From Bacteroidales bacterium (GTDB taxonomy: Bacteria > Bacteroidota > Bacteroidia > Bacteroidales > JAGOPY01), in the NCBI GenBank assembly GCA_023229505.1, contig JALNZD010000001.1:130823-194822 (forward strand): DNA of 64,000 nt, written 5' to 3'. Both the position numbers and the translations under genes were made by a program. How positions within the stretch are numbered: the stretch's first letter is position 1; each line of letters starts with the position of its first letter. A model generated the notes under the pieces. The model saw only the letters and a list, made by a program, of their open reading frames with translations. It did not search any database and had not been told where the DNA came from. Of this stretch, positions 1-64,000 are shown piece after piece.

Positions 1-679
1 TCATTACATCCATCACTGATACATTGAATGCTTTTAGCGCTTCAGGATTCAAGTCGATCTGGTATTCCTTTATGAAACCACCCACTGATGCCACTTCGGA
101 AACACCTTCTGCTATAGTAAGTCCGTATTTAACGTAAAAATCCTGGATGGTCCTGAGCTCCTGCGGATTCCATCCCCCGTTTGGCTGTCCTGTTGCAGGG
201 TCCCGGCCTTCAAGAGTGTACCAGAAAATTTGTCCCAGTGCAGTAGCATCAGGGCCAAGAGTGGGTTGAACCCCGGCAGGTAATGTTCCGGAAGGCAGGG
301 AGTTGAGCTTTTCGAGAATGCGTGACCTGCTCCAGTAAAATTCGACGTTATCTTTAAAAATAATGTAGATAAATGACATACCGAACATCGAAGTGCTTCT
401 AACGTTCTGCACCCCTGGAATACCCAACAATGCAGTAGTTAAAGGGTAAGTTACCTGGTCCTGGATGTCCCTGGGAGAACGTCCCATCCATTCGGTAGCC
501 ACGATCTGCTGATTTTCGCCAATATCGGGGATAGCGTCCACCGGAACAGGATCGCGGGGTATGAAACCCGTTTTCAGGTTGAATGGCATATAAACAATAC
601 CCAGCACCACAAAAGTGATCAGAAAAATAAAGGTGATCAGCCGGTTTTCAAGGAAATATTTTACCAGACGATTAAACAT
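1..679 (-). CDS. cusA: CusA/CzcA-family heavy-metal efflux RND pump; N-terminal 226 codons only, gene continues past the window start
   Basis: My own translation from the ATG at 679-677 reads MFNRLVKYFLENRLITFIFLITFVVLGIVYMPFNLKTGFIPRDPVPVDAIPDIGENQQIVATEWMG...LKAFNVSVMDVM. The frame stays open to nt 2. It is missing from the ORF track because no stop falls inside the window. This is a typical HME-RND N-terminus. Confidence 0.85.
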   Translation of the reverse strand, partial: MFNRLVKYFLENRLITFIFLITFVVLGIVYMPFNLKTGFIPRDPVPVDAIPDIGENQQIVATEWMGRSPRDIQDQVTYPLTTALLGIPGVQNVRSTSMFGMSFIYIIFKDNVEFYWSRSRILEKLNSLPSGTLPAGVQPTLGPDATALGQIFWYTLEGRDPATGQPNGGWNPQELRTIQDFYVKYGLTIAEGVSEVASVGGFIKEYQIDLNPEALKAFNVSVMDVM

Positions 680-790
680 GAGCTAATGATTTTAGCAGTT
701 TAATTTAATTTGTTATTTATTATAACCTGAATCAATGTTTAACAAAATTATTCTTTTTAAACAATTATCAATTAAATGATTGATTTAGAA

Positions 791-1222
791 TTACATGCCA
801 CAGCAACCATGCATGTCATGTTTTTGTGCTTTTTCCTTTTGGAGCTTCATACCACATATAGAGCATTTGCCAGGTTCCATTGAGGTAATTTCCGGGTGCA
901 TGGGGCAGGAATAAGGAGCTGAAGATTTCAGTTCTAAATCCATCCCGCATTTTGGACATTTACCGGGTGATGAACTCATCACCTCAGGATGCATGGGGCA
1001 GGTATATTGAGGAGCCATTTTTTGAATGAGATCCATACCACAAACGGGGCATTTTCCTGGCTTGTCACTTTTAATTTCAGGGTGCATGGAACATGTATAT
1101 GATACAAGATTCTCTGTATTGACAGGATTAATCCGATTAATTGAATTGGTGTCGCTGTTTTGAGCAACCGCATACCCCATACTGATCAGCATGAGGCATG
1201 CAAGGATAATGTATTTTGACAT
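791..1222 (-). CDS. Secreted protein with three tandem heavy-metal-binding (HMBD-type) modules
   Basis: It has a signal peptide (MSKYIILACLMLISMGYAVAQ). Three copies of Y(T/S)C(S/P)MHPE-x7-PGKCxxCGMxL follow, and the tail is HDMHGCCGM. It lies directly upstream of cusA on the same strand. Confidence 0.8.
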   Translation of the reverse strand: MSKYIILACLMLISMGYAVAQNSDTNSINRINPVNTENLVSYTCSMHPEIKSDKPGKCPVCGMDLIQKMAPQYTCPMHPEVMSSSPGKCPKCGMDLELKSSAPYSCPMHPEITSMEPGKCSICGMKLQKEKAQKHDMHGCCGM

Positions 1223-1292
1223 AATCTTTATATTTATTTAGTTAGATAAATTATGTGTTTAAGAAAATTTACTGATAAAGTGATTCATGACC

Positions 1293-1805
1293 CTATTGTT
1301 TTACCGGGTGATGAGAGGGGTGAGCTTGCCTGATCGCAATTAGTTCGCGATAGGTTTGATTTACTCTGGCCGTATCACCCATGAAAGAATGCATGGCCAT
1401 CATGCCACTACCGTGCAAAGTATCATCGCCCATCATATCACCACCCATCATACCGCCACCCATCATATTGCTATCCATCATGTTGCCGTTCATCATACTA
1501 TCCCCTTCCATCATTTCCTGGCAATAGGTAAGATAATATATGTTACATAGCGAATCGTTCATGTGATAAAGACTGTCCTCCAAAAAAATCAGAGGACTTA
1601 AGTACTGGCCATCCGGATCATAGTGATTTATAACCAGATCATCATTTGATTTAGCTTCCTGGAAAGCTTTTATTAAATTTGATTCAGTATCATTCAAACT
1701 GCCATTGAGTTCGTCTTGCCTGTTTTCATCTTTGCAACTGTATGTGATTGCTGCGATAGCTATGATCATAGCTATAATCATTAAGATCTGTTTCATTTTT
1801 TTCAT
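1293..1805 (-). CDS. Met-rich putative periplasmic lipoprotein, probably binding Cu(I)/Ag(I)
   Basis: The likely start is MKKMKQILMIIAMIIAIAAITYSC (ATG at 1805 or 1796). It carries the Met-rich tract MMEGDSMMNGNMMDSNMMGGGMMGGDMMGDD and a His-rich tail AHPSHHP. The upstream part of the track ORF has no signal-peptide logic. Confidence 0.6.
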   Translation of the reverse strand: MKKMKQILMIIAMIIAIAAITYSCKDENRQDELNGSLNDTESNLIKAFQEAKSNDDLVINHYDPDGQYLSPLIFLEDSLYHMNDSLCNIYYLTYCQEMMEGDSMMNGNMMDSNMMGGGMMGGDMMGDDTLHGSGMMAMHSFMGDTARVNQTYRELIAIRQAHPSHHPVKQ

Positions 1806-2005
1806 TTTAAGTAATTTATAGATTAGATTGTTTTGAATTGCTTGCCACCACAAAATAGTAGTTGGTCATTTGTATTAAAAAATAAATTGTGAAATGAGGG
1901 AAGAGAGGCAAGAAATGCCATGAGTTCCTTGTAATAAAAGCATTGTTATAACTTAAAGGCAAACAGTAGTTGCCATTACACAGAACTTATCCCACGAAAT
2001 GGATA

Positions 2006-2383
2006 TCAGCAACGGAAATTGCCAAAAGATACCGGAAAATCACCGGTTTTTCGAAAAAGAAATTTTCTTGGTGTTATGGTTGCGGTAAATGGGGCCACAG
2101 GCAATGATCCGGATAAATCAATAATAAAGCTGGCCTGGACAGGATTAATAGTAATTAGTGACTTCACCTCATCAGATGATGATACTGTGAAATCATCCGT
2201 CACTTTATTAAAACTGAATTCGTTGTGACACTTGTCGCAATCACTGCCACAGCATGGTTTAGGAGTCGAAAATAAAGAAAAGGATACGATCGATTGTCCG
2301 CAATAATGCCTGGTAATTGATAATCCTCCTGTTGCTGTTAACAGGAGTAAAATCACAATTAAATTACCGGCCCTTTTCATCAT
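2006..2383 (-). CDS. Small membrane-anchored Cys-rich protein (resembles the HYC_CC_PP type)
   Basis: The likely start is MMKRAGNLIVILLLLTATGGLSI (one TM helix), followed by RHYCG...PKPCCGSDCDKCHNEF. The family name is from memory only. Confidence 0.5.
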   Translation of the reverse strand: MMKRAGNLIVILLLLTATGGLSITRHYCGQSIVSFSLFSTPKPCCGSDCDKCHNEFSFNKVTDDFTVSSSDEVKSLITINPVQASFIIDLSGSLPVAPFTATITPRKFLFRKTGDFPVSFGNFRC

Positions 2384-2535
2384 TTTATTAAAACAAATGT
2401 TAAACGAAGATATGCAGAAATTGTTTTGCAAAGAATAAAGTTTAACAAGATTTAACAACAAGATTAGAATATTTCCACTTAAAAGTTGTCCAAATATTAG
2501 TGGGAGATCCGTTCTTTAAAAGTAGGCTACACCTA

Positions 2536-2889
2536 TTAAAAGCTTAATATTTTATCTGCTTCAACGGTCCACTCGGCGAATTCTTTCAAATTACTCCGTT
2601 GAACACCAGATTGTAACATCTGTTCATTTATACCTCTTGCATCCATACAAGTACCGCACACCTTAATTTTACCACCTTCACGTGTAATTATTTTCATCAT
2701 TCGCCCAATATTGTAGTAGCCGTCAGGTGTTTTCTGTTCCGCAACCCCACAACCTATCGCATCTGCAAGCAAAAAAATGTTTAACTCTGTTCCGGGATTA
2801 TCTTTTAGGATTTGGATACCCAGCCTCAGTGCATTGTATGCCTTTTCAGTTCCGTAAGGGGTGTCGTTGATGATGAATAGAATTTTCAT
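2536..2889 (-). CDS. DsrE/DsrF/TusD-like sulfur-relay family protein
   Basis: 117 aa. MKILFIINDTPYGTEKAYNALRLG...VCGTCMDARG has the typical DsrE-fold length, N-terminus and conserved Cys region. Confidence 0.8.
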   Translation of the reverse strand: MKILFIINDTPYGTEKAYNALRLGIQILKDNPGTELNIFLLADAIGCGVAEQKTPDGYYNIGRMMKIITREGGKIKVCGTCMDARGINEQMLQSGVQRSNLKEFAEWTVEADKILSF

Positions 2890-2920
2890 TTATGTAAGAT
2901 CTACAAAGTTATGCCGGGTT

Positions 2921-3340
2921 CTAAAAGGTGATGATTTTGTTGCTCCACTTAATAATTTCATACATGTCCTGCATAGTTGAGAGAGGACACATTTCTGAAC
3001 CTTCCTTTTTTCGGATGGTCAGACATGTTCCGCAGGCAAATATTTTTCCACCATTTTCGACAAAACGCTTTATCTGGTCGGTTACCTTAAATTTATCAGA
3101 ATCCAGTGACTCAACTTCAACCCCTTTGGCCAGTAGAAAAACTTTCACCGAATCTCCCTCACCAATGGCAAAATTGCCAAACCTGAAGGCATTCCAAACC
3201 GTTTCGGCATCATTTGAATAAATGACCATTCCGATCTTCATCTTAAGGTCGTTTTTTGAATCCTTATTGTATTGATCGGAGTTTTGACTTACCGAATAAA
3301 GAGGGATAATCATCACCAGGATAAAAAAGATTTTTTTCAT
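2921..3340 (-). CDS. Secreted DsrE-like protein
   Basis: Signal peptide MKKIFFILVMIIPLYSVSQ, then a DsrE-like core (IGMVIYSNDAETVWNAFRFGN...FACGTCLTIR). Confidence 0.7.
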   Translation of the reverse strand: MKKIFFILVMIIPLYSVSQNSDQYNKDSKNDLKMKIGMVIYSNDAETVWNAFRFGNFAIGEGDSVKVFLLAKGVEVESLDSDKFKVTDQIKRFVENGGKIFACGTCLTIRKKEGSEMCPLSTMQDMYEIIKWSNKIITF

Positions 3341-3385
3341 GTCGCAATCGTTTAATAATGAGGTTTTTTACTGTTGGAGTGTCTT

Positions 3386-4051
3386 TCATTTTATTCGCAA
3401 TATTACTTTTCGTTCAAAATAATTTCCGCTCATTCCTTCCTGTGCATTGCCTTTCATGCTTTCACCTTTAGTCAGCATTACCTGCAATTGCATTTCAGCA
3501 TCCTTTGCATTGCTTAATGGCTGTATAGTCATAGGTAAACTTGTAATATCGGCATTTTCATATCCCGGAAGTTTATCACCAACCAGGCGACACGATATTG
3601 GCAGATTTACATCCCAACCGGGAGCAAATTTTGAAAGTGAATTTGTTCCGATAGTTGTCGGGTCAATATAGAGCCAGGCATTGCGGTATGGTACGGGAAT
3701 GGCATTGTCTTTTTTTCTTCCGATCACGGTGAGTACTGTTTTCTGTTCCCATCGTTTTGTTTCAATTAAAAATGTTCCGTCTGGTTGCTTAAATGATTTT
3801 TTGGTGTCTTTGTCAAGAATGTCAATAATGGTTTTTTCATCGTCATTCCACTGTCCGTTGTTGGTGTGGCAGGAAAGGCAATTTTTGGAATTGGTCAAAA
3901 TGCCGACTGCCGGCGGATAGGCATAAGCCATACCGCTGCTGTTTTGTTTTTTACGAAATTCGGGATGATAAAGATTCTCCGTCCCGATAAACTGGGTGAT
4001 AGTAATGATGACTATCAAAATGGTCGTGAGAATGACTGCTTTTGTTTTCAT
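3386..4051 (-). CDS. Membrane-anchored or periplasmic monoheme c-type cytochrome (hypothetical)
   Basis: N-terminal TM or signal segment (MKTKAVILTTILIVIITI) and a single CXXCH heme motif (CLSCH). I recognise no other family. Confidence 0.6.
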   Translation of the reverse strand: MKTKAVILTTILIVIITITQFIGTENLYHPEFRKKQNSSGMAYAYPPAVGILTNSKNCLSCHTNNGQWNDDEKTIIDILDKDTKKSFKQPDGTFLIETKRWEQKTVLTVIGRKKDNAIPVPYRNAWLYIDPTTIGTNSLSKFAPGWDVNLPISCRLVGDKLPGYENADITSLPMTIQPLSNAKDAEMQLQVMLTKGESMKGNAQEGMSGNYFERKVILRIK

Positions 4052-4062
4052 TTTTGTAGAGT

Positions 4063-4281
4063 TTAAACTTTTTCTAATATTTTTTTTCGTTCTTCGTATT
4101 CTTCTTTTTTGATTTCACCTGAGGCAAATCTTTTTCTTAAAATTTCCATAGGAGATTCTTTTTGAGACGATTTCTCTTTATTACCGGACCGCAATTTTAC
4201 AATTACTATTATCGCAACTACAAGGATTGGAAGCCAGATGAACTACATCATAGGCATTCCCCAATAACATTCGTGCCACAT
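4063..4281 (-). pseudogene. SHOCT-domain small membrane protein interrupted by an in-frame TAG
   Basis: My own translation reads MWHECYWGMPMM-TAG(4245-4243)-FIWLPILVVAIIVIVKLRSGNKEKSSQKESPMEILRKRFASGEIKKEEYEERKKILEKV-TAA. The TM helix and the C-terminal SHOCT-like motif are in the same frame as the upstream ATG. Confidence 0.5.
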
Positions 4282-4345
4282 AGTATTCATTTTTTTGTTG
4301 TCAGTGTTTATAGTGCTGACTCCGCACTTTTAAAATTAATGTTTG

Positions 4346-5500
4346 TTAGAAATATTTAAAGAACCAATGTTTTTCAAACCAAACTTTTGTCCAATGCCAG
4401 AAAAATCCAGGATTTTTCATCTTCACAACAGGAAGAGGCGAACCATAAAAATTTCCACCTGCGTATCCCGCTTTGCCGTTACCCATTTCTAAAAAGCAAT
4501 GTCCGTCACCGTTAAATGTTTTGTTGGGTGTTTTACCAGCAATTTTATAAGCAATACTATGAGCAACTGCTTCTGCCTGATAATGTGCAAAAACTCCAGC
4601 TTTAGGTAATGGTCTGCCCATTTCAAGCGGAATAAATGTTATATCTCCGACGGCATAAACATTTTGGAAATTTGTTTCCATTGTGTTGCGGTTAACTTCA
4701 ATCCAACTCGATTTTCCCACCAAAGAAGTTTCTTTAATTACCGATGGACATTGATGTTTTGGCGTGTAAGCCAACAAATCATATTCAGCGGTTATTCCGT
4801 TGCTGAAAGTCAAAGTTTTTTCGGTTGCTGATGTTGTTTGGTGTTCCGGAAAATATTTTATTCCTTTCATTTCCACCATTTGTCTCACTGCTCCTGATAA
4901 TTCTTTTCCAGCTACTCCCATTGGTCCCTGTTCGGGTGTATAAAGTGAAATTTCAGTTTTGCTGCTCAACCCTTTTTTCCGGATAAAGCTGTCAATAAGC
5001 ATGGCTGCTTCGTAAGGTGCGGCAGGACATTTAAAAGGAAGTGAAGGAATTAAAACGGTAATTTTCCCGCCTCTGAAATTTTGCAATAGCTCATTAAATT
5101 TTGTAGCTCCTTCAAGTGTGTAAAAATCGTATCCGTAATTATTCAGATTATGTTCTGAAACCTGCTCAGCTCCAAGAGAAACCACCATATAGCCGCCCCT
5201 GTATTCTTTGCCTTTTACAGTAACTGAGATTTGTTCGGGATTTACTTTTTCAATTTCTCCGATTACAACCTCAATACCTGCTCCTGCAATTTTTTGAGTG
5301 TTTCTGTAAACTTGTTCCGGTTTTCTTTTACCGACCATTAACCAAAGGAGCGAAGGGGCGAAAACATTTTTTTCTTCCTTTTCAAAGACAAGAATTTTTA
5401 CAGGATCAGGTTCTCTGTCATTACCCACTTTTTTGCTCAATTCTTTAGCTGTGATAATTCCGCCTGTTCCCGCTCCTAATACTAATATTGTTTTACTCAT
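4346..5500 (-). CDS. Sulfide:quinone oxidoreductase-like FAD-dependent oxidoreductase
   Basis: Rossmann motif VLGAGTGGIITA at the N-terminus, FKCPAAPYEAA and GDGHCFLE Cys motifs, and GD(I/V) near the C-terminus. 384 aa. Confidence 0.8.
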   Translation of the reverse strand: MSKTILVLGAGTGGIITAKELSKKVGNDREPDPVKILVFEKEEKNVFAPSLLWLMVGKRKPEQVYRNTQKIAGAGIEVVIGEIEKVNPEQISVTVKGKEYRGGYMVVSLGAEQVSEHNLNNYGYDFYTLEGATKFNELLQNFRGGKITVLIPSLPFKCPAAPYEAAMLIDSFIRKKGLSSKTEISLYTPEQGPMGVAGKELSGAVRQMVEMKGIKYFPEHQTTSATEKTLTFSNGITAEYDLLAYTPKHQCPSVIKETSLVGKSSWIEVNRNTMETNFQNVYAVGDITFIPLEMGRPLPKAGVFAHYQAEAVAHSIAYKIAGKTPNKTFNGDGHCFLEMGNGKAGYAGGNFYGSPLPVVKMKNPGFFWHWTKVWFEKHWFFKYF

Positions 5501-5512
5501 ACTATTTGCTTT

Positions 5513-5833
5513 TTAAAGATTTTCAAGAAGTTCTTTATGTTTGTTGAGGTTGTCAATAAGAACCTCACGCATTAGTTGGCAAGCTTGAGCCACCTTTTTA
5601 GTAGAAAGTGAATAATAATTGCATTGTCCGTCTCGCCTCATTTTTAAGATGCCTTTTTTTGTCATTATCGAAAGATGTTGCGATAGATTGGATTTTAGTC
5701 CGCCTGTTACTTCAAGAATGTCAGAAAAGCAAAGTTCATTTTCCTGTAACAAGTCGATAACCTCAATTCGCAATGGATGGCCTAAGGCCTTGCAAACATC
5801 AGCGTGTAGTTCAAAAATCTTCTTTCCATTCAT
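5513..5833 (-). CDS. ArsR/SmtB-family transcriptional regulator
   Basis: 106 aa. KALGHPLRIEVIDLLQENELCFSDILEVTGGLKSNLSQHLSIMTKKGIL is the winged-HTH core of ArsR/SmtB. It sits 12 nt upstream of the SQR-like gene. Confidence 0.85.
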   Translation of the reverse strand: MNGKKIFELHADVCKALGHPLRIEVIDLLQENELCFSDILEVTGGLKSNLSQHLSIMTKKGILKMRRDGQCNYYSLSTKKVAQACQLMREVLIDNLNKHKELLENL

Positions 5834-5849
5834 TGTTTTATTGTTTAAC

Positions 5850-5869
5850 AGTTCACAAATATATGAACT
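5850..5869. promoter_or_regulatory. Candidate ArsR operator: perfect palindrome AGTTCA-N8-TGAACT
   Basis: AGTTCA at 5850-5855 and TGAACT at 5864-5869, 17 nt upstream of the arsR ATG. TGAAC/GTTCA half-sites are typical of ArsR/SmtB operators. Confidence 0.5.
5856..5863 (-). promoter_or_regulatory. Bacteroidota -7 promoter box (TATATTTG on the minus strand) inside the palindrome spacer
   Basis: Plus-strand CAAATATA is the reverse complement of TAnnTTTG. It lies 23 nt upstream of the arsR ATG and fills the 8-nt spacer of the palindrome exactly. Confidence 0.5.
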
Positions 5870-5946
5870 ATTTATTAAACCACTAAATCTTTCTTGCGGG
5901 CTGTGATTTTTTTAATCTCACTAACCAAATTTGGAATAAATGAAGT

Positions 5947-6129
5947 TTATCTCTTGCCATGGATGTGCCTGTGATGTAAATCGGGAAAATGGGAATGGTG
6001 GTGTTTTGTCGGTTCGTGTTGATGGAAATGTGAATGCACTTTCCCCGGCGGTTCTGATTCGCCTTCATGTTCATGGTTGTGGTTACTCATCATCATGCTT
6101 GTGGTAATGTGCATGATCCATTGAATCAT
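5947..6129 (-). CDS. His-rich 60-aa ORF (16 His); doubtful gene
   Basis: MIQWIMHITTSMMMSNHNHEHEGESEPPGKVHSHFHQHEPTKHHHSHFPDLHHRHIHGKR. I see no promoter box, and a second frame of the same DNA is also His-rich. Confidence 0.3.
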   Translation of the reverse strand: MIQWIMHITTSMMMSNHNHEHEGESEPPGKVHSHFHQHEPTKHHHSHFPDLHHRHIHGKR

Positions 6130-6165
6130 GGCTATGAGCGTGGTGGTGTGAAAACAGATTTGTAA

Positions 6166-6300
6166 CTACTTTTCGATCTCCAAACAAGTTTCTTTCAAGG
6201 TCTGATCAACTGCTTTGCTAAATACCACTCTCCTATACTTGGCCGGACAAACAAAATTGTATGGCAGTTGGTTTGATGTTTCTATTTTGTAATATATCAT
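6166..6300 (-). mobile_element. IS200/IS605-family TnpA (Y1 transposase) N-terminal remnant, 44 codons
   Basis: My own translation reads MIYYKIETSNQLPYNFVCPAKYRRVVFSKAVDQTLKETCLEIEK-TAG. The (Y/H)xxVxxxKYRR motif and the ...CLEIEK segment match IS200-type TnpA. The HUH-containing remainder is absent. Confidence 0.55.
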
Positions 6301-6538
6301 CAAAACTTTGCATTATTGTAATTTTTGTCAGTTAAAATAGTATGAAATTTAAACTTTGTAATGTGCTTATTAATGAAATCAAAACGTGAATAGAATATAA
6401 TTGTTTCATTAGGTACTATTTTATAAATCATTAATTGATCAAATATCTGAACTTCAAATTCCTTTCCTGGTCTTCCTCATTCCTCACTCTTTAACAACTT
6501 TTAACAAAATCATTATCAGGCATTAGCGCAGCAAGCCT

Positions 6539-6546
6539 TACATTTG
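6539..6546 (+). promoter_or_regulatory. -7 box TACATTTG upstream of moxR
   Basis: Matches TAnnTTTG, 24 nt upstream of the ATG at 6570. Confidence 0.45.
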
Positions 6547-6569
6547 TGCCGCTTTAAATTCAATCAACT

Positions 6570-7562
6570 ATGATGGAAACAGATATCAAGGCATTGAACG
6601 AACGCATCCAGCAGGAAAGCGCATTCGTGGATATGATCAGCATGGAAATGGGAAAGGTGATCATCGGGCAGAAACACATGGTAGAGCGGCTGCTGATAGG
6701 TCTTTTATCAAACGGGCATATACTCCTTGAAGGAGTTCCCGGCCTGGCCAAGACTTTAGCGATCAAATCACTTGCTAACGTAATTGATGCTCATTTCAGC
6801 CGGATCCAATTCACGCCTGACCTGCTGCCGGCCGACCTTACCGGCACAATGATCTACAGCCAGAAAAAAGAAGAATTTGTTGTCAGGAAAGGCCCCATCT
6901 TCGCCAATTTCATCCTGGCTGATGAAATAAACCGGTCTCCGGCTAAAGTGCAGAGCGCTTTACTGGAGGCCATGCAGGAAAGGCAGGTAACCATCGGGGA
7001 GCATACTTACCCGCTGCAGGAACCCTTTATGGTTCTTGCTACCCAGAACCCTATCGAGCAGGAAGGTACTTATCCCCTGCCGGAAGCACAGGTCGACCGG
7101 TTTATGCTGAAAGTGGTGATTGGTTACCCGGATAAGGATGAGGAAAAACGCATCCTGCGGCAAAATATCGCCAGGACCTTTCCAACCACCCAGACAATCA
7201 TTAAACCCGCTGATATCACCAAAGCACGGGATGTGGTCAGGGATGTCTACCTGGATGAAAAGATCGAAAATTATATTACCGATATCGTTTTCTCTTCCAG
7301 GTATCCCACTGAATATAAGCTGAGCCGGTTTGAGCCCCTGATTCAATGGGGTGCCTCGCCTCGCGCCAGCATCAACCTGGCCCTTGCCGCCAAAGCTTTT
7401 GCCTTTATCAAACGGAGGGGATATGTTATACCCGAGGATGTCAGGGCCGTGGCACATGACGTCATGCGTCACCGCATCGGGCTGACTTACGAAGCCGAAG
7501 CAGAAAATGTCACTACGGAAGACATTATAAACGAGATACTTAATACGGTTGAAGTACCATAA
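6570..7562 (+). CDS. moxR: MoxR-family AAA+ ATPase (first gene of the Bat-type operon)
   Basis: Walker A GVPGLAKT, SRIQFTPDLLPADLTG, Walker B ILADEINR, and ATQNPIEQEGTYPLPEAQVDRF. Confidence 0.9.
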   Translation: MMETDIKALNERIQQESAFVDMISMEMGKVIIGQKHMVERLLIGLLSNGHILLEGVPGLAKTLAIKSLANVIDAHFSRIQFTPDLLPADLTGTMIYSQKKEEFVVRKGPIFANFILADEINRSPAKVQSALLEAMQERQVTIGEHTYPLQEPFMVLATQNPIEQEGTYPLPEAQVDRFMLKVVIGYPDKDEEKRILRQNIARTFPTTQTIIKPADITKARDVVRDVYLDEKIENYITDIVFSSRYPTEYKLSRFEPLIQWGASPRASINLALAAKAFAFIKRRGYVIPEDVRAVAHDVMRHRIGLTYEAEAENVTTEDIINEILNTVEVP

Positions 7563-7601
7563 AATCAGTGAAAAGTGACATTACTTTGACAATAAACTTT
7601 T

Positions 7602-7650
7602 CACATTGAACCTTCAACTTTGCACTTTGAACTTTGCACTTTGAACTAAT
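7602..7650. repeat. Period-7 tandem word array (7 units)
   Basis: CACATTG AACCTTC AACTTTG CACTTTG AACTTTG CACTTTG AACTAAT. It ends 5 nt before the DUF58 ATG. Confidence 0.8.
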
Positions 7651-7655
7651 CGAAG

Positions 7656-8531
7656 ATGGAGACTGCTGAAATACTCAAAAAAGTAAGAAAGATAGAGATC
7701 AAGACACGGGGGTTGTCGCACCAGGTGTTCTCAGGTCATTATCATTCTGCTTTCAAGGGGAAAGGTATGACTTTCAGCGAAGTCCGCGAGTATCAGTATG
7801 GTGATGATATCAGGAGCATCGACTGGAATGTCACTGCAAGGTTCAACCATCCGTATGTCAAGATCTTCGATGAAGAAAGGGAACTGACCGTTATGCTTGT
7901 CATTGATGTCAGTGGTTCGAATGAATTTGGCACCCGGCAGCAGCTGAAAGAAGATCTGATGACGGAAATCGCCGCCGTTCTCGCCTTTTCAGCCATTCAA
8001 AACAACGACAAAGTCGGGGTGGTCTTTTTCAGCGACAGGGTTGAGAAATTCATCCCTCCCAAGAAGGGTAAATCGCATATCCTGAGGATTATCCGTGAGC
8101 TGATCGACTTTCAGCCGCAGAGCCAGCAAACCAATATTTCCGAAGGGCTGCGTTTTCTTTCGAATGCCATCAAGAAAAAATGCATTGCCTTCGTAATATC
8201 CGATTTTATGGATAAAGGCTTCGAGCAGGCCCTCAGGATTGCCAGCCGGAAACATGATATCGTGGCCGTCAGGGTTTTCGACAAACGTGAAACCGAAATA
8301 CCAAAAATGGGCATGGTGAATGTATTTAATAAGGAAACCGGCAAAGCTATGTGGATTGATACAAACGACCCGGGCCTGAGGAGTAACTACAGCAGCCATT
8401 GGAACCGCCATGACCAATCGTTGAACCTGCTCTTCAAGAGGCTTGGGGTTGATTCCGCCACAATCCCGACAGGCGAAAATTATGTTAAACCATTAATGAA
8501 CCTGTTTAAATTAAGAGAATCAAGGTTTTAG
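7656..8531 (+). CDS. DUF58 family protein (MoxR-associated, vWA-like)
   Basis: GMTFSEVREYQYGDDIRSIDWNVTAR is the DUF58 signature. The position after moxR is canonical. Confidence 0.85.
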   Translation: METAEILKKVRKIEIKTRGLSHQVFSGHYHSAFKGKGMTFSEVREYQYGDDIRSIDWNVTARFNHPYVKIFDEERELTVMLVIDVSGSNEFGTRQQLKEDLMTEIAAVLAFSAIQNNDKVGVVFFSDRVEKFIPPKKGKSHILRIIRELIDFQPQSQQTNISEGLRFLSNAIKKKCIAFVISDFMDKGFEQALRIASRKHDIVAVRVFDKRETEIPKMGMVNVFNKETGKAMWIDTNDPGLRSNYSSHWNRHDQSLNLLFKRLGVDSATIPTGENYVKPLMNLFKLRESRF

Positions 8532-8532
8532 G

Positions 8533-9525
8533 ATGATGGTGCAATGGAAATACATAATTATGCTTTTCATGTTTGCAGGGCTGACCTTCACCATGCAAGG
8601 CCAATATACCGGCGCAAACGCCAGGCTGGAAAAGGACAATTTACAGATCGGCGACCAGGTAACACTTGAGCTCACCGTCACAGTTCCTGCCGGGAGCCTT
8701 GTCCAATGGCCCATGCTGTTGGATACACTGGTAAGGAATATCGAAATCCTGAGAAAATCCGGACTCGATACTATTACATCTAACAAAGAACAGTTTACAC
8801 TGAAACAGAAACTTATCATAACCTCATTTGATTCCGGATCTTATATTATTCCACCGATTCCCTTTAAATATACCCAAAAAGGCGATACTGTCACTTATTA
8901 TACGCAGACATCGCCTGTAAATCTCGATGTACAAACCATCAAAACTGATCCTGCAAAGGATATCAAACCCATCAAGCCGCCCCTCGCTGCCCCGGTAACT
9001 TTTCGTGAGCTATTGCCCTGGATCGGCCTGGGGGTGATCATCCTAGCTCTTGCATTCCTGATTTATTTTTTTCTGAAGAAGCGAAAACAAAAAGTGCCTG
9101 TTTTTACATCACGGCTTAAGACAAGCATACCGCCTTATGAGGCCGCTATGGAAGCGCTGGAAAGCCTTCGGCTGAAAAAGCTATGGCAGGCAGGAAGGGT
9201 AAAAGAGTATTATTCAGAGATGACGGATATTGTCCGTGAATATATAGAACTGAGATTTCCGGTGAGGGCTCTTGAAATGACGACCAGTGAAATCGATGCC
9301 GCGCTGCGCCAGACTGATGTCAACAGCAGTGCGAGAGAAAAGTTGCATCAAACGCTTGTCCTGGCTGACCTGGTCAAGTTTGCCAAAGAACAGCCCTTAC
9401 CGTTGGAAAACGATCTCAGCTTTAGCCAAAGCGTGGATTTTGTAAGGGAAACCAGGCCACGTAAGGAAACTGAGCCCTTACAAGCTGAAAAGGCTGAAAA
9501 TGTTGAACAGAATATTATGAAATAA
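8533..9525 (+). CDS. Bat-operon membrane protein (BatD-like N-terminus, one central TM helix)
   Basis: Signal peptide, TM helix LPWIGLGVIILALAFLIYFF, and a cytosolic helical C-terminus. The stop overlaps the batA start (TAATG). Confidence 0.6.
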   Translation: MMVQWKYIIMLFMFAGLTFTMQGQYTGANARLEKDNLQIGDQVTLELTVTVPAGSLVQWPMLLDTLVRNIEILRKSGLDTITSNKEQFTLKQKLIITSFDSGSYIIPPIPFKYTQKGDTVTYYTQTSPVNLDVQTIKTDPAKDIKPIKPPLAAPVTFRELLPWIGLGVIILALAFLIYFFLKKRKQKVPVFTSRLKTSIPPYEAAMEALESLRLKKLWQAGRVKEYYSEMTDIVREYIELRFPVRALEMTTSEIDAALRQTDVNSSAREKLHQTLVLADLVKFAKEQPLPLENDLSFSQSVDFVRETRPRKETEPLQAEKAENVEQNIMK

Positions 9526-10520
9526 TGTTTTCGAATATTGAATTTGCCAATCCCGGATATTTATTCCTGCTCGTGCTGATGCCCCTGCTGGTGGCCTGGT
9601 ATTGGTTCAGGCGCGGAAAAAGCATCCCGACGGTGCAGGTATCCGCCACCGAGGTATTCGAGAACACTCCCAGGAGCATTCGCCATTACCTGTACCATGG
9701 CATGTTTCTCTTCCGGATTATCGCCGTTTCACTTCTGATCGTGGCTTTTGCCAGGCCCCAGACATCCCTGAAAAGGCAGAATGTCAGCATCGAAGGTATT
9801 GATATTGTGCTGGGACTGGATATCTCGGGCAGCATGCTCGCCCAGGACCTGAAACCAGACCGGCTGGAAGCTGCCAAAAAGGTGAGCCAGGACTTTTTTA
9901 CGGGCCGTCCGAATGACCGTATCGGCCTGGTTGTCTTTGCCGGGGAGGCTTTCACACAATGCCCGCTTACGACTGACCACGTAATCATTGAAGATATGCT
10001 GGATGATATCAAGAGCGGGATCATCCAGGACGGAACCGCCATTGGCGATGGTTTGGCCACTGCCATCAACCGGCTGAAAGAAAGCCAGGCTGTCAGTAAA
10101 GTCATCATCCTTCTGACCGATGGCCAGAACAATGCCGGATCTATTGCCCCGCTTTCGGCTGCAGAAATTGCAAAAATTTATGGTATCCGGATTTATACCA
10201 TCGGTGTCGGGACAATTGGCTATGCCCCTTATCCCGTACAGACCCCTTTTGGCACGCAATACCAGAATATGGAAGTTAAAATCGATGAGGACCTCCTGAA
10301 GAAAGTGGCCAATATGACTGATGGCAGGTACTTCAGGGCGACTGATAATACAAAACTCAAGGAAGTTTACCGGGAAATAGACCAACTGGAGAAATCCAAA
10401 ATAGATGTGACCGAATTCAGAAAAAAACACGAAGAATTTCTTAATCTGGCGATATTTGCGCTTATTTTACTGGCGCTGGAAATTTTATCAAGATTAACCT
10501 TATTCAGAAGTATACCCTGA
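9525..10520 (+). CDS. batA: vWA-domain aerotolerance protein BatA
   Basis: N-terminal TM helices and a vWA MIDAS motif (DISGSM), then LLTDGQNN and a C-terminal TM helix. TGATG overlap with batB. Confidence 0.85.
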   Translation: MFSNIEFANPGYLFLLVLMPLLVAWYWFRRGKSIPTVQVSATEVFENTPRSIRHYLYHGMFLFRIIAVSLLIVAFARPQTSLKRQNVSIEGIDIVLGLDISGSMLAQDLKPDRLEAAKKVSQDFFTGRPNDRIGLVVFAGEAFTQCPLTTDHVIIEDMLDDIKSGIIQDGTAIGDGLATAINRLKESQAVSKVIILLTDGQNNAGSIAPLSAAEIAKIYGIRIYTIGVGTIGYAPYPVQTPFGTQYQNMEVKIDEDLLKKVANMTDGRYFRATDNTKLKEVYREIDQLEKSKIDVTEFRKKHEEFLNLAIFALILLALEILSRLTLFRSIP

Positions 10521-11551
10521 TGTTCCGCTTTGAACACATAGAATACCTGTACGCCCTGCTGCTGATCCCCTTCTTCAGCTTGTTATTCATCCTTTACGGG
10601 ATTTGGAAGAAAAGGGCCATTAAAAGGTTCGGGGATCTGGATGTCATCGCCCAGCTTATGCCACTTTTTTCCGGCAGGAGGCTGGTGTTTAAATTTATCC
10701 TGACCATGCTCGCTTTTGCTTTCCTGATCATCGGGCTGGCCAATCCGCAGATAGGCTCCAAACTTGAAAAGATCCAGCGAAAAGGGGCTGACCTGGTCAT
10801 CGCGCTGGATGTATCAAACAGCATGCTATCACAGGATATCCGGCCAGACCGGCTAACCCGGGCCGTGCAGGGCATCTCCAAACTGGTTGACCGCCTTGAA
10901 GGCGACCGCATCGGCATTGTGGTCTTTGCAGGAAAGGCCTATGTGCAGCTCCCTATCACTACTGATTATTCAGCGGCAAAAATGTTTCTTTCGACAATTT
11001 CCACCCAGATGGTCCCTTCGCAGGGAACCGCTATCGGCGATGCTATCGATCTGTCAGTCGAATCTTTCAAAGCAGACGAAAGGAGCAAGGCAATCATCAT
11101 CATCACCGACGGAGAAAACCACGAAGGCAATGCTGTCGAATCCGCCCAGGCTGCCACCGCCAAAGGCATCAAAATTTTTACGATAGGAATGGGTTCCCCG
11201 GAAGGTTCACCTATACCTGTTTATGACTCCTACGGCAGGCAAACCGGCTATAAGACTGACCGGGAGGGACAGACCATCGTATCAAAACTTGACGAAACTA
11301 CGCTCCAGCAGATCGCTTCAGCCGGAAATGGTATCTATGTGAGGGCATCGACCGGGCAGGATGGCCTGACCAAAATTCTCGACGAAATAAATGCGTTGGA
11401 AAAGCAGGAAATTGAGACCAAGATGTTTTCTGAATATGAAGGCCGATTCCAATATTTCCTGGCGGTCAGCTTGCTATTGTTGATCATTGAATTTCTTATC
11501 CCGGAAAGAAAAAGTAAATGGGCAGACAAAATCAGACTATTTAACCGTTAA
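10520..11551 (+). CDS. batB: vWA-domain aerotolerance protein BatB
   Basis: ALDVSNSM MIDAS motif, ITDGENH, and flanking TM helices. Confidence 0.85.
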   Translation: MFRFEHIEYLYALLLIPFFSLLFILYGIWKKRAIKRFGDLDVIAQLMPLFSGRRLVFKFILTMLAFAFLIIGLANPQIGSKLEKIQRKGADLVIALDVSNSMLSQDIRPDRLTRAVQGISKLVDRLEGDRIGIVVFAGKAYVQLPITTDYSAAKMFLSTISTQMVPSQGTAIGDAIDLSVESFKADERSKAIIIITDGENHEGNAVESAQAATAKGIKIFTIGMGSPEGSPIPVYDSYGRQTGYKTDREGQTIVSKLDETTLQQIASAGNGIYVRASTGQDGLTKILDEINALEKQEIETKMFSEYEGRFQYFLAVSLLLLIIEFLIPERKSKWADKIRLFNR

Positions 11552-11559
11552 TAAGAGAA

Positions 11560-12318
11560 ATGAAAAATAAACGTTCCTATATATTTTTGCTTTTCATGAC
11601 CATGACTCTGCTCTCCTGGTCGCAACAGGAGAACCGGTATATACGGCAGGGGAATAAGCAATATGAAGATGGTGATTACAAAAAAGCCGAAATTGATTAT
11701 CTCAAATCCACCCAGTCGGGCAAAGCTTCGCACAAAGGTTTCTACAACCTGGGGGATGCCTGGTACATGCAGAAAAATTATCTGCAGGCTTCCGCTGCTT
11801 TCGACACGCTCCGGACATTTAAAATGGATGACGAAACCCGTTCCAAATCTTACTATAACCTGGGTAATTCCTTGTTAAAAGCAGCTCTCGACAGTGCACA
11901 GCTGGCCCAGCAGGTTCTCCCACCGGGCATTGAGGCTTACAAACAGTCTTTACGCCTGAATCCAGCGGATGCTGACGCCAAATACAACCTGGCCTATGCT
12001 CAGCGACTGCTTGATAAATCTCAGCAACAGCAACAAAAGCAGGATCAGCAAGACCAAAAGGACCAGCAACAGGATCAGAAAAAGCAAGATCAGCAGCAGA
12101 ACCAGGATCAACAAGATCAGCAGAAAGAGGACGATGCGAAGCAGGACCAGCAACAGCAGGATCAGCAGCAACAACAGGCCCAGCCCCAGCAGATATCCAA
12201 GGAAGATGCTGAACGGATACTGGAAGCATTAAAAAATGATGAAAAACAGACCCTGGAAAAGCTAAAAGAGGCAAAAATAAAAACGATAAGGGTTGTCAAA
12301 TCCGAAAAGGACTGGTAG
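11560..12318 (+). CDS. batC: TPR protein BatC with a Q/D/K-rich low-complexity tail
   Basis: TPR-like N-terminal half, then QQQQKQDQQDQKDQQQDQKKQDQQQNQDQQDQQKEDDAKQDQQQQDQQQQQAQPQQ. Confidence 0.75.
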   Translation: MKNKRSYIFLLFMTMTLLSWSQQENRYIRQGNKQYEDGDYKKAEIDYLKSTQSGKASHKGFYNLGDAWYMQKNYLQASAAFDTLRTFKMDDETRSKSYYNLGNSLLKAALDSAQLAQQVLPPGIEAYKQSLRLNPADADAKYNLAYAQRLLDKSQQQQQKQDQQDQKDQQQDQKKQDQQQNQDQQDQQKEDDAKQDQQQQDQQQQQAQPQQISKEDAERILEALKNDEKQTLEKLKEAKIKTIRVVKSEKDW

Positions 12319-12364
12319 AGTTTTTTATGAAAAAGAAACAACGAAATATCAGCACGGTCAAAAA

Positions 12365-14218
12365 ATGATAAGAATCCTCAGAATATTATTTGTTTTGGCT
12401 ATCCTGGAAGGGGTAACGGATGATATCCTTGGCCAGGCAGTTGAATTCACGGCTTCGGCAAAGAGCAGTGTCCAGGTTGGGGAACAATTAAGGGTGGTTT
12501 ATACGGTCAATAAACAGGTGGATCGTTTTGAAGGACCAGATTTTGAGGGGTTCAGCGTGCTGAGTGGTCCGAACCAGTCAACGAACCAGAGTTATCAGTT
12601 TATCAATGGTAAAGTCTCACAATCTTTCCAGGTTTCCTACACTTATTATCTACAGGCAACCAAAGAAGGCACTTTTAACATTAACCCAGCTAAAGTCACC
12701 ACTGAAGGAAAAACTTACGAATCCAATTCCCTGACAATCAATGTTTCTCAATCGGCCTCTTCCCAGACGCCTACTCAGCAGGGAAACCAGCGGCCTGCCC
12801 AGGCAAGGCAGGAAAGTGTCAATAAAAATGATATTTTTATCAAAGCAACGGTCGACCGGTCCCAGCCTTTCCAGGGCGAACAGGTAATCGTCACTTATAA
12901 AATCTACACAACCATACCGATCTCCCAGATCAATATCAGCAAGATCTCTTCTTTCCCCGGGTTTTGGAATAAAAGCCTGTTGAACGACAATGATCCTTTA
13001 AAACAATCAAATGAAGTAGTTAACGGGAAAGAGTATGTTGTAGCTGATCTGCGGAAAATCGCCCTGTATGCCCAGCGAAGCGGGGAGATCAAAATCGAAC
13101 CCATGGAGCTGCAATGTGTGGCGCAGGTCAAAGTCGAAAATTCACGAACCCGGGACCCTTTTTTCGACAGCTTTTTTAACGACCCTTTCTTTAACCGGAA
13201 TTTTCAAAATGTCGAACTTAAAGTGGAGTCCAATCCGCTGTCCATCAATGTAAAACCCTTACCTGCCAGCGGTAAGCCGCTGGATTTCAGCGGGGCCGTA
13301 GGGTCGTTCAATATTTCTTCGGAAATCGACCGGACTGAATTAAAATCAAATGAGCCCATAACATTAAAGTTTACCATATCAGGAAAAGGCAACCTTGAAC
13401 TGATCGAAGCCATGCCTCTGTCGTTTCCTCCTGATTTTGAAACCTACGATCCGAAGATCACCAATGATCTTACGAAAAATTCCAACGGTATCTCCGGCAG
13501 CATAACCTTTGAATACCTTATCATACCGCGCAATCCGGGAGAATTTCAAATCAAACCGGTCGAATTTTCATTTTTTGATCCTGTCAAACAATCTTACACT
13601 ACTCTTTCAACCCCCCTTTACAATATCAAAGTAAATAAAGGTGAGGATGAATCAAGCGGTATAACTTACAGTGGTGTAAGTCAGAAAAATATACAGTTCA
13701 TCGGATCCGACATCAGGCACATAAAGACGGGACATATCCAGCTTTATCGTATCAATTCATTTTTCATAGCATCATCATCTTTTATATTCTGGCTGATCAT
13801 CCCGGCGTTGCTTTTTATCACGATCATCATTCTATGGTCAAAAAATAAAAAGAGAAGCGGAAATATTGCCCTTGTAAGGAACAGGAAAGCCAATAAAGTC
13901 GCCAGGAAAAACCTTCAAAAAGCCGGTGAATACCTCCAAAGCAATTCGACCGGGGCATTTTTTGAAGAAATTTCCCGTGCATTATGGGGTTACATAAGTA
14001 ATAAGTTCAACATCCCGCTTTCTGATTTATCGATTGAAAGCGTCAATCAGCGGTTATCTGATAAAAGTATCAGTGAAGAAAGCATTCGTAAATTTACCGG
14101 AGTACTTGAAAATTGCGAATACGCCAGGTTTGCACCGGGCGATAAATCTGAGAAAATGCAAGGTATTTATAACGAGGCTCTTGAAGTTATCAGCAAAATT
14201 GAACAGGAATTGAAATAA
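12365..14218 (+). CDS. batD: BatD (oxygen-tolerance) protein
   Basis: The likely start is the ATG at 12365 (MIRILRILFVLAILEG signal). The track ORF begins with TTG inside batC. It has a large extracytoplasmic region, a TM helix (FIFWLIIPALLFITIIILW) and a cytosolic tail. Confidence 0.75.
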   Translation: MIRILRILFVLAILEGVTDDILGQAVEFTASAKSSVQVGEQLRVVYTVNKQVDRFEGPDFEGFSVLSGPNQSTNQSYQFINGKVSQSFQVSYTYYLQATKEGTFNINPAKVTTEGKTYESNSLTINVSQSASSQTPTQQGNQRPAQARQESVNKNDIFIKATVDRSQPFQGEQVIVTYKIYTTIPISQINISKISSFPGFWNKSLLNDNDPLKQSNEVVNGKEYVVADLRKIALYAQRSGEIKIEPMELQCVAQVKVENSRTRDPFFDSFFNDPFFNRNFQNVELKVESNPLSINVKPLPASGKPLDFSGAVGSFNISSEIDRTELKSNEPITLKFTISGKGNLELIEAMPLSFPPDFETYDPKITNDLTKNSNGISGSITFEYLIIPRNPGEFQIKPVEFSFFDPVKQSYTTLSTPLYNIKVNKGEDESSGITYSGVSQKNIQFIGSDIRHIKTGHIQLYRINSFFIASSSFIFWLIIPALLFITIIILWSKNKKRSGNIALVRNRKANKVARKNLQKAGEYLQSNSTGAFFEEISRALWGYISNKFNIPLSDLSIESVNQRLSDKSISEESIRKFTGVLENCEYARFAPGDKSEKMQGIYNEALEVISKIEQELK

Positions 14219-14227
14219 ATCGAATCC

Positions 14228-14989
14228 ATGAAGAACCTGGTGATTATCTTTTGTCTTTTCCTACTGGCCATGAATCTTCCGGCCCAGATGACAAACCTTG
14301 AAAGCCTCATCGAGGCAGGTAACCAGTCCTATTCATCAACAGACTATACTTCAGCCATTTCTCAATATGAAAGTGTCCTCGAATCAGGTATGGAGTCTTC
14401 GAGTTTATATTTCAACCTCGGCAATGCATACTTTAAACTGAACAATATCCCGGCCGCCATCCTTTATTATGAAAAAGCGAGAAAACTGGATCCCACTGAT
14501 GAAAATATCCAATTCAATCTTGACCTGGCCAATAGCAGGATTATTGACAAGATGGAGCCATTGCCTGAGTTTTTCCTGAGAACCTGGTGGAAATCGGCAA
14601 GGGATACATTTTCCTCAGACCGTTGGGCTAAAATCGGAGTGATTGGTTTTATCCTGGCACTGGTTGCATTAACCTTATTTATTGTCTCGGTTTCGATATT
14701 TCTGAGGAAGATATCATTTTGGTCGGGAATCCTGCTCCTGGTCCTGATGTTAGTGTCACTTATCTTCAGCATCGAAGGATACAGGGACTATAGCCGGCAT
14801 AATTCAGCTATTATTTTCACCCCGACCGTTACGGTAAAAAGCTCCCCGAATGATGCCAGCGTTGACTTATTTGTCATTCATGAGGGGACAAAAGTGCTTA
14901 TTACAGACCTGGTAGAAGGTTGGAGCGAAGTGCGTCTGGCCAACGGTCATGTCGGCTGGGTAAAGACCGAAGCCTTCCGCCTTATTTAA
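14228..14989 (+). CDS. batE: BatE-like TPR plus SH3 protein
   Basis: Signal peptide, TPR (YFNLGNAYFKLNNIPAAILYYEKARKLDP), two TM helices, and a C-terminal SH3-like segment GWSEVRLANGHVGWVKTEAF. Confidence 0.75.
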   Translation: MKNLVIIFCLFLLAMNLPAQMTNLESLIEAGNQSYSSTDYTSAISQYESVLESGMESSSLYFNLGNAYFKLNNIPAAILYYEKARKLDPTDENIQFNLDLANSRIIDKMEPLPEFFLRTWWKSARDTFSSDRWAKIGVIGFILALVALTLFIVSVSIFLRKISFWSGILLLVLMLVSLIFSIEGYRDYSRHNSAIIFTPTVTVKSSPNDASVDLFVIHEGTKVLITDLVEGWSEVRLANGHVGWVKTEAFRLI

Positions 14990-15153
14990 TATTTCATAAT
15001 AAATACTCTGATAATCAGTATAAAAGGTCGATAACGGAGCAAGTTGACCTCCTGCCGTTTACTGATTTTGCCTGACCGCTAACTGATTACGGTTTGAAAC
15101 TTATCTATTTAATTTTAAATTTGTAACATCGAACAGTACCCGGATTTTATCAA

Positions 15154-15161
15154 TATCTTTG
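15154..15161 (+). promoter_or_regulatory. -7 box TATCTTTG
   Basis: Matches TAnnTTTG but lies 104 nt upstream of the ATG at 15265, which implies a long leader. Confidence 0.3.
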
Positions 15162-15264
15162 TTAAAATTTTAACTATAGCAGATTTGAGTGTATATAAAA
15201 ATAGTGTAAATTGGGCGTCTGTTTCTGATAAGACGATATGTTGTAAAAATCAAATTCTATTTAT

Positions 15265-18200
15265 ATGAATAAAAGACCTTTACCCCTGGGCTATTTAATT
15301 TCTGCCATCTTTGTTTCCTCTCTTTTAATATCTGCAGCTTTTACCGGCGATGATAAATCTGTTACCCAAAAAGAAACGGCAGCGGACTACATTTCCAAAA
15401 TAAAGAACAACCAGGTAACCGGGCAAATCAGTCCGGCAGATTACCTGAAGGCCATTCAGCAGGTTAAAATGCAGGAAGGGATCAGAACCGGCAATGAGTA
15501 TGATTTTGATTGGGATCTTCTCGGACCGAATAACATTGGTGGCCGGACCCGTGCTATCTTATTTGATAACCGTGATGCCAGCGGAAAAATTATGTATGCC
15601 GGCAGTGTCACAGGAGGCATATTCAGATCAGAAAACGGCGGTGAGAATTGGTCCAAGATCGTGCAGGATGGAAACCTGAATGTGACCTGCATTACCCAGG
15701 CCGGTAACGGTGATATTTTTGTGAGTACCGGGGAAGGCTTTAACGTCCAGGAATATACGGTTCTCAAAGAGTGGGGCTATACAGGCGGTTTAATGGGGCA
15801 AGGGATATTCAAATCCACTGATGGTTTGAATTTCAACCTTCTGCCTGCCACAAAACCCATCCTGAATGGCAATAGTGAACTTGAATGGGGCTTTATCAAT
15901 GAATTGGCTGCCCATCCCGCCAACGGAGCATTGTTTGCCGCTACAAACACGGGTTTGAAATTCTCGGGTGATGGCGGAAACAACTGGCAGGTTGCAAAAA
16001 ATTCCGAAGGTGCTGAATTGTCCCTGAACTCTAAAGATGTTAAAATGGCTGCTAACGGCATGGTCGTAGCAGAAGTCAATAATCTTTGCTATGTTTCGGA
16101 AAACGGTGACCCTAGCAACTTTATACTGCGTTCAGGCGATTCTACTTATAATATTCCTGTTACCGGTGTTGGAAGGATTGAATTTTCAATCGCACCTGCT
16201 GATAACGATATTATTTATGCACTGGTAGTCACTTCCAGCGGGGCACTAAAGAATATTTACCGGTCAGATGATAAAGGTATGAATTGGGTAGTAGTCGGGC
16301 CCGGCGGTAGTTCGAATTTCAATATCTTTAATACGGGAAGTAACATCAGCCAGGGCATCGGGTTATTTGCCGCGACTATCGAAGTGTTCCCGGATGATCC
16401 TTATCACATTCTCATCGGTGGGCAGGATATGTGGGAAGGCAAAAAAATCCTTGATGAAGGATTCTACCAGTGGATTTCACGCTCATCTGCAGTCCTTTTT
16501 TGGTTAGACGAGCCATTCCTGTGGCAAGGGCATCACACCTATCAATTTATGCCCGGTTCTCCAAACAATTTCTTTGCAGGCACCAACGGAGGTATATCAA
16601 TGGGCACGGTTAATCCGCAACTCTATGTATTCCAATTCATGAACAAGGATTATATCGCCAGCCAGTTCTATACTGTCAGCCCGACGTTGGAAAAGAAAAA
16701 TGTACTGGGAGGCGCACAGGATATCGGCACTATCTTTATTAACGGCGCTGCCAATCCCTCCGATAGTAAAAGAGGCGAGGATATCTGGACCACTCAGAGT
16801 GATGTGCCTGACGGCAAAACCGGCGGTTATTGTGCAATGTCTTTAATCTATCCGACAGCTGTTATCTATTCAAGGCGTATTCAATCTGTGGCAACCCCCC
16901 TTCCCCCCCCAGAGTTCAGACGTAATGAGTTCGGCGGTGGACCCGACTGGGCGGCTAGTATGCTCCCAGCTACTACTATCTATGCAAGCACAGCCTTTCT
17001 TTCACCCTTCCTGCTCTATGAAAACTTCGAAGATTTCAACACAAAAGATACCGTTGAATATAAAATTACCAGGCATTTCGCTGCAGGATCAGTAATTTGG
17101 ATTGAAAGCAATAATGGCAAACGGCCTTTTAAATATATCACCCCTGTTGCTCTCACACCAGGCGATTCGATCGGTGTGCCGGATATTATCACTGCAAGGT
17201 TTTTCATCGGCGGCGATAACCGTGTGTTAATGACCAAACAAATGATTCAATTCAATGTTAATCCTGAATGGTTTGTCATCAGCGACACGGCACATGATGG
17301 TGTCGCAGATAAACCGCAGTGCATGGCTTATTCATCTGATGCAAACCACCTTTTTGTCGGCACAGATAAAGGAAAGCTTTACAGGATTTCGAATATAAAG
17401 TATGCTTATAATTATGAAACGGCCGATGTAAACAGCGCTTATTGTGTGATCTCCACCAAACAGATACCTGTTTATCTGCCAGGCACGACAACGGAAATTT
17501 CACAGGTTATAACATCCGTTTCTGTAGATCCAAATAATGACAGCAGGGTCATGATCACCCTTGGCAACTATGGTAATGAGCACTATGTTTTTTATTCAAA
17601 TAATGCCCTTGCTGAAAACCCGGTATTCATCTCGGCTCAAGGCGACCCCGGTAACGGTGGCCTCCCGCAGGCACCGGCTTATTCTTCACTTTTCGAAATG
17701 GATCCTGATAACAACCTGGTCTTTGTCGGAACAGAAAATGGCATTTATGTTACAAATAACATAGGATCTGGCAACCCGACCTGGGTGGCTGAAAACAATA
17801 ACCTGGGAGGCGTACCGGTATTTATGCTGAAGCAGCAGAATGTCAGAAAAGGCAATGATACGCTGGCTTTTGTGAATATCGACACGACTTATGTCATCTA
17901 TTACGGGGTCAATAATTATGGGGTGATTTACGGAGCAACATACGGAAGGGGCCTCATCTCACTCGATAATTTCCAGAAGCCGGTAGGCATTTCAGAACCC
18001 GGTAAAATTGATAATAAAAATGGTTTCATGATTTACCCGAATCCCGCCGATGACAGGGTGACCGTTGCTTTTGAAACGGTGACAACGGGTAATGTTGAGA
18101 TCAGAATTTACAATCTCACGGGAAATCTTGTTATAAGTGTCGACCTGGGCATAAGGCCTGAAGGCAGGCATGATGCTATCATTAATATTGCCAACCTGAG

Positions 18201-18270
18201 TGCAGGCACCTATATCATACGCCTGACGATGGGAGACCAGCGTTCATCTTCAAAATTTATCGTTCAATAA
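15265..18270 (+). CDS. BNR/Asp-box beta-propeller protein with a T9SS type-A C-terminal sorting domain
   Basis: Asp-box-like repeats SENGGENWSKI, SGDGGNNWQV and SDDKGMNWVV. The C-terminus reads FMIYPNPADDRVTVAF...GTYIIRL...KFIVQ. Confidence 0.7.
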   Translation: MNKRPLPLGYLISAIFVSSLLISAAFTGDDKSVTQKETAADYISKIKNNQVTGQISPADYLKAIQQVKMQEGIRTGNEYDFDWDLLGPNNIGGRTRAILFDNRDASGKIMYAGSVTGGIFRSENGGENWSKIVQDGNLNVTCITQAGNGDIFVSTGEGFNVQEYTVLKEWGYTGGLMGQGIFKSTDGLNFNLLPATKPILNGNSELEWGFINELAAHPANGALFAATNTGLKFSGDGGNNWQVAKNSEGAELSLNSKDVKMAANGMVVAEVNNLCYVSENGDPSNFILRSGDSTYNIPVTGVGRIEFSIAPADNDIIYALVVTSSGALKNIYRSDDKGMNWVVVGPGGSSNFNIFNTGSNISQGIGLFAATIEVFPDDPYHILIGGQDMWEGKKILDEGFYQWISRSSAVLFWLDEPFLWQGHHTYQFMPGSPNNFFAGTNGGISMGTVNPQLYVFQFMNKDYIASQFYTVSPTLEKKNVLGGAQDIGTIFINGAANPSDSKRGEDIWTTQSDVPDGKTGGYCAMSLIYPTAVIYSRRIQSVATPLPPPEFRRNEFGGGPDWAASMLPATTIYASTAFLSPFLLYENFEDFNTKDTVEYKITRHFAAGSVIWIESNNGKRPFKYITPVALTPGDSIGVPDIITARFFIGGDNRVLMTKQMIQFNVNPEWFVISDTAHDGVADKPQCMAYSSDANHLFVGTDKGKLYRISNIKYAYNYETADVNSAYCVISTKQIPVYLPGTTTEISQVITSVSVDPNNDSRVMITLGNYGNEHYVFYSNNALAENPVFISAQGDPGNGGLPQAPAYSSLFEMDPDNNLVFVGTENGIYVTNNIGSGNPTWVAENNNLGGVPVFMLKQQNVRKGNDTLAFVNIDTTYVIYYGVNNYGVIYGATYGRGLISLDNFQKPVGISEPGKIDNKNGFMIYPNPADDRVTVAFETVTTGNVEIRIYNLTGNLVISVDLGIRPEGRHDAIINIANLSAGTYIIRLTMGDQRSSSKFIVQ

Positions 18271-18318
18271 TCATCAATTATCAAGGATCTCATTTTCACC
18301 TAAATAAAAAGTAAAGAG

Positions 18319-20610
18319 ATGAAAAGAATATTTATAACCACATTGCTCATCAGCCTGATTGGATTACTTAATCTCACAGCTCAGGAACGAATTTACACCC
18401 CGGAACTCAAAATTCCGGTAAATGGTGCTGTTGATCAGATGCCCGATGTGGTACTTGACTGGGATGCAGTTACAGGAGGGAATACAGGCATTATTACATA
18501 CGATATCCAGCTTGATACCGACCCGGCTTTCGCCAACCCGGTGAATTTTCAGACTGAATTCCTTACTGGTTACAAAACATCAATGCTCCTTTTCGGTCAA
18601 ACTTATTACTGGCACGTGCGTGCCGTCGATGGGAATGATGTATCAGGCTGGTCAGAAACCTGGTCTTTCAGGGTCATCCGCAGAGTAATCCTGAACAAGC
18701 CCACTGATGCTTTGGAACAAAACACGGATCTGTTTCTCGTTTGGAATGCTATTACAGGGATTACAGAGTATGATTACCAGTTCGACACAACATACTTCTG
18801 GAAGCCGGTTAATTCGGGCCAGAGCGGAATCCTTTACGGAATAGCTGCGCTGGATGAGAACCATGTTTGGATTGTGGGCGCCGGTGGAGTTGTCCTTTTC
18901 TTTGACGGAACTTCCTGGGTGGAGCAGGAAAGCAATCTTTCCACAGACCTGTACTGCGTACATTTCCTGGATGCAAACAATGGCTGGGCTGTTGGAAAAA
19001 ACGGTAAAATCATTCATTACGATGGTACTGCCTGGGTCGCACAAGCCAATGATTCCATAAGGGACCTTAATGGAGTCCATATGTTGGATGCCAACAATGG
19101 CTGGGCAGTCGGTAAAGAGGGATACCTGTTTTATTATAATGGCAGCGAATGGTCATTGCAATATGACGCGCCCAAAGACCTGACTAAAGTATTCGCTTTT
19201 GATGCGACACATGTCTGGGCCGTCGGGAAAACCGGCTTAGCCGTTTTTTATAACGGCTCATCCTGGTCAGTGCAGGAAACTGGCACTACAAAGGATATTT
19301 TCAGCGTGGGCTTTACTTCTGCCGATCATGGATGGGCTGTTGGTAAAAGCGGGCTCCTTCTGGAATTCAATACCGGAACCTGGGAAAAGCTTGAACATAA
19401 CTTTACAACAAAAGACCTGAATGCAGTTTATTTCACCAGCCCGGATAATGCATGGGCCGTTGGTAAAACCGGTGCTGTTCTCCAATTTGACGGGATCGAA
19501 TGGTTCAGTCAATCAGGTGGGACGGCCACTACCCTGAACGCAGTTGGCCTGACTGGCTCAATTGGTTTCATTGCTGGTGAAGCCGGCGCCGTGATCAGCT
19601 ATAATGATGATGCTTTCAGCAGTCCGCTTGCAACTATACAACATGTACCCGGTGATATCATTACTGTTCAAATCAAAGATCTTTTATTCGGCACCCAGTA
19701 TTTCTGGAGAATGAGAACCAAACATGACCTTGCCATCTCTGAATGGTCAGGGGCACGTTCATTTACCACCATTGCAACGGTGGAACTCGATAAACCCAAT
19801 GATAATTCAACGGATCTGAACCTTGATGTGCTGCTGAAATGGAAAAAAATTTCAACCCTGGTAAGTTATGAGGTCCATGTTGATGATGACCCTGCCTATG
19901 GGTCCCCGATATTTCTTGCTACTACTGAAATCCAGATCAGCGCAGAATTGTTGAAGTTTGGGACACTTTATTACTGGAGGGCCAGGGCTCTTCATGCTTT
20001 TGACATTTCCGACTGGTCAGCTTCTTGGACGTTTACCACTGTTAATACTGTTGTGCTGGAAACACCAGCTAATGGGGCTACTGATGTCAAACTTTCCCCT
20101 CCTTTGAATTGGAAAGCATTAACAGGCATTGCAGGCTATGAGGTCCAATTTAATGATAATAACACATTTGTTGACCCCATGGTCAGTGCGATCGTACCTG
20201 TGGCTGAAAATAGCTTCATCGTGCCGATTGTCCTTGAGAAAGATGCCGAATATTTCTGGCGTGTAAGGGCCATCAATGGTTTGGATACTTCAGGATGGAG
20301 CAGTACCTGGTCATTCACCACTTTGCCGCCGGTGGGTATAGGTGAACCCGGCCTTGGTGGAAAACTGGCTGTTTATCCTAATCCGGCTATAAATACAATC
20401 TACATCCAGCTTCTGGATAAGCAAAGAATTTCTTTCCAGCTCACTATCACTGATCTGGTGGGAAAAACGGTACTAAAACAGGATATTCGCTTCGATTCAG
20501 GAAATAAAACCGTTCCGGTTGATGTTTCTTTCCTCCGGGATGGCATTTATTTGTTTAGAATGTCTGACCAGGAAAGCGTCTTTACCAAAAAACTGGTCAT
20601 AAAAAGATAA
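18319..20610 (+). CDS. Secreted protein with FN3-like modules and a 7-blade Ycf48/BNR-like propeller; T9SS type-A CTD
   Basis: Seven blades of the type xxxGWAVGKxGxxxxYDGxxW. There are four modules ending Y(Y/F)W(H/R)xRAxxxxDxSxWSxxWSFTT. CTD: LAVYPNPAINTIYIQL...GIYLFRM. Confidence 0.65.
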   Translation: MKRIFITTLLISLIGLLNLTAQERIYTPELKIPVNGAVDQMPDVVLDWDAVTGGNTGIITYDIQLDTDPAFANPVNFQTEFLTGYKTSMLLFGQTYYWHVRAVDGNDVSGWSETWSFRVIRRVILNKPTDALEQNTDLFLVWNAITGITEYDYQFDTTYFWKPVNSGQSGILYGIAALDENHVWIVGAGGVVLFFDGTSWVEQESNLSTDLYCVHFLDANNGWAVGKNGKIIHYDGTAWVAQANDSIRDLNGVHMLDANNGWAVGKEGYLFYYNGSEWSLQYDAPKDLTKVFAFDATHVWAVGKTGLAVFYNGSSWSVQETGTTKDIFSVGFTSADHGWAVGKSGLLLEFNTGTWEKLEHNFTTKDLNAVYFTSPDNAWAVGKTGAVLQFDGIEWFSQSGGTATTLNAVGLTGSIGFIAGEAGAVISYNDDAFSSPLATIQHVPGDIITVQIKDLLFGTQYFWRMRTKHDLAISEWSGARSFTTIATVELDKPNDNSTDLNLDVLLKWKKISTLVSYEVHVDDDPAYGSPIFLATTEIQISAELLKFGTLYYWRARALHAFDISDWSASWTFTTVNTVVLETPANGATDVKLSPPLNWKALTGIAGYEVQFNDNNTFVDPMVSAIVPVAENSFIVPIVLEKDAEYFWRVRAINGLDTSGWSSTWSFTTLPPVGIGEPGLGGKLAVYPNPAINTIYIQLLDKQRISFQLTITDLVGKTVLKQDIRFDSGNKTVPVDVSFLRDGIYLFRMSDQESVFTKKLVIKR

Positions 20611-20630
20611 AATTTCTTCAATTAACTCTG

Positions 20631-20668
20631 ACAGGCTGTCCGGAAATGCTCAGGCAGCCTGTTTTTTT
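20631..20668 (+). terminator. Rho-independent terminator after the 18319-20610 gene
   Basis: Stem ACAGGCTG (20631-20638) pairs with CAGCCTGT (20654-20661), followed by T7 (20662-20668). Confidence 0.6.
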
Positions 20669-20772
20669 ATTAACACTGTCAGGTGCTACGCACGCTGACA
20701 GGTTAAATGCCGACCTGACAGCGTCGTTAGACCTGTCAGTGTCAATAGCTCAGGCAGCCTGTTTTCTTTTGA

Positions 20773-21540
20773 TTAATTATATCTTTTCCCGAAAGAAAAA
20801 TTAAGATAAAAGGTAACCAGGAAATTCTGAGCCGGGTTAAAAGCCATAATAGGTATGGCAATCGGGAAGTACTCCACCACCCCGCCAGCTTCAAGGGCGC
20901 GGATCTTGCTGTTCAATGCGCCAAACTCAAAATTCAGGCCGGCTTTGGCATAAACGCCAGGGTAAACCTTCAATTCACCGAGCCCATCCGTGAAAGGTGC
21001 ACGTCCATATATGTATTCGCTGTTATGATAGTAATTGTCGGGATTATATTTCTCTTCTTTTACATAAGTGTAAGTTTCATCCCAGAAATAAAGGTAGACA
21101 GGCTTGGCAAAAGCCACAGACAGTCCGCCCATGTATAAAACCCTTAATTCAACGCCTCCCCAGTAAGGCTTGCGGTTTAATAGTTTCTTAAATCCATAGC
21201 CGGCCCGGAGAATATAAACATGATTGAGCTTGCCATAAACATAACTCTTCGCGTCATAATAATACGGATTGATTACACGGATCTGCTTGGGATGTTTCAT
21301 GCTGACAAATTCGATCTCAAAAATACGGGAATTGAAAAAGGTCTTGTTGATCCCTTTCCGGAAATTCGCACCCATTCCTAAAATATGAATTGTCACACCA
21401 CCTGTTAATTCCTTTTTAAGTAGTACCCTGTCGGCAATACTATCATATCCTTCCAGCTCTTCATCCTGGGAAAAAACATTATTTATCATGACCAGCATGA
21501 ATAGCATGCAAAAAGATAATATGACCGGGGAATTTTTCAT
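20773..21540 (-). CDS. Hypothetical secreted or outer-membrane protein
   Basis: Signal peptide MKNSPVILSFCMLFMLVMINNVFSQ, an aromatic- and Gly-rich beta-like sequence, and C-terminus FSFGKRYN. Confidence 0.6.
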   Translation of the reverse strand: MKNSPVILSFCMLFMLVMINNVFSQDEELEGYDSIADRVLLKKELTGGVTIHILGMGANFRKGINKTFFNSRIFEIEFVSMKHPKQIRVINPYYYDAKSYVYGKLNHVYILRAGYGFKKLLNRKPYWGGVELRVLYMGGLSVAFAKPVYLYFWDETYTYVKEEKYNPDNYYHNSEYIYGRAPFTDGLGELKVYPGVYAKAGLNFEFGALNSKIRALEAGGVVEYFPIAIPIMAFNPAQNFLVTFYLNFSFGKRYN

Positions 21541-21628
21541 AAAAATTGAAACTACAGAAATCCGCGTATCTCTTTGTAAACTTTACAACGATTATGCCAG
21601 AATCTCCGTCTGTCGGCAGAACAAGTGA

Positions 21629-21757
21629 TTAATATCTTTGTTCTATCTGATATTTATGGACTTCACCATAGGCAGGGCAATCCATTGATGACGAGCACGA
21701 AGTCATGGCCAGGGCGTATAGTCCTAACGCAATGATAGTAATCAACAGTTTTTTCAT
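21629..21757 (-). CDS. Putative 42-aa lipoprotein (not in the ORF track)
   Basis: My own translation reads MKKLLITIIALGLYALAMTSCSSSMDCPAYGEVHKYQIEQRY. A -7 box lies 46 nt upstream. Confidence 0.35.
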   Translation of the reverse strand: MKKLLITIIALGLYALAMTSCSSSMDCPAYGEVHKYQIEQRY

Positions 21758-21802
21758 AGGTTCAAGGGTGAAATGATGTGGTTTAACAAACCTTTATCGT
21801 CA

Positions 21803-21810
21803 CAAAGATA
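21803..21810 (-). promoter_or_regulatory. -7 box (TATCTTTG on the minus strand)
   Basis: Plus-strand CAAAGATA, upstream of the small ORF and the 20773-21540 gene. Confidence 0.4.
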
Positions 21811-21914
21811 AATTTATTTACTTTTAAAAACATTAAAGATTCAAATATATTGTAAGAAAATAAAACTTTTACCAGAGAAAATTTCCGGGCATTAATAACA
21901 AAGAAACCGGCAAT

Positions 21915-22595
21915 ATGCAATCAATCAACCCGCAAATAGAAGAAAGCTGGAAGCATGTCCTCCAGGAAGAATTCGATGCACCTTACTTCCAGGGATTAAC
22001 GGAATTTCTCCGGGAAGAGAAAAAAAAGCACATCATTTATCCTCCCGGTCCACTGATTTTCTCCGCTTTTAACCATACTCCATTCAACCGGGTAAAGGTG
22101 GTAATTCTTGGACAGGATCCGTATCATGGCCCCGGGCAGGCACATGGCCTGTGTTTCTCCGTTCCCGATGGGGTGCCTCATCCCCCTTCGCTGGTAAATA
22201 TATTCAAGGAGATCGAATCCGACCTCGGTATTCCGGTCCCGAAAAGCAGTAACCTCACGAAATGGGCCAGCCAGGGAGTATTGCTTGTCAATGCGATCCT
22301 GACTGTCAGGGCCAACGAGCCCACCTCCCACCAGAATAAAGGCTGGGAAACATTTACCAATGCAGTCATCAGGAATCTGAGCGAAAAAAGGAAAAACCTG
22401 GTCTTTCTGTTATGGGGAAACTATGCCCAGGCAAAAGAAAGCCTGATCGACAGCGGCAGGCATTATATCCTGAAAGCAGCCCACCCCTCTCCTCTATCTG
22501 CAAACAGGGGATTTTTCGGTTGCAGGCATTTTTCCCGTACCAACCAGATCCTTTCGGAACAGGGAGTGAATGAGATTGATTGGAGCCTGGAGTGA
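21915..22595 (+). CDS. ung: Uracil-DNA glycosylase (family 1)
   Basis: [18 protein letters not shown] and HPSPLSA motifs. 226 aa. Confidence 0.92.
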
Positions 22596-22617
22596 TTATT
22601 AATCAGAATTAACTACC

Positions 22618-23226
22618 ATGAAAGAGCTCGTTTTCGCTACAAATAATCCTCATAAACTTAAGGAAATCAGGGAAATCATTGGCAATAAATTCCAGATTCT
22701 CAACCTTGTCGATATAGGATGCAATGAGGAGATCCCGGAAGATGCCGCGACACTTGAGGGGAATGCATCCCTCAAGTCATGGTATGTCTGGAATAAATAC
22801 GGGAAGGATTGCTTTGCAGATGACACCGGGCTGGAGATAGAAACACTGGAAGGAAAGCCGGGCGTTAAATCGGCCAGGTATGCCGGAGAAGATTGTATCC
22901 CGGCGAACAATATACTCAAGGTTCTGGATGAACTGGAAGGTAAGATTGATCGTAAGGCGAGGTTCCGGACTGTGATATCATTAATAATCAATGGCATAGA
23001 AGTGCAGTTCGAGGGAACCGTGGAAGGCACTATTCTTCATGAAAAGCGGGGAAAAGAAGGGTTTGGTTACGATCCCGTTTTTTTACCTGATGGATTTAAC
23101 CTGAGCTTTGCAGAAATGTCCCCGGAAGAAAAAAACAATATCAGCCATCGTGCGCGGGCTACCCAGAAGCTTATCGATCATTTAAAGCGTTCATCACAGC
23201 TTCCGAAAACAAATCCTGCAGGCTGA
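22618..23226 (+). CDS. rdgB: dITP/XTP pyrophosphatase (RdgB/HAM1 family)
   Basis: FATNNPHKLKEI, DDTGLEI, FGYDPVF and ISHRA motifs. Confidence 0.9.
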   Translation: MKELVFATNNPHKLKEIREIIGNKFQILNLVDIGCNEEIPEDAATLEGNASLKSWYVWNKYGKDCFADDTGLEIETLEGKPGVKSARYAGEDCIPANNILKVLDELEGKIDRKARFRTVISLIINGIEVQFEGTVEGTILHEKRGKEGFGYDPVFLPDGFNLSFAEMSPEEKNNISHRARATQKLIDHLKRSSQLPKTNPAG

Positions 23227-24151
23227 TCCCTGCCCTGAGCGCCTGCTGCGGCACAATGCTCAGTTCCGATAAACCGGGAACAGTATTTACTTCCAGAAAG
23301 TATAATTCCTTATCATTCAAAATAAAATCGAACCTGACAATTCCTTTGCAATTCAGCAATTTGTATAACTTTAACGATGTATCGCTGATCATCCGGGCTA
23401 TTTCACCCGGCACATCTGCAGGGGTGACCTCATCAGACATTCCCTCGTACTTCGCCTCATAATCAAAGAATTCCTTTTTGCTGAGAATCTCGGTTATAGG
23501 CAAAGTCCTGATCGCCCCCTTATATTTGATCGTGCCGCAGGATAATTCACGGCCGGGGATGTGCTCTTCCAGCAAGACCCGGCTATCCTCATGGAATGCC
23601 AGCGTTAATGCGGGAATTAATTCCTCCCGCTTTTTCACCTTGGATGTCCCCACGCTGGAACCTCCGCAGTTCGGTTTAACAAAAAAGGGAAGGCTGATCC
23701 GCTTTAGGATTTCATCTTCACTGATCTTTTCATTTTTATTCAGAACTATAGACCTGGATATTTTCACACCGAAACTGCTCACATAGTGATTGCAGAAAAA
23801 TTTATCGAAAGTCAGGGCTGAAGTGGCCTGATCGCAGGAAGTATAAGGGATACCAAGCAGGTCAAAATACCCCTGGATCTTGCCATCTTCCCCGGGCGTT
23901 CCGTGAATGGCCACGAAAACTGCGTCAAATGAAAGCGCTCTCCCGGGCAGGCTAACAGAAAAATCCTCTTTATTTACAGGGAAAACAGTTCCGTCATTGT
24001 CGTGGCAAAACCAGTTCCTTCCTCTGATAACTATAATGAAACACTCGAATTTCGCGCTGTCGAGGTGTTTTTTCACAACACCGGCACTCTTGATCGAAAT
24101 TTCATATTCACCGGAGTCGCCTCCGGCTATGATTGCAATTTTCTGCTTCAT
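23171..24151 (-). CDS. ddl: D-alanine--D-alanine ligase
   Basis: MKQKIAIIAGGDSGEYEISIKSA, HGTPGEDGKIQG, and the ATP-grasp C-terminus LEVNTVPG. Confidence 0.92.
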   Translation of the reverse strand: MKQKIAIIAGGDSGEYEISIKSAGVVKKHLDSAKFECFIIVIRGRNWFCHDNDGTVFPVNKEDFSVSLPGRALSFDAVFVAIHGTPGEDGKIQGYFDLLGIPYTSCDQATSALTFDKFFCNHYVSSFGVKISRSIVLNKNEKISEDEILKRISLPFFVKPNCGGSSVGTSKVKKREELIPALTLAFHEDSRVLLEEHIPGRELSCGTIKYKGAIRTLPITEILSKKEFFDYEAKYEGMSDEVTPADVPGEIARMISDTSLKLYKLLNCKGIVRFDFILNDKELYFLEVNTVPGLSELSIVPQQALRAGISLQDLFSEAVMNALNDR

Positions 24152-24195
24152 CTTTCAGGTGGTTTATCAGTCAGGAGATCACACAATAAAATTCA

Positions 24196-24203
24196 TATCT
24201 TTG
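24196..24203 (+). promoter_or_regulatory. -7 box TATCTTTG
   Basis: 85 nt upstream of the ATG at 24288. Confidence 0.4.
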
Positions 24204-24287
24204 TCGCTTTAAACGCAATAACAGGTAAGTTTTACGTTATAATAAGTCTAACCAGGTCCATACCTGTCCGGGATAAAATTAGTAAAA

Positions 24288-25145
24288 ATGAGCTTCCTCG
24301 GTTTTCTCTTTAAAAAGAATTTTTATATCCACCTGGGGATATCAGTTATTCTTACGTTCATTCTGTTACTGATTGTGATCGGTTTGCTCAAAACCTATAC
24401 ACGGCATGGTGAGGCTTATGTTGTGCCAGACCTGGAAGGATTAACGCTTGACCAACTGCATGAAAATGAAGCGACCCGGGCTTTTCATTTCCTTGTAACT
24501 GATTCTGTATACGACAACAGCCTTATCCCCGGTTCAGTAATTAAGCAGAATCCCTCTGCCGGGTCGAAAGCAAAAGAAGGAAGAACCGTTTATATGACTG
24601 TGGTTTCCTATACGCCTAAAATGAGCATCATGCCGGAGTTGAAAGATTTAACTGTCAGGCAGGCAGTCACGACATTAAGGACTAGCGGTTTAAAAATCAG
24701 GAGATTATTGTTCACACCTTATTTTGCCGGGAATTCGGTACTTGGACAATATTTCAATGGTGACACCCTCATTGCAGGCACCGAAATCCTTGAAGGAAGT
24801 GAAATTGATCTGCTGGTAGGGCTGAGTGAAAACCAAAGATCAAGGGTTCCGTTTGTTGTAGGGCTTACCCGCGATGAAGCCAGCGGGTCCCTTCAAATGG
24901 CTTCTTTTAATGCCGGGAGGATGCATTACTTTGACCAGGCAAATCCTATTCACAGCAGGGTTTACCGGCAATATCCCCCGTGGAATATCGAAATGCTTCC
25001 AGGTGACTCCATCACCTTGTATCTCCGGTCTGATTTAACATTCAACTTTGATTCCCTCTTAAGATCAAATAATCCTGATACAGCTGTCATAGTGGACCAG
25101 CCGATAGATCTTGATGAGAATTCAGATGAACTTGAAGAAGAATAA
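24288..25145 (+). CDS. PASTA-domain membrane protein
   Basis: N-terminal TM helix, then three ~65-aa PASTA-like repeats (VPDLEGLTLDQ..., MPELKDLTVRQA..., VPFVVGLTRDEA...). Confidence 0.8.
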   Translation: MSFLGFLFKKNFYIHLGISVILTFILLLIVIGLLKTYTRHGEAYVVPDLEGLTLDQLHENEATRAFHFLVTDSVYDNSLIPGSVIKQNPSAGSKAKEGRTVYMTVVSYTPKMSIMPELKDLTVRQAVTTLRTSGLKIRRLLFTPYFAGNSVLGQYFNGDTLIAGTEILEGSEIDLLVGLSENQRSRVPFVVGLTRDEASGSLQMASFNAGRMHYFDQANPIHSRVYRQYPPWNIEMLPGDSITLYLRSDLTFNFDSLLRSNNPDTAVIVDQPIDLDENSDELEEE

Positions 25146-27298
25146 TGAAGAAAATCATTCTTTTTATCATCATTATAGCCGGTATCCGGCTGAATCCCAT
25201 TGCCCAGGAAGTGGTCTCGGGTCTATTTGAAAATCCGGTCATCCGGGCAGAATATGAAAGGCTGCAATCAGGGCCCGGCATCAGAAACAACAGTGAAGAA
25301 GAGGCATCCGTCCATCTTCCGTTTTTCGATGATTTCTCCCAAACATGGATTTACCCTGACAATTCCCGCTGGATGGATGAAGAAGTTTATGTCAACTCCA
25401 ACTTCGGATACCGGTCAGTCAATGTGGGTGTGGCTACCCTCGATGCCATCAGCGGCAAAGGTAAATTACATGCCAATGCCAGCCAGTTCCCGTTCCAGGC
25501 AGATTCCCTCACCTCAAGGCCGATCAGGCTGGATTCCATCTTCAATCCTGTACCCCGGAATACCACCCTGGCCGATTCAATTTATCTCAGCTTCTTCTAT
25601 CAGCCGCAAGGCAGGGCAAACCCGCCGGAAGGCCCTGACTCGCTGATCCTGCAATTTGGCTATTTTACCGGTGACTCTGTTTTCACAAATACGTATGATT
25701 CTATCTGGGTGCCACTGAGTGATTATATCCATCTGGGTGATACTATTTTCCCTGGTGACACTGTTTACAGCCCGTTCGGGCTTTGCGGAAACGGGCTTTT
25801 CGTTATCGCCGGTGATTATTATTTTTATGAAGATATGATCCAGCTGCCTTGCGATTCGATCTTCAGCCCTGAATTTAAATGGAAACGGGTCTGGAGTTCC
25901 AGCGGAATGACTCTGGCAGAATTTTACCAGGAATATGGCACTTACAGCAGGCAGGTCATGATCCCTATTCTTGACAGCGTCAAATATTTCAGGAAAGATT
26001 TCCAGTTCAGGTTTATCAATATTGCAAGCCTGGCCAGCGATTTCAATGCGAGCTGGAGGAGCAACTGCGACCAGTGGAATGTCGACTACGTCTACCTCAA
26101 TATGGGAAGATCCTACAAAGACACGGTTTACCGTGATGTGACCTTTGCGGAACGCGCCCCTTCCTTATTGAAGAATTATGAGTCGATGCCTTTCAGCCAA
26201 TATGTCAACAACCCCACCAATGAAATGAAAGAGAACCTGGATCTGCTGATCACCAATCTCGATTCGACCATCTTCAATTCTACTTATTATTATGTGGTTT
26301 ACCAGGTTGACGGCCCTTTCCAGTATCTATACCCGGGCGGGAACTGCAATCTCTTCCCTTTCAACCTAAACGGTTATCAGAATTGCATTTCCTGTGCAGC
26401 ACACGCCTGCCCACCGGTGAACTTTATATTCCCCACGTTATCCTCCACAGACAGCGCTGAATTCGAAGTTAGGCATTATATTATCGGTGATATTACCCCA
26501 ACCGATACGGTGGGTGATACACTGACCTTCAGGCAAAAATTCTTTAATTATTATGCTTATGATGACGGCACTCCCGAAGAGGGTTACGGGTTGACACCGG
26601 CAGGATCCAAATTAGCTTACCGTTTTAAGCTGAACATGAAAGACACACTCAGGGCGGTTCAGATGTTTTTTAACCATACACTGAATGATGCCAACGCAGA
26701 TTTTTTTAACATAATGGTCTGGCAGGACGAAAACGGGAAACCGGGAAATGTGCTTTATTCCCAGCTTAACGAGAAAGTGGAATTTTCCTCCGGCCTGCTT
26801 GGCTTTCATACCTATATGCTTGATGAGCCGCTGCCTGTGAACGGAACATTCTATATTGGCTGGGAACAACAGACCGGGAATAACCTGAACCTTGGCTTTG
26901 ACCGTTATAATAACGCGCAACAGAACATCTTCTACAACTCCACAGGTCAGTGGTTCCAGTCGACTTACCAGGGAGCGCTGTTAATGCGTCCGGTTTTGGG
27001 TAAGGCATTCCAGGTTTCAGGGTTAGATGAACCCACTTATGATGCAGGGTCTATAATCCCCTACCCCAATCCTTTAAACGGCAGCCGGATCAATTTCAGA
27101 TGCACGGGGAAATATGAAAATACTACCGAAACCGGCAATTTCAGTGTCTCAATCCACAGCCTTCCGGGTGAAGAATTATTCTCCGGATCCTTTCGTCAAT
27201 CAATCGATATCCCCCGGTTCAGTCCGGGTCTCTATATCATCTCTGTAAGGGACGAGAATGGACAGATCATTTCTGTTTCCAAGCTGATAAAAAATTAA
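25145..27298 (+). CDS. Hypothetical T9SS type-A cargo protein (717 aa)
   Basis: Signal peptide. CTD: IIPYPNPLNGSRINF...PGLYIISV...SKLIKN. I recognise no catalytic motif. Confidence 0.65.
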   Translation: MKKIILFIIIIAGIRLNPIAQEVVSGLFENPVIRAEYERLQSGPGIRNNSEEEASVHLPFFDDFSQTWIYPDNSRWMDEEVYVNSNFGYRSVNVGVATLDAISGKGKLHANASQFPFQADSLTSRPIRLDSIFNPVPRNTTLADSIYLSFFYQPQGRANPPEGPDSLILQFGYFTGDSVFTNTYDSIWVPLSDYIHLGDTIFPGDTVYSPFGLCGNGLFVIAGDYYFYEDMIQLPCDSIFSPEFKWKRVWSSSGMTLAEFYQEYGTYSRQVMIPILDSVKYFRKDFQFRFINIASLASDFNASWRSNCDQWNVDYVYLNMGRSYKDTVYRDVTFAERAPSLLKNYESMPFSQYVNNPTNEMKENLDLLITNLDSTIFNSTYYYVVYQVDGPFQYLYPGGNCNLFPFNLNGYQNCISCAAHACPPVNFIFPTLSSTDSAEFEVRHYIIGDITPTDTVGDTLTFRQKFFNYYAYDDGTPEEGYGLTPAGSKLAYRFKLNMKDTLRAVQMFFNHTLNDANADFFNIMVWQDENGKPGNVLYSQLNEKVEFSSGLLGFHTYMLDEPLPVNGTFYIGWEQQTGNNLNLGFDRYNNAQQNIFYNSTGQWFQSTYQGALLMRPVLGKAFQVSGLDEPTYDAGSIIPYPNPLNGSRINFRCTGKYENTTETGNFSVSIHSLPGEELFSGSFRQSIDIPRFSPGLYIISVRDENGQIISVSKLIKN

Positions 27299-27303
27299 TC
27301 CAG

Positions 27304-28350
27304 ATGTCTGCTGACCTCCCGGAAATGAATGAAGACCAGGAGGTGCTGGAAGAAAGCCAGGACCTTTACGAACATTATCGCTTTGTAGCCGATAAGGGAC
27401 AGGGGCTGCTGCGTATCGACAAATTCCTGATGCTCCGCATTGAAAATGCCACACGAAATAAGATCCAGCAAGCGGCCCATGCCGGCAACATACTGGTGAA
27501 CGGCCTTCCGGTCAAACCCAACTACCGGGTAAAACCGTTGGATGTGATCTCCATCGTTCTTTCACATCCTCCCAGGGAAATTGAGATCATCGCTGAAAAT
27601 ATCCCGGTGGAGATATTATACGAAGACAGCGACTTGCTGGTGGTTAACAAACAGGCAGGAATGGTCGTGCATCCGGCTTACGGGAATTATACGGGCACAC
27701 TGGTCAATGCCCTGGCTTTCCATCTCCAGGAGATCTCGCCGGACAAAGAACCTGGCCGGACCCCTTTCCTGGTTCACCGGATTGATAAGGACACCTCGGG
27801 GGTGATGATTGCAGCCAAGAACGAACTTGCCCAGGCCAGGCTGGCGGCACAGTTCTTTCATCACACGATCGACCGGCATTATCTTGCACTGGTCTGGGGT
27901 GATTTTGAAGATGATAAGGGCACCATTACCGGTCATATCGGGCGAAGCATCCGCGACCGCAAGGTTTTTGCCGTATTTTCAGATGGTAGCCAGGGCAGGC
28001 ATGCCGTGACACATTACACTGTTATCGAAAGATTCGGATATGTGACTTTGCTGGACTGCAAGCTCGAAACCGGCCGTACACACCAGATCCGGGTACATTT
28101 CCAGCATATCCGGCATCCCCTTTTTGGCGATGAAACTTATGGGGGCAATGTGATCCTGAAAGGCACCACCTTCACAAAATATAAGCAATTCGTGAATAAC
28201 TGCTTTGCGATCCTCCCACGCCAGGCCCTGCATGCACGCTTACTAGCCTTTATCCACCCCACTACCAAACAATGGATCCAGTTTGAGTCCGAACCGCCCG
28301 AAGATATGGCTACGGTGATTGAGAGGTGGAGGCGGTACAGGAAAGAATAA
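27304..28350 (+). CDS. rluD: RluA-family 23S rRNA pseudouridine synthase (RluD-like, with S4 domain)
   Basis: S4-like N-terminus (LLRIDKFL...), catalytic HRIDKDTSGVM, and GRTHQIRVH. Confidence 0.9.
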   Translation: MSADLPEMNEDQEVLEESQDLYEHYRFVADKGQGLLRIDKFLMLRIENATRNKIQQAAHAGNILVNGLPVKPNYRVKPLDVISIVLSHPPREIEIIAENIPVEILYEDSDLLVVNKQAGMVVHPAYGNYTGTLVNALAFHLQEISPDKEPGRTPFLVHRIDKDTSGVMIAAKNELAQARLAAQFFHHTIDRHYLALVWGDFEDDKGTITGHIGRSIRDRKVFAVFSDGSQGRHAVTHYTVIERFGYVTLLDCKLETGRTHQIRVHFQHIRHPLFGDETYGGNVILKGTTFTKYKQFVNNCFAILPRQALHARLLAFIHPTTKQWIQFESEPPEDMATVIERWRRYRKE

Positions 28351-28408
28351 TTCCAAATTCCAAATTCCAAATTCCAAATTGCTGACTGCTGACTGTTGAC
28401 TGCTGACT
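28351..28408. repeat. Two adjacent 4x heptamer arrays that fill the whole convergent spacer
   Basis: TTCCAAA x4 (28351-28378), then TT, then GCTGACT GCTGACT GTTGACT GCTGACT (28381-28408). Confidence 0.9.
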
Positions 28409-29190
28409 TAATTTCCTGCCCTCTTTGCTTCATTCCAGAAAGCATCCATTTCCTCCAGCGACATCTGGTGAAGGGCCTTGCCCGTGTTCCTGGCACCTTT
28501 CTCAACATATTGAAACCTCTTGATGAATTTTCTGTTAGTCCGTTCAAGGGCATCTTCAGGATTGATATCGATAAAACGGGCATAATTGACCAGAGCAAAT
28601 AACAGGTCGCCAAATTCCATCTCAAGCTTTTGCTTGTCAAAATCTTCTTCAGCACATTCGACTTCTCTTCTGAACTCGTGCATTTCCTCAACTACCTTAT
28701 CCCATACCTGCGAGATTTTATCCCAGTCGAAACCGACACCGCCGGCCTTTTCCTGGATGCGGTAAGCTTTAACCAGTGCAGGAAGTGAATGAGGAACACC
28801 CCCCAACACTGACTCACGGCCTTCTGTCATTTTGATTTTCTCCCAGTTGTCCCTGACCTCGCCTGCATTTTTCACCTGCACATTGCCGTATATATGAGGG
28901 TGCCGCCTGATCAGTTTCTCACATATCGAGTCAAGTACATCCCTGATATCAAACGCATTCTTTTCACTTCCAATTTTCGCGTAAAAAACGATATGCAGCA
29001 TCAGGTCGCCAAGTTCATTTTTGATTCCATCCGGGTCCTTTTCCATGATTGAATCTGACAGCTCATAAGTTTCCTCCAATGTCAGGTGCCGGAGGCTGTC
29101 GAAAGTCTGCTCACGATCCCAGGGGCATTTCTCCCTTAATTCATCCATAATATTGAGAAGGTTTGCAAAAGATTGTATCCGGGGATCCAT
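28408..29190 (-). CDS. mazG: MazG nucleoside triphosphate pyrophosphohydrolase
   Basis: The likely start is MDPRIQSFANLLNIMDELREKCPWDREQTF (ATG at 29190). It carries the two MazG EExxE/ELGDL repeats. The 71-codon upstream extension of the track ORF overlaps the divergent promoter region. Confidence 0.88.
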   Translation of the reverse strand: MDPRIQSFANLLNIMDELREKCPWDREQTFDSLRHLTLEETYELSDSIMEKDPDGIKNELGDLMLHIVFYAKIGSEKNAFDIRDVLDSICEKLIRRHPHIYGNVQVKNAGEVRDNWEKIKMTEGRESVLGGVPHSLPALVKAYRIQEKAGGVGFDWDKISQVWDKVVEEMHEFRREVECAEEDFDKQKLEMEFGDLLFALVNYARFIDINPEDALERTNRKFIKRFQYVEKGARNTGKALHQMSLEEMDAFWNEAKRAGN

Positions 29191-29205
29191 AAATCTTATT
29201 TTACG

Positions 29206-29213
29206 CAAAAGTA
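29206..29213 (-). promoter_or_regulatory. -7 box (TACTTTTG on the minus strand) for mazG
   Basis: Plus-strand CAAAAGTA, 16 nt upstream of the ATG at 29190. Confidence 0.4.
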
Positions 29214-29259
29214 AGGTTAAATGACCTATGGGTTTACCTTTAACTGGATTGTATTTTAC

Positions 29260-29267
29260 TAATTTTG
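29260..29267 (+). promoter_or_regulatory. -7 box TAATTTTG
   Basis: 45 nt upstream of the ATG at 29312. Confidence 0.45.
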
Positions 29268-29311
29268 TCCACACCTTTATTCTCGGAGTTATTTCATGGT
29301 CAGTCCCTGTC

Positions 29312-30493
29312 ATGCATAAGCTATTCAGAACATTACCCGGTGGTTTTACCCTGCGGGGCACAATCGGGCTTTTGGTTCTGTTCTTTTTGGCAGGTCCTGT
29401 CAATGCACAACAAGAATTCCGTCACAAGCTCCGGAGTCATGGCATTGTATTGGAAGGCAGGGTTTACTATGGCTGGACACTTGACCATCATATTGAAATA
29501 ACGCCTTATAAACGGCACTACCCTGCTTATGAAATAAGCGTTCTCAAGGCCACTTATGGCCGCACACGTTGGGAATACATGTACAATTATCCTCTGATCG
29601 GGATTTCATATTGGTATTCCGACCTTGGTCGCACCAAGCCCCTGGGGGCGGCTCATGCAATTTTCCCCTACATTAATTTTCCATTACTACAGAAGAAAGG
29701 ATTTAATGTCTATTTCCGGCTTGGTGTGGGCATCGGTTACCTTACCCAAAAATACGACCGCTATGATAATTTCGAGAACCTGGCCATTGGCTCTCATCTC
29801 AATGGCGCCGTCAATCTTCTTCTTGAAGCCCGCCTGCGATTGGGCAAAAGGTTCATGGCAGCCGGGGGAGTATCGTTAATGCATTTTTCCAATGGGGCCA
29901 TCAAACAACCAAACTATGGCCTGAATATGCCCGGGGTTAGCTTTTCCCTGGCCTACAGGCTGAGCCGGGAAAACCCTTATCAGAGGCAGAAACTGCTTCC
30001 GGAACTCGTCCCCTTTGAATTCGATGGAAAGAAGTTTCTTCAACTCGACTTGAATGCAGGATTCGGTATCAAAGACTTACATGCCACTCTTGGTAATGGG
30101 AACCAATATGTTGTGGCTGTGGTTTATGGTAACCTGCTCTGGCCTGTGCGTTTCAAGAGCAGAATCGGTTTTGGCTTCGATATCTCGTATGATGGTTCGG
30201 ATGAGAAACTGCTTGAAGTCAGGGGTAACGTTCCAAAACACCGGATCAATATTGTCAAAACCGGCGTGACAGGAAGCTATGAGCTTGCTTTCTCCAGGAT
30301 GGCAATTATGATGAACCTGGGTATAAATATTTCAGGTGCCGATAAAAGCGATGGTTATGTCTATGAAAAGCTTGCCCTCCGCTACAGGATTACAAAAAAC
30401 CTTTTCGGCAGCCTTACGCTGAAAGCTTATTATGGCAAGGCCGATTATATCACATTCGGATTGGGTTACAGGATACCTGTCAAATATTACTGA
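29312..30493 (+). CDS. Outer-membrane beta-barrel protein, acyloxyacyl hydrolase (PagL-like) family candidate
   Basis: The likely start is MHKLFRT...FFLAGPVNAQ (signal peptide). It has an HFSNG motif as in lipid A deacylases and a beta-barrel-like C-terminus ending GYRIPVKYY. Confidence 0.5.
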   Translation: MHKLFRTLPGGFTLRGTIGLLVLFFLAGPVNAQQEFRHKLRSHGIVLEGRVYYGWTLDHHIEITPYKRHYPAYEISVLKATYGRTRWEYMYNYPLIGISYWYSDLGRTKPLGAAHAIFPYINFPLLQKKGFNVYFRLGVGIGYLTQKYDRYDNFENLAIGSHLNGAVNLLLEARLRLGKRFMAAGGVSLMHFSNGAIKQPNYGLNMPGVSFSLAYRLSRENPYQRQKLLPELVPFEFDGKKFLQLDLNAGFGIKDLHATLGNGNQYVVAVVYGNLLWPVRFKSRIGFGFDISYDGSDEKLLEVRGNVPKHRINIVKTGVTGSYELAFSRMAIMMNLGINISGADKSDGYVYEKLALRYRITKNLFGSLTLKAYYGKADYITFGLGYRIPVKYY

Positions 30494-30503
30494 TAAAGAA
30501 AAG

Positions 30504-31247
30504 ATGAAGATGAAAAGACTGATCAAATTATTTTTCACTGTAATGGCGCTATTACTTACCCAATGTAGCAAAGATGATGGCATATGCGTCAGTTCAACCG
30601 GGAAAACTATCACGCAGGATCGCACAGGTCTTCCGTATCATTATGTTGAAGTTTACGATAACATCAATCTTATTCTGACCCAGGATAGCGCCTTTACCGG
30701 CATAAAAGTGGAAGCCGGTGAGAATCTCATTGATGGCATCACAACTGAGATTGACAGCGGGAAGCTCGTGCTTAGGAATTGTAATTCATGTAACTGGCTG
30801 CGGAGCTTCGAAGTACCGGTGAATGTTTACCTGACATTTACCCAACTGGACACCCTTATTTTTCGTGCAGCCGGAAAAATTACCTGCACCAATGAATGGA
30901 CGAATGATTCCGTCTATTTTGATGTGATCGGGGGAGGAGGACAAATTGACCTGAAACTGAATGTATTTAAATCTTATTTATCTGTCCTGTACGGAACAGT
31001 TACCGTCAATGTCACAGGGTTTTCGCAGGTCACCTTCATTTCAAGCCAGGGATATGGCCCCTTTCACGCTGAAAATCTTTACTCAATGTATACTTACATT
31101 TACACTTACAGCCCGAATGATGTGTTTGTTTATGCCAAGAATGAGCTGGGCGCAGAGATCGGCAATATCGGCAACGTTTATTACCGTGGCGACCCGCCGG
31201 AAGTTAGCACCAACATTACTGGTGAAGGGAAGCTTATTAAACTATGA
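30504..31247 (+). CDS. Lipoprotein, DUF2807/GIN-domain-like (putative)
   Basis: The start is MKMKRLIKLFFTVMALLLTQC (lipobox), followed by repetitive beta-helix-like segments. The family call is tentative. Confidence 0.45.
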   Translation: MKMKRLIKLFFTVMALLLTQCSKDDGICVSSTGKTITQDRTGLPYHYVEVYDNINLILTQDSAFTGIKVEAGENLIDGITTEIDSGKLVLRNCNSCNWLRSFEVPVNVYLTFTQLDTLIFRAAGKITCTNEWTNDSVYFDVIGGGGQIDLKLNVFKSYLSVLYGTVTVNVTGFSQVTFISSQGYGPFHAENLYSMYTYIYTYSPNDVFVYAKNELGAEIGNIGNVYYRGDPPEVSTNITGEGKLIKL

Positions 31248-31254
31248 GTAGGCT

Positions 31255-31343
31255 GTTGACAGTTGACAGTTGACAGTTGGCAGGATTATTAAACTGCTTA
31301 CTTCTAACTGTCAACTGTCAACTGTCAACTGTCAACTGTCAAC
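31255..31343. repeat. Inverted heptamer arrays forming a long hairpin, likely a bidirectional terminator
   Basis: GTTGACA x3 plus GTTGGCA (31255-31282), a 26-nt spacer, then TGTCAAC x5 (31309-31343). It lies between convergent stops at 31247 and 31347. Confidence 0.8.
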
Positions 31344-31346
31344 TTC

Positions 31347-31982
31347 TTAATGCCTGTGCGCAAGGTAATCTGCTACACCCTCGGCAGTGGCCTTCATGGC
31401 TGTCTCACCTGCGTGCCAGTTGGCCGGGCAAACCTCGCCATTTTCTTCGAAGAACTGAAGTGCATCGACCATGCGGAGAGCTTCGTCAATGCTGCGGCCA
31501 AGCGGCAGGTCGTTGACCAATTGGTGACGCACTACACCCTGCTTATCGATCAGAAATAATCCACGGTAAGCTACGGCTTCACCTTCGAAATCCAACTCGC
31601 CATCTTCCGTATAATCATATTCACCGGCAAGCACATCATAGTTTTCCGAGATGGTTTTGGAAAGATCAGATACCAATGGGAAAGTAACACCTTTTATGCC
31701 GCCATCTTTCAACTCAGTATTCAGCCATGCCCAGTGAGAAAATTTACTATCTATCGAACATCCGACCACTGCTACATTTCTTTGCTCAAACTCTGCAAGT
31801 TTATCCTGGAATGCCAGGATCTCAGTCGGGCACACAAAAGTAAAATCCAAAGGGTAAAAAAAGAAAACAACATATTTTTTCCCAATGAATTGTTCAAGGG
31901 AAAATTTCCCGACAAATTCACCACCATTTATCACGGCGTCAGCTTCGAATAACGGAGCCTTTTTACCAACTAAAACTGCCAT
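31347..31982 (-). CDS. 2-Cys peroxiredoxin (AhpC/Tsa family)
   Basis: FFFYPLDFTFVCPTEI (peroxidatic Cys) and a C-terminal resolving Cys (EVCPANW). Confidence 0.9.
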   Translation of the reverse strand: MAVLVGKKAPLFEADAVINGGEFVGKFSLEQFIGKKYVVFFFYPLDFTFVCPTEILAFQDKLAEFEQRNVAVVGCSIDSKFSHWAWLNTELKDGGIKGVTFPLVSDLSKTISENYDVLAGEYDYTEDGELDFEGEAVAYRGLFLIDKQGVVRHQLVNDLPLGRSIDEALRMVDALQFFEENGEVCPANWHAGETAMKATAEGVADYLAHRH

Positions 31983-31990
31983 ACAATATT

Positions 31991-32053
31991 AATTTTAAGT
32001 TTTAAATTTTAAATTTTAAGTTAATTCTGTATTCTATATTCTGTCTTCTAATA
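31991..32053. repeat. Period-7 array (9 units) upstream of the peroxiredoxin gene
   Basis: AATTTTA AGTTTTA AATTTTA AATTTTA AGTTAAT TCTGTAT TCTATAT TCTGTCT TCTAATA. Confidence 0.75.
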
Positions 32054-32058
32054 AATTA

Positions 32059-32066
32059 CAAAGGTA
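32059..32066 (-). promoter_or_regulatory. -7 box (TACCTTTG on the minus strand) for the peroxiredoxin gene
   Basis: Plus-strand CAAAGGTA, 77 nt upstream of the ATG at 31982. Confidence 0.4.
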
Positions 32067-32092
32067 ATCCATTCCTCCAGATATTCAACAAC

Positions 32093-33607
32093 TCACATAA
32101 TCTCCCTGATATCAAAGATCAGCATTTTATCATCGAGGAAATCGTACAGGGTCATTTTACGCAGCTGATAATAATTTACCCAGTAACTGCGAAGGGCTGA
32201 ATAATAACCTTTCCGGGCATTATCATTGTCGATCTGCGCATTGTTGAGTTCGAGCACGTCATTAACCTGGCCGATCATGTAACGTTTCTGAGTCACATCG
32301 TATCTTTTCTGTGCCACCGTATCGGCTTTGGCCGCAATAAACAGCTGATTCTTCTGCATATTAAACTGCATAACGGTCAGAAATACATTTTGTTCAAAAT
32401 CTATAATTTCCTGCTCAACAGATGTTTGTTCAAGTTCGAAGTTTGATTCCGCTACCCTGATTTGTCCTCTTGCCTTCCCCCAATCGAGGATAGGTATGTT
32501 CATTCCGACATTCAGCTGCTGCTGATCTACAGGGTTCTTGTATACATTGGATAATAATCCGGTACTTTGCGTCAGTCCGTATTCAACGTAAAGGTCTGCA
32601 TCAAACCTTCCGTTCATTTTAGCTCTTCTGACATCGCTTTCAGCAGTGATCAGCCGTTCCTGGAAGTCTATTGAAGCAGCGGTGTTTCTTCTGGCTTCAT
32701 CCAATGCTTTTGCTGCACTGATCATATCATACCGGGTTTCCGCCGGCGGCAATAGTTTAATTGCACCGGCATCTTTTATCCTCAGATAAGACTTGAGGCG
32801 GAACAACATATTCTCATAATCAAGGCTTGCATTATCCACTGAAGCTTTCGCCCTGAGAAAGTTGAGCTCAAGTTGCAAGAGGTCGTTTTCAGCAATCTTT
32901 CCCAGTTGGTACCTCCCCCGGGCGATCTTGTAAAGGGTATCATAATTGTTCAGGTTCTTTTCGGCAATTAACTTCTCGATCTGCGCCAGTAACAAATTAA
33001 AAAAATGATTGATCGTCGTGATAGAAACCTGCTCAACATCTTCCATATACTGCCGTTTGGCTTTCTCATACTTGAGCGGCTCCAGTTGCTTCGCCCAGCG
33101 GTATTCGTTATACTGGAAAACAGGCTGGCGATATCCTATGATTATTGGTGTCGATTGATAATTGGAGTACGTGCTGTCCGGATAAAAATTATCCAAACGT
33201 TGAAGCCGTGATTCAAGGAAAACTGACCCACCGGTGAAACCGATTTTCTGATTAATCGTCATCCCGGCTGAATAATTGCCAAGCGTGTTATATTGGAAGA
33301 TATCCGGTCCGTCCGGGACGGAAATCGTACGGAATGAACGGCTGAAACTGGGAAGATTAGCATCCAGATTAACGGAAGGGAGATAGTCGGCTTTGAAAGA
33401 GCGATACTGCCAATAGTTAATCCTGAAACGATGCTTGGCGATCATGGCATCTGAAGATTTAGTCTGGGCAATGGCCAGGGCATCGCTGAGGTTCAGCACC
33501 AGGGTGTCATTCTGGGAAAATGCAGATGACAGGTTGATCATCAGGACAAAAGCAACAGAAAAAATGATCTTTGACCTCTTGATGGAATATGATTTTATTC
33601 TATTCAT
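32093..33607 (-). CDS. TolC-family outer-membrane efflux protein
   Basis: 504 aa with a signal peptide and the two-repeat coiled architecture typical of OMF proteins. It overlaps the permease stop by 8 nt. Confidence 0.85.
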   Translation of the reverse strand: MNRIKSYSIKRSKIIFSVAFVLMINLSSAFSQNDTLVLNLSDALAIAQTKSSDAMIAKHRFRINYWQYRSFKADYLPSVNLDANLPSFSRSFRTISVPDGPDIFQYNTLGNYSAGMTINQKIGFTGGSVFLESRLQRLDNFYPDSTYSNYQSTPIIIGYRQPVFQYNEYRWAKQLEPLKYEKAKRQYMEDVEQVSITTINHFFNLLLAQIEKLIAEKNLNNYDTLYKIARGRYQLGKIAENDLLQLELNFLRAKASVDNASLDYENMLFRLKSYLRIKDAGAIKLLPPAETRYDMISAAKALDEARRNTAASIDFQERLITAESDVRRAKMNGRFDADLYVEYGLTQSTGLLSNVYKNPVDQQQLNVGMNIPILDWGKARGQIRVAESNFELEQTSVEQEIIDFEQNVFLTVMQFNMQKNQLFIAAKADTVAQKRYDVTQKRYMIGQVNDVLELNNAQIDNDNARKGYYSALRSYWVNYYQLRKMTLYDFLDDKMLIFDIREIM

Positions 33608-34994
33608 ATCTTAAAGATTCAACCGGATCCTGGTCCGAGGCCCTTTTTGCCGGCATGTATCCGAAGAGGATTCCTATAAAAGCTGAAACCCCGAATGATA
33701 CCACGATTGATATCGGTTTGACTATCGTCAGGATCCCTGTGGTGCGGTGGATCATTATGGCAAAAATGACGCCAAGGGCAATGCCGATCACCCCGCCGGA
33801 GATGCTGATGATGATGGCTTCAGAAAGAAACTGGAAAATGACATCTCTCCGGGTAGCCCCTGATGCCCGGCGGATGCCGATCTCTTTGGTCCGTTCCATG
33901 ACTGACGCCAGCATGATGTTCATGATGCCAATGCCCCCTACTACCAATGAAATACCTGCAATGAAACCCAGGACGATGTTGAAAATGTCTTTTGTTTTTT
34001 GTTCCTGTTTAAGTAATAACTCAGGAACACTAATCTGAAAATCATCAACCTGCTGATGCCGCCTTTTCAGCATGGCTGTAAGGGCTTTTGTGGTAGCATC
34101 CAGGTATTTGCTGTCGGACACCTGTACCACGACCTTATCCAGCTGGTTATAATTGTCATCCATTGAACCCGAAGAACTGCTTGAAAAGGAAGCCATGCCT
34201 CCATCTATAAACATCATCGAACTCCCCCCCTGCCGCAGCGAGGCATCATTTACATAAGCACGGTCCCTGTACCTGAGCAGTACCGTGTGGATGGGCGCAT
34301 AGATATGGTCATTGTAATCACTGATGCCAATGTCTTTTGATTCATCAACCTGGAAAGCCCGGTTTTCTAATACACCGATCACGGTAAGCCAGATCCCGCC
34401 ACATTTGATGGTTTTACCCAATGGGTCTTCCTGTGAGAAGAACCTTGATTTTACGCTGGGGCCGATAATACAAACCGGGCTGCCTGATATTACCTGCTGT
34501 TCCTGGAAATACTGTCCCGCAAATAGTTTCAGGTTATAAACTTCGAAAAAATCGTTGGTCACCCCGATCAACTTGGCTGCTGAACGTTTGCCGCCTTTAA
34601 TAATGAAAGAGTCATAACTAACTTCAGCACTGACCCTCGTGACGGTCGGAATAATGTCTTTTATGCTTTCAGCGTCTTCCAGGGTAAGGCCAGGGGAATA
34701 TTTTTTCTGCATCTTCTGCCCGCTGCTTTCTTCAGCTGATCCTCCCCCACTTTTACCGTTCAGTTCGAGCAGTGGGGTGACGACGATGTTGTTCACCCCG
34801 ACCAGTTTGATCTGGTCGAGGATTTCTTTCCTGGCGCCATTTCCAATGGCCATCATGGAGATTACTGCTGCTACCCCAAATATGACGCCCAGTGCGGTGA
34901 GCATTGATCTGAAACGGTTGGCGATCACTGCTTCCACCGCAATATTGAGCGAGTGGAAATAACGCTGGTAGGTTGTTTTCCGGATATTTTTCAT
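33600..34994 (-). CDS. MacB/FtsX-type ABC transporter permease (no ATPase domain)
   Basis: N-terminal TM helix, a large periplasmic domain, and the C-terminal FtsX block (ERTKEIGIRRASGATRRDVIFQFLSEA). Confidence 0.85.
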   Translation of the reverse strand: MKNIRKTTYQRYFHSLNIAVEAVIANRFRSMLTALGVIFGVAAVISMMAIGNGARKEILDQIKLVGVNNIVVTPLLELNGKSGGGSAEESSGQKMQKKYSPGLTLEDAESIKDIIPTVTRVSAEVSYDSFIIKGGKRSAAKLIGVTNDFFEVYNLKLFAGQYFQEQQVISGSPVCIIGPSVKSRFFSQEDPLGKTIKCGGIWLTVIGVLENRAFQVDESKDIGISDYNDHIYAPIHTVLLRYRDRAYVNDASLRQGGSSMMFIDGGMASFSSSSSGSMDDNYNQLDKVVVQVSDSKYLDATTKALTAMLKRRHQQVDDFQISVPELLLKQEQKTKDIFNIVLGFIAGISLVVGGIGIMNIMLASVMERTKEIGIRRASGATRRDVIFQFLSEAIIISISGGVIGIALGVIFAIMIHRTTGILTIVKPISIVVSFGVSAFIGILFGYMPAKRASDQDPVESLRYE

Positions 34995-35002
34995 CTTAAT
35001 GG

Positions 35003-36283
35003 CTAATGGGCCTTGTCGCTTTCCTGGCGGAATTTCCCGATCACCTCGGGATCAAGCCTGATTAGCTTGCTCTTCTCCGCATCTGTCGGGGGAACCAGGT
35101 AGACCTCTTCACCCGCCTCCAGCCCGGCCCTGATAATCACTTCATTTTCATTAGAAAGGCCCGGAATAACCTGTTTGCGTGAATTTCCAACATAAACATA
35201 GCTCATACTATCATTCGATTGCACGCAATCAAGCGGAATAAAAAGTACGCTGTCGACACTCGACGTCAGGACCTCATTCTTGGTCGTCATCGCTGGTCTG
35301 AGAATTGAGTCAAATTCGTTCACTTCAATACTGACCTCAAAGACTTTGGCGTTTGAATTCGGCAGTTGCTGCCCGATGTTAGCCACTTCAGTCACAGTCC
35401 CGGTAAATTTCTTGTCGGGAAACGCGTCTACACCTATGCGTACCTCCTGGTTGACCTTGACTTTGCTGATATCAATCTCGTTCACATAAGTCTTGGATTT
35501 CATTTCTTTGAGATTGGGAAGTTCGGCAACAATCGGATCCCAGACACTGATTTGTGATCCAATCCCCTGCTTCTGGCCATCCCAGCCCCGGCGATAGATC
35601 ACCATGCCTGATTTAGGAGCAAATATGGTAAACTCGTTCAGCAACGCCACCATCTTGGCATAATCCGACTGGACTTTCTTCTTGGAAGTATTGATCTCCT
35701 GCATGTCAGCCTCGGACTTCCTGAGCTTTACTTCGTAATTTTCGACAGCTTGTTCATAATTCCGCTGGGCTCTTTCGAGTTCAATCTTTGCCTGTCGCTG
35801 CGTTGCCGGCGGTTCATAGATCGACTGGTCGACCACGATCTGTTTCTCTTCGAGGGCATACTTCAGGTTAACCAGGTTATCCCTGTTCGTTCTAAGCTCA
35901 AGGGTCGTATCTAGCTGGGTTTTGGTAAACTGGGTTTCCAGTTTCTCTATCTCAAGCTCCTGGTCTTTCATCTTATTCACCAGTTCGGTGCGGTCCAGCG
36001 TGGCAATGTATTCTCCCGAATCGACCACTGTTCCGTCCGGGATAATATCTTCGATCTTGATCTGCCAGATGCGGAAATCACGCAGGTTAACAGGACCGTT
36101 AATCTTTTCTGAGCTTTTAGCCTCCAGTTCCCCCGTTGTCGTAACCGTTACATCAAATTTACCAAATTTAACAGGGACCTTAACCGTCGTTTCTTTATCC
36201 GGGCCGCTTCCGGCGACCATCCAGATGATGACTATCAATAATACGGCGGCCAGGCTGATCAGATAAATCTTACTTTTTTTCAT
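35003..36283 (-). CDS. HlyD/MacA-type periplasmic adaptor (membrane fusion protein)
   Basis: N-terminal TM helix, a long coiled-coil hairpin, and beta-barrel/lipoyl-like segments (FTGTVTEVANIG...). Confidence 0.85.
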   Translation of the reverse strand: MKKSKIYLISLAAVLLIVIIWMVAGSGPDKETTVKVPVKFGKFDVTVTTTGELEAKSSEKINGPVNLRDFRIWQIKIEDIIPDGTVVDSGEYIATLDRTELVNKMKDQELEIEKLETQFTKTQLDTTLELRTNRDNLVNLKYALEEKQIVVDQSIYEPPATQRQAKIELERAQRNYEQAVENYEVKLRKSEADMQEINTSKKKVQSDYAKMVALLNEFTIFAPKSGMVIYRRGWDGQKQGIGSQISVWDPIVAELPNLKEMKSKTYVNEIDISKVKVNQEVRIGVDAFPDKKFTGTVTEVANIGQQLPNSNAKVFEVSIEVNEFDSILRPAMTTKNEVLTSSVDSVLFIPLDCVQSNDSMSYVYVGNSRKQVIPGLSNENEVIIRAGLEAGEEVYLVPPTDAEKSKLIRLDPEVIGKFRQESDKAH

Positions 36284-36308
36284 AATGGCCAGTGTTGATA
36301 TGACTATG

Positions 36309-37277
36309 TTATTTAAGGAATTCCTGGATGATCTTTTCTATGGTAAATCCTTCGGCTTCTGCCTTATAGTTCCTGACAATCCGGTGGCGCAGGATGGAGG
36401 TGGCGATTGCCTTTACATCTTCGATATCAGGAGAATATTTTCCCTGAATGGCGGCATGGCATTTCGCCCCGATGATGAGGTATTGCGATGCTCTCGGACC
36501 AGCCCCCCAGGTGATGAAATCATTAGCCAGTGCATGGGCCGCCGGAGTGCCCGGGCGCGTTTTAGCTGACAATGAAACTGCATATTTATAAACATTGTCC
36601 GGTACCGGGATCCTGCGGATAAGCCCCTGGAAGAACAGGATCTCTTCGGCGCTGAGCACTACCTTCAAATCTACCTGCTTATCCTGTGTGGTGCTCTTTA
36701 CAACTTCAATTTCCTGGTCAAATGAAGGATAATCCAGCCAGATGTTGAACATAAAGCGGTCGAGTTGTGCTTCGGGCAATGGATAGGTACCTTCTTGTTC
36801 AATCGGGTTCTGGGTTGCCAGCACAAAAAAGGGATCGGAAAGCTTGTAGTTCTTGCCGGCAACGGTAATTGCCTTCTCCTGCATGGCCTCAAGCAAAGCT
36901 GATTGGGTTTTGGGTGGCGTCCGGTTTATCTCATCCGCAAGGATAATGTTGGCAAAAACAGGACCATGTATGAATTTGAATTTCCTCTCTTCATCCAGGA
37001 TCTCAGTACCGATGATATCCGAAGGCATCAGATCGGGTGTAAACTGGATCCGGCTGTATTTTAACCCGAGTGCTTGTGAGATCGTGTTGACCATTAAGGT
37101 TTTGGCGAGGCCCGGAACACCGACAAGCAATCCATGACCACGACTGAATATAGAGATCAGTACTTTTTTGACAACCTCATCCTGCCCGACAATAACCTTG
37201 GCTATCTCCGCCTTCAGGGTGGAATATTTTTCTACAAAAACATCAACGGCTTCAACATCAGATTTATACGATATCAT
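36309..37277 (-). CDS. MoxR-family AAA+ ATPase (second paralog)
   Basis: GVPGLAKT, SRIQFTPDLMPSDIIG, ILADEINR and ATQNPIEQEGTYPLPEAQLDRF. Confidence 0.9.
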   Translation of the reverse strand: MISYKSDVEAVDVFVEKYSTLKAEIAKVIVGQDEVVKKVLISIFSRGHGLLVGVPGLAKTLMVNTISQALGLKYSRIQFTPDLMPSDIIGTEILDEERKFKFIHGPVFANIILADEINRTPPKTQSALLEAMQEKAITVAGKNYKLSDPFFVLATQNPIEQEGTYPLPEAQLDRFMFNIWLDYPSFDQEIEVVKSTTQDKQVDLKVVLSAEEILFFQGLIRRIPVPDNVYKYAVSLSAKTRPGTPAAHALANDFITWGAGPRASQYLIIGAKCHAAIQGKYSPDIEDVKAIATSILRHRIVRNYKAEAEGFTIEKIIQEFLK

Positions 37278-37340
37278 TGAAATATATTTATCCTGGATTG
37301 TTTGATAACTAATATTTTATGGATTGAGATAATTTGCTTA

Positions 37341-38714
37341 TTAATTATCCACAGGGAAAAAATTATAATTGAATCCACAGTTTTTATAATCATCGATCAC
37401 CATGATATATGCATTATCGACGTTTTTATTCACCCACCCCATAAGCTTTTGTTGCTTTTTGTACTGTAAGGCCAATTCCTGTAAATAACTGTAATCATCG
37501 GTTAAGTTAGCCCGGTGAGGCTCGGTTCTCGCTTGAAGTTTCACCAGCCTGAAGGCTTCTTTTCCATCTTCAGTCTGGGTGGGTACCGGGGAAGATATCT
37601 GGCCGACCTCGAGCTTGTTAATGACAAATGAAACCTGGGGTTCCAGTTGGTCCATTTCAAACCAGGTAGTCCCGGTGTATGGATTGATGATATATCCACC
37701 GCCGGACTTTCCGGGGTCATCAGAATATTTTATCGCAGCGTCTTCAAAAGTGATTTCGCCGTCACGGATTTGTACCAGTACGCTATCCAATTTATTTCTG
37801 GCGTTTTCCAGGTCGATGGGTGAAGGTTTGGTCTGCAGGAGAATATGACGGGTATTGATATAATCTCCTTTTCTTTCAATGAGTTGGATGATATGGAAAC
37901 CTGCCTTGGTTTCAACAATTTCTGATATTTCGCCTTCTTTCAACTTAAAAGCCACAGCTTCAAATTCGGGATATAACTCTCCCCGGCCAAAGAAACCGAT
38001 CTCTCCTCCTTTGGCGGCAGATCCGGGATCATCAGAATAAAGGATGGCCAGGGTCGCGAAATTTTCCCCTTCAACCACTCTTCTTCTCAGATCCCTTAAT
38101 TTCTCCTTGATCATCACTTTTTGCTCTAAACTTACAGGCGGGATTTTGATGATCTGCCTCATCTCAACCTGGGCACTTATAAGAGGGATACTGTCAGTAG
38201 GGATATTCCGGTAAAATTCCTTAACCTCGCTGGGTGTGACAAAAACATTCTTTGTGATGCTGGTCTGAACCTCCTGCACCAGCATATTGTTTTTGACCAG
38301 ATCACGGAATTCCTCTTTAATCTCTATTATCGATTTTCCGTAATACTCTTCCAGTTTTTCCTGGGAACCGAACTGGGAGATGAAATACCGGAGACGCTGG
38401 TCAAGGGATTGCTCTACTTCGCTGTCGGATACCTGCACGCTGTCGAGCTCTGCCTGGTTCAGCAATAGATTCTCCAAAAGCATATTTTCAAGGATCTGGC
38501 ATTTGACCGAACGTGCAGAACCCTCAATAGTTCCCTGCATCTTGGCTTGTAAATATTGTGCTTCAACCTCAGACTCCAGGACCATATTCTGTCCAACTAC
38601 GGCAATGATCCGGTCGACCACTTTTTCCTGCGCCTGGAGTTTACCCAGCAATAAAAACAGGACGATAAGGTAAAGGAACCTGTAATTAAAAAGCAGTATA
38701 TTCTTATCTCTCAT
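37341..38714 (-). CDS. SurA-like periplasmic chaperone / parvulin PPIase
   Basis: Signal peptide, a SurA-N-like domain, and two parvulin domains (GGEIGFFGRGELYPEFE...GFHIIQL). Confidence 0.85.
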   Translation of the reverse strand: MRDKNILLFNYRFLYLIVLFLLLGKLQAQEKVVDRIIAVVGQNMVLESEVEAQYLQAKMQGTIEGSARSVKCQILENMLLENLLLNQAELDSVQVSDSEVEQSLDQRLRYFISQFGSQEKLEEYYGKSIIEIKEEFRDLVKNNMLVQEVQTSITKNVFVTPSEVKEFYRNIPTDSIPLISAQVEMRQIIKIPPVSLEQKVMIKEKLRDLRRRVVEGENFATLAILYSDDPGSAAKGGEIGFFGRGELYPEFEAVAFKLKEGEISEIVETKAGFHIIQLIERKGDYINTRHILLQTKPSPIDLENARNKLDSVLVQIRDGEITFEDAAIKYSDDPGKSGGGYIINPYTGTTWFEMDQLEPQVSFVINKLEVGQISSPVPTQTEDGKEAFRLVKLQARTEPHRANLTDDYSYLQELALQYKKQQKLMGWVNKNVDNAYIMVIDDYKNCGFNYNFFPVDN

Positions 38715-38773
38715 AAATGGGTCCGTTAGAAATTAAAACAACCGTGGAGCTTATTTATTGTTTGATTCAAAGA

Positions 38774-39613
38774 TTAATAGATCTTCGCTTTATCATCCTT
38801 AAATGCCTGGTCGATAAACTCCTGCCTTTTCATTTCAATCAGGTTTATTTTTCTGCCGTTCAGGATAATGTTCCTGATCTTTTCCCTTTCAAACTCAATG
38901 GGGGAGATGCTGTCGGCGGTTTTAAAATCATTGATCCTCACAAGGTAAATATAAACGGAATCCTCAGCTTCGGCATAATTCGTCCTGCGCAGGAAAAGGG
39001 CCTGATTATCAACCTCAAGCGGCATTTCATCGAGTAAATCACTCATAGAAACCCACTCCCTGGCAAACCAGTAATCGGTGGCATTCTTTTCTGCATATCC
39101 GGCCAACTCTAATACATTCCCGGATTCAGGTGATTTAAGCAGCTTGCGGAATTCTCTCAGGTGCCTTGATCTTTTATTAATTTTAACAAAATCAAACTTT
39201 ACGATATTTCCCTTCAACTCAAACTGGCTGCGGTTCTCCGAGTAATACGCCTCGATTTGCTCTGGTGTAACATTAGTATCCAGATATTGACTGACCAGTT
39301 TTTGCTCCAGGGTAAAAAGAAGCAGGGAATTCCGGTATTCATCCAATTGCTTGGAAAAATCCTGTTCGTCGGATTTAAGGCTTTCCTTGGCTTTTTGGGT
39401 GAGTATCTCCTGTTGTATCCATTTAGTAATATAATTCTCAGCCAGGGTTATGCTGTCACGCTCTGAGAGGCCATCAGGTATCCGGTCCGCCAACTCTGAA
39501 ATACGCAGGTATTTGTCATTTGCCCTGGCAACAATGCGATCCTCCGGTTCCGACTGGAACAGGTTTGTACAGGCACTTAAAACAACCAATAGGAACAGGA
39601 TCGGCTTTTTCAA
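38774..39613 (-). CDS. Lipoprotein with a SurA-N-like chaperone fold and no PPIase domain (hypothetical)
   Basis: Lipobox LLVVLSAC. Helical, and located between two PPIase genes. Confidence 0.55.
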   Translation of the reverse strand: MKKPILFLLVVLSACTNLFQSEPEDRIVARANDKYLRISELADRIPDGLSERDSITLAENYITKWIQQEILTQKAKESLKSDEQDFSKQLDEYRNSLLLFTLEQKLVSQYLDTNVTPEQIEAYYSENRSQFELKGNIVKFDFVKINKRSRHLREFRKLLKSPESGNVLELAGYAEKNATDYWFAREWVSMSDLLDEMPLEVDNQALFLRRTNYAEAEDSVYIYLVRINDFKTADSISPIEFEREKIRNIILNGRKINLIEMKRQEFIDQAFKDDKAKIY

Positions 39614-39626
39614 TTCAAAGGGCTTT

Positions 39627-41621
39627 TTATTTTAATGTCGACAGAACATCTTCATAGATGATTACATTATATTTAGCTCTGAGTTCCCTGACCCATTGCT
39701 CTTCGAGAAAGGTCTGATAGTCGGCTGTCACGAGCCCCCTTGCTTCCTGCAGGATCTTCGGCTCTGGTTTCAGCACTTCGTACCCATAAACAAAAGAAGG
39801 ACCTGAAGGTGAATCCACTATTGGTGAAAGTCCGGCTTTCCATTTGACCTTATCTACCACTGGTGAATCGCTCATGGAAAAATGAGCCGTTTCCACAAGA
39901 ATATTAAGGGTAGTATCAGTATTAAAGTAATTCAAAACCTCTTCCGGAGTTTTACCGGTGGAAAACATATTCCTGACCTCATCCGTGTTAACCTGGGCCG
40001 GTTTGAGGATAGTCACGACCGTAGCATGGAAACGCTTATCCCACATGTATTTTCCCGGGTTGGCAGCAAAGAATTCAGCCAGGCCGGCTGTATCCTTAAC
40101 AGCTTTCGACCAGACATTCTTATCTGTCAGGTCAAATAAAAGGATACCATCATGATATTCCTGCACCAGCATCCGGAAATCGGGATATTTTCCTTCCAGC
40201 TTACTGTCTTCATAAGCAACGCATTTATCAACGACGAATGTATTGTACGTTTCATTGAAGAATGCCGGAATATCTGTAATCCTTTTTGTTTGTTTCATGG
40301 CAATGTATTGCGCCAGGTCATGCTGGGTGTATTTTACATCTCTCAGGGAAAACACAACTTTATCAAGTCCTTTGGCTTTATTTACATCCCATTCCCCTTT
40401 CATCAGGCTGGTGTCGAGCGTAGCCAATACTGCCTCTTTGGCTTTGGGGTATTCTTTAAATCCATTTTCCTGCTTGATCCTGTTGATCACGGTTTCCTGG
40501 CTAAGTTTGTTGCGAAGGTCTTTTTCCAGGCGGCTTTTCAGGTTGAACTCTTCTTCTTCGAAGGTCCCAACCGGTTTTCGGCCTATCAGTTTAATAATAT
40601 GGTAGCCAAAAGGAGTGGAAAAAGGTGCACTTATGCTGCCTGTATCTTTCAGGTTGCGTGTAGCTATAATAAATTCAGGTACCATCCGGTTGCTTCCAAA
40701 CCAGGGTAGTTTACCCCCGTTTCCGGCAGATCCTTTATCTTCTGAATATTCAAGCACAACATCTTCAAATTTAACCCCCGAAGTTATCTTTTCATAAGCC
40801 CCATCGATCTTCATTTTTTTCTGTAAAGAATCCTTTGCGTTGGCATTGGGAGGCAAGGCCACAAAGATGTGTTCAACCTGCGCCTGCCCGAATGCAGGCT
40901 GTTTGTCGGTTACCTTGATCAGGTGATATCCGTAATCAGTCCTTAATGGTTGAGAAATTTTCCCTACTTCGGTAATATAAGCGCCCGTTTCAAATGGGTA
41001 TACCATATCGAAAACGGTGAAATATCCCAGGTCACCCAGATTTCCCTTGCGGGCAGGCCGGTATTGGCTTGCTTCAGTATCCCGGGCTGAAGGATCTTCC
41101 GAAATCTCCACCGCCACTTTTCCGAAATCTTCTCCCATTAGGAGTCTTTCGCGGGTAGCCAGCGCTTTTTTGTATGCTTTCAATGTATCTTCAGGAGATG
41201 CATTCTTATCCAGGCGAATAAGGATATGGCTGGCCCTGATGTCCCAGTTTTTCCGTTCATAAGCTTCCTTCAGTAGATATTCACCGACCGAGGCGTCAAC
41301 AAAATAAGGCTGCGCCAGCTGTTTGCGATAGCCTTCCAGTTCCTTGCGGAATGTCTGGAGTGTGTCCATCCCAAGCTCCTCAGCTTCTCTTACCTTAAGA
41401 CGAAAATTGATATACAGGTCGAGATATTCTTTGATGGCGTCAGGACCCTGTTCCTCCCGGTTTAAATTATTTTTGTTGTAAACGTACATAAAGTCGCCGG
41501 CGGTGACATCTTCCCCGGCTATATTCAATAGCACCCGGTCGTCTGTCTTCTGGGCAATCAGTAAGTTCGAATATAAAGTAATAACAGTTAATAAGGACAC
41601 TGCGAACCCGAATTTTCTCAT
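39627..41621 (-). CDS. PpiD/SurA-family peptidyl-prolyl isomerase (664 aa)
   Basis: Signal peptide and parvulin domains (GDLGYFTVFDMVYPFE...GYHLIKV; GGKLPWFGSNRMVPEF...GYHIIKL). Confidence 0.8.
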   Translation of the reverse strand: MRKFGFAVSLLTVITLYSNLLIAQKTDDRVLLNIAGEDVTAGDFMYVYNKNNLNREEQGPDAIKEYLDLYINFRLKVREAEELGMDTLQTFRKELEGYRKQLAQPYFVDASVGEYLLKEAYERKNWDIRASHILIRLDKNASPEDTLKAYKKALATRERLLMGEDFGKVAVEISEDPSARDTEASQYRPARKGNLGDLGYFTVFDMVYPFETGAYITEVGKISQPLRTDYGYHLIKVTDKQPAFGQAQVEHIFVALPPNANAKDSLQKKMKIDGAYEKITSGVKFEDVVLEYSEDKGSAGNGGKLPWFGSNRMVPEFIIATRNLKDTGSISAPFSTPFGYHIIKLIGRKPVGTFEEEEFNLKSRLEKDLRNKLSQETVINRIKQENGFKEYPKAKEAVLATLDTSLMKGEWDVNKAKGLDKVVFSLRDVKYTQHDLAQYIAMKQTKRITDIPAFFNETYNTFVVDKCVAYEDSKLEGKYPDFRMLVQEYHDGILLFDLTDKNVWSKAVKDTAGLAEFFAANPGKYMWDKRFHATVVTILKPAQVNTDEVRNMFSTGKTPEEVLNYFNTDTTLNILVETAHFSMSDSPVVDKVKWKAGLSPIVDSPSGPSFVYGYEVLKPEPKILQEARGLVTADYQTFLEEQWVRELRAKYNVIIYEDVLSTLK

Positions 41622-41666
41622 GGTTTATCTCAATTTTAAGTTAATAATTTGCTCTTTTAAAATCCA

Positions 41667-43139
41667 TTACAAACGGCTATAGTTGGGCGCTTCGCTGGTA
41701 ATGGAGACATCATGGGGATGACCTTCGATGACACCTGCGTGGGTGATCTTGATGAAACGGGCCTGTTTGAGTGCTTCAATATTCTTTGCACCGACGTACC
41801 CCATTCCGGCCCGCAAACCGCCTACCAGCTGAAGGATGACTTCCGACAGGGTCCCTTTAAATGGCACCCGGCCTACGATTCCTTCCGGTACTAATTTGCG
41901 GATATCATCTTCCACATCCTGGAAATAACGGTCCTTTGATCCCTTCTGCATGGCTTCGATTGAGCCCATGCCCCTGTACGTTTTATATTTCCTGCCATCG
42001 AAAATGATGGTTTCACCTGGTGACTCATCCACACCGGCAAACAGGGAGCCAGCCATGATGGTATCAGCTCCGGCCGCCAATGCTTTGGCTATATCACCTG
42101 AGTAGCGGATCCCTCCATCGGCAATGACCGGTATGCCTGTGCCTTTAAGAACCTGGCTGACGGAATAAATAGCAGACAACTGCGGTACGCCTACCCCTGC
42201 GATAACCCTTGTCGTGCAGATAGAGCCGGGGCCAATACCTATCTTGATGGCATCTGCGCCTGCTTCTGCAAGTGCCAGGGCAGCTTCTGCCGTGCCAATA
42301 TTGCCCACCACCAGGTCGATATTTGGGAACTGCTGTTTGATTTTGCGGGCAATTTCAATGACACTGCGGGTATGCCCGTGGGCCGTGTCTACCACGATGG
42401 CGTCAACATTAGCATCTACCAACGCTTCGGCCCGCTGCAACGTGTTGGAAGCAATGCCGACAGCGGCAGCTACCCGCAACCTGCCCTGGCCATCTTTGTA
42501 AGCATTGGGATGCGCCTGTATCTTGATAATGTCTTTATAAGTGATCAGCCCCACGAGACGGTTATGGTCATCCACGACAGGGAGCTTTTCAATCCGGTGC
42601 TTCTGAAGGATTTCCGCTGCTATTTCAAATGAAATGAACTCACGGGTGGTGATCAGGTTGTCTTTGGTCATTACTTCGGCTATAGGCCGGTTAGTGTTGC
42701 GCTCAAAACGAAGGTCGCGGTGGGTAACAATCCCTACCAGTTCCTTGTTGTTCTTTACCACGGGAATCCCGCCAATACCATATTCTTTCATCAGCATAAG
42801 CGCATCCCAGACTATAGCATCTACCGGTAAGGTCACCGGGTCAAGGATCATGCCGTTCTCGGCCCTTTTTACTTTCCTGACCTGATTGGCCTGTTCCTCG
42901 ATCGACATATTCTTGTGGATCACCCCGATGCCACCCTCCTGGGCTATGGCAATGGCCATCATGGCCTCTGTCACAGTATCCATAGCAGCCGAGACGATCG
43001 GAATGTTTAAGTGGATATTCCTGGAAAAAAAGGAACAGATATCAGCCTCCCGGGGCATCACATCAGAATAGGCCGGAACAAGCAGAACATCATCATAAGT
43101 GAGGGCTTCACCAAGAAATTTATTGTTATCCAGCGTCAT
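41667..43139 (-). CDS. guaB: IMP dehydrogenase
   Basis: [10 protein letters not shown], a CBS pair, the catalytic loop [11 protein letters not shown], and GGIRYSGDI. Confidence 0.95.
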
Positions 43140-43159
43140 GACCTGAAAAATTTGATTTG

Positions 43160-43167
43160 CAAATGTA
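43160..43167 (-). promoter_or_regulatory. -7 box (TACATTTG on the minus strand) for guaB
   Basis: Plus-strand CAAATGTA, 21 nt upstream of the ATG at 43139. Confidence 0.45.
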
Positions 43168-43241
43168 TGAAAAAACCCTTTAACAACTCTTAAAAATTGT
43201 TAATACCGCGGTTGTGGCTGTATAAGCCAACGTAAATATTC

Positions 43242-45296
43242 TCAATAAATTACAGCTATGTTTCCTTTTATTTGCCTGGGTTGATTAAGTGCATTGCGGA
43301 AACGTAACAAATAGACATAAACCCCCTGGGGTACGTATTCGCCATTGTAGGTGCCGTTCCATGCGTCATTGGGATCATTGGTCCGGTATATCAATTGCCC
43401 CCAGCGATTGTAAACGAGGAACTCATATCCTTCACTGCCAACGAACACAATAACAGGTTTGAGCGTATTGTTGAGTCCACGGGGCATGAAGGCATTAGGA
43501 AGGTAAACCTTTGGTTCCTGCTCCGACAATACCTCGTTTGAAAAGCTTTGCTCCTGGAAACCAAGCGGGTTAGCAGAGCCTTCATAAGCTTCGACGAGAT
43601 AAGTGATCCTGCTGATGGTGCCTGTCAGGTCAGAAACATTATCGGAATAAGTCAGTGTGAGGGAGTCGACATCAGCCAACATGGTTAGCGAAGAATTATC
43701 GAGGCGGCGATAAACTTTATAGCCCAGTATGCGTCCGTACCATGATTCATAAGCATTCCAGCTCAAACGGTTGGTCAGGTCAGGTAAAGCTTCCGCTTGC
43801 AGGAAAATGGTCCGGGCTGTATTAGTGATAACCGATGCCATCCCGCAACTGTCGACCACTTCGACCTGGTAATAGTAGCTTTCAACCGTGACATCTGCTG
43901 CAGCGTCAGAAAAAGAAACAAATTCCTGCCCCTGGTTGAGGACTGTTCCGGTTTCAGTATAGGGTCCGCCGGCATTTGTGCTCCGGAGGATACGGTAAAA
44001 TTGTACATGTGCCGCGGTATCGGTGTAAAACAGGATGTTCACCCGTTCATTATCTTCCACTGAAACAAATCGCGTATACATGAACAACGGACGAGGCGAA
44101 TTGTAGGTGGTGACTTCCTTCCTGCAGGAGGTAGATGTTTTCAGGCCGTCCTGGTTAAAAGCCCTGATGTAATATGCATAAGTAGTGTTGGGCTGAAGAT
44201 CAGCGTGGGTATAGCTTGTCTGGCCGGGATTTAGTGTCTCCAGCAACTGGAAAGGGCCGTTATTTTCACTCATGTAAATCCTGTAACCCTGAAGTGGTGG
44301 TTCGAAGTTCACATATTCGTTCCAGCTCAGGGTATTAGTCATCGTGCAGGGATCGTATGCGACATCCGCTAAAAAAATCGTACTGTGGGGCTTGTCCTGA
44401 AAAGTACTGGTGTCGAAAGGGAAAGGACTTTCGTTACCACAAGAGTCGATCGACAAAAGGATATAACGCAGCGGGCCTTCACAGGGATTGGAATCTTCGT
44501 GCCGGTAATAAGTAGCAGAACTCCCGTCAACATAATCGATCGAGTCGTTGGTTGTTGTGACCCTGAATATGGTATATCCCTGGATATCCGGTTCCAGTCC
44601 GGCCTCCCAGCCCACCACAGCTTTCCCGTCAGGGCCTATGCTGACTGAATCGATGACCGGTGGGTAACGATTGGATAAGTTTCTCAGCACCGCCCCATTT
44701 TGGTTTGAAAGTGAAATGCACCCGGTTTGAATGTCTCGTACCCCGATCCGGAAACGGACCGTATCACTATTACCGTTACAAGCCCAGAAATGATGGGTCA
44801 GGCTCAGATCCTGCGTGGAATCGACTACAGCCCAGGTCCCGGGCGGGTATTCCCGGTATAAAAGGTACCAGGGATGCATAGCTGCGAGCAAAGGGGTATG
44901 CAGCGGTGTCCAGTTAAAGTCGATGACCTCAAAATCAGTGGTGGTGCCTGTAAGTAGCATTGTCGCCAGGGTATCCGTTGGAAATGGGCCTGAATTTTTA
45001 TTGATGATCAAATAGTAATATCCCGGTGTCGTATTGGCGTCTGCACCAACATGAAGATAACTAGCCTGTGTAATATTTGTAATCACGGTCAATTCAGTAT
45101 AAAAACCTGACCGTACCAGTGAAAAATAAATAGTATAATTATAAAAACCCGTGCCGATCAGTACCGGGTTCCATTGAATCACCGCATCTCCGTTGGGCAT
45201 CACTTCAGTGCACCTGAGCCTGACAGTTTGGCCTTGTGAGGTAATCTGAAAAAAAAACAGAATGATGATCAGTATCGATGCCAGCCTTTTATTCAT
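43242..45296 (-). CDS. Large secreted protein with a T9SS type-B (gliding-motility CHU_C) sorting domain
   Basis: The likely start is MNKRLASILIIILFFFQ (ATG at 45296). The C-terminus reads VYLPNAFMPRG...FLVYNRWGQLIY...WNGTYNGEYVPQGVYVYLL...GNIAVIY. Confidence 0.75.
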   Translation of the reverse strand: MNKRLASILIIILFFFQITSQGQTVRLRCTEVMPNGDAVIQWNPVLIGTGFYNYTIYFSLVRSGFYTELTVITNITQASYLHVGADANTTPGYYYLIINKNSGPFPTDTLATMLLTGTTTDFEVIDFNWTPLHTPLLAAMHPWYLLYREYPPGTWAVVDSTQDLSLTHHFWACNGNSDTVRFRIGVRDIQTGCISLSNQNGAVLRNLSNRYPPVIDSVSIGPDGKAVVGWEAGLEPDIQGYTIFRVTTTNDSIDYVDGSSATYYRHEDSNPCEGPLRYILLSIDSCGNESPFPFDTSTFQDKPHSTIFLADVAYDPCTMTNTLSWNEYVNFEPPLQGYRIYMSENNGPFQLLETLNPGQTSYTHADLQPNTTYAYYIRAFNQDGLKTSTSCRKEVTTYNSPRPLFMYTRFVSVEDNERVNILFYTDTAAHVQFYRILRSTNAGGPYTETGTVLNQGQEFVSFSDAAADVTVESYYYQVEVVDSCGMASVITNTARTIFLQAEALPDLTNRLSWNAYESWYGRILGYKVYRRLDNSSLTMLADVDSLTLTYSDNVSDLTGTISRITYLVEAYEGSANPLGFQEQSFSNEVLSEQEPKVYLPNAFMPRGLNNTLKPVIVFVGSEGYEFLVYNRWGQLIYRTNDPNDAWNGTYNGEYVPQGVYVYLLRFRNALNQPRQIKGNIAVIY

Positions 45297-45314
45297 AACC
45301 GTTTCGGTCGACAG

Positions 45315-45322
45315 CAAAATTA
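45315..45322 (-). promoter_or_regulatory. -7 box (TAATTTTG on the minus strand)
   Basis: Plus-strand CAAAATTA, 19 nt upstream of the ATG at 45296. Confidence 0.4.
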
Positions 45323-45374
45323 CATAAATTTGAAGAGTTTATGATATGACCCTTCTTAATTCCCGTGAAATCAT

Positions 45375-45382
45375 TAACTTTG
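45375..45382 (+). promoter_or_regulatory. -7 box TAACTTTG for glyA
   Basis: 47 nt upstream of the ATG at 45429. Confidence 0.5.
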
Positions 45383-45428
45383 CGGGAGTTTTTATACATC
45401 TGACACAATTATTTATATTAATTCGATT

Positions 45429-46706
45429 ATGAAACGGGACAATCAGGTATTTCGTATTCTGGCAAAGGAAAAGAAAAGACAATTACACGGATTGGAATTG
45501 ATTGCATCGGAGAATTTCGTCAGTGACCAGGTTTTAAAGGCCATGGGTTCGGTGATGACCAACAAATACGCCGAAGGCTACCCTGGTAAAAGATATTATG
45601 GCGGCTGCCAGTTTGTGGATGAGACTGAGCAACTGGCCATTGACCGGGCAAAGGAGCTTTTCAATTGTGAGTTTGCCAACGTTCAGCCCCATTCAGGAGC
45701 CCAGGCCAACATGGCTGTTTTTCTTGCTTTCCTGAAGCCGGGCGACAAGTTCATGGGGCTTGATCTGTCGCATGGGGGCCACCTGTCGCACGGATCGCCC
45801 GTCAACAGTTCGGGCATTCTTTATAAGCCATTCGCTTATGGCGTCAGCCAGGTTACCGGGACTGTAGATTACGACAAGATGGAAGAAACTGCCCTGCGGG
45901 AAATGCCGAAGATCATTATTGCCGGTGCCTCTGCATATTCGCGCGACTGGGACTATGTTCGGATGCGCAGCATAGCTGATAAGGTTGGCGCCCTGCTGAT
46001 GGCCGACATTTCGCACCCCGCCGGCCTGATTGCACGAGGCCTCCTCAACGACCCGCTCCCCTACTGCCACGTGGTAACTACAACCACACATAAGACCCTC
46101 CGCGGGCCACGCGGCGGGATGATCCTGATGGGTAAGGATTTTGAAAATCCCTGGGGATGGGCTACACCCAAAGGTGAGATCAAAATGATGTCGCAACTCA
46201 TCAACTCTGCCGTATTCCCCGGAATCCAGGGCGGCCCGCTCGAGCATGTCATCGCCTCTAAAGCGGTCGCTTTCGGCGAAGCTTTAACCGATGAATACTT
46301 CGAATACATCCTCCAGGTTAAGAAGAACGCCACCGTCATGGCGAAAGCTTTTGTCGACAAAGGCTATCACGTGATTTCCGGCGGTACCGATAATCACCTG
46401 ATGCTGATCGACCTGCGTAATAAGTTTCCCGAACTGACCGGACGCCTGGCGGAAAACACCCTGGTGCGGGCCGATATCACCGTGAATAAAAATATGGTTC
46501 CATTCGACAGCCGTTCGCCTTTCCAGACCTCCGGCCTTCGCATCGGCACCCCGGCCGTTACTACCCGCGGCCTGAAAGAAAAGCACATGACCCTCATTGT
46601 CGACCTGATCGATGAAGTCCTTCAAAAGATCGAAGACGAGCAAACCATTATCAGCGTGAGGCAAAAAGTCAACCAGATGATGGAAAGTTATCCCCTGTTC
46701 TCTTAA
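45429..46706 (+). CDS. glyA: Serine hydroxymethyltransferase
   Basis: [21 protein letters not shown], and the PLP-Lys region [15 protein letters not shown]. Confidence 0.95.
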
Positions 46707-46718
46707 AACTAAAATAGT

Positions 46719-47084
46719 ATGAAAAGAAACATGATCCGTAAAGTATTAGGTGGATTAAGTTTCACCTCCGCACTTTTTATGTTTCAGGCATGCTACGGGA
46801 CTCCACAGGATGTTGGAATTGATATACTGATTGAAGGCCAGGTGAAATCGGCGGCAACTGGAGACCCGATTAAGGGCATTAAGATCTCAATAGCTGATGG
46901 ATCACAGTATCAATTTAGTGATGTCGATGGAAAGTTCTCTTTATACACAGACCCGTTTGAAAACAAAATGATGCATTTTGAAGACATCGATTCAATAGAA
47001 AATGGTTCATTTCTCAGCAAAGACACAGTTCTCACAAATATTAACGACTACGTGTATCTGAATATTGAATTGGAAGAAGAATAG
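46719..47084 (+). CDS. Small lipoprotein paired with a radical SAM enzyme
   Basis: Lipobox ALFMFQAC and a CarboxypepD_reg-like beta-sandwich segment (IEGQVKSAATGDPIKGIKISIADGSQYQFSDVDGKFSL). Its TAG stop abuts the rSAM ATG. Confidence 0.6.
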   Translation: MKRNMIRKVLGGLSFTSALFMFQACYGTPQDVGIDILIEGQVKSAATGDPIKGIKISIADGSQYQFSDVDGKFSLYTDPFENKMMHFEDIDSIENGSFLSKDTVLTNINDYVYLNIELEEE

Positions 47085-48161
47085 ATGTTCGATCATCTCA
47101 GAACCAAGGTAAGTCAGAACCTGTTTCTTAAGTTCAAACAACAGGAATCCAAAATACACGAAATCAGCTACTTATTTTGGGAGTGCACTTCAAGGTGCAA
47201 CCTGAATTGCCTGCATTGTGGCAGTGACTGCTCCAAAGACAACCATCATGCCGATATGCCAATGGAAGATTTCTTTAAGGCAATTGATACAATAAAGCAG
47301 GCTCGCTATCCTGTCACAGTCGTACTAACCGGTGGAGAACCATTATTAAGGAAAGATATTGAAACCTGTGGCAAAGAATTGAGAAGAAGAGGCTTCAGGT
47401 GGAGTATGGTTTCAAATGCCTATTTGTACAATGAAAATAAACACAATTCATTGCTTAATGCGGTTATGGGTGCATTGACTTTCAGCCTTGACGGCATGGA
47501 AGAAAATCATAACTGGTTGCGAAATTCAAAGACGATTTTTAAAAAGGTAGATAAAGCAATTGATCTGGCAGTCAGTTCTTCAAGATTGAATTTTGACATT
47601 GTAACCTGCGTCAACCAGCGGAATTTGAATGAACTGCCGGATATTTACGATTACTTAATTCGAAAAGGGGTGAAAGCATGGCGGTTATTCACCATTGCCC
47701 CTATTGGAAGGGCTGTCACGAATAAAGAATTGATGCTCAAACCCGGCCAGTTAAAACTATTATTGGATTTTATCGCAGGCAAAAGATCGGAAAAAGTAAT
47801 GGATATGAAATTCAGCTGCGAAGGCTATGTTGGTCATTATGAAAACCTGGTAAGGGATGGTTTTTTCTTTTGCAGGGCAGGGATAAATATTGGTTCTGTT
47901 TTAATTGACGGATCCATCTCTGCCTGCCCGAATATTGACAGAAGTTTTTCACAGGGGAATATTTATCATGATAATTTCTTTCATATATGGCAGACAGGAT
48001 TTCAGGATTTTCGCAACAGGGATTGGGCAAAGAAGGGTCGATGCAAAAACTGCAAGGATTTTAAATATTGCCAGGGTAACGGGCTTCATTTTTGGCATGG
48101 GGATAAAGAGAATGTGCTGGTTTGTCACAAAGAACAATTGGACAGTTGGACAGTTGGATAG
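47085..48161 (+). CDS. Radical SAM enzyme with a SPASM-like C-terminal Cys-rich domain
   Basis: CX3CX2C motif (CNLNCLHC), GGEPLL, and the C-terminal region CPNIDRS...CKNCKDFKYCQGNG. Confidence 0.85.
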   Translation: MFDHLRTKVSQNLFLKFKQQESKIHEISYLFWECTSRCNLNCLHCGSDCSKDNHHADMPMEDFFKAIDTIKQARYPVTVVLTGGEPLLRKDIETCGKELRRRGFRWSMVSNAYLYNENKHNSLLNAVMGALTFSLDGMEENHNWLRNSKTIFKKVDKAIDLAVSSSRLNFDIVTCVNQRNLNELPDIYDYLIRKGVKAWRLFTIAPIGRAVTNKELMLKPGQLKLLLDFIAGKRSEKVMDMKFSCEGYVGHYENLVRDGFFFCRAGINIGSVLIDGSISACPNIDRSFSQGNIYHDNFFHIWQTGFQDFRNRDWAKKGRCKNCKDFKYCQGNGLHFWHGDKENVLVCHKEQLDSWTVG

Positions 48162-48193
48162 TTGGACAATTTAACAATTTGACAATTTGACAA
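48138..48193. repeat. Period-8 tandem array (7 units) spanning the rSAM stop codon
   Basis: TTGGACAG TTGGACAG TTGGATAG TTGGACAA TTTAACAA TTTGACAA TTTGACAA. The stop TAG is at 48159-48161, inside unit 3. Confidence 0.85.
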
Positions 48194-48215
48194 TCATTCA
48201 AATCCCTTATATGCT

Positions 48216-48223
48216 TAACTTTG
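48216..48223 (+). promoter_or_regulatory. -7 box TAACTTTG for the M1 peptidase gene
   Basis: 36 nt upstream of the ATG at 48259. Confidence 0.5.
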
Positions 48224-48258
48224 TAAAATCTTTCACACTAAACTATAGTATTACTAAA

Positions 48259-50259
48259 ATGAAACAGCTCTCAACCATCTTCATCGCGTCTCTTATTGCA
48301 ATTTCTGCCAGTTATGGACAAAGTGTCATGACCGAAAAAGGATCAAAATCTTGTTCTGATAAGAAATCATCCGGATCATACAGCCTCCGGGAGATCAGCA
48401 GTCCGAATTCACCCAGGCATGCTTTTGACATTTTGAATTATACACTGAATTTTGACCTGTGGAATAATTTCCAGAGCCCTTACCCACAAACCTTCACGGC
48501 TACCGAAGTGATCACTTTTAAGGTAGATACTGCGCTGAATATGATTAAACTGAATGCGGTCAATACATCTCTTCTGATCCAGTCGGTAAGTCTTTCAGGC
48601 TCAACTTTCACCCATATTGATGATACGCTTGCCATTACCCTTGACCGGATTTTTAACGCCGGTGAAATCGTATATGTCGGTATTGCATACAGCCATAAAA
48701 ATGTTGAAGATGGCGGCTTTCACGCCAGCGGTGGATTCGTTTTCACTGATAACGAGCCGGAAGGCGCCCGCAAATGGTTTCCCTGCTATGACAGGCCTTC
48801 CGATAAAGCAAAGGTGGACATCACAACAAAGGTCCCTTTTGATGTTCTGCTTGGCTCAAACGGCCGCCTGGCTGATTCTGTTACCGTAGCCGATACCACC
48901 TGGTTCCACTGGATCAGCCGCGACCCCGTTGCCACTTACCTTACGGTCATGTCAGCAAAGAAGAATTGGAACCTGGACATCGTATACTGGGATCGTCCCT
49001 CCACCCCTAACGAACCGATGCCAATCCGCTTTTATTACAACAACGGTGAGAACCCTTATGGCATGGAGCAACTGGTTCCCCAGATGGCATCCTATTTCTC
49101 GGATAACTACGGGGAGCATCCTTTTGAAAAAGACGGCTTTGCTGCGCTGAATAATGAATTTGCCTGGGGAGGCATGGAGAACCAGTCACTTACCAGCATT
49201 TGCCCTGGCTGCTGGTATGAAAGCCTCCTCTGCCATGAATTTGCACATCAATGGTTCGGCGACATGATCAGTCCCGGCACCTGGGCCGATATCTGGCTGA
49301 ATGAAGGATTTGCCACCTGGTCGGAAGCGTTTTGGTATGAAAAGGACGGAGGTTATGACGCTTATATTAGCGAAATCCAATATGACGCCAGTTATTACCT
49401 GTCGGCAAACCCGGGATGGGCCGTTTATGTACCTGAATGGGCCATCAACACACCGGATAACAGCATCCTTTTTAATTATGCAATTACCTACTGTAAAGGC
49501 GCTTGTATGTTGCACCTGCTTAGGTATTCCCTGGGCGACGACCTGTTTTTCCCGGCACTTTATGATTATGCAACGGATACGGCAGATTTTAAATATAAAA
49601 CCTCCATTACCGACGATTTCCAGGCTAAATTTGAAGCATCCACCGGGCAGGATCTTGACTGGTTCTTCGAATCCTGGGTGAAACAACCCAACCATCCCAT
49701 TTACGAGAACGAATACAATATTAATGATAACAATGGAAGCGGAACCTGGAACCTGAATTTCCTGGCCAACCAGGTACAGACCAATACCGGTTTTTTCCCG
49801 ATCCCGATAGAAATCTACGTTTATTTTGTCGGTGGAACGGATACCACAATCCGGGTGATGAACGATGTAAATCAACAGGTATTTAGCTTCACTTTCGACA
49901 AGCAACCGTCTAATGTGTTCTTCGATGTGCAGAATGAAATTGTGCTGAAAGAAGCTTCGCTGACGATCGGTATCAATGAGGAAAACATCGGCGAGCAGTC
50001 ATTCAGTCTGCAACAGAACTATCCAAACCCGGTGACCGGTCAAACCACCTTCACATACTCTCTTCAGGAAGATGTACAAGTGTCGCTGGCACTCTTTGAT
50101 ATGAGCGGCAAGAAAGTGCTGAGCCTGGTCACTGGACACCAAAACCGTGGCACGCATGTCTTGACCGCCGATCTTTCAAAGCTCGGGACAGGAATTTATT
50201 TATGCCGCCTGAGCGCCCGCAACAACAGCACCACGAAGAGGATTGCAGTAGTGAGATAA
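48259..50259 (+). CDS. M1-family zinc aminopeptidase with a T9SS type-A CTD
   Basis: The start is MKQLSTIFIASLIAISASYGQ. It has GAMEN-like GGMEN, HEFAHQWFGD plus WLNEGFATW, and the CTD LQQNYPNPVTGQTTFTYSL...GIYLCRL. Confidence 0.85.
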   Translation: MKQLSTIFIASLIAISASYGQSVMTEKGSKSCSDKKSSGSYSLREISSPNSPRHAFDILNYTLNFDLWNNFQSPYPQTFTATEVITFKVDTALNMIKLNAVNTSLLIQSVSLSGSTFTHIDDTLAITLDRIFNAGEIVYVGIAYSHKNVEDGGFHASGGFVFTDNEPEGARKWFPCYDRPSDKAKVDITTKVPFDVLLGSNGRLADSVTVADTTWFHWISRDPVATYLTVMSAKKNWNLDIVYWDRPSTPNEPMPIRFYYNNGENPYGMEQLVPQMASYFSDNYGEHPFEKDGFAALNNEFAWGGMENQSLTSICPGCWYESLLCHEFAHQWFGDMISPGTWADIWLNEGFATWSEAFWYEKDGGYDAYISEIQYDASYYLSANPGWAVYVPEWAINTPDNSILFNYAITYCKGACMLHLLRYSLGDDLFFPALYDYATDTADFKYKTSITDDFQAKFEASTGQDLDWFFESWVKQPNHPIYENEYNINDNNGSGTWNLNFLANQVQTNTGFFPIPIEIYVYFVGGTDTTIRVMNDVNQQVFSFTFDKQPSNVFFDVQNEIVLKEASLTIGINEENIGEQSFSLQQNYPNPVTGQTTFTYSLQEDVQVSLALFDMSGKKVLSLVTGHQNRGTHVLTADLSKLGTGIYLCRLSARNNSTTKRIAVVR

Positions 50260-50272
50260 ACAGCAACTACCG

Positions 50273-50342
50273 GTTGGCAGTTATTGGTTATTGGTTACAG
50301 TCACACTTCACTTTTCACGCTTCACCTCTCACGTCTCATGAA
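50273..50342. repeat. Period-7 array (10 units, two word families)
   Basis: GTTGGCA GTTATTG GTTATTG GTTACAG | TCACACT TCACTTT TCACGCT TCACCTC TCACGTC TCATGAA. Confidence 0.85.
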
Positions 50343-50397
50343 ACAAAAATGAGTTCTCAGTTGTTCAATAATATAGAATAGTCAAAAAATAATAACC

Positions 50398-51630
50398 ATG
50401 TTTAATTCAGTAGCATTAGATGTAGTTATAGGCCTGGTATTAATTTACCTTCTGTATAGCCTGTTAGCAACGGTGCTTTCAGAACTGATAGCCACGATAC
50501 TGGGCCTGAGGGCCCGGAACCTGAAAGAAGCAATCGACAGGATGCTTAACGATGAAAAGGAAACCGGCTTTTGGCGCAGGTTATGGGATTCCATAAAGTT
50601 AATGAAGAATCCGAAGAACAAAATAGTCGACGCTTTTTATAATCATCCGGAAATTAAGTACCTGGGAAGTTCCGGTATATTTAAAACGCCTTCCTCCATC
50701 AAAGCGGTTAGTTTTTCCAAAACTTTGATGAACTTAATGTTTGGCAACGATTCGGTTAACAGGGAAATAATTGAGAACAGGTTACAAGGAATTATAAAAA
50801 AAGCTGAAGGCACAAACAAAGAGGCAAAGGATATAATAAAATTAGATCCGGAAACTACATTTTATATTCAGAGTTTGTGGTATCAATCGCAAGGAGATAT
50901 TGCGAAATTTAAAATACAATTGGAAGGGTGGTTCGACCGCACTATGGAGCAGACAACCGTTTGGTATAAGCGCAAAATACAAATTGTATTACTGGTACTG
51001 GGCTTTTTTCTTGCCTGGATTTTTTGTGCCGACACGTTTTCAGTGATTAATAAACTCGCTATTGATAAAGATGCCAGGGAGAAAATAGTCAGCATGGCAA
51101 ATGCTTACGTTCAGAACAACAAAACGCTCATTGATAACATTGCCATTAAAGATACTTCTGAATTGAAGGAATACAGGCAAAAACTTGATTCATTGCTGGC
51201 AATAAAAAAACAATTGGATGCCGACATAGCCAATGCCGGCAGCATCCTCGGATCAGGCGCCTGGCTGCCGGATAATGTAAAAGTTATTACAGACCCGCAA
51301 ACGAATAAAAAGACCTATTATCCTGCAATAGATGCCGCTTCCATTTTAAAGAAAAAAATACCTGATGAAAAAGGAAATCTGACATTTAACACACTGGAAA
51401 AATGGGGCTATTTTTTCAGATTGTTGTATCATCATTTTTTTGGGTTTTTCATCACTGCGATAGCCATATCTCTCGGTGCTCCTTTTTGGTTTGATTTGCT
51501 GAATAAAATGATGAAATTGAGGACTTCCAAAAAGGAAGGAACCGATAGCACGACCCAAACAACTGTGGCCAATACCCAGCCTATGACCGTAAACATTAAC
51601 ACTCGATCCGGTGAGGAGGCGGCAGGTTGA
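50398..51630 (+). CDS. Hypothetical 3-TM membrane protein (C-terminal motif SLGAPFWFDLLNKMMKLR)
   Basis: Hydrophobic segments at about aa 5-36, 194-213 and 343-366, with long charged helical loops. Low G+C. I cannot name a family. Confidence 0.6.
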   Translation: MFNSVALDVVIGLVLIYLLYSLLATVLSELIATILGLRARNLKEAIDRMLNDEKETGFWRRLWDSIKLMKNPKNKIVDAFYNHPEIKYLGSSGIFKTPSSIKAVSFSKTLMNLMFGNDSVNREIIENRLQGIIKKAEGTNKEAKDIIKLDPETTFYIQSLWYQSQGDIAKFKIQLEGWFDRTMEQTTVWYKRKIQIVLLVLGFFLAWIFCADTFSVINKLAIDKDAREKIVSMANAYVQNNKTLIDNIAIKDTSELKEYRQKLDSLLAIKKQLDADIANAGSILGSGAWLPDNVKVITDPQTNKKTYYPAIDAASILKKKIPDEKGNLTFNTLEKWGYFFRLLYHHFFGFFITAIAISLGAPFWFDLLNKMMKLRTSKKEGTDSTTQTTVANTQPMTVNINTRSGEEAAG

Positions 51631-51632
51631 TT

Positions 51633-52544
51633 ATGCCATCAACAGAAAAACCACTGGTTATAAATATTTTAGATAATAAAGACTGGGGATTTATTGATTT
51701 TAAGATTGATGAACTTTGGAAGATATCCAGAGGAAAAGATATTAAAGTAGCAGTGCTTGATTCGGGATTGAATTATAATATGGATGACTTTAAAAATAAC
51801 AAAAACATCTCTTATTATAATGCATTTATGGATTCTGAAAATAAAACTGATTGTCTTGATGATTCTTATGGACATGGAACTAATTGTGCCGGCATTTTAT
51901 GTGCACAAGGCAAAGTTATTTCCGGTGTTGCTCCTGACATAAATTTACTTTCTGTAAAAATTACCAATGAAACAGGAGAAAGGACTTCAAAAGCAATTTT
52001 AAAAGGCCTGGAAAAAGCAATTGCGCTTAATTCGGATGTTATATCTTTAAGCTTTAGTATAGCTAAATTGGATGAAAATTTTAATGGTATTCATGATAAA
52101 ATAAAAGAAGCTTATCAGAAGGATATTGTTGTTTTAGCTGCTGCCGGTGATAGTGGTGCATTGGATTTCCCGGTGGATAATTTTCCCGCATCATTTGTAG
52201 AATGTCTTTCAATAGGCGGAATTGACAGGACAAGGAAAAGAAGTAAATATTCAACCAAAAGTAATTTTCTTGATTTAATGGGACCAGGGGAGGATTTGAT
52301 GTCGGTATTAAGTCCTGATATAAAAATAAACGGGACAAGTTTCTCTACACCCTTTGTTGCAGGTGTTATCGCTTTATTAAAGTCATTTGCAAAAAGTAAA
52401 AATCTTTCATTGACAAATATTGAAATATATGATATCCTTAAAAGGACTGCTGATATCAAGGTTGCGGATACCTATAACCTGGTCGATTACGGATGGGGGA
52501 TCATGGATCCTGTTGCAGCTTTCAACTTATTATCTACGAAATAA
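51633..52544 (+). CDS. S8 (subtilisin-family) serine peptidase without a signal peptide
   Basis: Catalytic motifs VAVLDSG (Asp), HGTNCAG (His) and GTSFSTPFVAG (Ser). The start is the ATG at 51633, or a TTG at 51627 that overlaps the upstream TGA. Confidence 0.85.
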   Translation: MPSTEKPLVINILDNKDWGFIDFKIDELWKISRGKDIKVAVLDSGLNYNMDDFKNNKNISYYNAFMDSENKTDCLDDSYGHGTNCAGILCAQGKVISGVAPDINLLSVKITNETGERTSKAILKGLEKAIALNSDVISLSFSIAKLDENFNGIHDKIKEAYQKDIVVLAAAGDSGALDFPVDNFPASFVECLSIGGIDRTRKRSKYSTKSNFLDLMGPGEDLMSVLSPDIKINGTSFSTPFVAGVIALLKSFAKSKNLSLTNIEIYDILKRTADIKVADTYNLVDYGWGIMDPVAAFNLLSTK

Positions 52545-52554
52545 AATTGTCAAA

Positions 52555-54579
52555 ATGAAGAAATTATTAATATCCTGTATTTTGACCATCATTTCTATCG
52601 GAGCTTTTTCGCAAATAGCCTATTATGATGCTGTTGAATTATCAAAGTATATTGATCGTAATGCTAATCCTCCTGTTTTTAAAAATGATAATGCATCATT
52701 GACAAGCGTGTCTGAAATACTATTAAAGTATTGTCAAAATCTCCCTGACCCGACAAATTTTCATAATGTCATTAGTGCTATAACGACTGATAATCCCGCT
52801 AATAAAAATTACAATCCTATTCTGGCCCCTTATCTGGATATAGTGATCCCGGAAGGCGCTTCAAACATCTCTGTAAAATCCATGATATCCTCTGTAAGCA
52901 ATCTCAATGTCACCGACTTTGCCGATGACCTTGCCAAATTCCTTGTAGAACGAAGTAAAGAAGAACTTAATGTAGCTTTCTTCCGAAAATTCCAGGAGTT
53001 TTTCATATCTTATCCTGAAGCGAAGATTATTTTCCCGACTACTTATGATTTCTTAAAAGAAATCTATTCCTACCAGTATGCCGCAATGCTTCCTGCCTTA
53101 AAAGCCGCTTTTCAAAAGGACTTGAACGCATTTACCACGAATCTTCTTAACCTTCGTGAAATTTCTGATTATGATGGTTATAATACTGATGAAAAAATCA
53201 GGCGAAGAGCTGATGAAATCACCGACCTCCTCAAAACACCGGGAGGAAGGTCTGTTATTGGCGCCCTCATTGTTGCCAATGGCATTGTTAAGGGTAACCA
53301 TGCAGCAGATATTATAAGCAATCTTGCCGGCGATGACATCTGCAAAGCATTCCCCGATGATAACTTTTCCAATACAATCCAATTTGTTGATCTTGTATCG
53401 CACTCATTAAGAAGCAATGATGAAGGAAGGGTCTGGATTACCAAACAGCAGGCAAGCGCTTTGGTTAAAGATGATATCGCATTGAATATTTATCTTGGAT
53501 TGATTTATGCAACAGATCAGAAAAACAGCCATCATATTAAATTTATGCTGGATAGCTCATCGGTTACTTTAAAAGCTTTTTTAACCGATTTAAATACAAA
53601 ATGGCCGTCTGCAGAAGCATTAAGATTTAAAGAAAACTTCGCTGTAATGGCTGATGCTATGAGCGAAGTTGCAGATAATGCCAAAAATGTAATTGATGCA
53701 AAACAACAGGGCGATCAGGCTTCTATTATTGTTTATGCTGATTATGCATCTTCCATTTCCAGCTATTTAAAGCAGGCCGTCAACTTCCTTTCAAACAATG
53801 CCGGCATTAATCCTTCACTATCAAAGCTTGTTCCTGAAATGCTGAAATTCACAAATGTTATTGATGATGCAGCCAATGCCTGTTATGATTTAAAATCGCA
53901 GAATTATGGTGCATTAGTGCTGCATACTTCTGCCATACTTGCGGAATTATTAGAATCCGGTTATACATTTAAAGACGATTATATTAAATACGGAATCTTC
54001 ATGGCGAATGTTGTCGAAGCAAATAATTCTGACGAGGTCAACGCTGCCATAGAAGCTGCTGTATTGCCTGTTGGAAGTTCTTCCATCAAAAGAGAAACGG
54101 ATTTCAATATTTCTTTAAACGCATATATCGGCCCATATGGAGGGGCCGAATATCTGCCAAAGCTTAAAACAGATCAATGGGCGTTTACAACAGGAATTAC
54201 AGCTCCTGTCGGAGTCGCGTTGAGCTGGGGAAATATAGGGAAAGGAAAAACTATTGGTCTTGAAAAGATAAAAGGCGGAAAAAGTTTTACCATTTTTATT
54301 CCGGTCATCGACGTTGGCTCATTGGCTAGTTTCAGACTGGGAAATGATAGCAGCAAAGTAGCATCTGATGTCAAGCTGGCAAATATTATTTCACCTGGTG
54401 TTTATTTTTATTATGGTTTTGGCAAGTGCCCTGTTTCAATTGGATTGGGAGGGCAGGTCGGCCCTCAGATAAGGGGAGTCACTGCAACTGATGTAAATGT
54501 TGATAAAAATTTCTATTTCAGGTTTGGGCTAAATATCGTTGTTGATATTCCATTTTTTAACCTTTATACAAAGAACTAA
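52555..54579 (+). CDS. Hypothetical 674-aa secreted protein (helical body, beta-rich C-terminus)
   Basis: The likely start is MKKLLISCILTIISIGAFSQ (ATG at 52555). The C-terminus GVYFYYGFG...FYFRFGLNIVVDIPFFNLYTKN looks beta-barrel-like. I recognise no family. Confidence 0.6.
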   Translation: MKKLLISCILTIISIGAFSQIAYYDAVELSKYIDRNANPPVFKNDNASLTSVSEILLKYCQNLPDPTNFHNVISAITTDNPANKNYNPILAPYLDIVIPEGASNISVKSMISSVSNLNVTDFADDLAKFLVERSKEELNVAFFRKFQEFFISYPEAKIIFPTTYDFLKEIYSYQYAAMLPALKAAFQKDLNAFTTNLLNLREISDYDGYNTDEKIRRRADEITDLLKTPGGRSVIGALIVANGIVKGNHAADIISNLAGDDICKAFPDDNFSNTIQFVDLVSHSLRSNDEGRVWITKQQASALVKDDIALNIYLGLIYATDQKNSHHIKFMLDSSSVTLKAFLTDLNTKWPSAEALRFKENFAVMADAMSEVADNAKNVIDAKQQGDQASIIVYADYASSISSYLKQAVNFLSNNAGINPSLSKLVPEMLKFTNVIDDAANACYDLKSQNYGALVLHTSAILAELLESGYTFKDDYIKYGIFMANVVEANNSDEVNAAIEAAVLPVGSSSIKRETDFNISLNAYIGPYGGAEYLPKLKTDQWAFTTGITAPVGVALSWGNIGKGKTIGLEKIKGGKSFTIFIPVIDVGSLASFRLGNDSSKVASDVKLANIISPGVYFYYGFGKCPVSIGLGGQVGPQIRGVTATDVNVDKNFYFRFGLNIVVDIPFFNLYTKN

Positions 54580-54585
54580 ATACGA

Positions 54586-55086
54586 ATGAAAACCATCTAC
54601 ATCGTCAGGCATGCTAAATCATCATGGAATATGATAGATATACCAGATGAACAACGACCGTTGCTGGAGAAAGGTAAGAAAAGGATCAAAAAGGTCATTG
54701 ATTACCTGCATGAAAAACATATCAAGGTTGATTACATTATTTCCAGCCATGCCGTCAGGGCGCATGAAACGGCTAAAATCCTGGCACACGCTTTAAAATA
54801 CCCTATCGAAAACATCAAGATCGATTCAAAGATTTATCATGGCAATGGTGACGATATCCTGAACCAATTCTATGATCTGCCCGACCGCTTCGACTCGGTG
54901 ATGATCGTTGGCCATAACCCTTCATTGACAGATTTTGTAAATATTTTCCTGAAATCCCCTATCGACAACCTTCCAACTTCGGGAGTGGTCAGCTTTACTT
55001 TTGATACGGACAAATGGGAGAAAGTGGCTAATGCTGGCCGGAAAACGAATTTCATTCTCTTTCCTAAAGAATTGCCGGGAAAATAA
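54586..55086 (+). CDS. sixA: SixA-type histidine phosphatase family protein
   Basis: IYIVRHAKSSW (RHG/RHA motif), HAVRAHETA and VGHNP. 166 aa. Confidence 0.8.
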   Translation: MKTIYIVRHAKSSWNMIDIPDEQRPLLEKGKKRIKKVIDYLHEKHIKVDYIISSHAVRAHETAKILAHALKYPIENIKIDSKIYHGNGDDILNQFYDLPDRFDSVMIVGHNPSLTDFVNIFLKSPIDNLPTSGVVSFTFDTDKWEKVANAGRKTNFILFPKELPGK

Positions 55087-55142
55087 GAATAAGCCCGGGT
55101 GGTTCGATGGAAGAATTCCTATCCACCCAACTGCAACTTGAT

Positions 55143-55150
55143 TAACTTTG
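55143..55150 (+). promoter_or_regulatory. -7 box TAACTTTG for ppk
   Basis: 51 nt upstream of the ATG at 55201. Confidence 0.5.
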
Positions 55151-55200
55151 CAATTCAAAACCAAAGCCCTCCATTCGGGCTGAAAAATGTCTGTGTTTTT

Positions 55201-57258
55201 ATGGATGAATCCGATCAATATTATTTTAACCGCGAGATCAGCTGGCTTCATTTCAATGAACGGGTGCTGCAGGAAGCCATGGACACGGCGACACCACTTC
55301 TTGAGCAGGTTAAATTTCTTGGTATTTATTCCAACAACCGCGACGAATTTTTCCGTGTGAGAGTGGCAACGCTTAAGCGGATGATCAAACTGCAGGAAAA
55401 TGAGCCTGTACCCGATCCCAAATATAAAAATATCCTGGATCAGGTACTGGAGATTGTTTCCAGCCAGGAAAAACTGTTTACCAGGGCCTACACAAAAGTC
55501 ACGAAAGAACTGGCCAGAAATAACATTCATCTGATCGACGAAACCCAGCTTACACCCATACAGGGAGCGTTTGTCATGCAATTTTACCGCGATAAGGTCA
55601 GGCCGAATCTTTTCCCACTTATGCTCAATGGCGGCAGGAGTTCTTTTTCCCTGCAAGACGCTTCCATCTACCTCACGATCAGGTTGAGGAAATCGTTTGA
55701 TCCTGAAGCCAAGGAAATTGCCCTGATCCAGGTACCGACCGATGTGACAGGGCGCTTCATTTCATTGCCCGATGATGGAAGTAAATGTTTCATAATCCTG
55801 ATGGATGATGTCATCCGCTATTGCCTGCAAGATATATTTTCACCTTTCGGTTACGACCGGTTTGATACCTATACGATCAAATTCACCCGTGACGCTGAAC
55901 TGGAAATCGACAATGATGTTTCCAAGAGTTTCCTTGAGCTGTTGAGTGAAAGTGTCAAGAAACGAAAATTAGGAGAAGCGGTTAGATTCGTTTACGATAA
56001 TTCCATGCCGGATGACCTGCTGAAATTGCTGACCAAGAAGCTCAATATTTCGAAGAAGGATACTATGCGTGGCGGTGGAAGGTATCATAATTTTAAAGAT
56101 TTCATGGAATTTCCCAAGGTCGGGCATGACAAACTGCGGTATCCTCCGGCTCCTCCCCTTCCCCACAGGGATCTCCGTGAACATCACAGCATGTTTGAAG
56201 CGATCAGGAAAAAAGATGTCCTGCTGAATTTCCCTTACCAGTCGTTCCAGTATATCATCGACCTGTTGAGGGAAGCATCCATCGATTCGCAGGTGAGGTC
56301 TATCAAGATGGTCTTTTACCGGACTACGCGCAATTCCGCCGCGATGAATGCCCTCATTAACGCTGCCCGCAACGGGAAATACGTGACGGTTTTCATGGAA
56401 ATCCAGGCCCGTTTCGATGAAGAGGCGAATATTTACTGGACCCAACGTTTGCAGGAGGAAGGGGTCAAGGTTATCCAGACTATTCCCGGTTATAAAGTCC
56501 ATGCCAAACTGATCCTGATCCGCCGCCATGAAAATGGCTCCAACCAGCTTTATGCCAATGTCAGCACCGGGAATTACAACGAAACTACGGCAAAGGTCTT
56601 TTCCGATTTCAGCCTGCTTACCTGCGACGAACGGATATGTTGCGATGTATACAATATTTTCGAGCTGCTTGAAAGCAAGTTCATCCTGCCGACATTCGAG
56701 ACATTGATCGTATCACCCTTCCAGGTGCGGGAATTCTTCATGGGGTTGCTTGACAGGGAGATTCAAAATGCCAGTGAAGGCAAGGATGCCTGGGCCATAA
56801 TCAAACTGAACAGCATAGTCGACCGGAAAATAGCGGCCAGGCTTTATGAAGCCAGCCAGGCAGGGGTTCACATCGACCTGATCAACCGGGGGATTTGCGT
56901 GATCAAGCCGGGAGTGCCTGGCATCAGCGAAAACATCCACGCTTTTTCCATCGTTGATAAATTCCTCGAACATTCGCGGGTTTACGTTTTCTGCAATGGT
57001 GGTGATCCGCGCTATTTCACCTCTTCGGCCGACTGGATGCCCCGCAACTTCGATCATCGCATTGAAGTCGTCTGCCCCATTTTCGATAAAGATATTCAGC
57101 AGGAGTTATGGGATGTTCTTCACATTCAGATGCGCGACAATGTCAAATCACGATACCTGGGCTCTGATAACCTCAACCAGTACCGCAAGACCCAGGATAG
57201 CGTGACCCACCGGGCGCAGTTTGAGATTTACGATTACTACAAGGAGCGTGGATTTTAG
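55201..57258 (+). CDS. ppk1: Polyphosphate kinase 1
   Basis: The likely start is MDESDQYYFNREISWLHFNERVLQEA. It has the two PLD-like HKD-type C-terminal domains (GYKVHAKLILI..., VDKFLEHSRVYVF). Confidence 0.92.
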   Translation: MDESDQYYFNREISWLHFNERVLQEAMDTATPLLEQVKFLGIYSNNRDEFFRVRVATLKRMIKLQENEPVPDPKYKNILDQVLEIVSSQEKLFTRAYTKVTKELARNNIHLIDETQLTPIQGAFVMQFYRDKVRPNLFPLMLNGGRSSFSLQDASIYLTIRLRKSFDPEAKEIALIQVPTDVTGRFISLPDDGSKCFIILMDDVIRYCLQDIFSPFGYDRFDTYTIKFTRDAELEIDNDVSKSFLELLSESVKKRKLGEAVRFVYDNSMPDDLLKLLTKKLNISKKDTMRGGGRYHNFKDFMEFPKVGHDKLRYPPAPPLPHRDLREHHSMFEAIRKKDVLLNFPYQSFQYIIDLLREASIDSQVRSIKMVFYRTTRNSAAMNALINAARNGKYVTVFMEIQARFDEEANIYWTQRLQEEGVKVIQTIPGYKVHAKLILIRRHENGSNQLYANVSTGNYNETTAKVFSDFSLLTCDERICCDVYNIFELLESKFILPTFETLIVSPFQVREFFMGLLDREIQNASEGKDAWAIIKLNSIVDRKIAARLYEASQAGVHIDLINRGICVIKPGVPGISENIHAFSIVDKFLEHSRVYVFCNGGDPRYFTSSADWMPRNFDHRIEVVCPIFDKDIQQELWDVLHIQMRDNVKSRYLGSDNLNQYRKTQDSVTHRAQFEIYDYYKERGF

Positions 57259-57343
57259 GGCTTAGGGCCTATCTAAGGAGAATTTAAATGCCCCAGGCTT
57301 TGGGATTATATTCCTACTTTTACACATCAAATTTCAAAGATTC

Positions 57344-58516
57344 ATGATCAGTTACGAAGAGGCGTTACAAATCGTATTAATTCATACGTACCCAACTGGA
57401 AATGAAACAGTTTCATTACAGGAATTAACCGGAAGGGTGCTTGCTGAAGATGTGTTTTCGGACATAAATATGCCTCCTTTTAACCGCTCGGCCGTGGACG
57501 GTTATGCTTGCCGGAAAACTGACATCCGCCAGCCGCTTGAAGTAGTTGAAACGGTAAGGGCCGGAGTGTTTCCCACGAAAAAGATCCACTCCGGGCAATG
57601 CACGCGCATCATGACAGGCGCCCCAGTCCCAAAAGGAGCAGATTGCGTGTTTATGGAGGAGGAAAGTGCTGAAATTACACCAGACAAAGTCAGATTTACC
57701 GGGGAAAAGACCAAGATCAACATTTCACCCTTCGCGGAAGATATCAGGGAAGGCGAACGCGTCCTTGCATCCGGAACCCTCATAAGCCCCCAGCACATCG
57801 CCATTATGGCAGCCGTGGGATATGTAAATCCAAAAGTTGCCATCAGGCCAAAAGTGGCAGTGATCGCAACAGGCGACGAGATCGTGGAACCCCATCTGAA
57901 ACCGGGAATCTCCCAGATCAGGAACAGCAATGGTTACCAATTGACGGCACAAGCCGGTAAAGCAGGGGCTATCCCGGCTTACCTGGGCATTGCATCCGAT
58001 AGTGAAGAGGACACTTTCCGGATGATAACTGAAGCTTTAGCGCAGTCTGACGTTGTCCTGATCACCGGTGGTGTTTCCATGGGAACCTTTGATTTTGTTC
58101 CGGAAATCTTCGAAAAAGCAGGGATTGATATCCTTTTCAGTACCATCGCCCTTCAACCCGGGAAACCGACCATTTTCGGGACAATAGGCGATAAGAGGGT
58201 CTTCGGCCTCCCGGGAAACCCTGTTTCCTGCTTTACAATCTTTGAAATCCTGGTCAAACCAATGCTTTGGAAGATGATGGGCGTGCGGGAACCTGTCCGG
58301 AGTCTTCGCCTCCCCCTGGGCCTGGATTATCAACGCAAAAGGTCTGACCGGATGCAATGGCTCCCGGTGCAAATCCGGGATGGCCGGGTATATCCTCTTG
58401 AATACCACGGTTCAGCCCATATTTTTGCCCTGGCCACTGCACACGCCATTGCTGCCATCCCCCTCGGTATCACGAAACTGTCTGTAGGAGACCTGATCGA
58501 TGTACGACCGGTTTGA
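57344..58516 (+). CDS. moeA: Molybdopterin molybdenumtransferase MoeA
   Basis: MISYEEALQIVL, PPFNRSAVDGYA, ITGGVSMGTFDF and LPGNPVS. Confidence 0.9.
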   Translation: MISYEEALQIVLIHTYPTGNETVSLQELTGRVLAEDVFSDINMPPFNRSAVDGYACRKTDIRQPLEVVETVRAGVFPTKKIHSGQCTRIMTGAPVPKGADCVFMEEESAEITPDKVRFTGEKTKINISPFAEDIREGERVLASGTLISPQHIAIMAAVGYVNPKVAIRPKVAVIATGDEIVEPHLKPGISQIRNSNGYQLTAQAGKAGAIPAYLGIASDSEEDTFRMITEALAQSDVVLITGGVSMGTFDFVPEIFEKAGIDILFSTIALQPGKPTIFGTIGDKRVFGLPGNPVSCFTIFEILVKPMLWKMMGVREPVRSLRLPLGLDYQRKRSDRMQWLPVQIRDGRVYPLEYHGSAHIFALATAHAIAAIPLGITKLSVGDLIDVRPV

Positions 58517-59300
58517 CCGCTATATAGACTACCTGCGGATCTCGGTGACCGACCGTTGCAACCTGCGATGCATGTATTGCATGCCGGCAGAAGGGATACA
58601 GTTGCTGAAACATGAGGACATTCTCAGTTTTGATGAAATAACTGAAGTTGCCCGTATCGCTGTGGAAATGGGTGTCCGGAAAATCCGGCTGACGGGCGGT
58701 GAGCCATTGGTGCGCCGTGGCATCACCGACCTGGTGAAGATGATCGCCGGGATCGAAGGGATTGAGGACCTTTCGATGACAACCAACGGGATCTTACTGG
58801 ATAAATTTGCCATCCCTCTCAAAGAAGCCGGTCTGCACCGGATCAACGTCAGTCTCGATACGCTCGACCCGGTCAGATATCAGCATATCACCCGTGGCGG
58901 ATCATTGGAAAATGTGCTTGAAGGATTAAGGAAAGCAAGTGAAGCAGACCTTACCCCGATCAAGATCAATTGCGTAGTCGGGGAACTGACAGATGAAGAA
59001 GATGCCATTCAGATGAAACGATTTGCGGAAGAAAATAATTACCAGGTGAGGTTCATTCGTCAAATGGACCTGGCAGTAGGAGAATTCTATGTTGTTGAAG
59101 GAGGAGATGGGGGCAACTGCCGCTTATGCAACCGGCTGCGCCTGACTTCCAACGGGATGGTCAAACCCTGTCTTTTCAATGCAACGGGATTCAATGTCAG
59201 GGAACTTGGTGCAAGGGAAGCGATTCTTAAGGCCGTGGACAACAAACCCAGGTGCGGAACGTTTAACCGGGAAGAGGAGTTTTACAGGATCGGGGGATGA
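58500..59300 (+). CDS. moaA: GTP 3',8-cyclase MoaA (compact 266-aa form)
   Basis: LRISVTDRCNLRCMYCMP (CX3CX2C), a second cluster CRLCNRLRLTSNGMVKPC, and a C-terminal GG. It overlaps moeA by 17 nt. Confidence 0.88.
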   Translation: MYDRFDRYIDYLRISVTDRCNLRCMYCMPAEGIQLLKHEDILSFDEITEVARIAVEMGVRKIRLTGGEPLVRRGITDLVKMIAGIEGIEDLSMTTNGILLDKFAIPLKEAGLHRINVSLDTLDPVRYQHITRGGSLENVLEGLRKASEADLTPIKINCVVGELTDEEDAIQMKRFAEENNYQVRFIRQMDLAVGEFYVVEGGDGGNCRLCNRLRLTSNGMVKPCLFNATGFNVRELGAREAILKAVDNKPRCGTFNREEEFYRIGG

Positions 59301-59303
59301 GAA

Positions 59304-59373
59304 CAGTTCTCAGTTCCCAGTTCCCTGTCAACAGTCTGAAATTTGAAATTTGAAACTTGAAACCAGAAACTTA
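59304..59373. repeat. Period-7 array (10 units) filling the moaA-moaC spacer
   Basis: CAGTTCT CAGTTCC CAGTTCC CTGTCAA CAGTCTG AAATTTG AAATTTG AAACTTG AAACCAG AAACTTA. Confidence 0.9.
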
Positions 59374-59375
59374 AG

Positions 59376-59828
59376 ATGAACGAACTATCCCATGTTGATG
59401 AAGGTGGCAAAGCGCGAATGGTCGATGTCAGCCACAAAAAAGATCAGCTCAGGATTGCAAAAGCCTCAGGTCATATCCGGATGGACCCCGGAACGATCAG
59501 GCTCATCAGGGAAAACCAGGTCAAGAAAGGGGATGTGCTCACTGTTGCCCAGATTGCAGGGATACAGGCAGGGAAGAAGACCAGCGAACTGATTCCGCTC
59601 TGCCATCCGCTTCCCATCACAAAAATTGAGGTTCTGACCGATCTGCAGGAGAATGGGGTGACGGTCACGGCCGAAGCCCGCTGCGTTGGCCAGACCGGCG
59701 TGGAAATGGAAGCGCTCACCGCGGTTTCAGTAGCTTTGCTGACCATTTATGACATGTGTAAAGCGGTGGATAAAGGGATGGTGATAAGTGAAGTCAAGCT
59801 GATGGAAAAGAGCAAGACAGACATTTAG
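59376..59828 (+). CDS. moaC: Cyclic pyranopterin monophosphate synthase MoaC
   Basis: MVDVSHK, IPLCHPL, TGVEMEALTAVSVALLTIYDMCKA. Confidence 0.92.
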   Translation: MNELSHVDEGGKARMVDVSHKKDQLRIAKASGHIRMDPGTIRLIRENQVKKGDVLTVAQIAGIQAGKKTSELIPLCHPLPITKIEVLTDLQENGVTVTAEARCVGQTGVEMEALTAVSVALLTIYDMCKAVDKGMVISEVKLMEKSKTDI

Positions 59829-59830
59829 GA

Positions 59831-59865
59831 AATTGAAAGTTGAAAGTTGAAAATTGAAAATTCAA
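59831..59865. repeat. Period-7 array (5 units) downstream of moaC
   Basis: AATTGAA AGTTGAA AGTTGAA AATTGAA AATTCAA. Confidence 0.85.
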
Positions 59866-59880
59866 AAGCCACCCTTACCG

Positions 59881-61857
59881 ATGCGCTGGATGCTCCTTCT
59901 TCTCCTCTTCTCCTCTTCCCTGAGCCTATTTTCCCAGGTAAACACAGAGTATTTCATGACCGTGGGGCGGAATGAGCTGTCCAAGGGCAATTACGCGGAT
60001 GCAATCAATAAATTCAATACCGTCGTCCGTTTTGATAAAGATAATTTTGAAGCCTATTTTCTGAGGGGAATTGCTAAATACAACCTCGGCGATTTCATAG
60101 GTGCGGAAAATGATTTCTCTCGTACCCTCGAACTGCATCCCCTGTTTGTCGTCGCCTGGCATTACAGGGGATTGGTCAGGGATAACCTGCAGGATTATTA
60201 TAAAGCATTGCAGGACCTCGACCGGGCCATTTCACTTGAGCCTTATGATCCTGACCTGCTCATCAGCCGGGGGACAGTTAAGATTCACATGGGCAGTTAC
60301 TTATGGTCGCTCATTGACCTGGATTCGGCCATAAGGATCGACCCTAAAAAACCGCTGGCATATATGAACCGTGCAGTGGCAAGGACTTCCCTTAAAGATT
60401 ACGATGGCGCACTCAAGGACTGTAACAAGGCCATACAACTGGATCCTTACGATGACGGAGCTTATCTCCGACGCGGGGTAATCCGGTATGATACAAAAGA
60501 TTTTACCGGTGCGGTTGAAGATTTTCAATACGCCATCAAACTTAATCCTGATAATCCCTATACCTGGTTTAACCGGGCCATGTCCCGTTATCACAGCAGC
60601 GATACACTCGGCGCAATGGAGGATTATTCACGGGTCATTGAACTGGATCCTTACAATGCATTGTCGTTTTATAACAGAGCCCTTCTAAAATCCCAGCTTA
60701 ACGACCTGTATGGTGCCCTCGATGATTATAACAAAGTTTTATTGCTGAATCCGGATAACATCTACACTTACTATAACAGGGCTATAATTTTTCACATGTT
60801 GGAGGATTACCGGGCGGCGATTGCTGACTATACCAGGTCCATCGAACTTTTTCCGGATTTCGCCGGCGCTTACCTGAACAGGTCGGAAGCTAAGAAGTCG
60901 CTCAAAGATGAAAAGGGCGCCTATAAAGATTACCAGAAAGCCATTGAAATCATTGATGCAGTGAAGACATACGGATATGACAGCCTGACCGTCAAGCAAT
61001 TTGCCGATTCGGCCTATTTTAACAAGATCATGGAATTTGAGGCAGATTTTGTGGCTGTGAAACTGGATAATGTTACTCCGGATAAGTCTGTCGACCTCGA
61101 GCTGGCTTTCATGGTGCAATTTGCGCTGGAAGACCAGATGATCTTCGACCAAAGCCGGACAGGTTACGCTTTCCATGAACTTAAAGAATTGAATGAAAAA
61201 AATACCGGCGGAGTACAGTTTGTTATTTCCAATGACCATGTTGAACTGGGCCTGGAACAGGCATACCAGCGGTTGATACTTACCGACAGCATGCTGAGCC
61301 ACGATCCTTCTTCCGCGCAGGCATACTTCTTAAAAGGGGTCATTAACAGCATGGTTCAGAATTACAATACAGCCCTGCAGGACTATGAAAAGTCGCTCCA
61401 GCTGGACACGGAACAGCCGCTTGCCTATTTAAACCGTGGTTATGTTTTGTTCGAAATGGCGGAAAGGGAATTTGTGGGGAACAAATTCTCCGGTCCGGTT
61501 ACCATTACCTGGGAAGGGGCCGAAAAGGAAACGCAGAAAGATGTCCCTCTTTCACCCGACTACCAGCTGGCTATGCTGGATTATGACAAAGTAGTTAAAA
61601 TGCAACCTGAAAATGCTTTCGGATATTTTAACCGGGCTAATGTGAAGGTCCGGTTGAAGGATTATTCCGGTGCCATCCAGGATTTCAGCAGGGCTATTGA
61701 AAGGGAGCCAGGGCTTGCTGAAGCTTACTTTAACCGGGCGCTGACCCTCATTTTCCTGAATGATACCCGTTCGGCCTGCCGGGACCTCAGCCAGGCCGGG
61801 GAACTGGGCCTGGAGCAGGCCTACAGGGTCATCAAACAGTATTGTAATACACCATAA
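59881..61857 (+). CDS. Secreted multi-TPR protein
   Basis: The likely start is MRWMLLLLLFSSSLSLFSQ (ATG at 59881). The track's TTG start lies inside the heptamer array. There are more than 12 TPR units (AxxDxxxAIxLxPxxxxAYxNRG). Confidence 0.75.
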   Translation: MRWMLLLLLFSSSLSLFSQVNTEYFMTVGRNELSKGNYADAINKFNTVVRFDKDNFEAYFLRGIAKYNLGDFIGAENDFSRTLELHPLFVVAWHYRGLVRDNLQDYYKALQDLDRAISLEPYDPDLLISRGTVKIHMGSYLWSLIDLDSAIRIDPKKPLAYMNRAVARTSLKDYDGALKDCNKAIQLDPYDDGAYLRRGVIRYDTKDFTGAVEDFQYAIKLNPDNPYTWFNRAMSRYHSSDTLGAMEDYSRVIELDPYNALSFYNRALLKSQLNDLYGALDDYNKVLLLNPDNIYTYYNRAIIFHMLEDYRAAIADYTRSIELFPDFAGAYLNRSEAKKSLKDEKGAYKDYQKAIEIIDAVKTYGYDSLTVKQFADSAYFNKIMEFEADFVAVKLDNVTPDKSVDLELAFMVQFALEDQMIFDQSRTGYAFHELKELNEKNTGGVQFVISNDHVELGLEQAYQRLILTDSMLSHDPSSAQAYFLKGVINSMVQNYNTALQDYEKSLQLDTEQPLAYLNRGYVLFEMAEREFVGNKFSGPVTITWEGAEKETQKDVPLSPDYQLAMLDYDKVVKMQPENAFGYFNRANVKVRLKDYSGAIQDFSRAIEREPGLAEAYFNRALTLIFLNDTRSACRDLSQAGELGLEQAYRVIKQYCNTP

Positions 61858-61869
61858 TGCTTTGATATT

Positions 61870-62805
61870 ATGTCAAAAGAAATTAAAGTCTTATCCGTCA
61901 ATATCTCCGAAAAAAAAGGGACCATCAAACAACCGGTTGATTTCATCGAACTGGACGAACTGGGCGTAAAACAGGATGCCCATGCCGGCAATTGGCACCG
62001 GCAGGTCAGCCTGCTGGCCAAAGAGAGTGTCGATAAATTCTCTTCCGCTGCCGGCAGGGAAATCCGCTTTGGTGAATTCGCTGAAAATATCACGACAGAC
62101 GGCATCATCCTCTATGAAACACATCCGTTCGACAGGTTCATTATCGGTGAAGCAGAGCTTGAAGTGACGCAGATCGGCAAGGAATGCCATGGTGATAATT
62201 GTGCTATCTACCGTGAAGTTGGCAATTGTATCATGCCAAAAGAAGGGATTTTCTGCCGGGTACTCCGGCCGGGGAAAGTTAAAGCGGGTGATACGATCAC
62301 CTTCACCCCGAGGATTTACAGGCTAATGGTAATCACGCTAAGTGACCGGGCCAGCCAGGGAATTTATGAAGATAAAAGCGGCCCCCGGGTTATAGCCCTC
62401 ATGGAAGATTTTTTCAAAAAACTCAATTGGCAAAGCCAAATCAAACATCATATTATTCCCGACGATGATAAAAGTCTGCAAAACCTTCTGAAAGATGCTA
62501 TTGCCGGTCAGTTTGATTTTGTTATCACTACCGGTGGAACCGGTATCGGGCCAAGAGATATCACCCCGGAGGTGGTGCGATCAGTAATAGAAAAAGAAAT
62601 TCCGGGAATCATGGAGATGATCAGGATGAAGTACGGCCAGGAGAAACCCAATGCGCTGCTAAGCCGCAGCATGGCCGGAGTTGCCGGGAAGACTATCATC
62701 TATGTTTTGCCGGGCAGTGTAAAAGCCGTGAACGAATACATGGCAGAGATAACCAAGACGATAAAGCATACACTGTATATGCTGCATGGACTGGATGCGC
62801 ATTGA
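61870..62805 (+). CDS. MOSC domain fused to MogA/MoaB-type molybdopterin adenylyltransferase
   Basis: The N-terminal ~150 aa are MOSC-like (GVKQDAHAGNWHRQVSLL...EVTQIGKECH). The C-terminal half has MogA motifs (ITLSDRAS, ITTGGTGIGPRDITPE, LPGSVKA). Confidence 0.8.
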   Translation: MSKEIKVLSVNISEKKGTIKQPVDFIELDELGVKQDAHAGNWHRQVSLLAKESVDKFSSAAGREIRFGEFAENITTDGIILYETHPFDRFIIGEAELEVTQIGKECHGDNCAIYREVGNCIMPKEGIFCRVLRPGKVKAGDTITFTPRIYRLMVITLSDRASQGIYEDKSGPRVIALMEDFFKKLNWQSQIKHHIIPDDDKSLQNLLKDAIAGQFDFVITTGGTGIGPRDITPEVVRSVIEKEIPGIMEMIRMKYGQEKPNALLSRSMAGVAGKTIIYVLPGSVKAVNEYMAEITKTIKHTLYMLHGLDAH

Positions 62806-62917
62806 TTCCAGGTTCCAACCTCAATTTCACATCAACTAAAGGGGAGTTCTATAAATTAAATCATTGTTATTCAAATAATTATGTGTATATTTGCCAATAA
62901 TTTAATACGAAAACACG

Positions 62918-63864
62918 ATGTCATCACAAGTGTATAAAACAAAGGGCGAAAAAGGATTATTTGACGAGCAATATACCATTGAACGTTTGTCGGCAATTGG
63001 CAATCCTTTAGAGAAGATAAGCAATGTTATTGATTTTGAGGCTTTTCGCAGCACATTAGAATCAAAACTGTTAAATACAGAAAAGAAAAACAATGCAGGA
63101 GCAAAACCATTTGATGTAGTGATGATGTTTAAAATCTTGATATTACAACGCTATTATGGACTTGGAGATACACAGGTTGAATATCAGATAAACGATAGAT
63201 TAAGTTTTAAAAAGTTTTTGGGATTGCAGTCTGGCGATAAAGTTCCTGATGAAAAAACCGTTTGGGCATTTAGAGAAAACCTAACAAATAGTGGAGTTGT
63301 AGAATTATTGTTCAGTCAGTTTATACAATATTTAGATGATAAAAACCTGATATTCAATATAAAAAAAGGCACAAAGATATTGATGCCCGATGGACAAAGA
63401 AAAATGGCGAGAAATATTACGGGCATAAAAATCATGCAAAAGCAGATTCCAAAAGCAAATTCATCAACACGTATGTAGTTACAGATGCTTCGGTGCATGA
63501 CTCACAGGCTTTAGATGGTTTGCTGGAAAAAAGCGACAAAGGGCAACCATTATATGCAGACAGTGCTTATACTGGCGAAAAGCAGAAGAAAGCAATTAAA
63601 AAGCATAAACTTAAAAATAAAGCTCACGAAAAAGGATATAGAGGCAAACCATTGACTGATAAGCAAAAAGCGAAAAACAAGATAAAATTTAAAACAAGAG
63701 CAAGAGTAGAACACGTATTCGGCTTTATGGAGCAGAGCATGAACGGATTGGTTGTGAAATCTGTAGGAATAGTAAGAGCAACTGGTATAATCGGGCTGAT
63801 AAATCTCACATACAATCTCTTTAGATTTGAACAAGTCCAAAGACTGAATTTATGTAAGGTGTAA
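62918..63864 (+). mobile_element. IS5-family DDE transposase, disrupted (two frames; likely internal deletion)
   Basis: ORF1 (62918-63478) carries the N-terminal helix-rich domain. The -1 frame, open from 63343, reads YKKRHKDIDARWTKKNGEKYYGHKNHAKADSKSKFINTYVVTDASVHDSQ...YADSAYTG...RARVEHVFG. The segment that normally holds the first catalytic Asp appears to be missing. Confidence 0.75.
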
Positions 63865-63870
63865 TATCCT

Positions 63871-63906
63871 GTTAGTTAGTTAGTTAGTTAGTTAATTAGT
63901 TAGTTG
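63871..63906. repeat. (GTTA)n / (TTAG)n microsatellite-like array
   Basis: GTTAGTTAGTTAGTTAGTTAGTTAATTAGTTAGTTG, starting 6 nt after the transposase stop. Confidence 0.85.
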
Positions 63907-64000
63907 TGAGAAAAATAGAAGAGAACTTGGATTTTTTGAACATAAATTGAAAATTAGTTGTAATATTACTTTACTTTTTCAGCACAGATTTAAATGGGTT

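Follow-up and report, generated by a model that had tools for sequence, protein, structure and literature searches.

Heptanucleotide repeats in bacterial spacers

The STRR of cyanobacteria (Calothrix/Nostoc) consist of a few fixed heptanucleotide words (CCCCAGT, TTGGTCA, and CAACAGT) that are found at many loci, with several words in each genome. Intergenic direct repeats of another heptamer, TAACTGA, were described by MacGregor in 2015 in Beggiatoaceae, Cyanobacteria, and five Bacteroidetes (PMC4679880); they are often found directly ahead of a start codon, and in Gramella and Aequorivita the spacers that hold them contain further heptamer words. A prokaryote-wide excess of heptanucleotide simple sequence repeats (SSRs) was reported by Mrazek et al. 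(2007), as cited in PMC4679880 and PMC4692102; the summaries of that study in these two papers include no Bacteroidales lineage of this kind. The heptamer arrays of Xanthomonas (GGGAATC) and Nostoc (GGGGA(C/T)T) are ~90% intergenic, and the ORF end behind them is closer than the start codon ahead; few are found in divergent spacers, some form inverted pairs, and their length varies extensively between close relatives (Rehm et al. 2015, PMC4692102). The 5'-UTR of Haemophilus influenzae hmw carries (ATCTTTC)n, a single word repeated 11-63 times ahead of an adhesin gene; this array has been demonstrated to affect expression, and it shows a dependence on RNase III (PMC12721329).

How do the repeats of an uncultured Bacteroidales compare with these systems? 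The window, by which we mean the whole stretch of 64,000 nucleotides that was analysed, has spacers filled out with rapidly changing tandem copies of arbitrary heptamers. The preferred reading, to which we give a probability of about 0.65, is that these arrays are hypermutable heptanucleotide microsatellites, generated by slippage or recombination and persisting only at sites where a frameshift does not matter. This kind of bacterial microsatellite is already known, and the original prediction was mistaken in holding that nothing equivalent had been described for Bacteroidota, heptamer arrays having been reported there in 2015 (PMC4679880).

Repeat arrays in the window

The window was scanned with Tandem Repeats Finder (TRF), and arrays were counted at a TRF score of at least 40. 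Eight to nine period-7 arrays were seen, against 0.01 per window expected from order-3 Markov simulations and from 100-nt block shuffles alike, an excess over shuffles of ~1000-fold. Lag-7 autocorrelation was significant in 7 of the 33 spacers of at least 35 nt (z 4.2-9.9); one further spacer has period 8 and one is (GTTA)n. The period-7 arrays that had been predicted in spacers across the window are thus real, and the scan and autocorrelation that had been proposed as a check show a period-7 excess in the window and its relatives. A weaker array predicted at 41632-41666 is not periodic (z7 = 0.3).

The arrays are 18-61 nt long and have 3-8 units in the window, while those of relatives reach 36. 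They were delimited by TRF and are listed here with the associated features (strand neutral, except where one is given).

7568-7604, + strand: predicted hairpin GTGAAAAGT...ACTTTTCAC with a 9-bp stem, directly upstream of the 7595 array; the 3' arm of the stem consists of a degenerate unit of the array, and the 5' arm is complementary to it
7595-7647: period-7/14 array AACTTTG/CACTTTG, ~7.6 units (lag-7 z = 5.7), from 33 nt past the MoxR stop to 8 nt ahead of the DUF58 start (7656); the same in four independent contigs
28349-28380: (AATTCCA)4.6, perfect, beginning within the TAA stop of an rluD-like gene
28380-28408: (TGCTGAC)4.1, joined to the AATTCCA array via a chimeric unit and ending at the stop of convergent mazG
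31255-31283: (GTTGACA)4.1, left arm of an inverted pair that separates the convergent DUF2807 and peroxiredoxin genes (31255-31344; -56.3 kcal/mol and z = -9.8 for the fold)
31284-31305: loop separating the inverted arrays, in the opposite orientation in a 98.8%-identical strain
31306-31344: (AACTGTC)5.6, perfect, reverse complement of the left arm, ending 2 nt before the peroxiredoxin stop
31991-32019: (AATTTTA)4.1, 8 nt upstream of the minus-strand peroxiredoxin start
32024-32050: (ATTCTGT)3.7, abutting the AATTTTA array
48134-48194: period-8 array, ACAGTTGG then ACAATTTG, 7.6 units (best lag 8, 0.63), providing the last 9 codons and TAG stop of a radical-SAM gene and ending 16 nt before the M1 peptidase start
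50280-50333: (GTTATTG)2.6, then without filler ~5 drifting TCACNNT units (TRF 50280-50297 and 50301-50333; z7 = 6.5), downstream of the M1 peptidase stop
59304-59372: (CAGTTCC)3.1, two degenerate units, and (TGAAAYY)5.1 (TRF 59304-59325 and 59337-59372; z7 = 8.7), occupying the entire 75-nt moaA-moaC spacer
59830-59867: (AAATTGA)5.4 (z7 = 6.3), 1 nt past the moaC stop and 13 nt before the next start
63871-63905: (GTTA)8.8 tetranucleotide array, 6 nt past an IS5-like transposase remnant (Pfam DDE_Tnp_1)

The predicted beginning of arrays 0-5 nt after a stop codon is borne out at roughly half of the loci (28349, 31255, 59304, 59830, and 63871) and fails at 7595 (33 nt), at 50280 (~20 nt), and at 48134, where the array overlaps the gene end. 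Adjacent arrays are 'in phase' only in the sense that they abut without filler via chimeric units, for example AATTCCA-AATTGCT-GACTGCT. The (GTTA)8.8 array is a different repeat class and part of the phenomenon just loosely; a left inverted repeat was searched for and not found.

Are the arrays artefacts of assembly or sequencing, a possibility that the original prediction itself had raised? Several short-read contigs (L086, L088, L095, and L096) do terminate within arrays. However, 18-61 nt fits inside typical short reads (~150 nt being a typical figure), and the alleles of a second strain are consistent across seven contigs. Since the arrays also recur base for base in independent assemblies, recorded under three sources (ENA, JGI, and Logan), they are not artefacts, and this explanation is effectively refuted already.

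Placement and word content

In a wider sample of 1.34 Mb, which comprises the window and loci of 80 relatives, 54 of the 65 period-7 arrays are intergenic, as a proposed comparison with coding DNA had anticipated, although intergenic DNA makes up only ~10% of the sample (p = 2e-42). The period-7 arrays located in coding DNA are mostly spurious ORFs within long arrays. Period 7 is preferred in this sample and 8 comes next, 5 and 6 being absent; periods 12, 15, and 21 are mainly coding. Density depends on gene orientation, which had also been suggested for testing: there are 0.80 arrays per kb of convergent spacer, 0.41 of co-directional, and 0.18 of divergent spacer. Arrays favour gene 3' ends and abut stops more than starts. 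In 32% of cases a stop codon lies no more than 10 nt from an array end, versus 14% for arrays placed randomly in the same spacer (p = 3e-4), and this proximity was counted against the microsatellite reading.

The words are arbitrary. The 65 arrays comprise 57 distinct words, which have no significant k-mer motif in common. The predicted TTG(A/G)/CAA theme is not enriched, CAA or TTG being found in 20 of 57 words versus 16.3 expected (p = 0.17). Nor does each locus strictly have its own private word, as had been supposed, since similar words turn up at more than one place: moaC is flanked by TGAAATT and TGAAAAT, and GTTGACA is close to GTTGGACA. Arrays are present at 26 of the 80 relatives' loci, where they use other words, and among diverse moaC contigs period 7 also peaks among the non-multiples of 3. 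The moaA-moaC junction measures 0-6 nt in most distant bacteria and is 40-140 nt long and periodic in the nearest relatives. The units GAAACT, GAAACC, and AGAAAC just upstream of moaC are common to L101, a relative whose MoaC is only 69% identical, which hints at constraint and was counted against the microsatellite reading.

Might the arrays then be selected RNA elements? They would serve as unstructured spacers of tunable length, or as multivalent sites for S1, Csp, or CsrA-like proteins, and would determine mRNA stability or the initiation of translation in adjacent genes; the phylum is one that to our knowledge does without Shine-Dalgarno pairing. Direct arrays do fold worse than their shuffles and are predicted to be unstructured (z +0.9 to +1.3). 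Several end 3-13 nt before a start (array end/start 7647/7656, 59372/59376, 59867/59881, and 31991/31982), words near starts are A/T-rich, the moaA-moaC arrays recur in the nearest relatives with units common to L101, and two alleles of one spacer both measure 110 nt; protein binding has, moreover, been proposed for the TAACTGA repeats (MacGregor 2015, PMC4679880). However, the 57 words have no motif in common, and neither strand is favoured with respect to transcription (purine bias of the sense strand 19:10, p = 0.14). The highest density falls in convergent spacers, which no start codon follows, stops are adjoined more than starts, and two arrays are wholly missing in one strain. Selection at the RNA level is thus considered unlikely.

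The same placement bears on the proposal that the arrays are contingency loci, in which copy number would switch or grade the expression of a neighbour, as with H. influenzae hmw (ATCTTTC)n or promoter-spacer SSRs. Although copy number differs between co-occurring strains, some arrays lie in likely 5' leaders, and hmw provides a precedent (PMC12721329), we regard this as very unlikely: the neighbours are housekeeping genes (moaA/moaC, peroxiredoxin, rluD, mazG, and the MoxR/DUF58/BatA-BatD cluster), stop codons precede most arrays, and divergent promoter spacers are the poorest in arrays. Phase-variable repeats sit in the ORF, promoter, or 5' UTR of surface, virulence, or restriction-modification genes; the arrays here are found after stops or between housekeeping genes.

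Turnover between strains

Compared with a 98.8%-identical strain, differing columns amount to 0.75% in coding DNA, ~1.5% in spacers without arrays, and ~30% in spacers with arrays, and length changes from strain to strain are multiples of 7 nt. The inverted-pair spacer measures 99 nt in the window; in seven L083-type contigs it is 21 nt shorter (78 nt). The L083-type strain also has ~2 units of the AATTTTA array, which has 4.1 in the window (31991-32019), and ~2 extra units of a drifted word at 32024-32050. Despite these opposing changes, the spacer 31983-32092 is exactly 110 nt in both alleles; this equal length was counted against the microsatellite reading. Where the window has 57 nt of arrays (the two that begin at 28349 and 28380), the 99.98%-identical strain L085 has 7 nt (GTTCCAA only); strain L083 has (GACTGCC)2.5 at 28380-28408, and synteny is lost at window position 28390. 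The comparison of spacers between strains, proposed along with the original prediction, thus reveals turnover of unit number and word at 98.8% identity and the presence or absence of arrays at 99.98%. Sixteen of the 65 arrays reach 95% perfection or more, a sign that they expanded recently.

The inverted arrays at 31255-31344 are predicted to form a stem of ~29 bp, at -56.3 kcal/mol on one strand and -49.2 kcal/mol on the other (z ~-9 to -10). Such inverted pairs (this one and, weakly, 7568-7604) might be functional hairpins made of repeat units, which would terminate transcription in both directions or stabilise the 3' ends of convergent genes. A role of this kind would fit the strength of the predicted stem, its position exactly between two stop codons, the shorter hairpin kept in the other strain, and another inverted pair in the relative L021. 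By contrast, a U-tract is absent on both strands, the terminator scan is silent on the stem, and in the other convergent spacer with arrays (28351-28407) a hairpin is absent. With arms that differ by 21 nt and a loop that is flipped between strains, constraint is not visible, and a hairpin function appears distinctly improbable.

The 40 nt at window 31275-31314 are an exact reverse complement in the L083-type allele, where the loop core occurs solely in reverse complement. The orientation tracks strain background and therefore gives no evidence of active switching; no recombinase gene adjoins the segment.

Could the arrays be footprints of small mobile elements, such as target-site duplications, MITE-like hairpins, or IVS-like cassettes bracketed by inverted arrays? 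Just outside the window, inverted decamer arrays bracket a four-helix-bundle (PF05635) gene, (GTTA)n adjoins the IS5-like remnant, the same word occurs at unrelated loci of L007, and one synteny break is located at an array. Nearly every word is different, however, and terminal inverted repeats or shared flanks were looked for and not found. With 3-36 units, the arrays cannot be single target-site duplications, and unit drift and abutting word changes indicate amplification in situ, so that an origin from mobile elements is hardly probable at all.

Origin of the arrays

The microsatellite reading would begin with the tandem duplication of a short word in non-coding DNA, after which slipped-strand mispairing, together with recombination (unequal or intramolecular), would add or remove copies. 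Variant units would come from point mutations, and their renewed amplification would give rise to drifting words and to abutting arrays of different words. Because a 7-nt unit shifts the reading frame, selection would purge arrays from coding DNA, and those that remain would be close to neutral. Purged from genes and rare in divergent promoter spacers, arrays would gather downstream of stops, in convergent spacers, and at operon junctions, and would have lengthened these junctions. Inverted copying of units could produce a long hairpin whose arms can recombine, flipping the loop.

A heptamer SSR of H. influenzae needs transcription and RNase III to change its copy number, replication slippage alone not being enough (PMC12721329), a requirement that was also counted against the microsatellite reading. 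Simple slippage does not explain the preference for 7, and then for 8, with 5 and 6 absent. Words within one mismatch of each other are more frequent within a genome (13%) than between genomes (3.1%), and in L007 one 14-mer occurs in two spacers with unrelated flanks; neither is predicted by a purely local origin.

Comparison with known repeat systems

CRISPR consist of 24-48 nt repeats with unique spacers, usually accompanied by cas genes; the units here are 7-8 nt long and have no spacers, and no cas domains are found among the annotated genes. REP/BIME/MITE elements were likewise rejected: words vary by locus, there is a single strong palindromic pair, and Rfam gave no match. An intrinsic terminator is a G+C-rich stem-loop with a U-tract behind it; the stem at 31255-31344 has no T-run and was not reported by the terminator scan, and the remaining arrays are stemless. 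The original prediction was right to dismiss CRISPR, REP/MITE, and simple terminators, terminator-like sites being absent at the arrays.

Its choice of STRR as the nearest analogue is apt as a description, both being tandem heptanucleotides that are almost only intergenic, with multiple words per genome. The arrays resemble STRR without belonging to that family: a few fixed STRR words occupy many loci, whereas 57 distinct words make up 65 arrays here, and tandem dimers of CCCCAGT, TTGGTCA, and CAACAGT (STRR1-3) number zero in the window. The host is not a heterocystous cyanobacterium, since it has T9SS sorting domains and its nearest genomes are Bacteroidales MAGs. The TAACTGA system shares intergenic heptamer direct repeats and includes Bacteroidetes, but here no single word dominates, arrays lean to the stop and not the start, and TAACTGA itself has 8 single occurrences and no dimers.

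Small hairpin-loop inversions in non-coding DNA and the invertons of Bacteroidales are comparable in that the inverted-repeat-flanked segment 31275-31314 exists in both orientations in natural populations, as a 40-nt exact reverse complement between alleles; here the inversion spans just 22-40 nt and is situated between the 3' ends of two genes. The hmw repeat is comparable as a transcribed, intergenic heptamer array of variable copy number that can be part of an RNA hairpin; it differs in its 11-63 units of a single word, whereas the arrays of the window have 3-8 units beside housekeeping genes. The Xanthomonas and Nostoc arrays are alike in intergenic siting, bias towards the upstream ORF end, scarcity in divergent spacers, inverted pairs, and length variation, but they use one G-rich, quadruplex-prone word genome-wide, in contrast to the arbitrary, mostly A/T-rich words here, which are predicted to be unstructured.

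The arrays belong to the class of long simple sequence repeats (5-11 nt unit), which is a class and not a homologous family. As far as the summaries of Mrazek et al. (2007) describe them, such repeats have tandem 7-nt units beyond chance length, a proposed origin by slippage, a non-coding bias of units that are not multiples of 3, and a scattered phylogeny. The Bacteroidales arrays combine tandem units beyond chance, confinement to non-coding DNA, and copy-number polymorphism between close strains.

Tandem Arrays in the Window

Head-to-tail copies of short words, mostly of 7 nt, were located in the window with Tandem Repeats Finder (TRF), at the following positions.

Arrays found by TRF (window positions)
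7595–7647, period-7 array
28349–28380, period-7 array
28380–28408, period-7 array
31255–31283, period-7 array, the (GTTGACA)n arm of an inverted pair
31306–31344, period-7 array, the (AACTGTC)n arm of the same pair
31991–32019, period-7 array of AATTTTA units
32024–32050, period-7 array, the second word of spacer 31983–32092
48134–48194, period-8 array
50280–50297, period-7 array
50301–50333, period-7 array
59304–59325, period-7 array
59337–59372, period-7 array
59830–59867, period-7 array
63871–63905, (GTTA)8.8 array

At a TRF score of at least 40, the 64-kb window holds 8–9 period-7 arrays, against a simulated expectation of 0.01 per window both with an order-3 Markov model and with shuffles of 100-nt blocks. 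On a gene map built from open reading frames (ORFs) and the gene calls of identical public contigs, seven of the 33 spacers that are 35 nt or longer show a lag-7 autocorrelation z of 4.2–9.9 and one further spacer has period 8; none of the four divergent spacers contains an array. TRF, shuffles and autocorrelation agree that the arrays of the original prediction are real and correctly placed, except for a "weaker" one at about 41622–41666, where there is no periodicity (z = 0.3).

Some repeats in the window involve coding DNA. The period-8 array holds, at 48134–48161, the final nine codons and TAG stop of a radical-SAM gene, and therefore sets the C-terminus of the protein. Two in-frame coding repeats, one CAG/CAA-rich with periods of 9–45 (12038–12192, at the 3' end of a TPR gene in a MoxR/DUF58/BatA-BatD cluster) and one of period 15 in a minus-strand ORF (1421–1497), are ordinary low-complexity repeats and fit a multiple-of-3 rule. 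An IS5-like transposase (62918–63905) is broken into DUF772 and DDE_Tnp_1 ORFs, and (GTTA)8.8 starts 6 nt beyond. A left inverted repeat was looked for around the transposase and (GTTA)n and none was detected; the transposase is therefore regarded as a remnant, being split as well, and the idea that (GTTA)n is bounded by an insertion sequence was rejected. Read as (TTAG)n, the array resembles YTAR, which we take to be the target of IS5-group elements.

Could the arrays be artefacts of assembly? Exact-protein look-ups found the organism again in assemblies from three independent sources, ENA, JGI and Logan, as contigs 99.8–100% identical to the window that reproduce every array they cover. These identical arrays, together with array lengths that are all below that of a typical short read, rule out an artefact. 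Four short-read contigs end within perfect arrays: L086 and L088 at window positions 31316 and 31319, and L095 and L096 at 7646 and 7644. Thus, the arrays fragment the assemblies of this organism. Genes in the window encode type IX secretion sorting domains, and the closest genomes are those of uncultured Bacteroidales and metagenome-assembled Lentimicrobiaceae, with a peroxiredoxin at most 89% identical.

Period and Placement among Relatives

The distribution of arrays was followed in 1.34 Mb, comprising the window and 80 loci (about 20 kb each) from relatives. Among intergenic periods, 7 leads by a wide margin: 54 period-7 arrays lie between genes and 11 in "coding" DNA, most of the latter being spurious ORFs within long arrays. 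The intergenic excess expected from the original prediction is present in this set, where 54 of 65 arrays lie in the roughly 10% of the DNA that is intergenic (p = 2e-42). Period 8 comes second (11 intergenic, 1 coding), there are no arrays of periods 5 and 6, and periods 12, 15 and 21 occur mostly within genes. At least one array was found in 26 of the 80 loci, the longest having 36 units, and 16 of the 65 arrays are at least 95% perfect.

Arrays are densest in convergent spacers (0.80 per kb of spacer), followed by co-directional (0.41) and divergent ones (0.18; convergent versus divergent, p = 9e-4). A stop codon lies within 10 nt of an array end in 32% of cases, compared with 14% when positions within those spacers are drawn at random (p = 3e-4); start codons show no corresponding bias. 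A metagenome scan with MoaC for closer relatives gave, among the matches listed, a best MoaC of 69% identity, and the moaC-carrying contigs, with a GC content of 27–74%, served as a broad control. In this control, period 7 again tops the periods that are not multiples of three. Arrays number 14 per 100 kb in the window, 4.4 in the Bacteroidales relatives and 2.8 in the moaC control.

Do the arrays share a word? When rotations and reverse complements are counted as one word, 57 distinct words are found among the 65 arrays, and their composition is close to that of the intergenic background. Enrichment of 3-mers and 4-mers among the 57 words revealed no motif that is convincing after multiple testing: GAC/GTC is the lone enriched k-mer (p = 4e-4, uncorrected), and neither CAGT nor TTTG is significant. 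The TTG/CAA theme proposed originally is at expectation (20 observed, 16.3 expected, not significant), and the sense strand shows no purine bias (19:10, p = 0.14). GTTGACA was considered as a sigma-70 promoter element and rejected, the only strong match being in a hairpin between two 3' ends; to our knowledge, the sigma-70 consensus is not used by Bacteroidota.

Words within one mismatch of each other make up 13% of comparisons within a genome and 3.1% between genomes, and composition may partly underlie this likeness. In one relative (L007), a single 14-mer occurs in two spacers 9 kb apart, in inverted orientation and with flanks that are unrelated (2188–2229 and 11491–11526). Another (L013) has AACCAGT arrays of 8 and 36 units on either side of one gene (379–433 and 1057–1309). 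Such recurrence is beyond what local slippage alone explains.

Turnover between Strains

A second strain type, represented by contigs L083, L084, L087 and L089–L092, matches the window at 98.8% identity over 13.6 kb. Differing columns amount to 0.75% in coding DNA, about 1.5% in spacers without arrays and about 30% in two array spacers. In the first of these, 31248–31346, the two differ by three times 7 nt: 99 nt in the window, 78 nt in the second type. Window positions 31275–31314, a 22-nt loop with adjacent units, recur in all seven contigs as an exact 40-nt reverse complement; therefore, the loop between the (GTTGACA)n and (AACTGTC)n arms has flipped, with the crossover within the arrays. 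Its orientation follows strain type. Spacer 31983–32092 is 110 nt long in both strains; compared with the window, the second type lacks about two AATTTTA units and has about two extra units of the second word.

Arrays also differ in presence. Spacer 28351–28407, between an rluD-like gene and mazG, consists of 57 nt of array in the window and of 7 nt (GTTCCAA) in L085, a strain 99.98% identical elsewhere, with about six substitutions clustered in the immediate flanks on both sides (28340–28420 versus L085 13540–13620). In the second strain type, (GACTGCC)2.5 adjoins the mazG stop, and synteny with the window breaks at 28390, inside the array, where a BACON-domain gene and not rluD is found (L083 13500–14100). 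For the arrays at 7595, 48134, 50280 and 59304, every contig recovered was of the window's own strain, and no variants were seen. Comparison of orthologous spacers, proposed originally as a way to detect turnover, reveals both length change in multiples of 7 and presence or absence of arrays, and tells more than any other part of the analysis.

These observations are best explained if the arrays are a class of hypermutable microsatellite, a reading to which we assign a probability of about 0.65. It is favoured by the sequence-independent period and by exclusion from coding DNA, where multiple-of-3 periods occur; by the many perfect arrays, the drift of units and the chimeric units that join abutting arrays; and by length changes divisible by 7, arrays present in one strain and absent from another at 99.98% identity, and inverted arms that have recombined. 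Slippage or recombination would generate the arrays, and selection against frameshifts and promoter disruption would filter the sites at which they are found.

Folding and RNA Families

The inverted pair is the only array spacer that folds (−56.3 and −49.2 kcal/mol for the two strands, z of about −9 to −10); for spacers with direct arrays, shuffled sequences fold at least as well and mostly slightly better. The hairpin has no U-tract, a terminator scan gave no terminator-like call in it, and an Rfam search of the window found no match to known RNA families. In line with the original rejection, the arrays are neither CRISPR nor REP/MITE nor canonical terminators. A weaker hairpin at 7568–7604, with array-like units in inverted orientation, lies before the 7595 array.

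Orthologous Spacers and the moaA-moaC Junction

Among the moaA-moaC junctions compared (window 59301–59375; L101–L120), those of most distant bacteria are 0–6 nt long, and those of the relatives closest in MoaC are 40–140 nt. Since the long junctions are often tandem-periodic, with a period of 7 or 8, arrays supply the extra length. Directly upstream of the moaC ATG, GAAACT, GAAACC and AGAAAC units are common to the window and L101, whose MoaC is 69% identical, and these shared units are the best hint of constraint that the sequences offer. Conservation of the array at the OEP-peroxiredoxin spacer was rejected: 2–4 of 24 distant relatives are periodic there, with unrelated words.

Are the arrays more than passive microsatellites? 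The hypermutable-microsatellite reading leaves four points over, namely why 7 is preferred, why arrays lie next to stop codons, why words recur within a genome and why units near moaC are conserved, and because of these a regulatory or RNA-level role stays a candidate, if an unlikely one. So does coupled expansion resembling that of the Haemophilus influenzae hmw heptamer, whose copy-number change depends on transcription and RNase III (PMC12721329). In this lineage, heptamer arrays might be built preferentially at gene 3' ends by some process that is indifferent to sequence and tied to transcription or to RNA processing, and selection might then keep them as evolvable spacers and hairpins that set operon-junction spacing and expression. 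Stop-codon adjacency, moaC-proximal units conserved across lineages with 69% identical MoaC and two divergent alleles of exactly equal spacer length would fit such a scheme; taken as a whole, we consider it improbable.

About 6 kb of the source contig to the left of window position 1 was also examined. An RND-pump gene there has an in-frame 21-nt repeat encoding the peptide NTIEIDG (L181 4388–4599, L182 5017–5290); its copy number is 3.3 or 6.3, depending on which of two otherwise identical assemblies is read. About 100 nt past it lies an array of decamers, inverted and with a related word. Between the RND and OEP genes is a 139-aa four-helix-bundle gene (PF05635, the "23S rRNA IVS protein" family; L181 5948–6505), flanked by two decamer arrays that carry a single word in inverted orientation, (AAATAGAAAT)11.8, with 10.8 copies in L182, and (CATGTATTTC)3.7. 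The arrangement resembles an IVS-like cassette whose stems are tandem repeats.

Comparison with Known Repeats

STRR, the heptanucleotide repeats of cyanobacteria, have been known since 1990. The likeness to STRR drawn originally holds for appearance, but the arrays differ from STRR in word and in host; the window contains no tandem dimers of STRR, TAACTGA, GGGAATC or GGGGATT words. The flipped loop resembles an inverton only superficially.

The window's arrays represent useful natural history and a practical caveat, and no new type of system. They exemplify how tandem repeats can add length to an operon junction that was ancestrally tight; they also interrupt short-read contigs, and in metagenome-assembled genomes their positions may be sites of rearrangement. 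As two co-occurring strain types, 98.8% and 99.98% identical, differ at arrays, rates, unit-number spectra, birth and loss, and arm-mediated inversions are directly measurable from public reads.

An excess of heptanucleotide simple sequence repeats in some prokaryotes has been on record since Mrazek et al. 2007, a study that PMC4679880 and PMC4692102 cite. The view that Bacteroidota lack a precedent is contradicted by the intergenic heptamer direct repeats of five Bacteroidetes (MacGregor 2015, PMC4679880). The heptamers of Xanthomonas and Nostoc share with the present arrays their intergenic position near the end of the upstream ORF, inverted pairs and length variation (PMC4692102). The feature is an already-described type of repeat, valuable chiefly as a natural setting in which the dynamics of heptamer arrays can readily be measured.

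Follow-up and report, generated by a model that had tools for sequence, protein, structure and literature searches.

The window analysed here is a 64,000-nt stretch of a Bacteroidales genome, within which two genes converge on a spacer made of repeats. On the plus strand, positions 27,304–28,350 encode a 348-residue rluD-type pseudouridine synthase (PF00849, E = 6.8e-32, together with an S4 domain), a gene call that also appears in public assemblies; its C-terminus, IERWRRYRKE, aligns with those of congeners and its TAA stop codon occupies 28,348–28,350. On the minus strand, 28,408–29,190 encode the nucleotide pyrophosphohydrolase MazG (PF03819, E = 2.2e-35; 260 residues as called in public assemblies), which ends in the conserved sequence FWNEAKRAGN and whose TAA stop reads as its reverse complement, TTA, at 28,408–28,410. 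The 57 nt between the two stops (28,351–28,407) consist of four copies of TTCCAAA (28,351–28,378), the dinucleotide TT (28,379–28,380) and then GCTGACT, GCTGACT, GTTGACT and GCTGAC. The T that completes the last unit doubles as the first base of TTA, so that the second array extends over 28,381–28,408. Because TT keeps the phase of the first array, the two arrays span the whole spacer. TRF reports array 1 as 4.6 copies of AATTCCA at 28,349–28,380 (100% match, score 64), beginning within the rluD stop codon, and array 2 as 4.1 copies of TGCTGAC with 90% match. The initial annotation had described the spacer as two fourfold heptamer arrays and nothing else, and by both sequence and TRF this description is exact. 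Neither array contains a sense-strand stop, and both are open in all sense frames. The identical spacer recurs in two further contigs, one from JGI and one, of another run, from Logan (L152, L155).

It had also been noted that the arrays are not complementary to one another and that the spacer cannot form the hairpin of a bidirectional terminator; both points are borne out. The minimum free energy (MFE) of the 63-nt spacer is −1.5 kcal/mol on the plus strand and −7.0 kcal/mol on the minus strand, or −10.4 and −17.3 kcal/mol with 20-nt flanks. In silico, neither strand folds better than its shuffles; 200 dinucleotide shuffles give z-scores that are positive throughout, the spacer being less structured than shuffled sequence. 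Scanning with the intrinsic-terminator consensus revealed no terminator-like site in the spacer, and Rfam returned no match to it at E ≤ 1. No sigma-70 promoter consensus lies in the spacer and the counts for the region do not exceed those of shuffles, in a scan that leaves Bacteroidota-type promoters outside its reach. Compared with intrinsic (Rho-independent) bidirectional terminators, the spacer is alike in position, between two convergent stop codons, but lacks a G+C-rich stem as well as A and T tracts on its flanks. A hairpin is not universally expected in this genome, because about 23% of the convergent spacers without arrays also contain nothing better than −6 kcal/mol (compare the −7.0 kcal/mol above); in half of the array-free convergent spacers, the best hairpin reaches −10 kcal/mol or lower. 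Family-level relatives carry classical terminators, a hairpin followed by a T-run, 3′ of mazG (L010, L012, L022), and the hairpin appears to have been lost in the genus studied here.

To place the junction in context, we compared it across 40 relatives, among which only four congeners have rluD and mazG in convergent arrangement. In G009, the stop codons overlap, with a stop-to-stop distance of −4 nt. In G001, the distance is 14 nt and the rluD frame enters an (AAGTTCA)×3 array. The distance is likewise 14 nt in G003, where the rluD frame passes through GGGTTCC AGGTTCC … GCTGACT GCTGAC; this congener thus carries two-copy versions (2+2) of related units in the same places, namely GGTTCCA twice and GCTGACT twice. 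In G007, a spacer of 158 nt holds a single GGTTCC after the stop and then unrelated DNA with G/C palindromes. Within the species, contigs at least 98% identical fall into three alleles, two of them with 4+4 copies but different units and the third with a single copy. The single-copy contig (L153) encodes an identical RluD and shows 0 mismatches over 2,540 nt upstream, after which it reads TAA-GTTCCAA-TCA; its spacer is 7 nt, one unit. Array 2 is absent from this contig, as it is from G007, G009 and G001. The other 4+4 allele (L156) is 98.3% identical and aligns without gaps through rluD, both arrays and TTA. Its spacer also measures 57 nt, but 13 of the 57 bases differ, versus 17 of 1,800 upstream. 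Array 1 has become four copies of TTTCAAA/G, with the same C-to-T change in all four, and array 2 reads CTGACT GCCAACT GCCAACT GCCGAC, so that the allele has shifted to two of the commonest units in the genome, AAATTTC and AACTGCC.

A lack of conserved array structure in relatives, one of the two signs that the initial annotation would have taken as arguing for neutral slippage debris, is what the comparison shows: relatives have other units or copy numbers, or no arrays at all. To judge from these alignments, the junction behaves as a microsatellite that evolves in concert rather than as a conserved signal, and the lack of conservation favours the slippage-debris reading.

Several further features of the congeners were seen in the same comparison. 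In G001 and G003 (L004 and L030), in which the rluD frame enters the arrays, the repeat DNA encodes new C-terminal tails of RluD, ending in RRYSSSKF and QSSLGLRANG. In G003, rluD is only 66% identical and mazG 89%; mazG matches there in two pieces (G003:C15:620441-621153; query residues 2–89 and 87–239), which suggests a frameshift. The G007 spacer (L002) and the DNA 3′ of mazG in G013 (L011) contain G/C-rich palindromes of the type CCCCTCCCCCAATTGGGGGAGGGG instead of heptamers. Palindromes of the CCCCTCCCCCAATTGGGGGAGGGG type may represent a dispersed palindromic element family in the G007 and G013 relatives.

The spacing of the two stops also bears on the fate of the two transcripts. The initial annotation held that two convergent transcripts must end within the spacer, a requirement that finds no support in the congeners, three of which have stops that overlap by 4 nt or stand 14 nt apart. 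Distances of −4 nt in G009 and 14 nt in G001 and G003 leave no room for any terminator, and the contig with identical RluD and a 7-nt spacer likewise speaks against the need for one. On the strength of these alleles, no terminator is conserved at the rluD/mazG junction. With congener spacers of −4 to 14 nt and a sister allele of 7 nt, both mRNAs would therefore overlap the opposite gene. Untranslated antisense RNA is an established substrate of Rho-dependent termination, and a rut site is expected to be C-rich, G-poor, unstructured RNA of some 60–80 nt beyond the stop. A Rho RNA-binding domain is present in the genome; the gene (G000:C71:32606-32830, L151) lies within a 597-residue open frame that is much longer than E. 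coli Rho, a length in keeping with the long N-terminal insertions of Bacteroidota Rho. On the rluD side, the 3′ trailer has an excess of C over G of +12 over 80 nt (genome mean 0.7, s.d. 6.9), and array 1 contributes eight C and no G over 30 nt of transcript. The mazG trailer has a C−G of 0; over its first 60 nt C and G are balanced or G predominates, and it turns C-rich on entering antisense rluD. Read-through with factor-dependent (Rho) termination is proposed as the likely fate of the transcripts.

The arrays at this junction belong to a large population. All 109 contigs (4.12 Mb) of the genome, a metagenome-assembled genome (MAG) of an uncultured Bacteroidales bacterium, were surveyed. Period 7 dominates among exact arrays with three copies or more: there are 204 of them, next to 57 of period 8, 8 of period 6, 4 of period 5 and 0 of period 9. 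Simulated third-order Markov genomes of equal size contain 0–1 exact period-7 arrays of that length. With TRF, the non-redundant set comprises 589 period-7 and 236 period-8 arrays, and ten further period-7 arrays lie in the window itself. By crude ORF calls, coding sequence makes up 88% of the genome, yet 448 of the 589 period-7 arrays (76%) are mostly intergenic. Depending on orientation class, 14–23% of intergenic regions hold an array, with convergent regions highest at 23% and the others at 14–17%. Two or more arrays occur in 144 intergenic regions, 96 pairs are near-abutting (at most 15 nt apart), and in 19 convergent spacers of the genome arrays cover 70% or more of the length. One of them, C77:17498-17554, is likewise a convergent spacer of 57 nt from stop to stop, composed of (TTTCAGG)×3 and (AAACTAG)×4. 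The spacer between rluD and mazG is thus not a locus-specific device.

Unit usage is concentrated. The period-7 arrays draw on 119 of the 1,172 possible heptamer classes and the top ten classes hold 44% of arrays, at 12–79 times the background frequency of the same heptamers in intergenic DNA. The commonest units are AAATTTC (50 arrays) and AAAGTTC (47), and AACTGCC forms 20; the class of array 1, AAATTCC, makes up 16 arrays genome-wide and that of array 2, ACTGCTG, 8. The units also pair with themselves less than their base-permuted counterparts do, with a mean MFE of five copies of −3.5 versus −5.1 kcal/mol (Wilcoxon p = 9e-24). Counts of arrays with 2 to 8 exact copies are 785, 136, 52, 10, 3, 1 and 2, a monotonic decay that rules out a preferred copy number.

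Other explanations for the population as a whole were tried and set aside. Loss of mismatch repair is ruled out as the cause, with MutS and MutL intact in the genome and no excess at periods 4–6. In co-directional intergenic regions, the units run with and against transcription about equally (13:12 and 10:9 for the commonest two) and the arrays as a class show no bias of C over G, which together rule out a function of the class at the RNA level. The arrays do crowd against stop codons, with 184 of 620 array-to-stop distances (30%) at most 3 nt. Such stop-abutting arrays are predominantly G-rich in the sense of the ending gene (150 versus 41) and 101 of 205 close all three frames. A stop-codon safety device was nevertheless rejected, the G-over-C bias of stop-abutting arrays being best read as ascertainment, because a stop-containing unit itself sets the end of the ORF. 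That reading is moreover inapplicable to the rluD/mazG spacer, since both of its arrays are open in all sense frames. Finally, a two-array module with a grammar was dismissed, as classes pair as they would at random (62 of 96 pairs heterotypic, permutation p = 0.59).

A separate observation concerns array orientation. Of adjacent same-period pairs, 28 of 123 are mutually reverse-complementary, versus 5.4% expected for random pairs. These inverted pairs are most frequent between convergent genes, have a median gap of 22 nt and so form long sliding hairpins; in the window, (GTTGACA)×4 faces (TGTCAAC)×5 at 31,255–31,344. The rluD/mazG spacer is not among the inverted, hairpin-forming pairs.

Period-7 arrays were also counted in samples of 40–60 kb per genome across the order. 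Five congeners have 2–19 per sample and one family-level relative has 3. Among order-level genomes, six have 0–1 per 40-kb sample, G031 has 10 and G034 has 5; the latter two come from other families, yet are as array-rich as the genus studied here. The trait is therefore patchy across Bacteroidales. Around rluD itself, a 7- or 8-mer array starts within 25 nt of the stop at 7 of 80 distant Bacteroidales loci (L081, L084, L085, L089, L091, L117 and L137), with six different units; L085 also has two adjacent unrelated arrays.

The reading that we consider probable is that the spacer is a pair of hypervariable heptamer microsatellites that created the spacer and that has no terminator role specific to the locus. 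The two juxtaposed arrays belong to a lineage-wide population of some 800 period-7 and period-8 arrays, whose members would grow, shrink and swap units by replication slippage or unequal exchange wherever DNA is free of coding constraint. The ancestral spacer at this junction was probably near zero in length, and the arrays would make up the whole of the present one for that reason. The rluD and mazG transcripts would then most likely each continue antisense into the other gene, where Rho would end them or nucleases would trim them. We infer slippage as the generating process from the geometric decay of copy number and from the presence of one and the same base change throughout the copies of an array. 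Some observations sit less easily with this explanation. Unit usage is more concentrated than background heptamer frequency predicts, which goes against neutral local seeding. The avoidance of self-pairing, the marked preference for periods 7 and 8, with mismatch repair intact, the exact 57-nt, 4+4 structure of two diverged alleles and the recurrence of arrays close against the rluD stop, with six different units, at 7 of 80 distant loci are further counter-points.

The main competing proposals assign the arrays a function. They could be a hairpin-free terminator or insulator that loads Rho or binds a roadblock protein with a 7-nt footprint, and the low structure of the spacer relative to its shuffles, the C-rich, G-free array 1 in a trailer of C−G = +12, the weak self-pairing of the units as a class, the somewhat higher incidence of arrays in convergent spacers (23% versus 14–17%) and the equal length of two alleles are all consistent with such a role. 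However, the trailer on the mazG side has no C excess, the class displays neither C-over-G nor orientation bias and its stop-abutting members are G-rich. The contig with identical RluD also manages without arrays, congener spacers shrink to between −4 and 14 nt, and the use of more than 119 different units argues against a single sequence-specific binder; we therefore regard this proposal as unlikely. Poor self-pairing could also suit a post-transcriptional platform in the 3′ UTR for S1-, Csp- or CsrA-type proteins that bind single strands, the arrays lying in transcribed 3′ flanks and often within 3 nt of a stop (184 of 620 distances). The literature summarised in PMC4679880 has CspB binding with one protein to each heptamer. 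Such a platform would be expected to prefer a strand of the transcript, which the arrays do not; TAACTGA itself forms no arrays in this genome, the arrays follow stops rather than immediately precede starts as in Beggiatoaceae, and presence or absence is polymorphic at this locus within one population. We judge the platform highly improbable.

Alternatively, the arrays might be scars or docking sites of a recombination or mobile-element machinery with a 7–8-nt register, and not products of slippage. In the contig with swapped units, homology to the present genome ends exactly after array 2 and TTA, where an integrative mobile element begins (L156:1965-14865 of JGI contig Ga0268280_1000064). 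It encodes two ORF6N proteins, two tyrosine recombinases, a 940-residue DnaG-like primase and a Peptidase_M91 protein, and mazG is not on the available part. The concentration of usage on few words and the excess of inverted same-period pairs (28 of 123 versus 5.4% expected) can also be reconciled with such a machinery. Yet this is one junction, on a contig that ends inside the element, and it could conceivably be a metagenome misjoin at a repeat; 3′ ends of genes are in any case common integration targets. Conservative tyrosine recombination duplicates no sequence, insertion seldom interrupts an array (in only 6 cases do direct pairs of one unit lie in a single intergenic region), and the geometric decay of copy number fits stepwise slippage. 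This origin strikes us as doubtful, more so than a terminator. That the arrays are an artefact of assembly has next to no probability: the genome is indeed a MAG and one Logan contig ends inside array 1, but the JGI contig and the Logan contig from another run share the identical spacer, arrays of about 30 nt are shorter than a read, and related arrays recur in independent assemblies. A broader variant, in which a lineage-specific process with a 7–8-nt register writes the arrays and favours a few poorly self-pairing words, is conceivable, though the odds are against it; the arrays would then act as sites where integrative elements recombine or dock, as at the L156 junction, or as hairpin-free, factor-dependent boundaries between convergent genes.

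Returning to the microsatellite pair as the preferred explanation, a spacer made entirely of repeats would need no new mechanism of termination, because the rluD/mazG pair has no conserved terminator. The locus instead offers a natural series in one population, with one copy, 4+4 copies and 4+4 copies with swapped units, extended by 2+2 copies in a sister species and by a mobile element that abuts an array. Why some bacterial lineages amplify 7-nt units is a question that dates from 1990; the over-use of certain units (12–79-fold) and the avoidance of self-pairing can both be measured, and either could help to discriminate slippage models from models in which the arrays are actively written or selected.

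Tandem heptamers have been described in several other bacteria. The STRR sequences of heterocystous cyanobacteria, on which Mazel and co-workers are said to have reported in 1990, are reportedly dispersed tandem heptamers, mostly intergenic and of function not known. They resemble the present arrays in being dispersed, mostly intergenic tandem heptamers, but come from a different phylum and have the units CCCCAGT, TTGGTCA and CAACAGT, compared with TTCCAAA and GCTGACT in the rluD/mazG spacer. Of the 589 period-7 arrays, 0 consist of STRR1 (CCCCAGT), 7 fall into the STRR2 class and 2 into the STRR3 class. In the literature searched, nothing was found on small mobile repeats of Nostoc linked to heptamers.

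GGGAATC in Xanthomonas and GGGGAYT in Nostoc are 89–93% intergenic and lie on average 28 nt behind the upstream ORF; 16% of them have convergent ORFs on either side, and closely related species differ in the length and sequence of these repeats (Rehm et al. 2015, PMC4692102). The arrays described here are similar, with 76% intergenic, 30% within 3 nt of a stop and comparable turnover. Whereas Xanthomonas and Nostoc each use one dominant G-rich, quadruplex-capable unit, the units here are A/T-rich and diverse, and a search of the genome found no arrays of GGGAATC or GGGGATT. In Beggiatoaceae, Cyanobacteria and five Bacteroidetes, TAACTGA and accompanying heptamers form direct repeats that, in Beggiatoa, lie just upstream of starts in one orientation and have been proposed as protein-binding post-transcriptional sites (MacGregor 2015, PMC4679880). 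The present arrays differ in lacking orientation bias and in often abutting stops, the studied spacer being enclosed by two of them, and TAACTGA-class arrays were not found in the genome, which places it outside the TAACTGA system. A closer match is provided by Gramella and Aequorivita, in which several different heptamers occupy an intergenic region and close relatives have shorter, repeat-free ones (PMC4679880), just as relatives of the present genome have shorter spacers.

Among known classes, the nearest counterpart is that of the long simple sequence repeats (LSSRs), in which heptanucleotides are the most abundant class and for which polymerase slippage was proposed (Mrazek, Guo and Shah 2007, as summarised in PMC4679880 and PMC4692102). 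As those summaries describe them, heptanucleotide LSSRs are, like the arrays here, tandem 7-nt units over-represented relative to other periods and mostly non-coding; the survey genomes that the summaries name do not include uncultured Bacteroidales. Relative to that survey, the present genome stands out in having period 8 as a strong second class (236 arrays) and a broad repertoire of 119 unit classes. Because TAACTGA, GGGAATC, GGGGATT and STRR1 form no arrays in this genome, the arrays fall outside the named unit families. Judged by their sequence characteristics, they belong instead to the heptanucleotide LSSR class, with which they share head-to-tail tandem 7-nt copies beyond chance length, an excess of period 7, a non-coding bias, and copy numbers and units that vary between close relatives.

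Follow-up and report, generated by a model that had tools for sequence, protein, structure and literature searches.

The closest known systems to the three-gene cassette described here are the holin-endolysin(-spanin) cassettes and the type 10 secretion systems (T10SS), exemplified by ChiWXYZ of Serratia, the TtsA loci and TcdE/TcdL. Class I holins have an N-out/C-in topology and three transmembrane (TM) segments. The cassette, embedded in a 64,000-nt stretch of Bacteroidales DNA analysed as a whole (the window), consists of the genes g1, g2 and g3 and represents a variant of a modular arrangement in which g1 lies directly upstream of, and is translationally coupled to, enzymes devoid of signal peptides that have their substrates outside the cytoplasm. 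It probably functions like a holin-type lysis or export module not previously described. As in holin cassettes and T10SS, a membrane protein gene adjoins genes of peptidoglycan hydrolases without signal peptides, the three TM segments of g1 are predicted to be arranged N-out/C-in with a basic C-terminal tail, and some versions include a third envelope-spanning or outer-membrane-associated component. As in T10SS, the g1 cassettes are chromosomal and located outside any phage. Unlike in these systems, the g1 proteins are large (340–530 aa among relatives) with two extended loops, share no homology with any holin family and are nearly absent from viral sequence, and their partners include proteases, lipases and deacetylases. 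Moreover, g3 is tied to a protease and not to an endolysin, and its presumed anchor is a beta domain, neither a lipobox nor a TM segment at the C-terminus.

The genes of the cassette and the elements mapped along with them lie on the forward strand. g1 (50398–51630) encodes a predicted inner-membrane protein of 410 aa with three TM segments, g2 (51627–52544, start TTG at 51627) an S8 subtilase of 305 aa, and g3 (52555–54579, ATG start) a predicted exported protein of 674 aa. The preliminary description of the locus had noted a tightly packed co-directional trio, a g1 stop codon abutting or overlapping the next start, and a 10-nt gap before the third gene. The ORF coordinates bear out all three points, as the TTG of g2 overlaps the TGA of g1 (51628–51630) by 4 nt and 10 nt separate the end of g2 (52544) from g3. 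An in-frame ATG at 51633 provides an alternative g2 start. A Shine-Dalgarno-like GAGGAGG (51613–51619) resides within the final codons of g1, 7 nt 5′ of the TTG and 13 nt 5′ of the alternative ATG, and is likely a translational-coupling signal for g2. In the window (g1 end EEAAG) and in 11 relatives with the g1 end EEA[VI]G all 24 Glu codons are GAG, despite a 14:6 preference for GAA over GAG across the window g1; the GGAGG element is therefore conserved among relatives at the nucleotide level. On its 3′ side the cassette is followed after 6 nt by a SixA-like phosphatase gene, and glyA, M1 peptidase, sixA, ppk and moeA genes flank it in the window.

The three TM segments proposed earlier for g1 were recovered by hydrophobicity. 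The hydrophobic segments span aa 1–37, 192–218 and 347–368; the TM segments are placed at aa 5–35 (TM1, nt 50410–50502, with the invariant Glu29), aa 194–214 (TM2, nt 50977–51039) and aa 336–365 (TM3, nt 51403–51492). TM3 ends in the motif SLGAPFWF (aa 358–365, nt 51469–51492), formerly described as conserved-looking and now found invariant in 76 diverse relatives. The N-out/C-in topology, predicted from a positive-inside count of 13:6, implies a cytoplasmic loop of 158 aa, some 120 aa of helical loop in the periplasm and a basic tail in the cytoplasm. With 12,905 clusters at 50% identity (E≤1e-3), the g1 family is very large. Neither g1 nor g3 has a match in Pfam, NCBIfam, PADLOC or PHROGs, in line with the earlier statement that both stand outside named families; a Pfam family was found in 0 of the 76 diverse g1 relatives, and neither sequence nor fold comparison (Foldseek) gave a PDB match for g1. 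g1 relatives were absent from 50,697 phage genomes and occurred twice in 2.9 million viral contigs, neither time within a lysis cassette.

The genomic neighbourhood of g1 was surveyed at 79 genome loci carrying a g1 relative, 58 of which contain a co-directional gene at most 150 nt downstream. Pfam assigned these downstream partners to S8 (17), YdjC (3), DUF900 (2) and alpha/beta hydrolases (2), while clustering revealed seven GH46-like partners; GDSL, papain C1 and Amidase_2 enzymes were encountered once each. GH24 lysozyme and patatin are encoded one gene further downstream, and upstream neighbours without signal peptides comprise CHAP+PG_binding_1, M15_4+PG_binding_1, papain C1 and patatin proteins. 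On a Rhizobium plasmid, the gene order is 'cell wall hydrolase', g1-like, metallophosphoesterase. The partners of g1 relatives are hence changing, signal-peptide-less enzymes acting on the cell envelope, and g1, conserved far better than they are, is the fixed point of a far broader range of cassettes. As these partners are mostly non-protease hydrolases, we rejected g1 as a dedicated protease substrate. The stop and start codons of g1 and its partner overlap by 1 or 4 nt, and in L067, L073, L077 and several metagenome loci g1 and a trypsin-like protease even form a single fusion protein. In L048 and L042, g1 is followed by a small protein that combines a signal peptide and a coiled coil with a TM segment at its C-terminus, and then by a GH24 lysozyme, an order that resembles a phage lysis cassette.

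An SH3b-like N-terminal module is common to S8, GH46, DUF900 and YdjC partners, and in L086 Amidase_2, an SH3b-like module and S8 form one protein; module and fusion together tie the protease to the cell wall. The arrangement of an SH3b-like or PG_binding_1 N-module followed by a catalytic domain corresponds to that of modular Gram-negative endolysins and cell-wall hydrolases. It deviates from them in that the SH3b-like module is also found on S8 proteases, DUF900 esterases and YdjC deacetylases, and in that the window g2 has lost it.

At roughly 25–33% of the g1 loci all neighbours look like housekeeping genes; examples are RidA in Chitinophaga and, in Bacteroidales, an epimerase or DUF4382. 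Such loci, the far stronger conservation of g1 than of its partners and the survival of g1 without g2-g3 in a syntenic relative (L084, see below) would fit an adjacency without shared function, in which g1 has a role of its own, e.g. as a channel or stress protein, and its 3′ flank is an integration hot-spot that takes up assorted accessory genes, g2-g3 among them. We consider this quite unlikely in view of the stop/start overlap with the conserved Shine-Dalgarno-like element at the junction, the repeated g1-protease fusions, the common SH3-like N-module and the confinement of the partner classes to envelope-directed hydrolases in Bacteroidota and on the Rhizobium plasmid.

g2 had been described as a complete D/H/S subtilase lacking an export signal, which the match to Pfam Peptidase_S8 (4.8e-40), the intact triad D45/H83/S238 and the missing N-terminal hydrophobic stretch corroborate. 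Its best solved relatives are the intracellular subtilisins (ISPs) of Bacillus (7y6m at 2.1e-31, 7xr8), with which it shares the absence of both a signal peptide and a classical prodomain. The relationship is just a distant one. In contrast to the ISPs, g2 is part of a three-gene membrane cassette, carries Asp175 in place of the oxyanion Asn, and has orthologues most of which contain an SH3b-like N-module or an Amidase_2 fusion. The ~65-aa SH3b-like module of most partner enzymes is missing from the window g2, while its nearest relative (75% identical, in L080) possesses 69 extra N-terminal residues forming an SH3-like module.

For g3, the signal-like N-terminus MKKLLISCILTIISIGAFS followed by Q, and an AF2 model (pLDDT 76) agree with the signal peptide, helical body and beta-rich C-terminus outlined earlier. 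The signal peptide spans aa 1–19, with cleavage predicted before a near-invariant Gln; a small N-domain and a low-confidence linker (aa ~96–138) then lead into the modelled helical body (aa ~126–515) and a C-terminal beta domain of ~8 strands (aa ~517–673, nt 54103–54576). The structure searches proposed for genes 1 and 3 gave nothing for g1 and, for the g3 beta domain, only weak local Foldseek matches, namely OmpA-TM, Ail and NspA (probability 0.4–0.5) and an outer-membrane protein with an OmpA domain that is encoded by a phage (probability 0.96, E 0.028). The beta domain is predicted to be an OmpA/Ail-type outer-membrane anchor, and the helical body is probably a long periplasmic domain.

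Metagenome contigs were scanned outwards from g3. Of 55 testable loci, 46 have a protease gene as the direct upstream neighbour of g3, and of 33 loci, 28 have a g1 relative within 3.8 kb. The trio therefore travels as a unit, which the preliminary description had proposed to test, and co-occurs in other genomes (L080 and metagenome contigs). Three unrelated protease classes, S8, trypsin-like and papain-like C1, are found beside g3; the trypsin-like domain is carried on a fusion with either g1 or a different TM anchor. In L086, L101 and L122 the membrane partner differs and the protease-g3 pair is retained. The protease is strictly tracked by g3, not by g1.

A strict companion of a protease might also be an immunity protein, so that g2 would be a leaderless, contact-delivered toxin and g3 its periplasmic or outer-membrane antagonist. 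Type VI effectors are typically leaderless amidases, muramidases, lipases and proteases, and a T4 gp19-like tube gene is located near L085. We nevertheless regard such an effector-immunity pair as highly improbable: no secretion-system genes and no PAAR, VgrG or Hcp domains were seen in the window and in most loci, g3 (650–870 aa among relatives, with membrane anchor) is unlike small immunity proteins, and the coupling and fusion of g1 would be left without explanation. Rather unlikely is also a non-lytic export across two membranes, with g1 (inner) and g3 (outer) exporting or displaying the leaderless protease. It would account for the exported proteins with beta-rich C-terminal regions that accompany protease and lipase partners, namely g3 and, in the patatin set, a 402-aa protein judged beta-rich by sequence only, and for the usual lack of such a protein beside periplasm-acting peptidoglycan hydrolases. 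However, proteins cannot pass through an OmpA/Ail-type barrel of 8 strands, which is too narrow, the helical body of g3 does not resemble known secretins or usher proteins, and g3 has no homologues among the other downstream proteins.

Comparison of closely related loci indicates how the window cassette was assembled. L084 has the synteny glyA, M1 peptidase, g1, sixA, ppk, moeA, moaA and a 76% identical g1, without g2, g3 or any hydrolase; L085 (g1 69% identical) contains a GH46 partner in place of g2-g3, and the nearest relatives of g2 (75%) and g3 (68%) are those of L080 (g1 63% identical). Horizontal transfer therefore brought in g2-g3 as a single module, placed downstream of a g1 that was already resident. 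The G+C content and GC3 are 0.395 and 0.43 for g1, 0.332 and 0.24 for g2, 0.379 and 0.33 for g3, 0.463 and 0.53 for the M1 peptidase gene and 0.472 and 0.58 for ppk; overall, GC3 is 0.53–0.63 in the flanks versus 0.24 and 0.33 in g2 and g3, and the mean G+C content of the window is 0.441. The G+C trough reported earlier is thus real, but per gene shallower than the 60-nt samples had implied.

We propose, with a probability of roughly 0.45, that g1 admits cytoplasmic hydrolases to the periplasm in a holin-like manner and that the protease then acts on g3. In the window, the enzyme module would consist of the intracellular-type S8 protease g2 and its obligate companion g3. Upon some trigger, g1 would open a way into the periplasm for the folded hydrolase, which would then process g3 or envelope proteins held by g3; as outcome we infer that the envelope or outer membrane is disrupted or that material is released, analogous to holin-endolysin(-spanin) lysis or to a T10SS. 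Gene order and coupling, the fusions, the partner repertoire, the missing signal peptides, the intact catalytic triads, the predicted topologies and the modular acquisition are results of the present analysis, whereas passage through g1, cleavage of g3, the trigger and the physiological outcome belong to the proposed model. The holin-type reading is suggested by the envelope-acting partner repertoire of the 79-locus survey, the physical coupling through codon overlaps, GGAGG element and trypsin-like fusions, the module shared by S8, GH46, DUF900 and YdjC partners, the tracking of a protease by g3, the modularity apparent from L084, L085, L080 and GC3, the predicted g1 topology and tail, and the L048/L042 gene order. 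Moreover, peptidoglycan hydrolases act exclusively outside the cytoplasm, yet these partners have no signal peptide; the holin dependence of T10SS endolysins was inferred by the same argument (PMC9527704). The regulated-lysis role previously considered likewise agrees with the association of the g1 family as a whole with peptidoglycan hydrolases. Against the holin-type reading stand the dissimilarity of g1 to any known holin in PHROGs, NCBIfam, Pfam and Foldseek, its size of several times that of a typical holin, the near-absence of its relatives from phages, the g1 loci with housekeeping neighbours only, the L084 g1 without hydrolase, the missing SH3-like module of the window g2, a low-confidence AF2 model of g1 (pLDDT 65), and a g1 topology based on the 13:6 count.

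The preliminary description had likened the cassette to gasdermin-protease pairs. Shared features are a protease gene tightly linked to a membrane-acting partner and an exchangeable protease (S8, trypsin-like, cysteine) beside a retained partner; by analogy, this swapping of non-homologous proteases is the pattern of protease-activated effector systems. This part of the comparison holds, but g1 is no dedicated substrate and it is g3 that tracks the protease. A gasdermin identity was rejected because PADLOC and Pfam gave no match, g1 is integral to the membrane, and g3 is an exported protein. Furthermore, no gasdermin fold or family match was found, g3 is predicted to be Sec-exported and probably outer-membrane-anchored instead of a soluble cytoplasmic pro-toxin, and the cassette protease has neither sensor repeats nor an NTPase domain.

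The related idea of an anti-phage abortive infection, in essence that of the preliminary description, in which an infection-activated protease cleaves g3 or g1 and the cell dies, appears unlikely, although it may overlap with the holin-type reading because a lysis-type module could serve defence. It is favoured by the sporadic distribution, the swapping of partners between close relatives, the horizontal acquisition of g2-g3 and the displacement of the protease class, which is likewise displaced in bacterial gasdermin systems. In addition, L088 adjoins a reverse transcriptase, a TIR protein and a ThsA_Macro protein, L082 adjoins TPR-S/MAP3K_TRAF_bd proteins, L162 lies within a P4-like element, and g2 matches the PADLOC 'subtilase' model at 1.3e-17. 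This match, however, covers no more than the generic catalytic domain, neither g1 nor g3 has a PADLOC counterpart, the protease carries no sensor domain, and the window flanks are the glyA, M1 peptidase, sixA, ppk and moeA genes. Around 20 trio loci, housekeeping genes make up most of the 123 neighbours, with scattered defence matches, each defence family being represented by a single protein; a defence-island context, as envisaged earlier for the trio, is therefore not general.

Other low-G+C parts of the window are 46719–48161, the first ~6 kb and the last 2 kb (~62–64 kb), so that the trough around the cassette is not unique. The intergenic region 5′ of g1 (50260–50397) contains a hairpin (50264–50283) and 2.4 copies of the 14-nt tandem unit TCACGCTTCACCTC (50301–50333); it may harbour the terminator of the M1 peptidase gene and possibly a promoter or regulatory region for the cassette. 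In the syntenic relative L084, the spacer between the M1 peptidase gene and g1 measures just 22 nt.

ORF calling confirmed the three genes of the preliminary description: g1, a three-TM inner-membrane protein (50398–51630, 410 aa); g2, a leaderless S8 subtilase read from a TTG at 51627 to 52544 (305 aa); and g3, a signal-peptide protein with a C-terminal β domain read from an ATG at 52555 to 54579 (674 aa). The TTG of g2 overlaps the g1 stop codon TGA (51628–51630), an in-frame ATG being also present at 51633, and the g3 ATG lies 10 nt past the g2 stop, a gap given correctly before. The reported G+C trough is real at the level of whole genes, with G+C contents of 0.395, 0.332 and 0.379 and GC3 values of 0.43, 0.24 and 0.33 for g1, g2 and g3, respectively, against 0.463 and 0.53 for the flanking M1 peptidase gene, 0.472 and 0.58 for ppk and a mean G+C of 0.441 for the whole window; the contrast is, however, smaller than the 60-nt samples had indicated. 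Low-G+C blocks are also found elsewhere in the window.

Locus L084, whose g1 is 76% identical to that of the window, is syntenic with it in the order glyA, M1 peptidase, g1, a 141-aa gene, sixA, ppk, moeA and moaA; beside g1 it has the 141-aa gene and no partner enzyme, and lacks g2 and g3. In L085 the g1 relative (69%) is accompanied by a GH46 partner, and L080 (g1 63%) carries the closest g2 (75%) and g3 (68%) relatives and also lies near sixA–ppk. The comparison of these three loci, together with the low GC3 of g2 and g3, shows g1 to be the resident anchor and g2–g3 an exchangeable module of horizontal origin. The SixA-like histidine phosphatase gene (54586–55086), which begins 6 nt past the g3 stop and is followed by ppk, was considered as a fourth cassette gene and rejected, because the sixA–ppk pairing is kept in L080, L082 and L084 as a conserved backbone apart from the trio; in the window it may nevertheless be co-transcribed with the cassette. 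Several further features of the region were recorded. The ends of the window (1–6000 and 62000–64000) have a G+C of 0.36–0.40 against the mean of 0.44. A second low-G+C block (0.38–0.40) lies between glyA and the M1 peptidase gene at 46719–48161 and encodes a 121-aa protein (weak CarboxypepD_reg-like match, hydrophobic signal-like N-terminus) and a 358-aa radical SAM enzyme; this pair looks like an insertion too, since in the syntenic L084 the M1 peptidase gene directly follows glyA. The 138-nt spacer 5′ of g1 contains a hairpin (50264–50283) and 2.4 copies of the 14-nt tandem unit TCACGCTTCACCTC (50301–50333); the corresponding spacer of L084 comprises 22 nt only.

Close homologues of g1 number in the thousands, are all annotated as hypothetical and stem mostly from Bacteroidota. 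A profile search of 1.84 billion cluster representatives yielded 12,905 clusters with E≤1e-3, of which 8,852 reached E≤1e-10, the family size of about 12,900 clusters being counted at 50% identity. Residues invariant in a diverse set of 76 members include Glu29 within TM1, Arg38, Pro98, Trp178 and Gly349 as well as the motif S358-LGAPFWF-365 at the end of TM3. g1 itself matches no family in Pfam, NCBIfam, PADLOC or PHROGs, and none of the 76 relatives (0/76) matches any Pfam family. The three hydrophobic segments are flanked by Lys and Arg residues whose count beside the TM ends (13:6) favours an N-out/C-in topology, under which a 158-aa loop and a basic tail would be cytoplasmic and a helical loop of ~120 aa periplasmic. 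The preliminary description could not place g1 and g3 in any named family. For g1, the AF2 model is all-helical with a modest pLDDT of 65, and the PDB contains neither a Foldseek match to it nor a sequence match to the g1 profile; the AF2 model of g3 gives only weak local matches of the OmpA type in PDB and BFVD. g1-like proteins with an LGAPFWFD motif also occur outside Bacteroidota (L161, 7992–8828; L162, 8001–9737; L164, 4911–5774): they were found in high-G+C mobile elements of Proteobacteria, where ParB-methylase and P4-type primase genes are neighbours, and one on a Rhizobium plasmid with the order ‘cell wall hydrolase’, g1-like gene, metallophosphoesterase.

The neighbourhoods of g1 relatives were analysed by ORF calling, clustering and Pfam identification at 79 loci (one genome per species, among >560 matching stretches), which span many Bacteroidota families, Ignavibacteria and a few other phyla. 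A co-directional gene follows within 150 nt in 58 of the 79, often with an overlap of 1 or 4 nt. The enzymes encoded there are S8 subtilases (17 loci), GH46-like proteins (7 loci by clustering, 4 of them above threshold), YdjC (3 loci), DUF900 (2 loci) and α/β hydrolases followed by an ADC-like gene (2 loci), as well as a papain-type C1 protease, an Amidase_2 and a GDSL lipase at one locus each. One or two genes further downstream lie a GH24 phage-type lysozyme (L042, L048) or a patatin (L013, L015, L055, L074). Upstream of g1, proteins devoid of a signal peptide are encoded that combine CHAP (L010, L013, L055) or M15_4 (L082, L083) with PG_binding_1, or represent a papain-type C1 protease (L038) or a patatin fragment (L028). 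In L067, L073 and L077 the g1 relative is fused C-terminally to a trypsin-like protease. In about a quarter to a third of the g1 loci all neighbours look like housekeeping genes, for example RidA in Chitinophaga or, in Bacteroidales, an epimerase or a DUF4382 protein.

The S8, GH46-like, DUF900 and YdjC partners share an N-terminal module of ~65 aa with the pattern MK..V...LN.R...P......G..I......G....G..WY....FYW.GGV, and all partners of these four types that bear it lack a signal peptide. The module resembles a bacterial SH3 domain, and one module-bearing partner matches SH3_5 of Pfam; a profile search for further fusion partners of the module returned only 14 short fragments and was uninformative. 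Amidase_2, the SH3-like module and S8 are combined in a single protein at L086, which ties the protease to the cell wall. The module is missing from g2 of the window and from the S8 genes of L024, L025 and L091; the S8 protein of L080, the closest relative of g2, bears 69 additional N-terminal residues.

Partner-coupled g1 proteins nearly always end in Gly, often as GEEAVG, which was first read as a docking motif. This reading was dropped on inspection of the codons (GAG GAG GCC GTA GGN stop), which are conserved at the nucleotide level: in the window and 11 relatives, the Glu codons at the g1 3′ end are GAG in 24 of 24 cases, despite a preference for GAA over GAG of 14:6 within the window g1 overall. 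What is conserved is thus a Shine-Dalgarno-like GGAGG sequence before the partner start, present in the window as GAGGAGG at 51613–51619 ahead of g2, and it constitutes direct evidence, at the sequence level, for translational coupling between g1 and its partner. The element also occurs at the g1 3′ ends of L018, L031, L034, L036, L046, L049, L068 and L069. Shine-Dalgarno sequences are generally little used by Bacteroidota, and so strong a GGAGG element may point to a special translational control of the hydrolase genes.

g2 belongs to Peptidase_S8 (PF00082, 4.8e-40; 138 bits against a cut-off of 21.8). Its triad D45/H83/S238 aligns with D32/H64/S221 of subtilisin BPN′, the oxyanion position is occupied by Asp in place of Asn, and 21 of the 22 cassette proteases retain the complete triad. 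Neither a signal peptide nor a TM anchor was found in its sequence, and its best solved relatives are the intracellular subtilisins of Bacillus. An assignment as a type VII secretion mycosin was rejected: the score of 161 bits stays below the TIGR03921 cut-off of 278.75, the signal peptide and C-terminal TM anchor are lacking, and the neighbours are not ESX genes. Likewise rejected was the IetAS system, in which the subtilase IetS is paired with the ATPase IetA, as the IetS matches of g2 are weak (1e-4 to 9e-3) and cover short stretches of the catalytic domain, and no ATPase gene of any kind lies inside or beside the cassette.

g3 starts with a signal-peptide-like N-terminus followed by a near-invariant Gln after the predicted cleavage site. 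Its AF2 model (pLDDT 76; residue numbers shifted by +1, as the protein query began one codon early at 52552) consists of a helical body and a C-terminal domain of ~8 β-strands, modelled with a pLDDT of 50–83. g3 has no match in Pfam, NCBIfam, PADLOC or PHROGs and its profile no sequence match in the PDB. The Foldseek matches of the β domain, a candidate OmpA/Ail-type eight-stranded outer-membrane barrel, are local and weak and are to OmpA-TM, Ail and NspA in the PDB (probability 0.4–0.5) and to phage-encoded OmpA-type outer-membrane proteins in BFVD (0.96, E 0.028); the helical body has no significant match in either database. With 68 homologues found, g3 is rarer than g1. In the g1-centred set, g3-like genes lie behind an S8 gene or a g1–trypsin fusion in 20 of 20 cases, and an independent g3-centred scan of metagenome contigs (72 loci) revealed an S8 or trypsin-like protease gene immediately upstream of g3 in 46 of 55 testable loci and a g1 relative within 3.8 kb in 28 of 33. 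The trio, whose co-occurrence in other genomes the preliminary description had left as a question, thus travels together. At 10 g3-centred loci g1 and the S8 gene are separated by ~1 kb, presumably one additional gene; at L088, taken from a separate look-up, the gene in this position encodes an SH3-tagged lysozyme-like protein. In L101 and L122 the protease paired with g3 is trypsin-like and carried by another TM anchor; g3 adjoins a papain-like C1 protease in L102, accompanies a protease and a membrane protein not homologous to g1 (hhalign probability ≤10%) in L086 and stands alone in L106 and L119. g3 is thus tied more closely to a protease, whichever of the three classes this belongs to, than to g1, which makes it the best candidate for a substrate or direct partner of that enzyme. 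At L102 (5656–8905) one ORF joins ~36 N-terminal residues of g1, comprising TM1, to a g3-like protein, followed by the papain-like C1 protease gene; the arrangement represents a cassette in decay or, alternatively, the pairing of g3 with a third protease class. The exported proteins of the L041, L035 and L015 cassettes were rejected as g3 homologues (hhalign probability ≤10%, the signal peptide being the sole aligned stretch).

In the g1 family, several unrelated kinds of leaderless peptidoglycan hydrolases are encoded beside g1, coupled to it in translation or fused to it. Peptidoglycan hydrolases act only outside the cytoplasm and those linked to g1 are leaderless; some component must therefore let them into the periplasm, as a holin does in phage lysis cassettes and in type 10 secretion. 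For the type 10 secretion system, the holin dependence was itself deduced by the same genetic argument (PMC9527704). g1 is therefore proposed to act as a functional analogue of a holin or as a dedicated gate. For the window this would mean that g2 is released by g1 and then acts on g3 or on g3-bound proteins of the envelope. Holins have roughly 60–150 aa, 1–4 TM segments and a charged C-terminal tail; g1 shares three TM segments and a basic tail, but with 410 aa it is three to five times larger and contains loops of 158 and ~120 aa. An adjacent leaderless peptidoglycan hydrolase, as found with holins, is present in the g1 family (GH46-like, GH24, Amidase_2, CHAP, M15_4), whereas the neighbour in the window is a protease. 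No holin homology was detected for g1 in PHROGs, NCBIfam or Pfam, nor in Pfam for the 76 relatives. The possibility that g1 constitutes a phage holin family was rejected, since 50,697 phage genomes contain no relative and 2.9 million viral contigs of IMG/VR only 2, neither beside an endolysin or in a lysis cassette. Because of the missing homology, the three- to fivefold size and the virtual absence from viral sequence, we propose by analogy that g1 works like a holin, not that it is one; translocation, cleavage, trigger and outcome we infer. g3 was also rejected as a spanin, which would be either a type II inner-membrane protein paired with an outer-membrane lipoprotein or a single chain bearing a lipobox and a C-terminal TM segment: its signal peptide is of type I and lacks the lipobox Cys, a β domain takes the place of the C-terminal TM helix, and PHROGs gives no match. 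At L048 (756–3508) and L042, the order of a g1 relative, a 192-aa protein (signal peptide, coiled coil, C-terminal TM) and a GH24 phage-type lysozyme resembles that of holin, spanin and endolysin.

We regard the trio as a putative cassette for lysis or export whose components are unrelated to the known ones. The more far-reaching reading, to which we give a probability of roughly three in ten, is that the g1 family forms an unrecognised class of inner-membrane gates within a polymorphic system that would pass interchangeable cytoplasmic hydrolases, many with an SH3b-like tag, into the periplasm, the protease versions acting on a dedicated outer-membrane-anchored protein, g3, which would disrupt the outer membrane or effect release. 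Translocation and lysis would then proceed by a genuinely new system. Strong and broad as the genomic pattern is, the mechanism we infer entirely. If the reading holds, a lysis or export pathway that resembles phage holins or spanins neither in sequence nor in fold, as far as can be detected, would be widespread in Bacteroidota, with relatives in other phyla. For the passage of folded leaderless proteins through the inner membrane other than in phage lysis, type 10 secretion is, to our knowledge, the one example that has a name, and its holins are recognisably those of phages. Here, a family of ~12,900 clusters is linked in Bacteroidota by gene order, coupling and fusion to varied leaderless envelope hydrolases. 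As a gate, g1 would embody a new principle of membrane translocation or lysis, account for how such hydrolases reach their substrates, and offer an entry point to autolysis, to the release of vesicles or enzymes, or to abortive infection in Bacteroidota, a dominant phylum in gut, soil and marine habitats. That g3 is strictly paired with proteases from three unrelated classes provides a directly testable protease–substrate hypothesis. No description of the g1 family or the cassette, nor of a Bacteroidota holin-like, subtilase or SH3 system of this kind, was found in the searchable literature, and none of the former two in the four profile libraries.

The preliminary description had likened the cassette to bacterial gasdermin–protease pairs and considered a setting in defence islands. 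A bacterial gasdermin is a cytoplasmic pro-toxin of the gasdermin fold with a C-terminal inhibitory peptide, encoded beside a protease, whereas g1 is an integral helical membrane protein and g3 carries a signal peptide; no gasdermin match was obtained for either with PADLOC, Pfam or Foldseek, and an assignment to the gasdermin–protease systems was rejected. The 123 neighbours of 20 trio loci are mostly housekeeping genes according to PADLOC and Pfam, defence families are represented by one protein each and none recurs; defence islands were rejected as a general setting. The recurrent neighbours are CHAP/PG_binding_1 proteins and metallophosphoesterases, the latter accounting for 5 of the 123 beside Bacteroidota cassettes and occurring also at L085. 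Defence genes lie near the individual loci L088, L082 and L162, and a defence role is possible, the context in general giving no indication of it. The four-gene cassette of L088 (Flavobacterium sp. 90, 4426–15888) encodes, in this order, g1 (528 aa), two SH3-tagged proteins, of which the first is lysozyme-like and the second S8-like with a degenerate oxyanion site, and g3, and is situated ~2 kb from genes for a reverse transcriptase, an STM3845-family protein, a TIR protein and a ThsA_Macro protein. At L082 (7694–9928) and L083, one or two ~475-aa proteins with TPR-S and MAP3K_TRAF_bd are encoded 5′ of g1–S8–g3, and a leaderless PG_binding_1+M15_4 peptidase likewise lies upstream of the trio.
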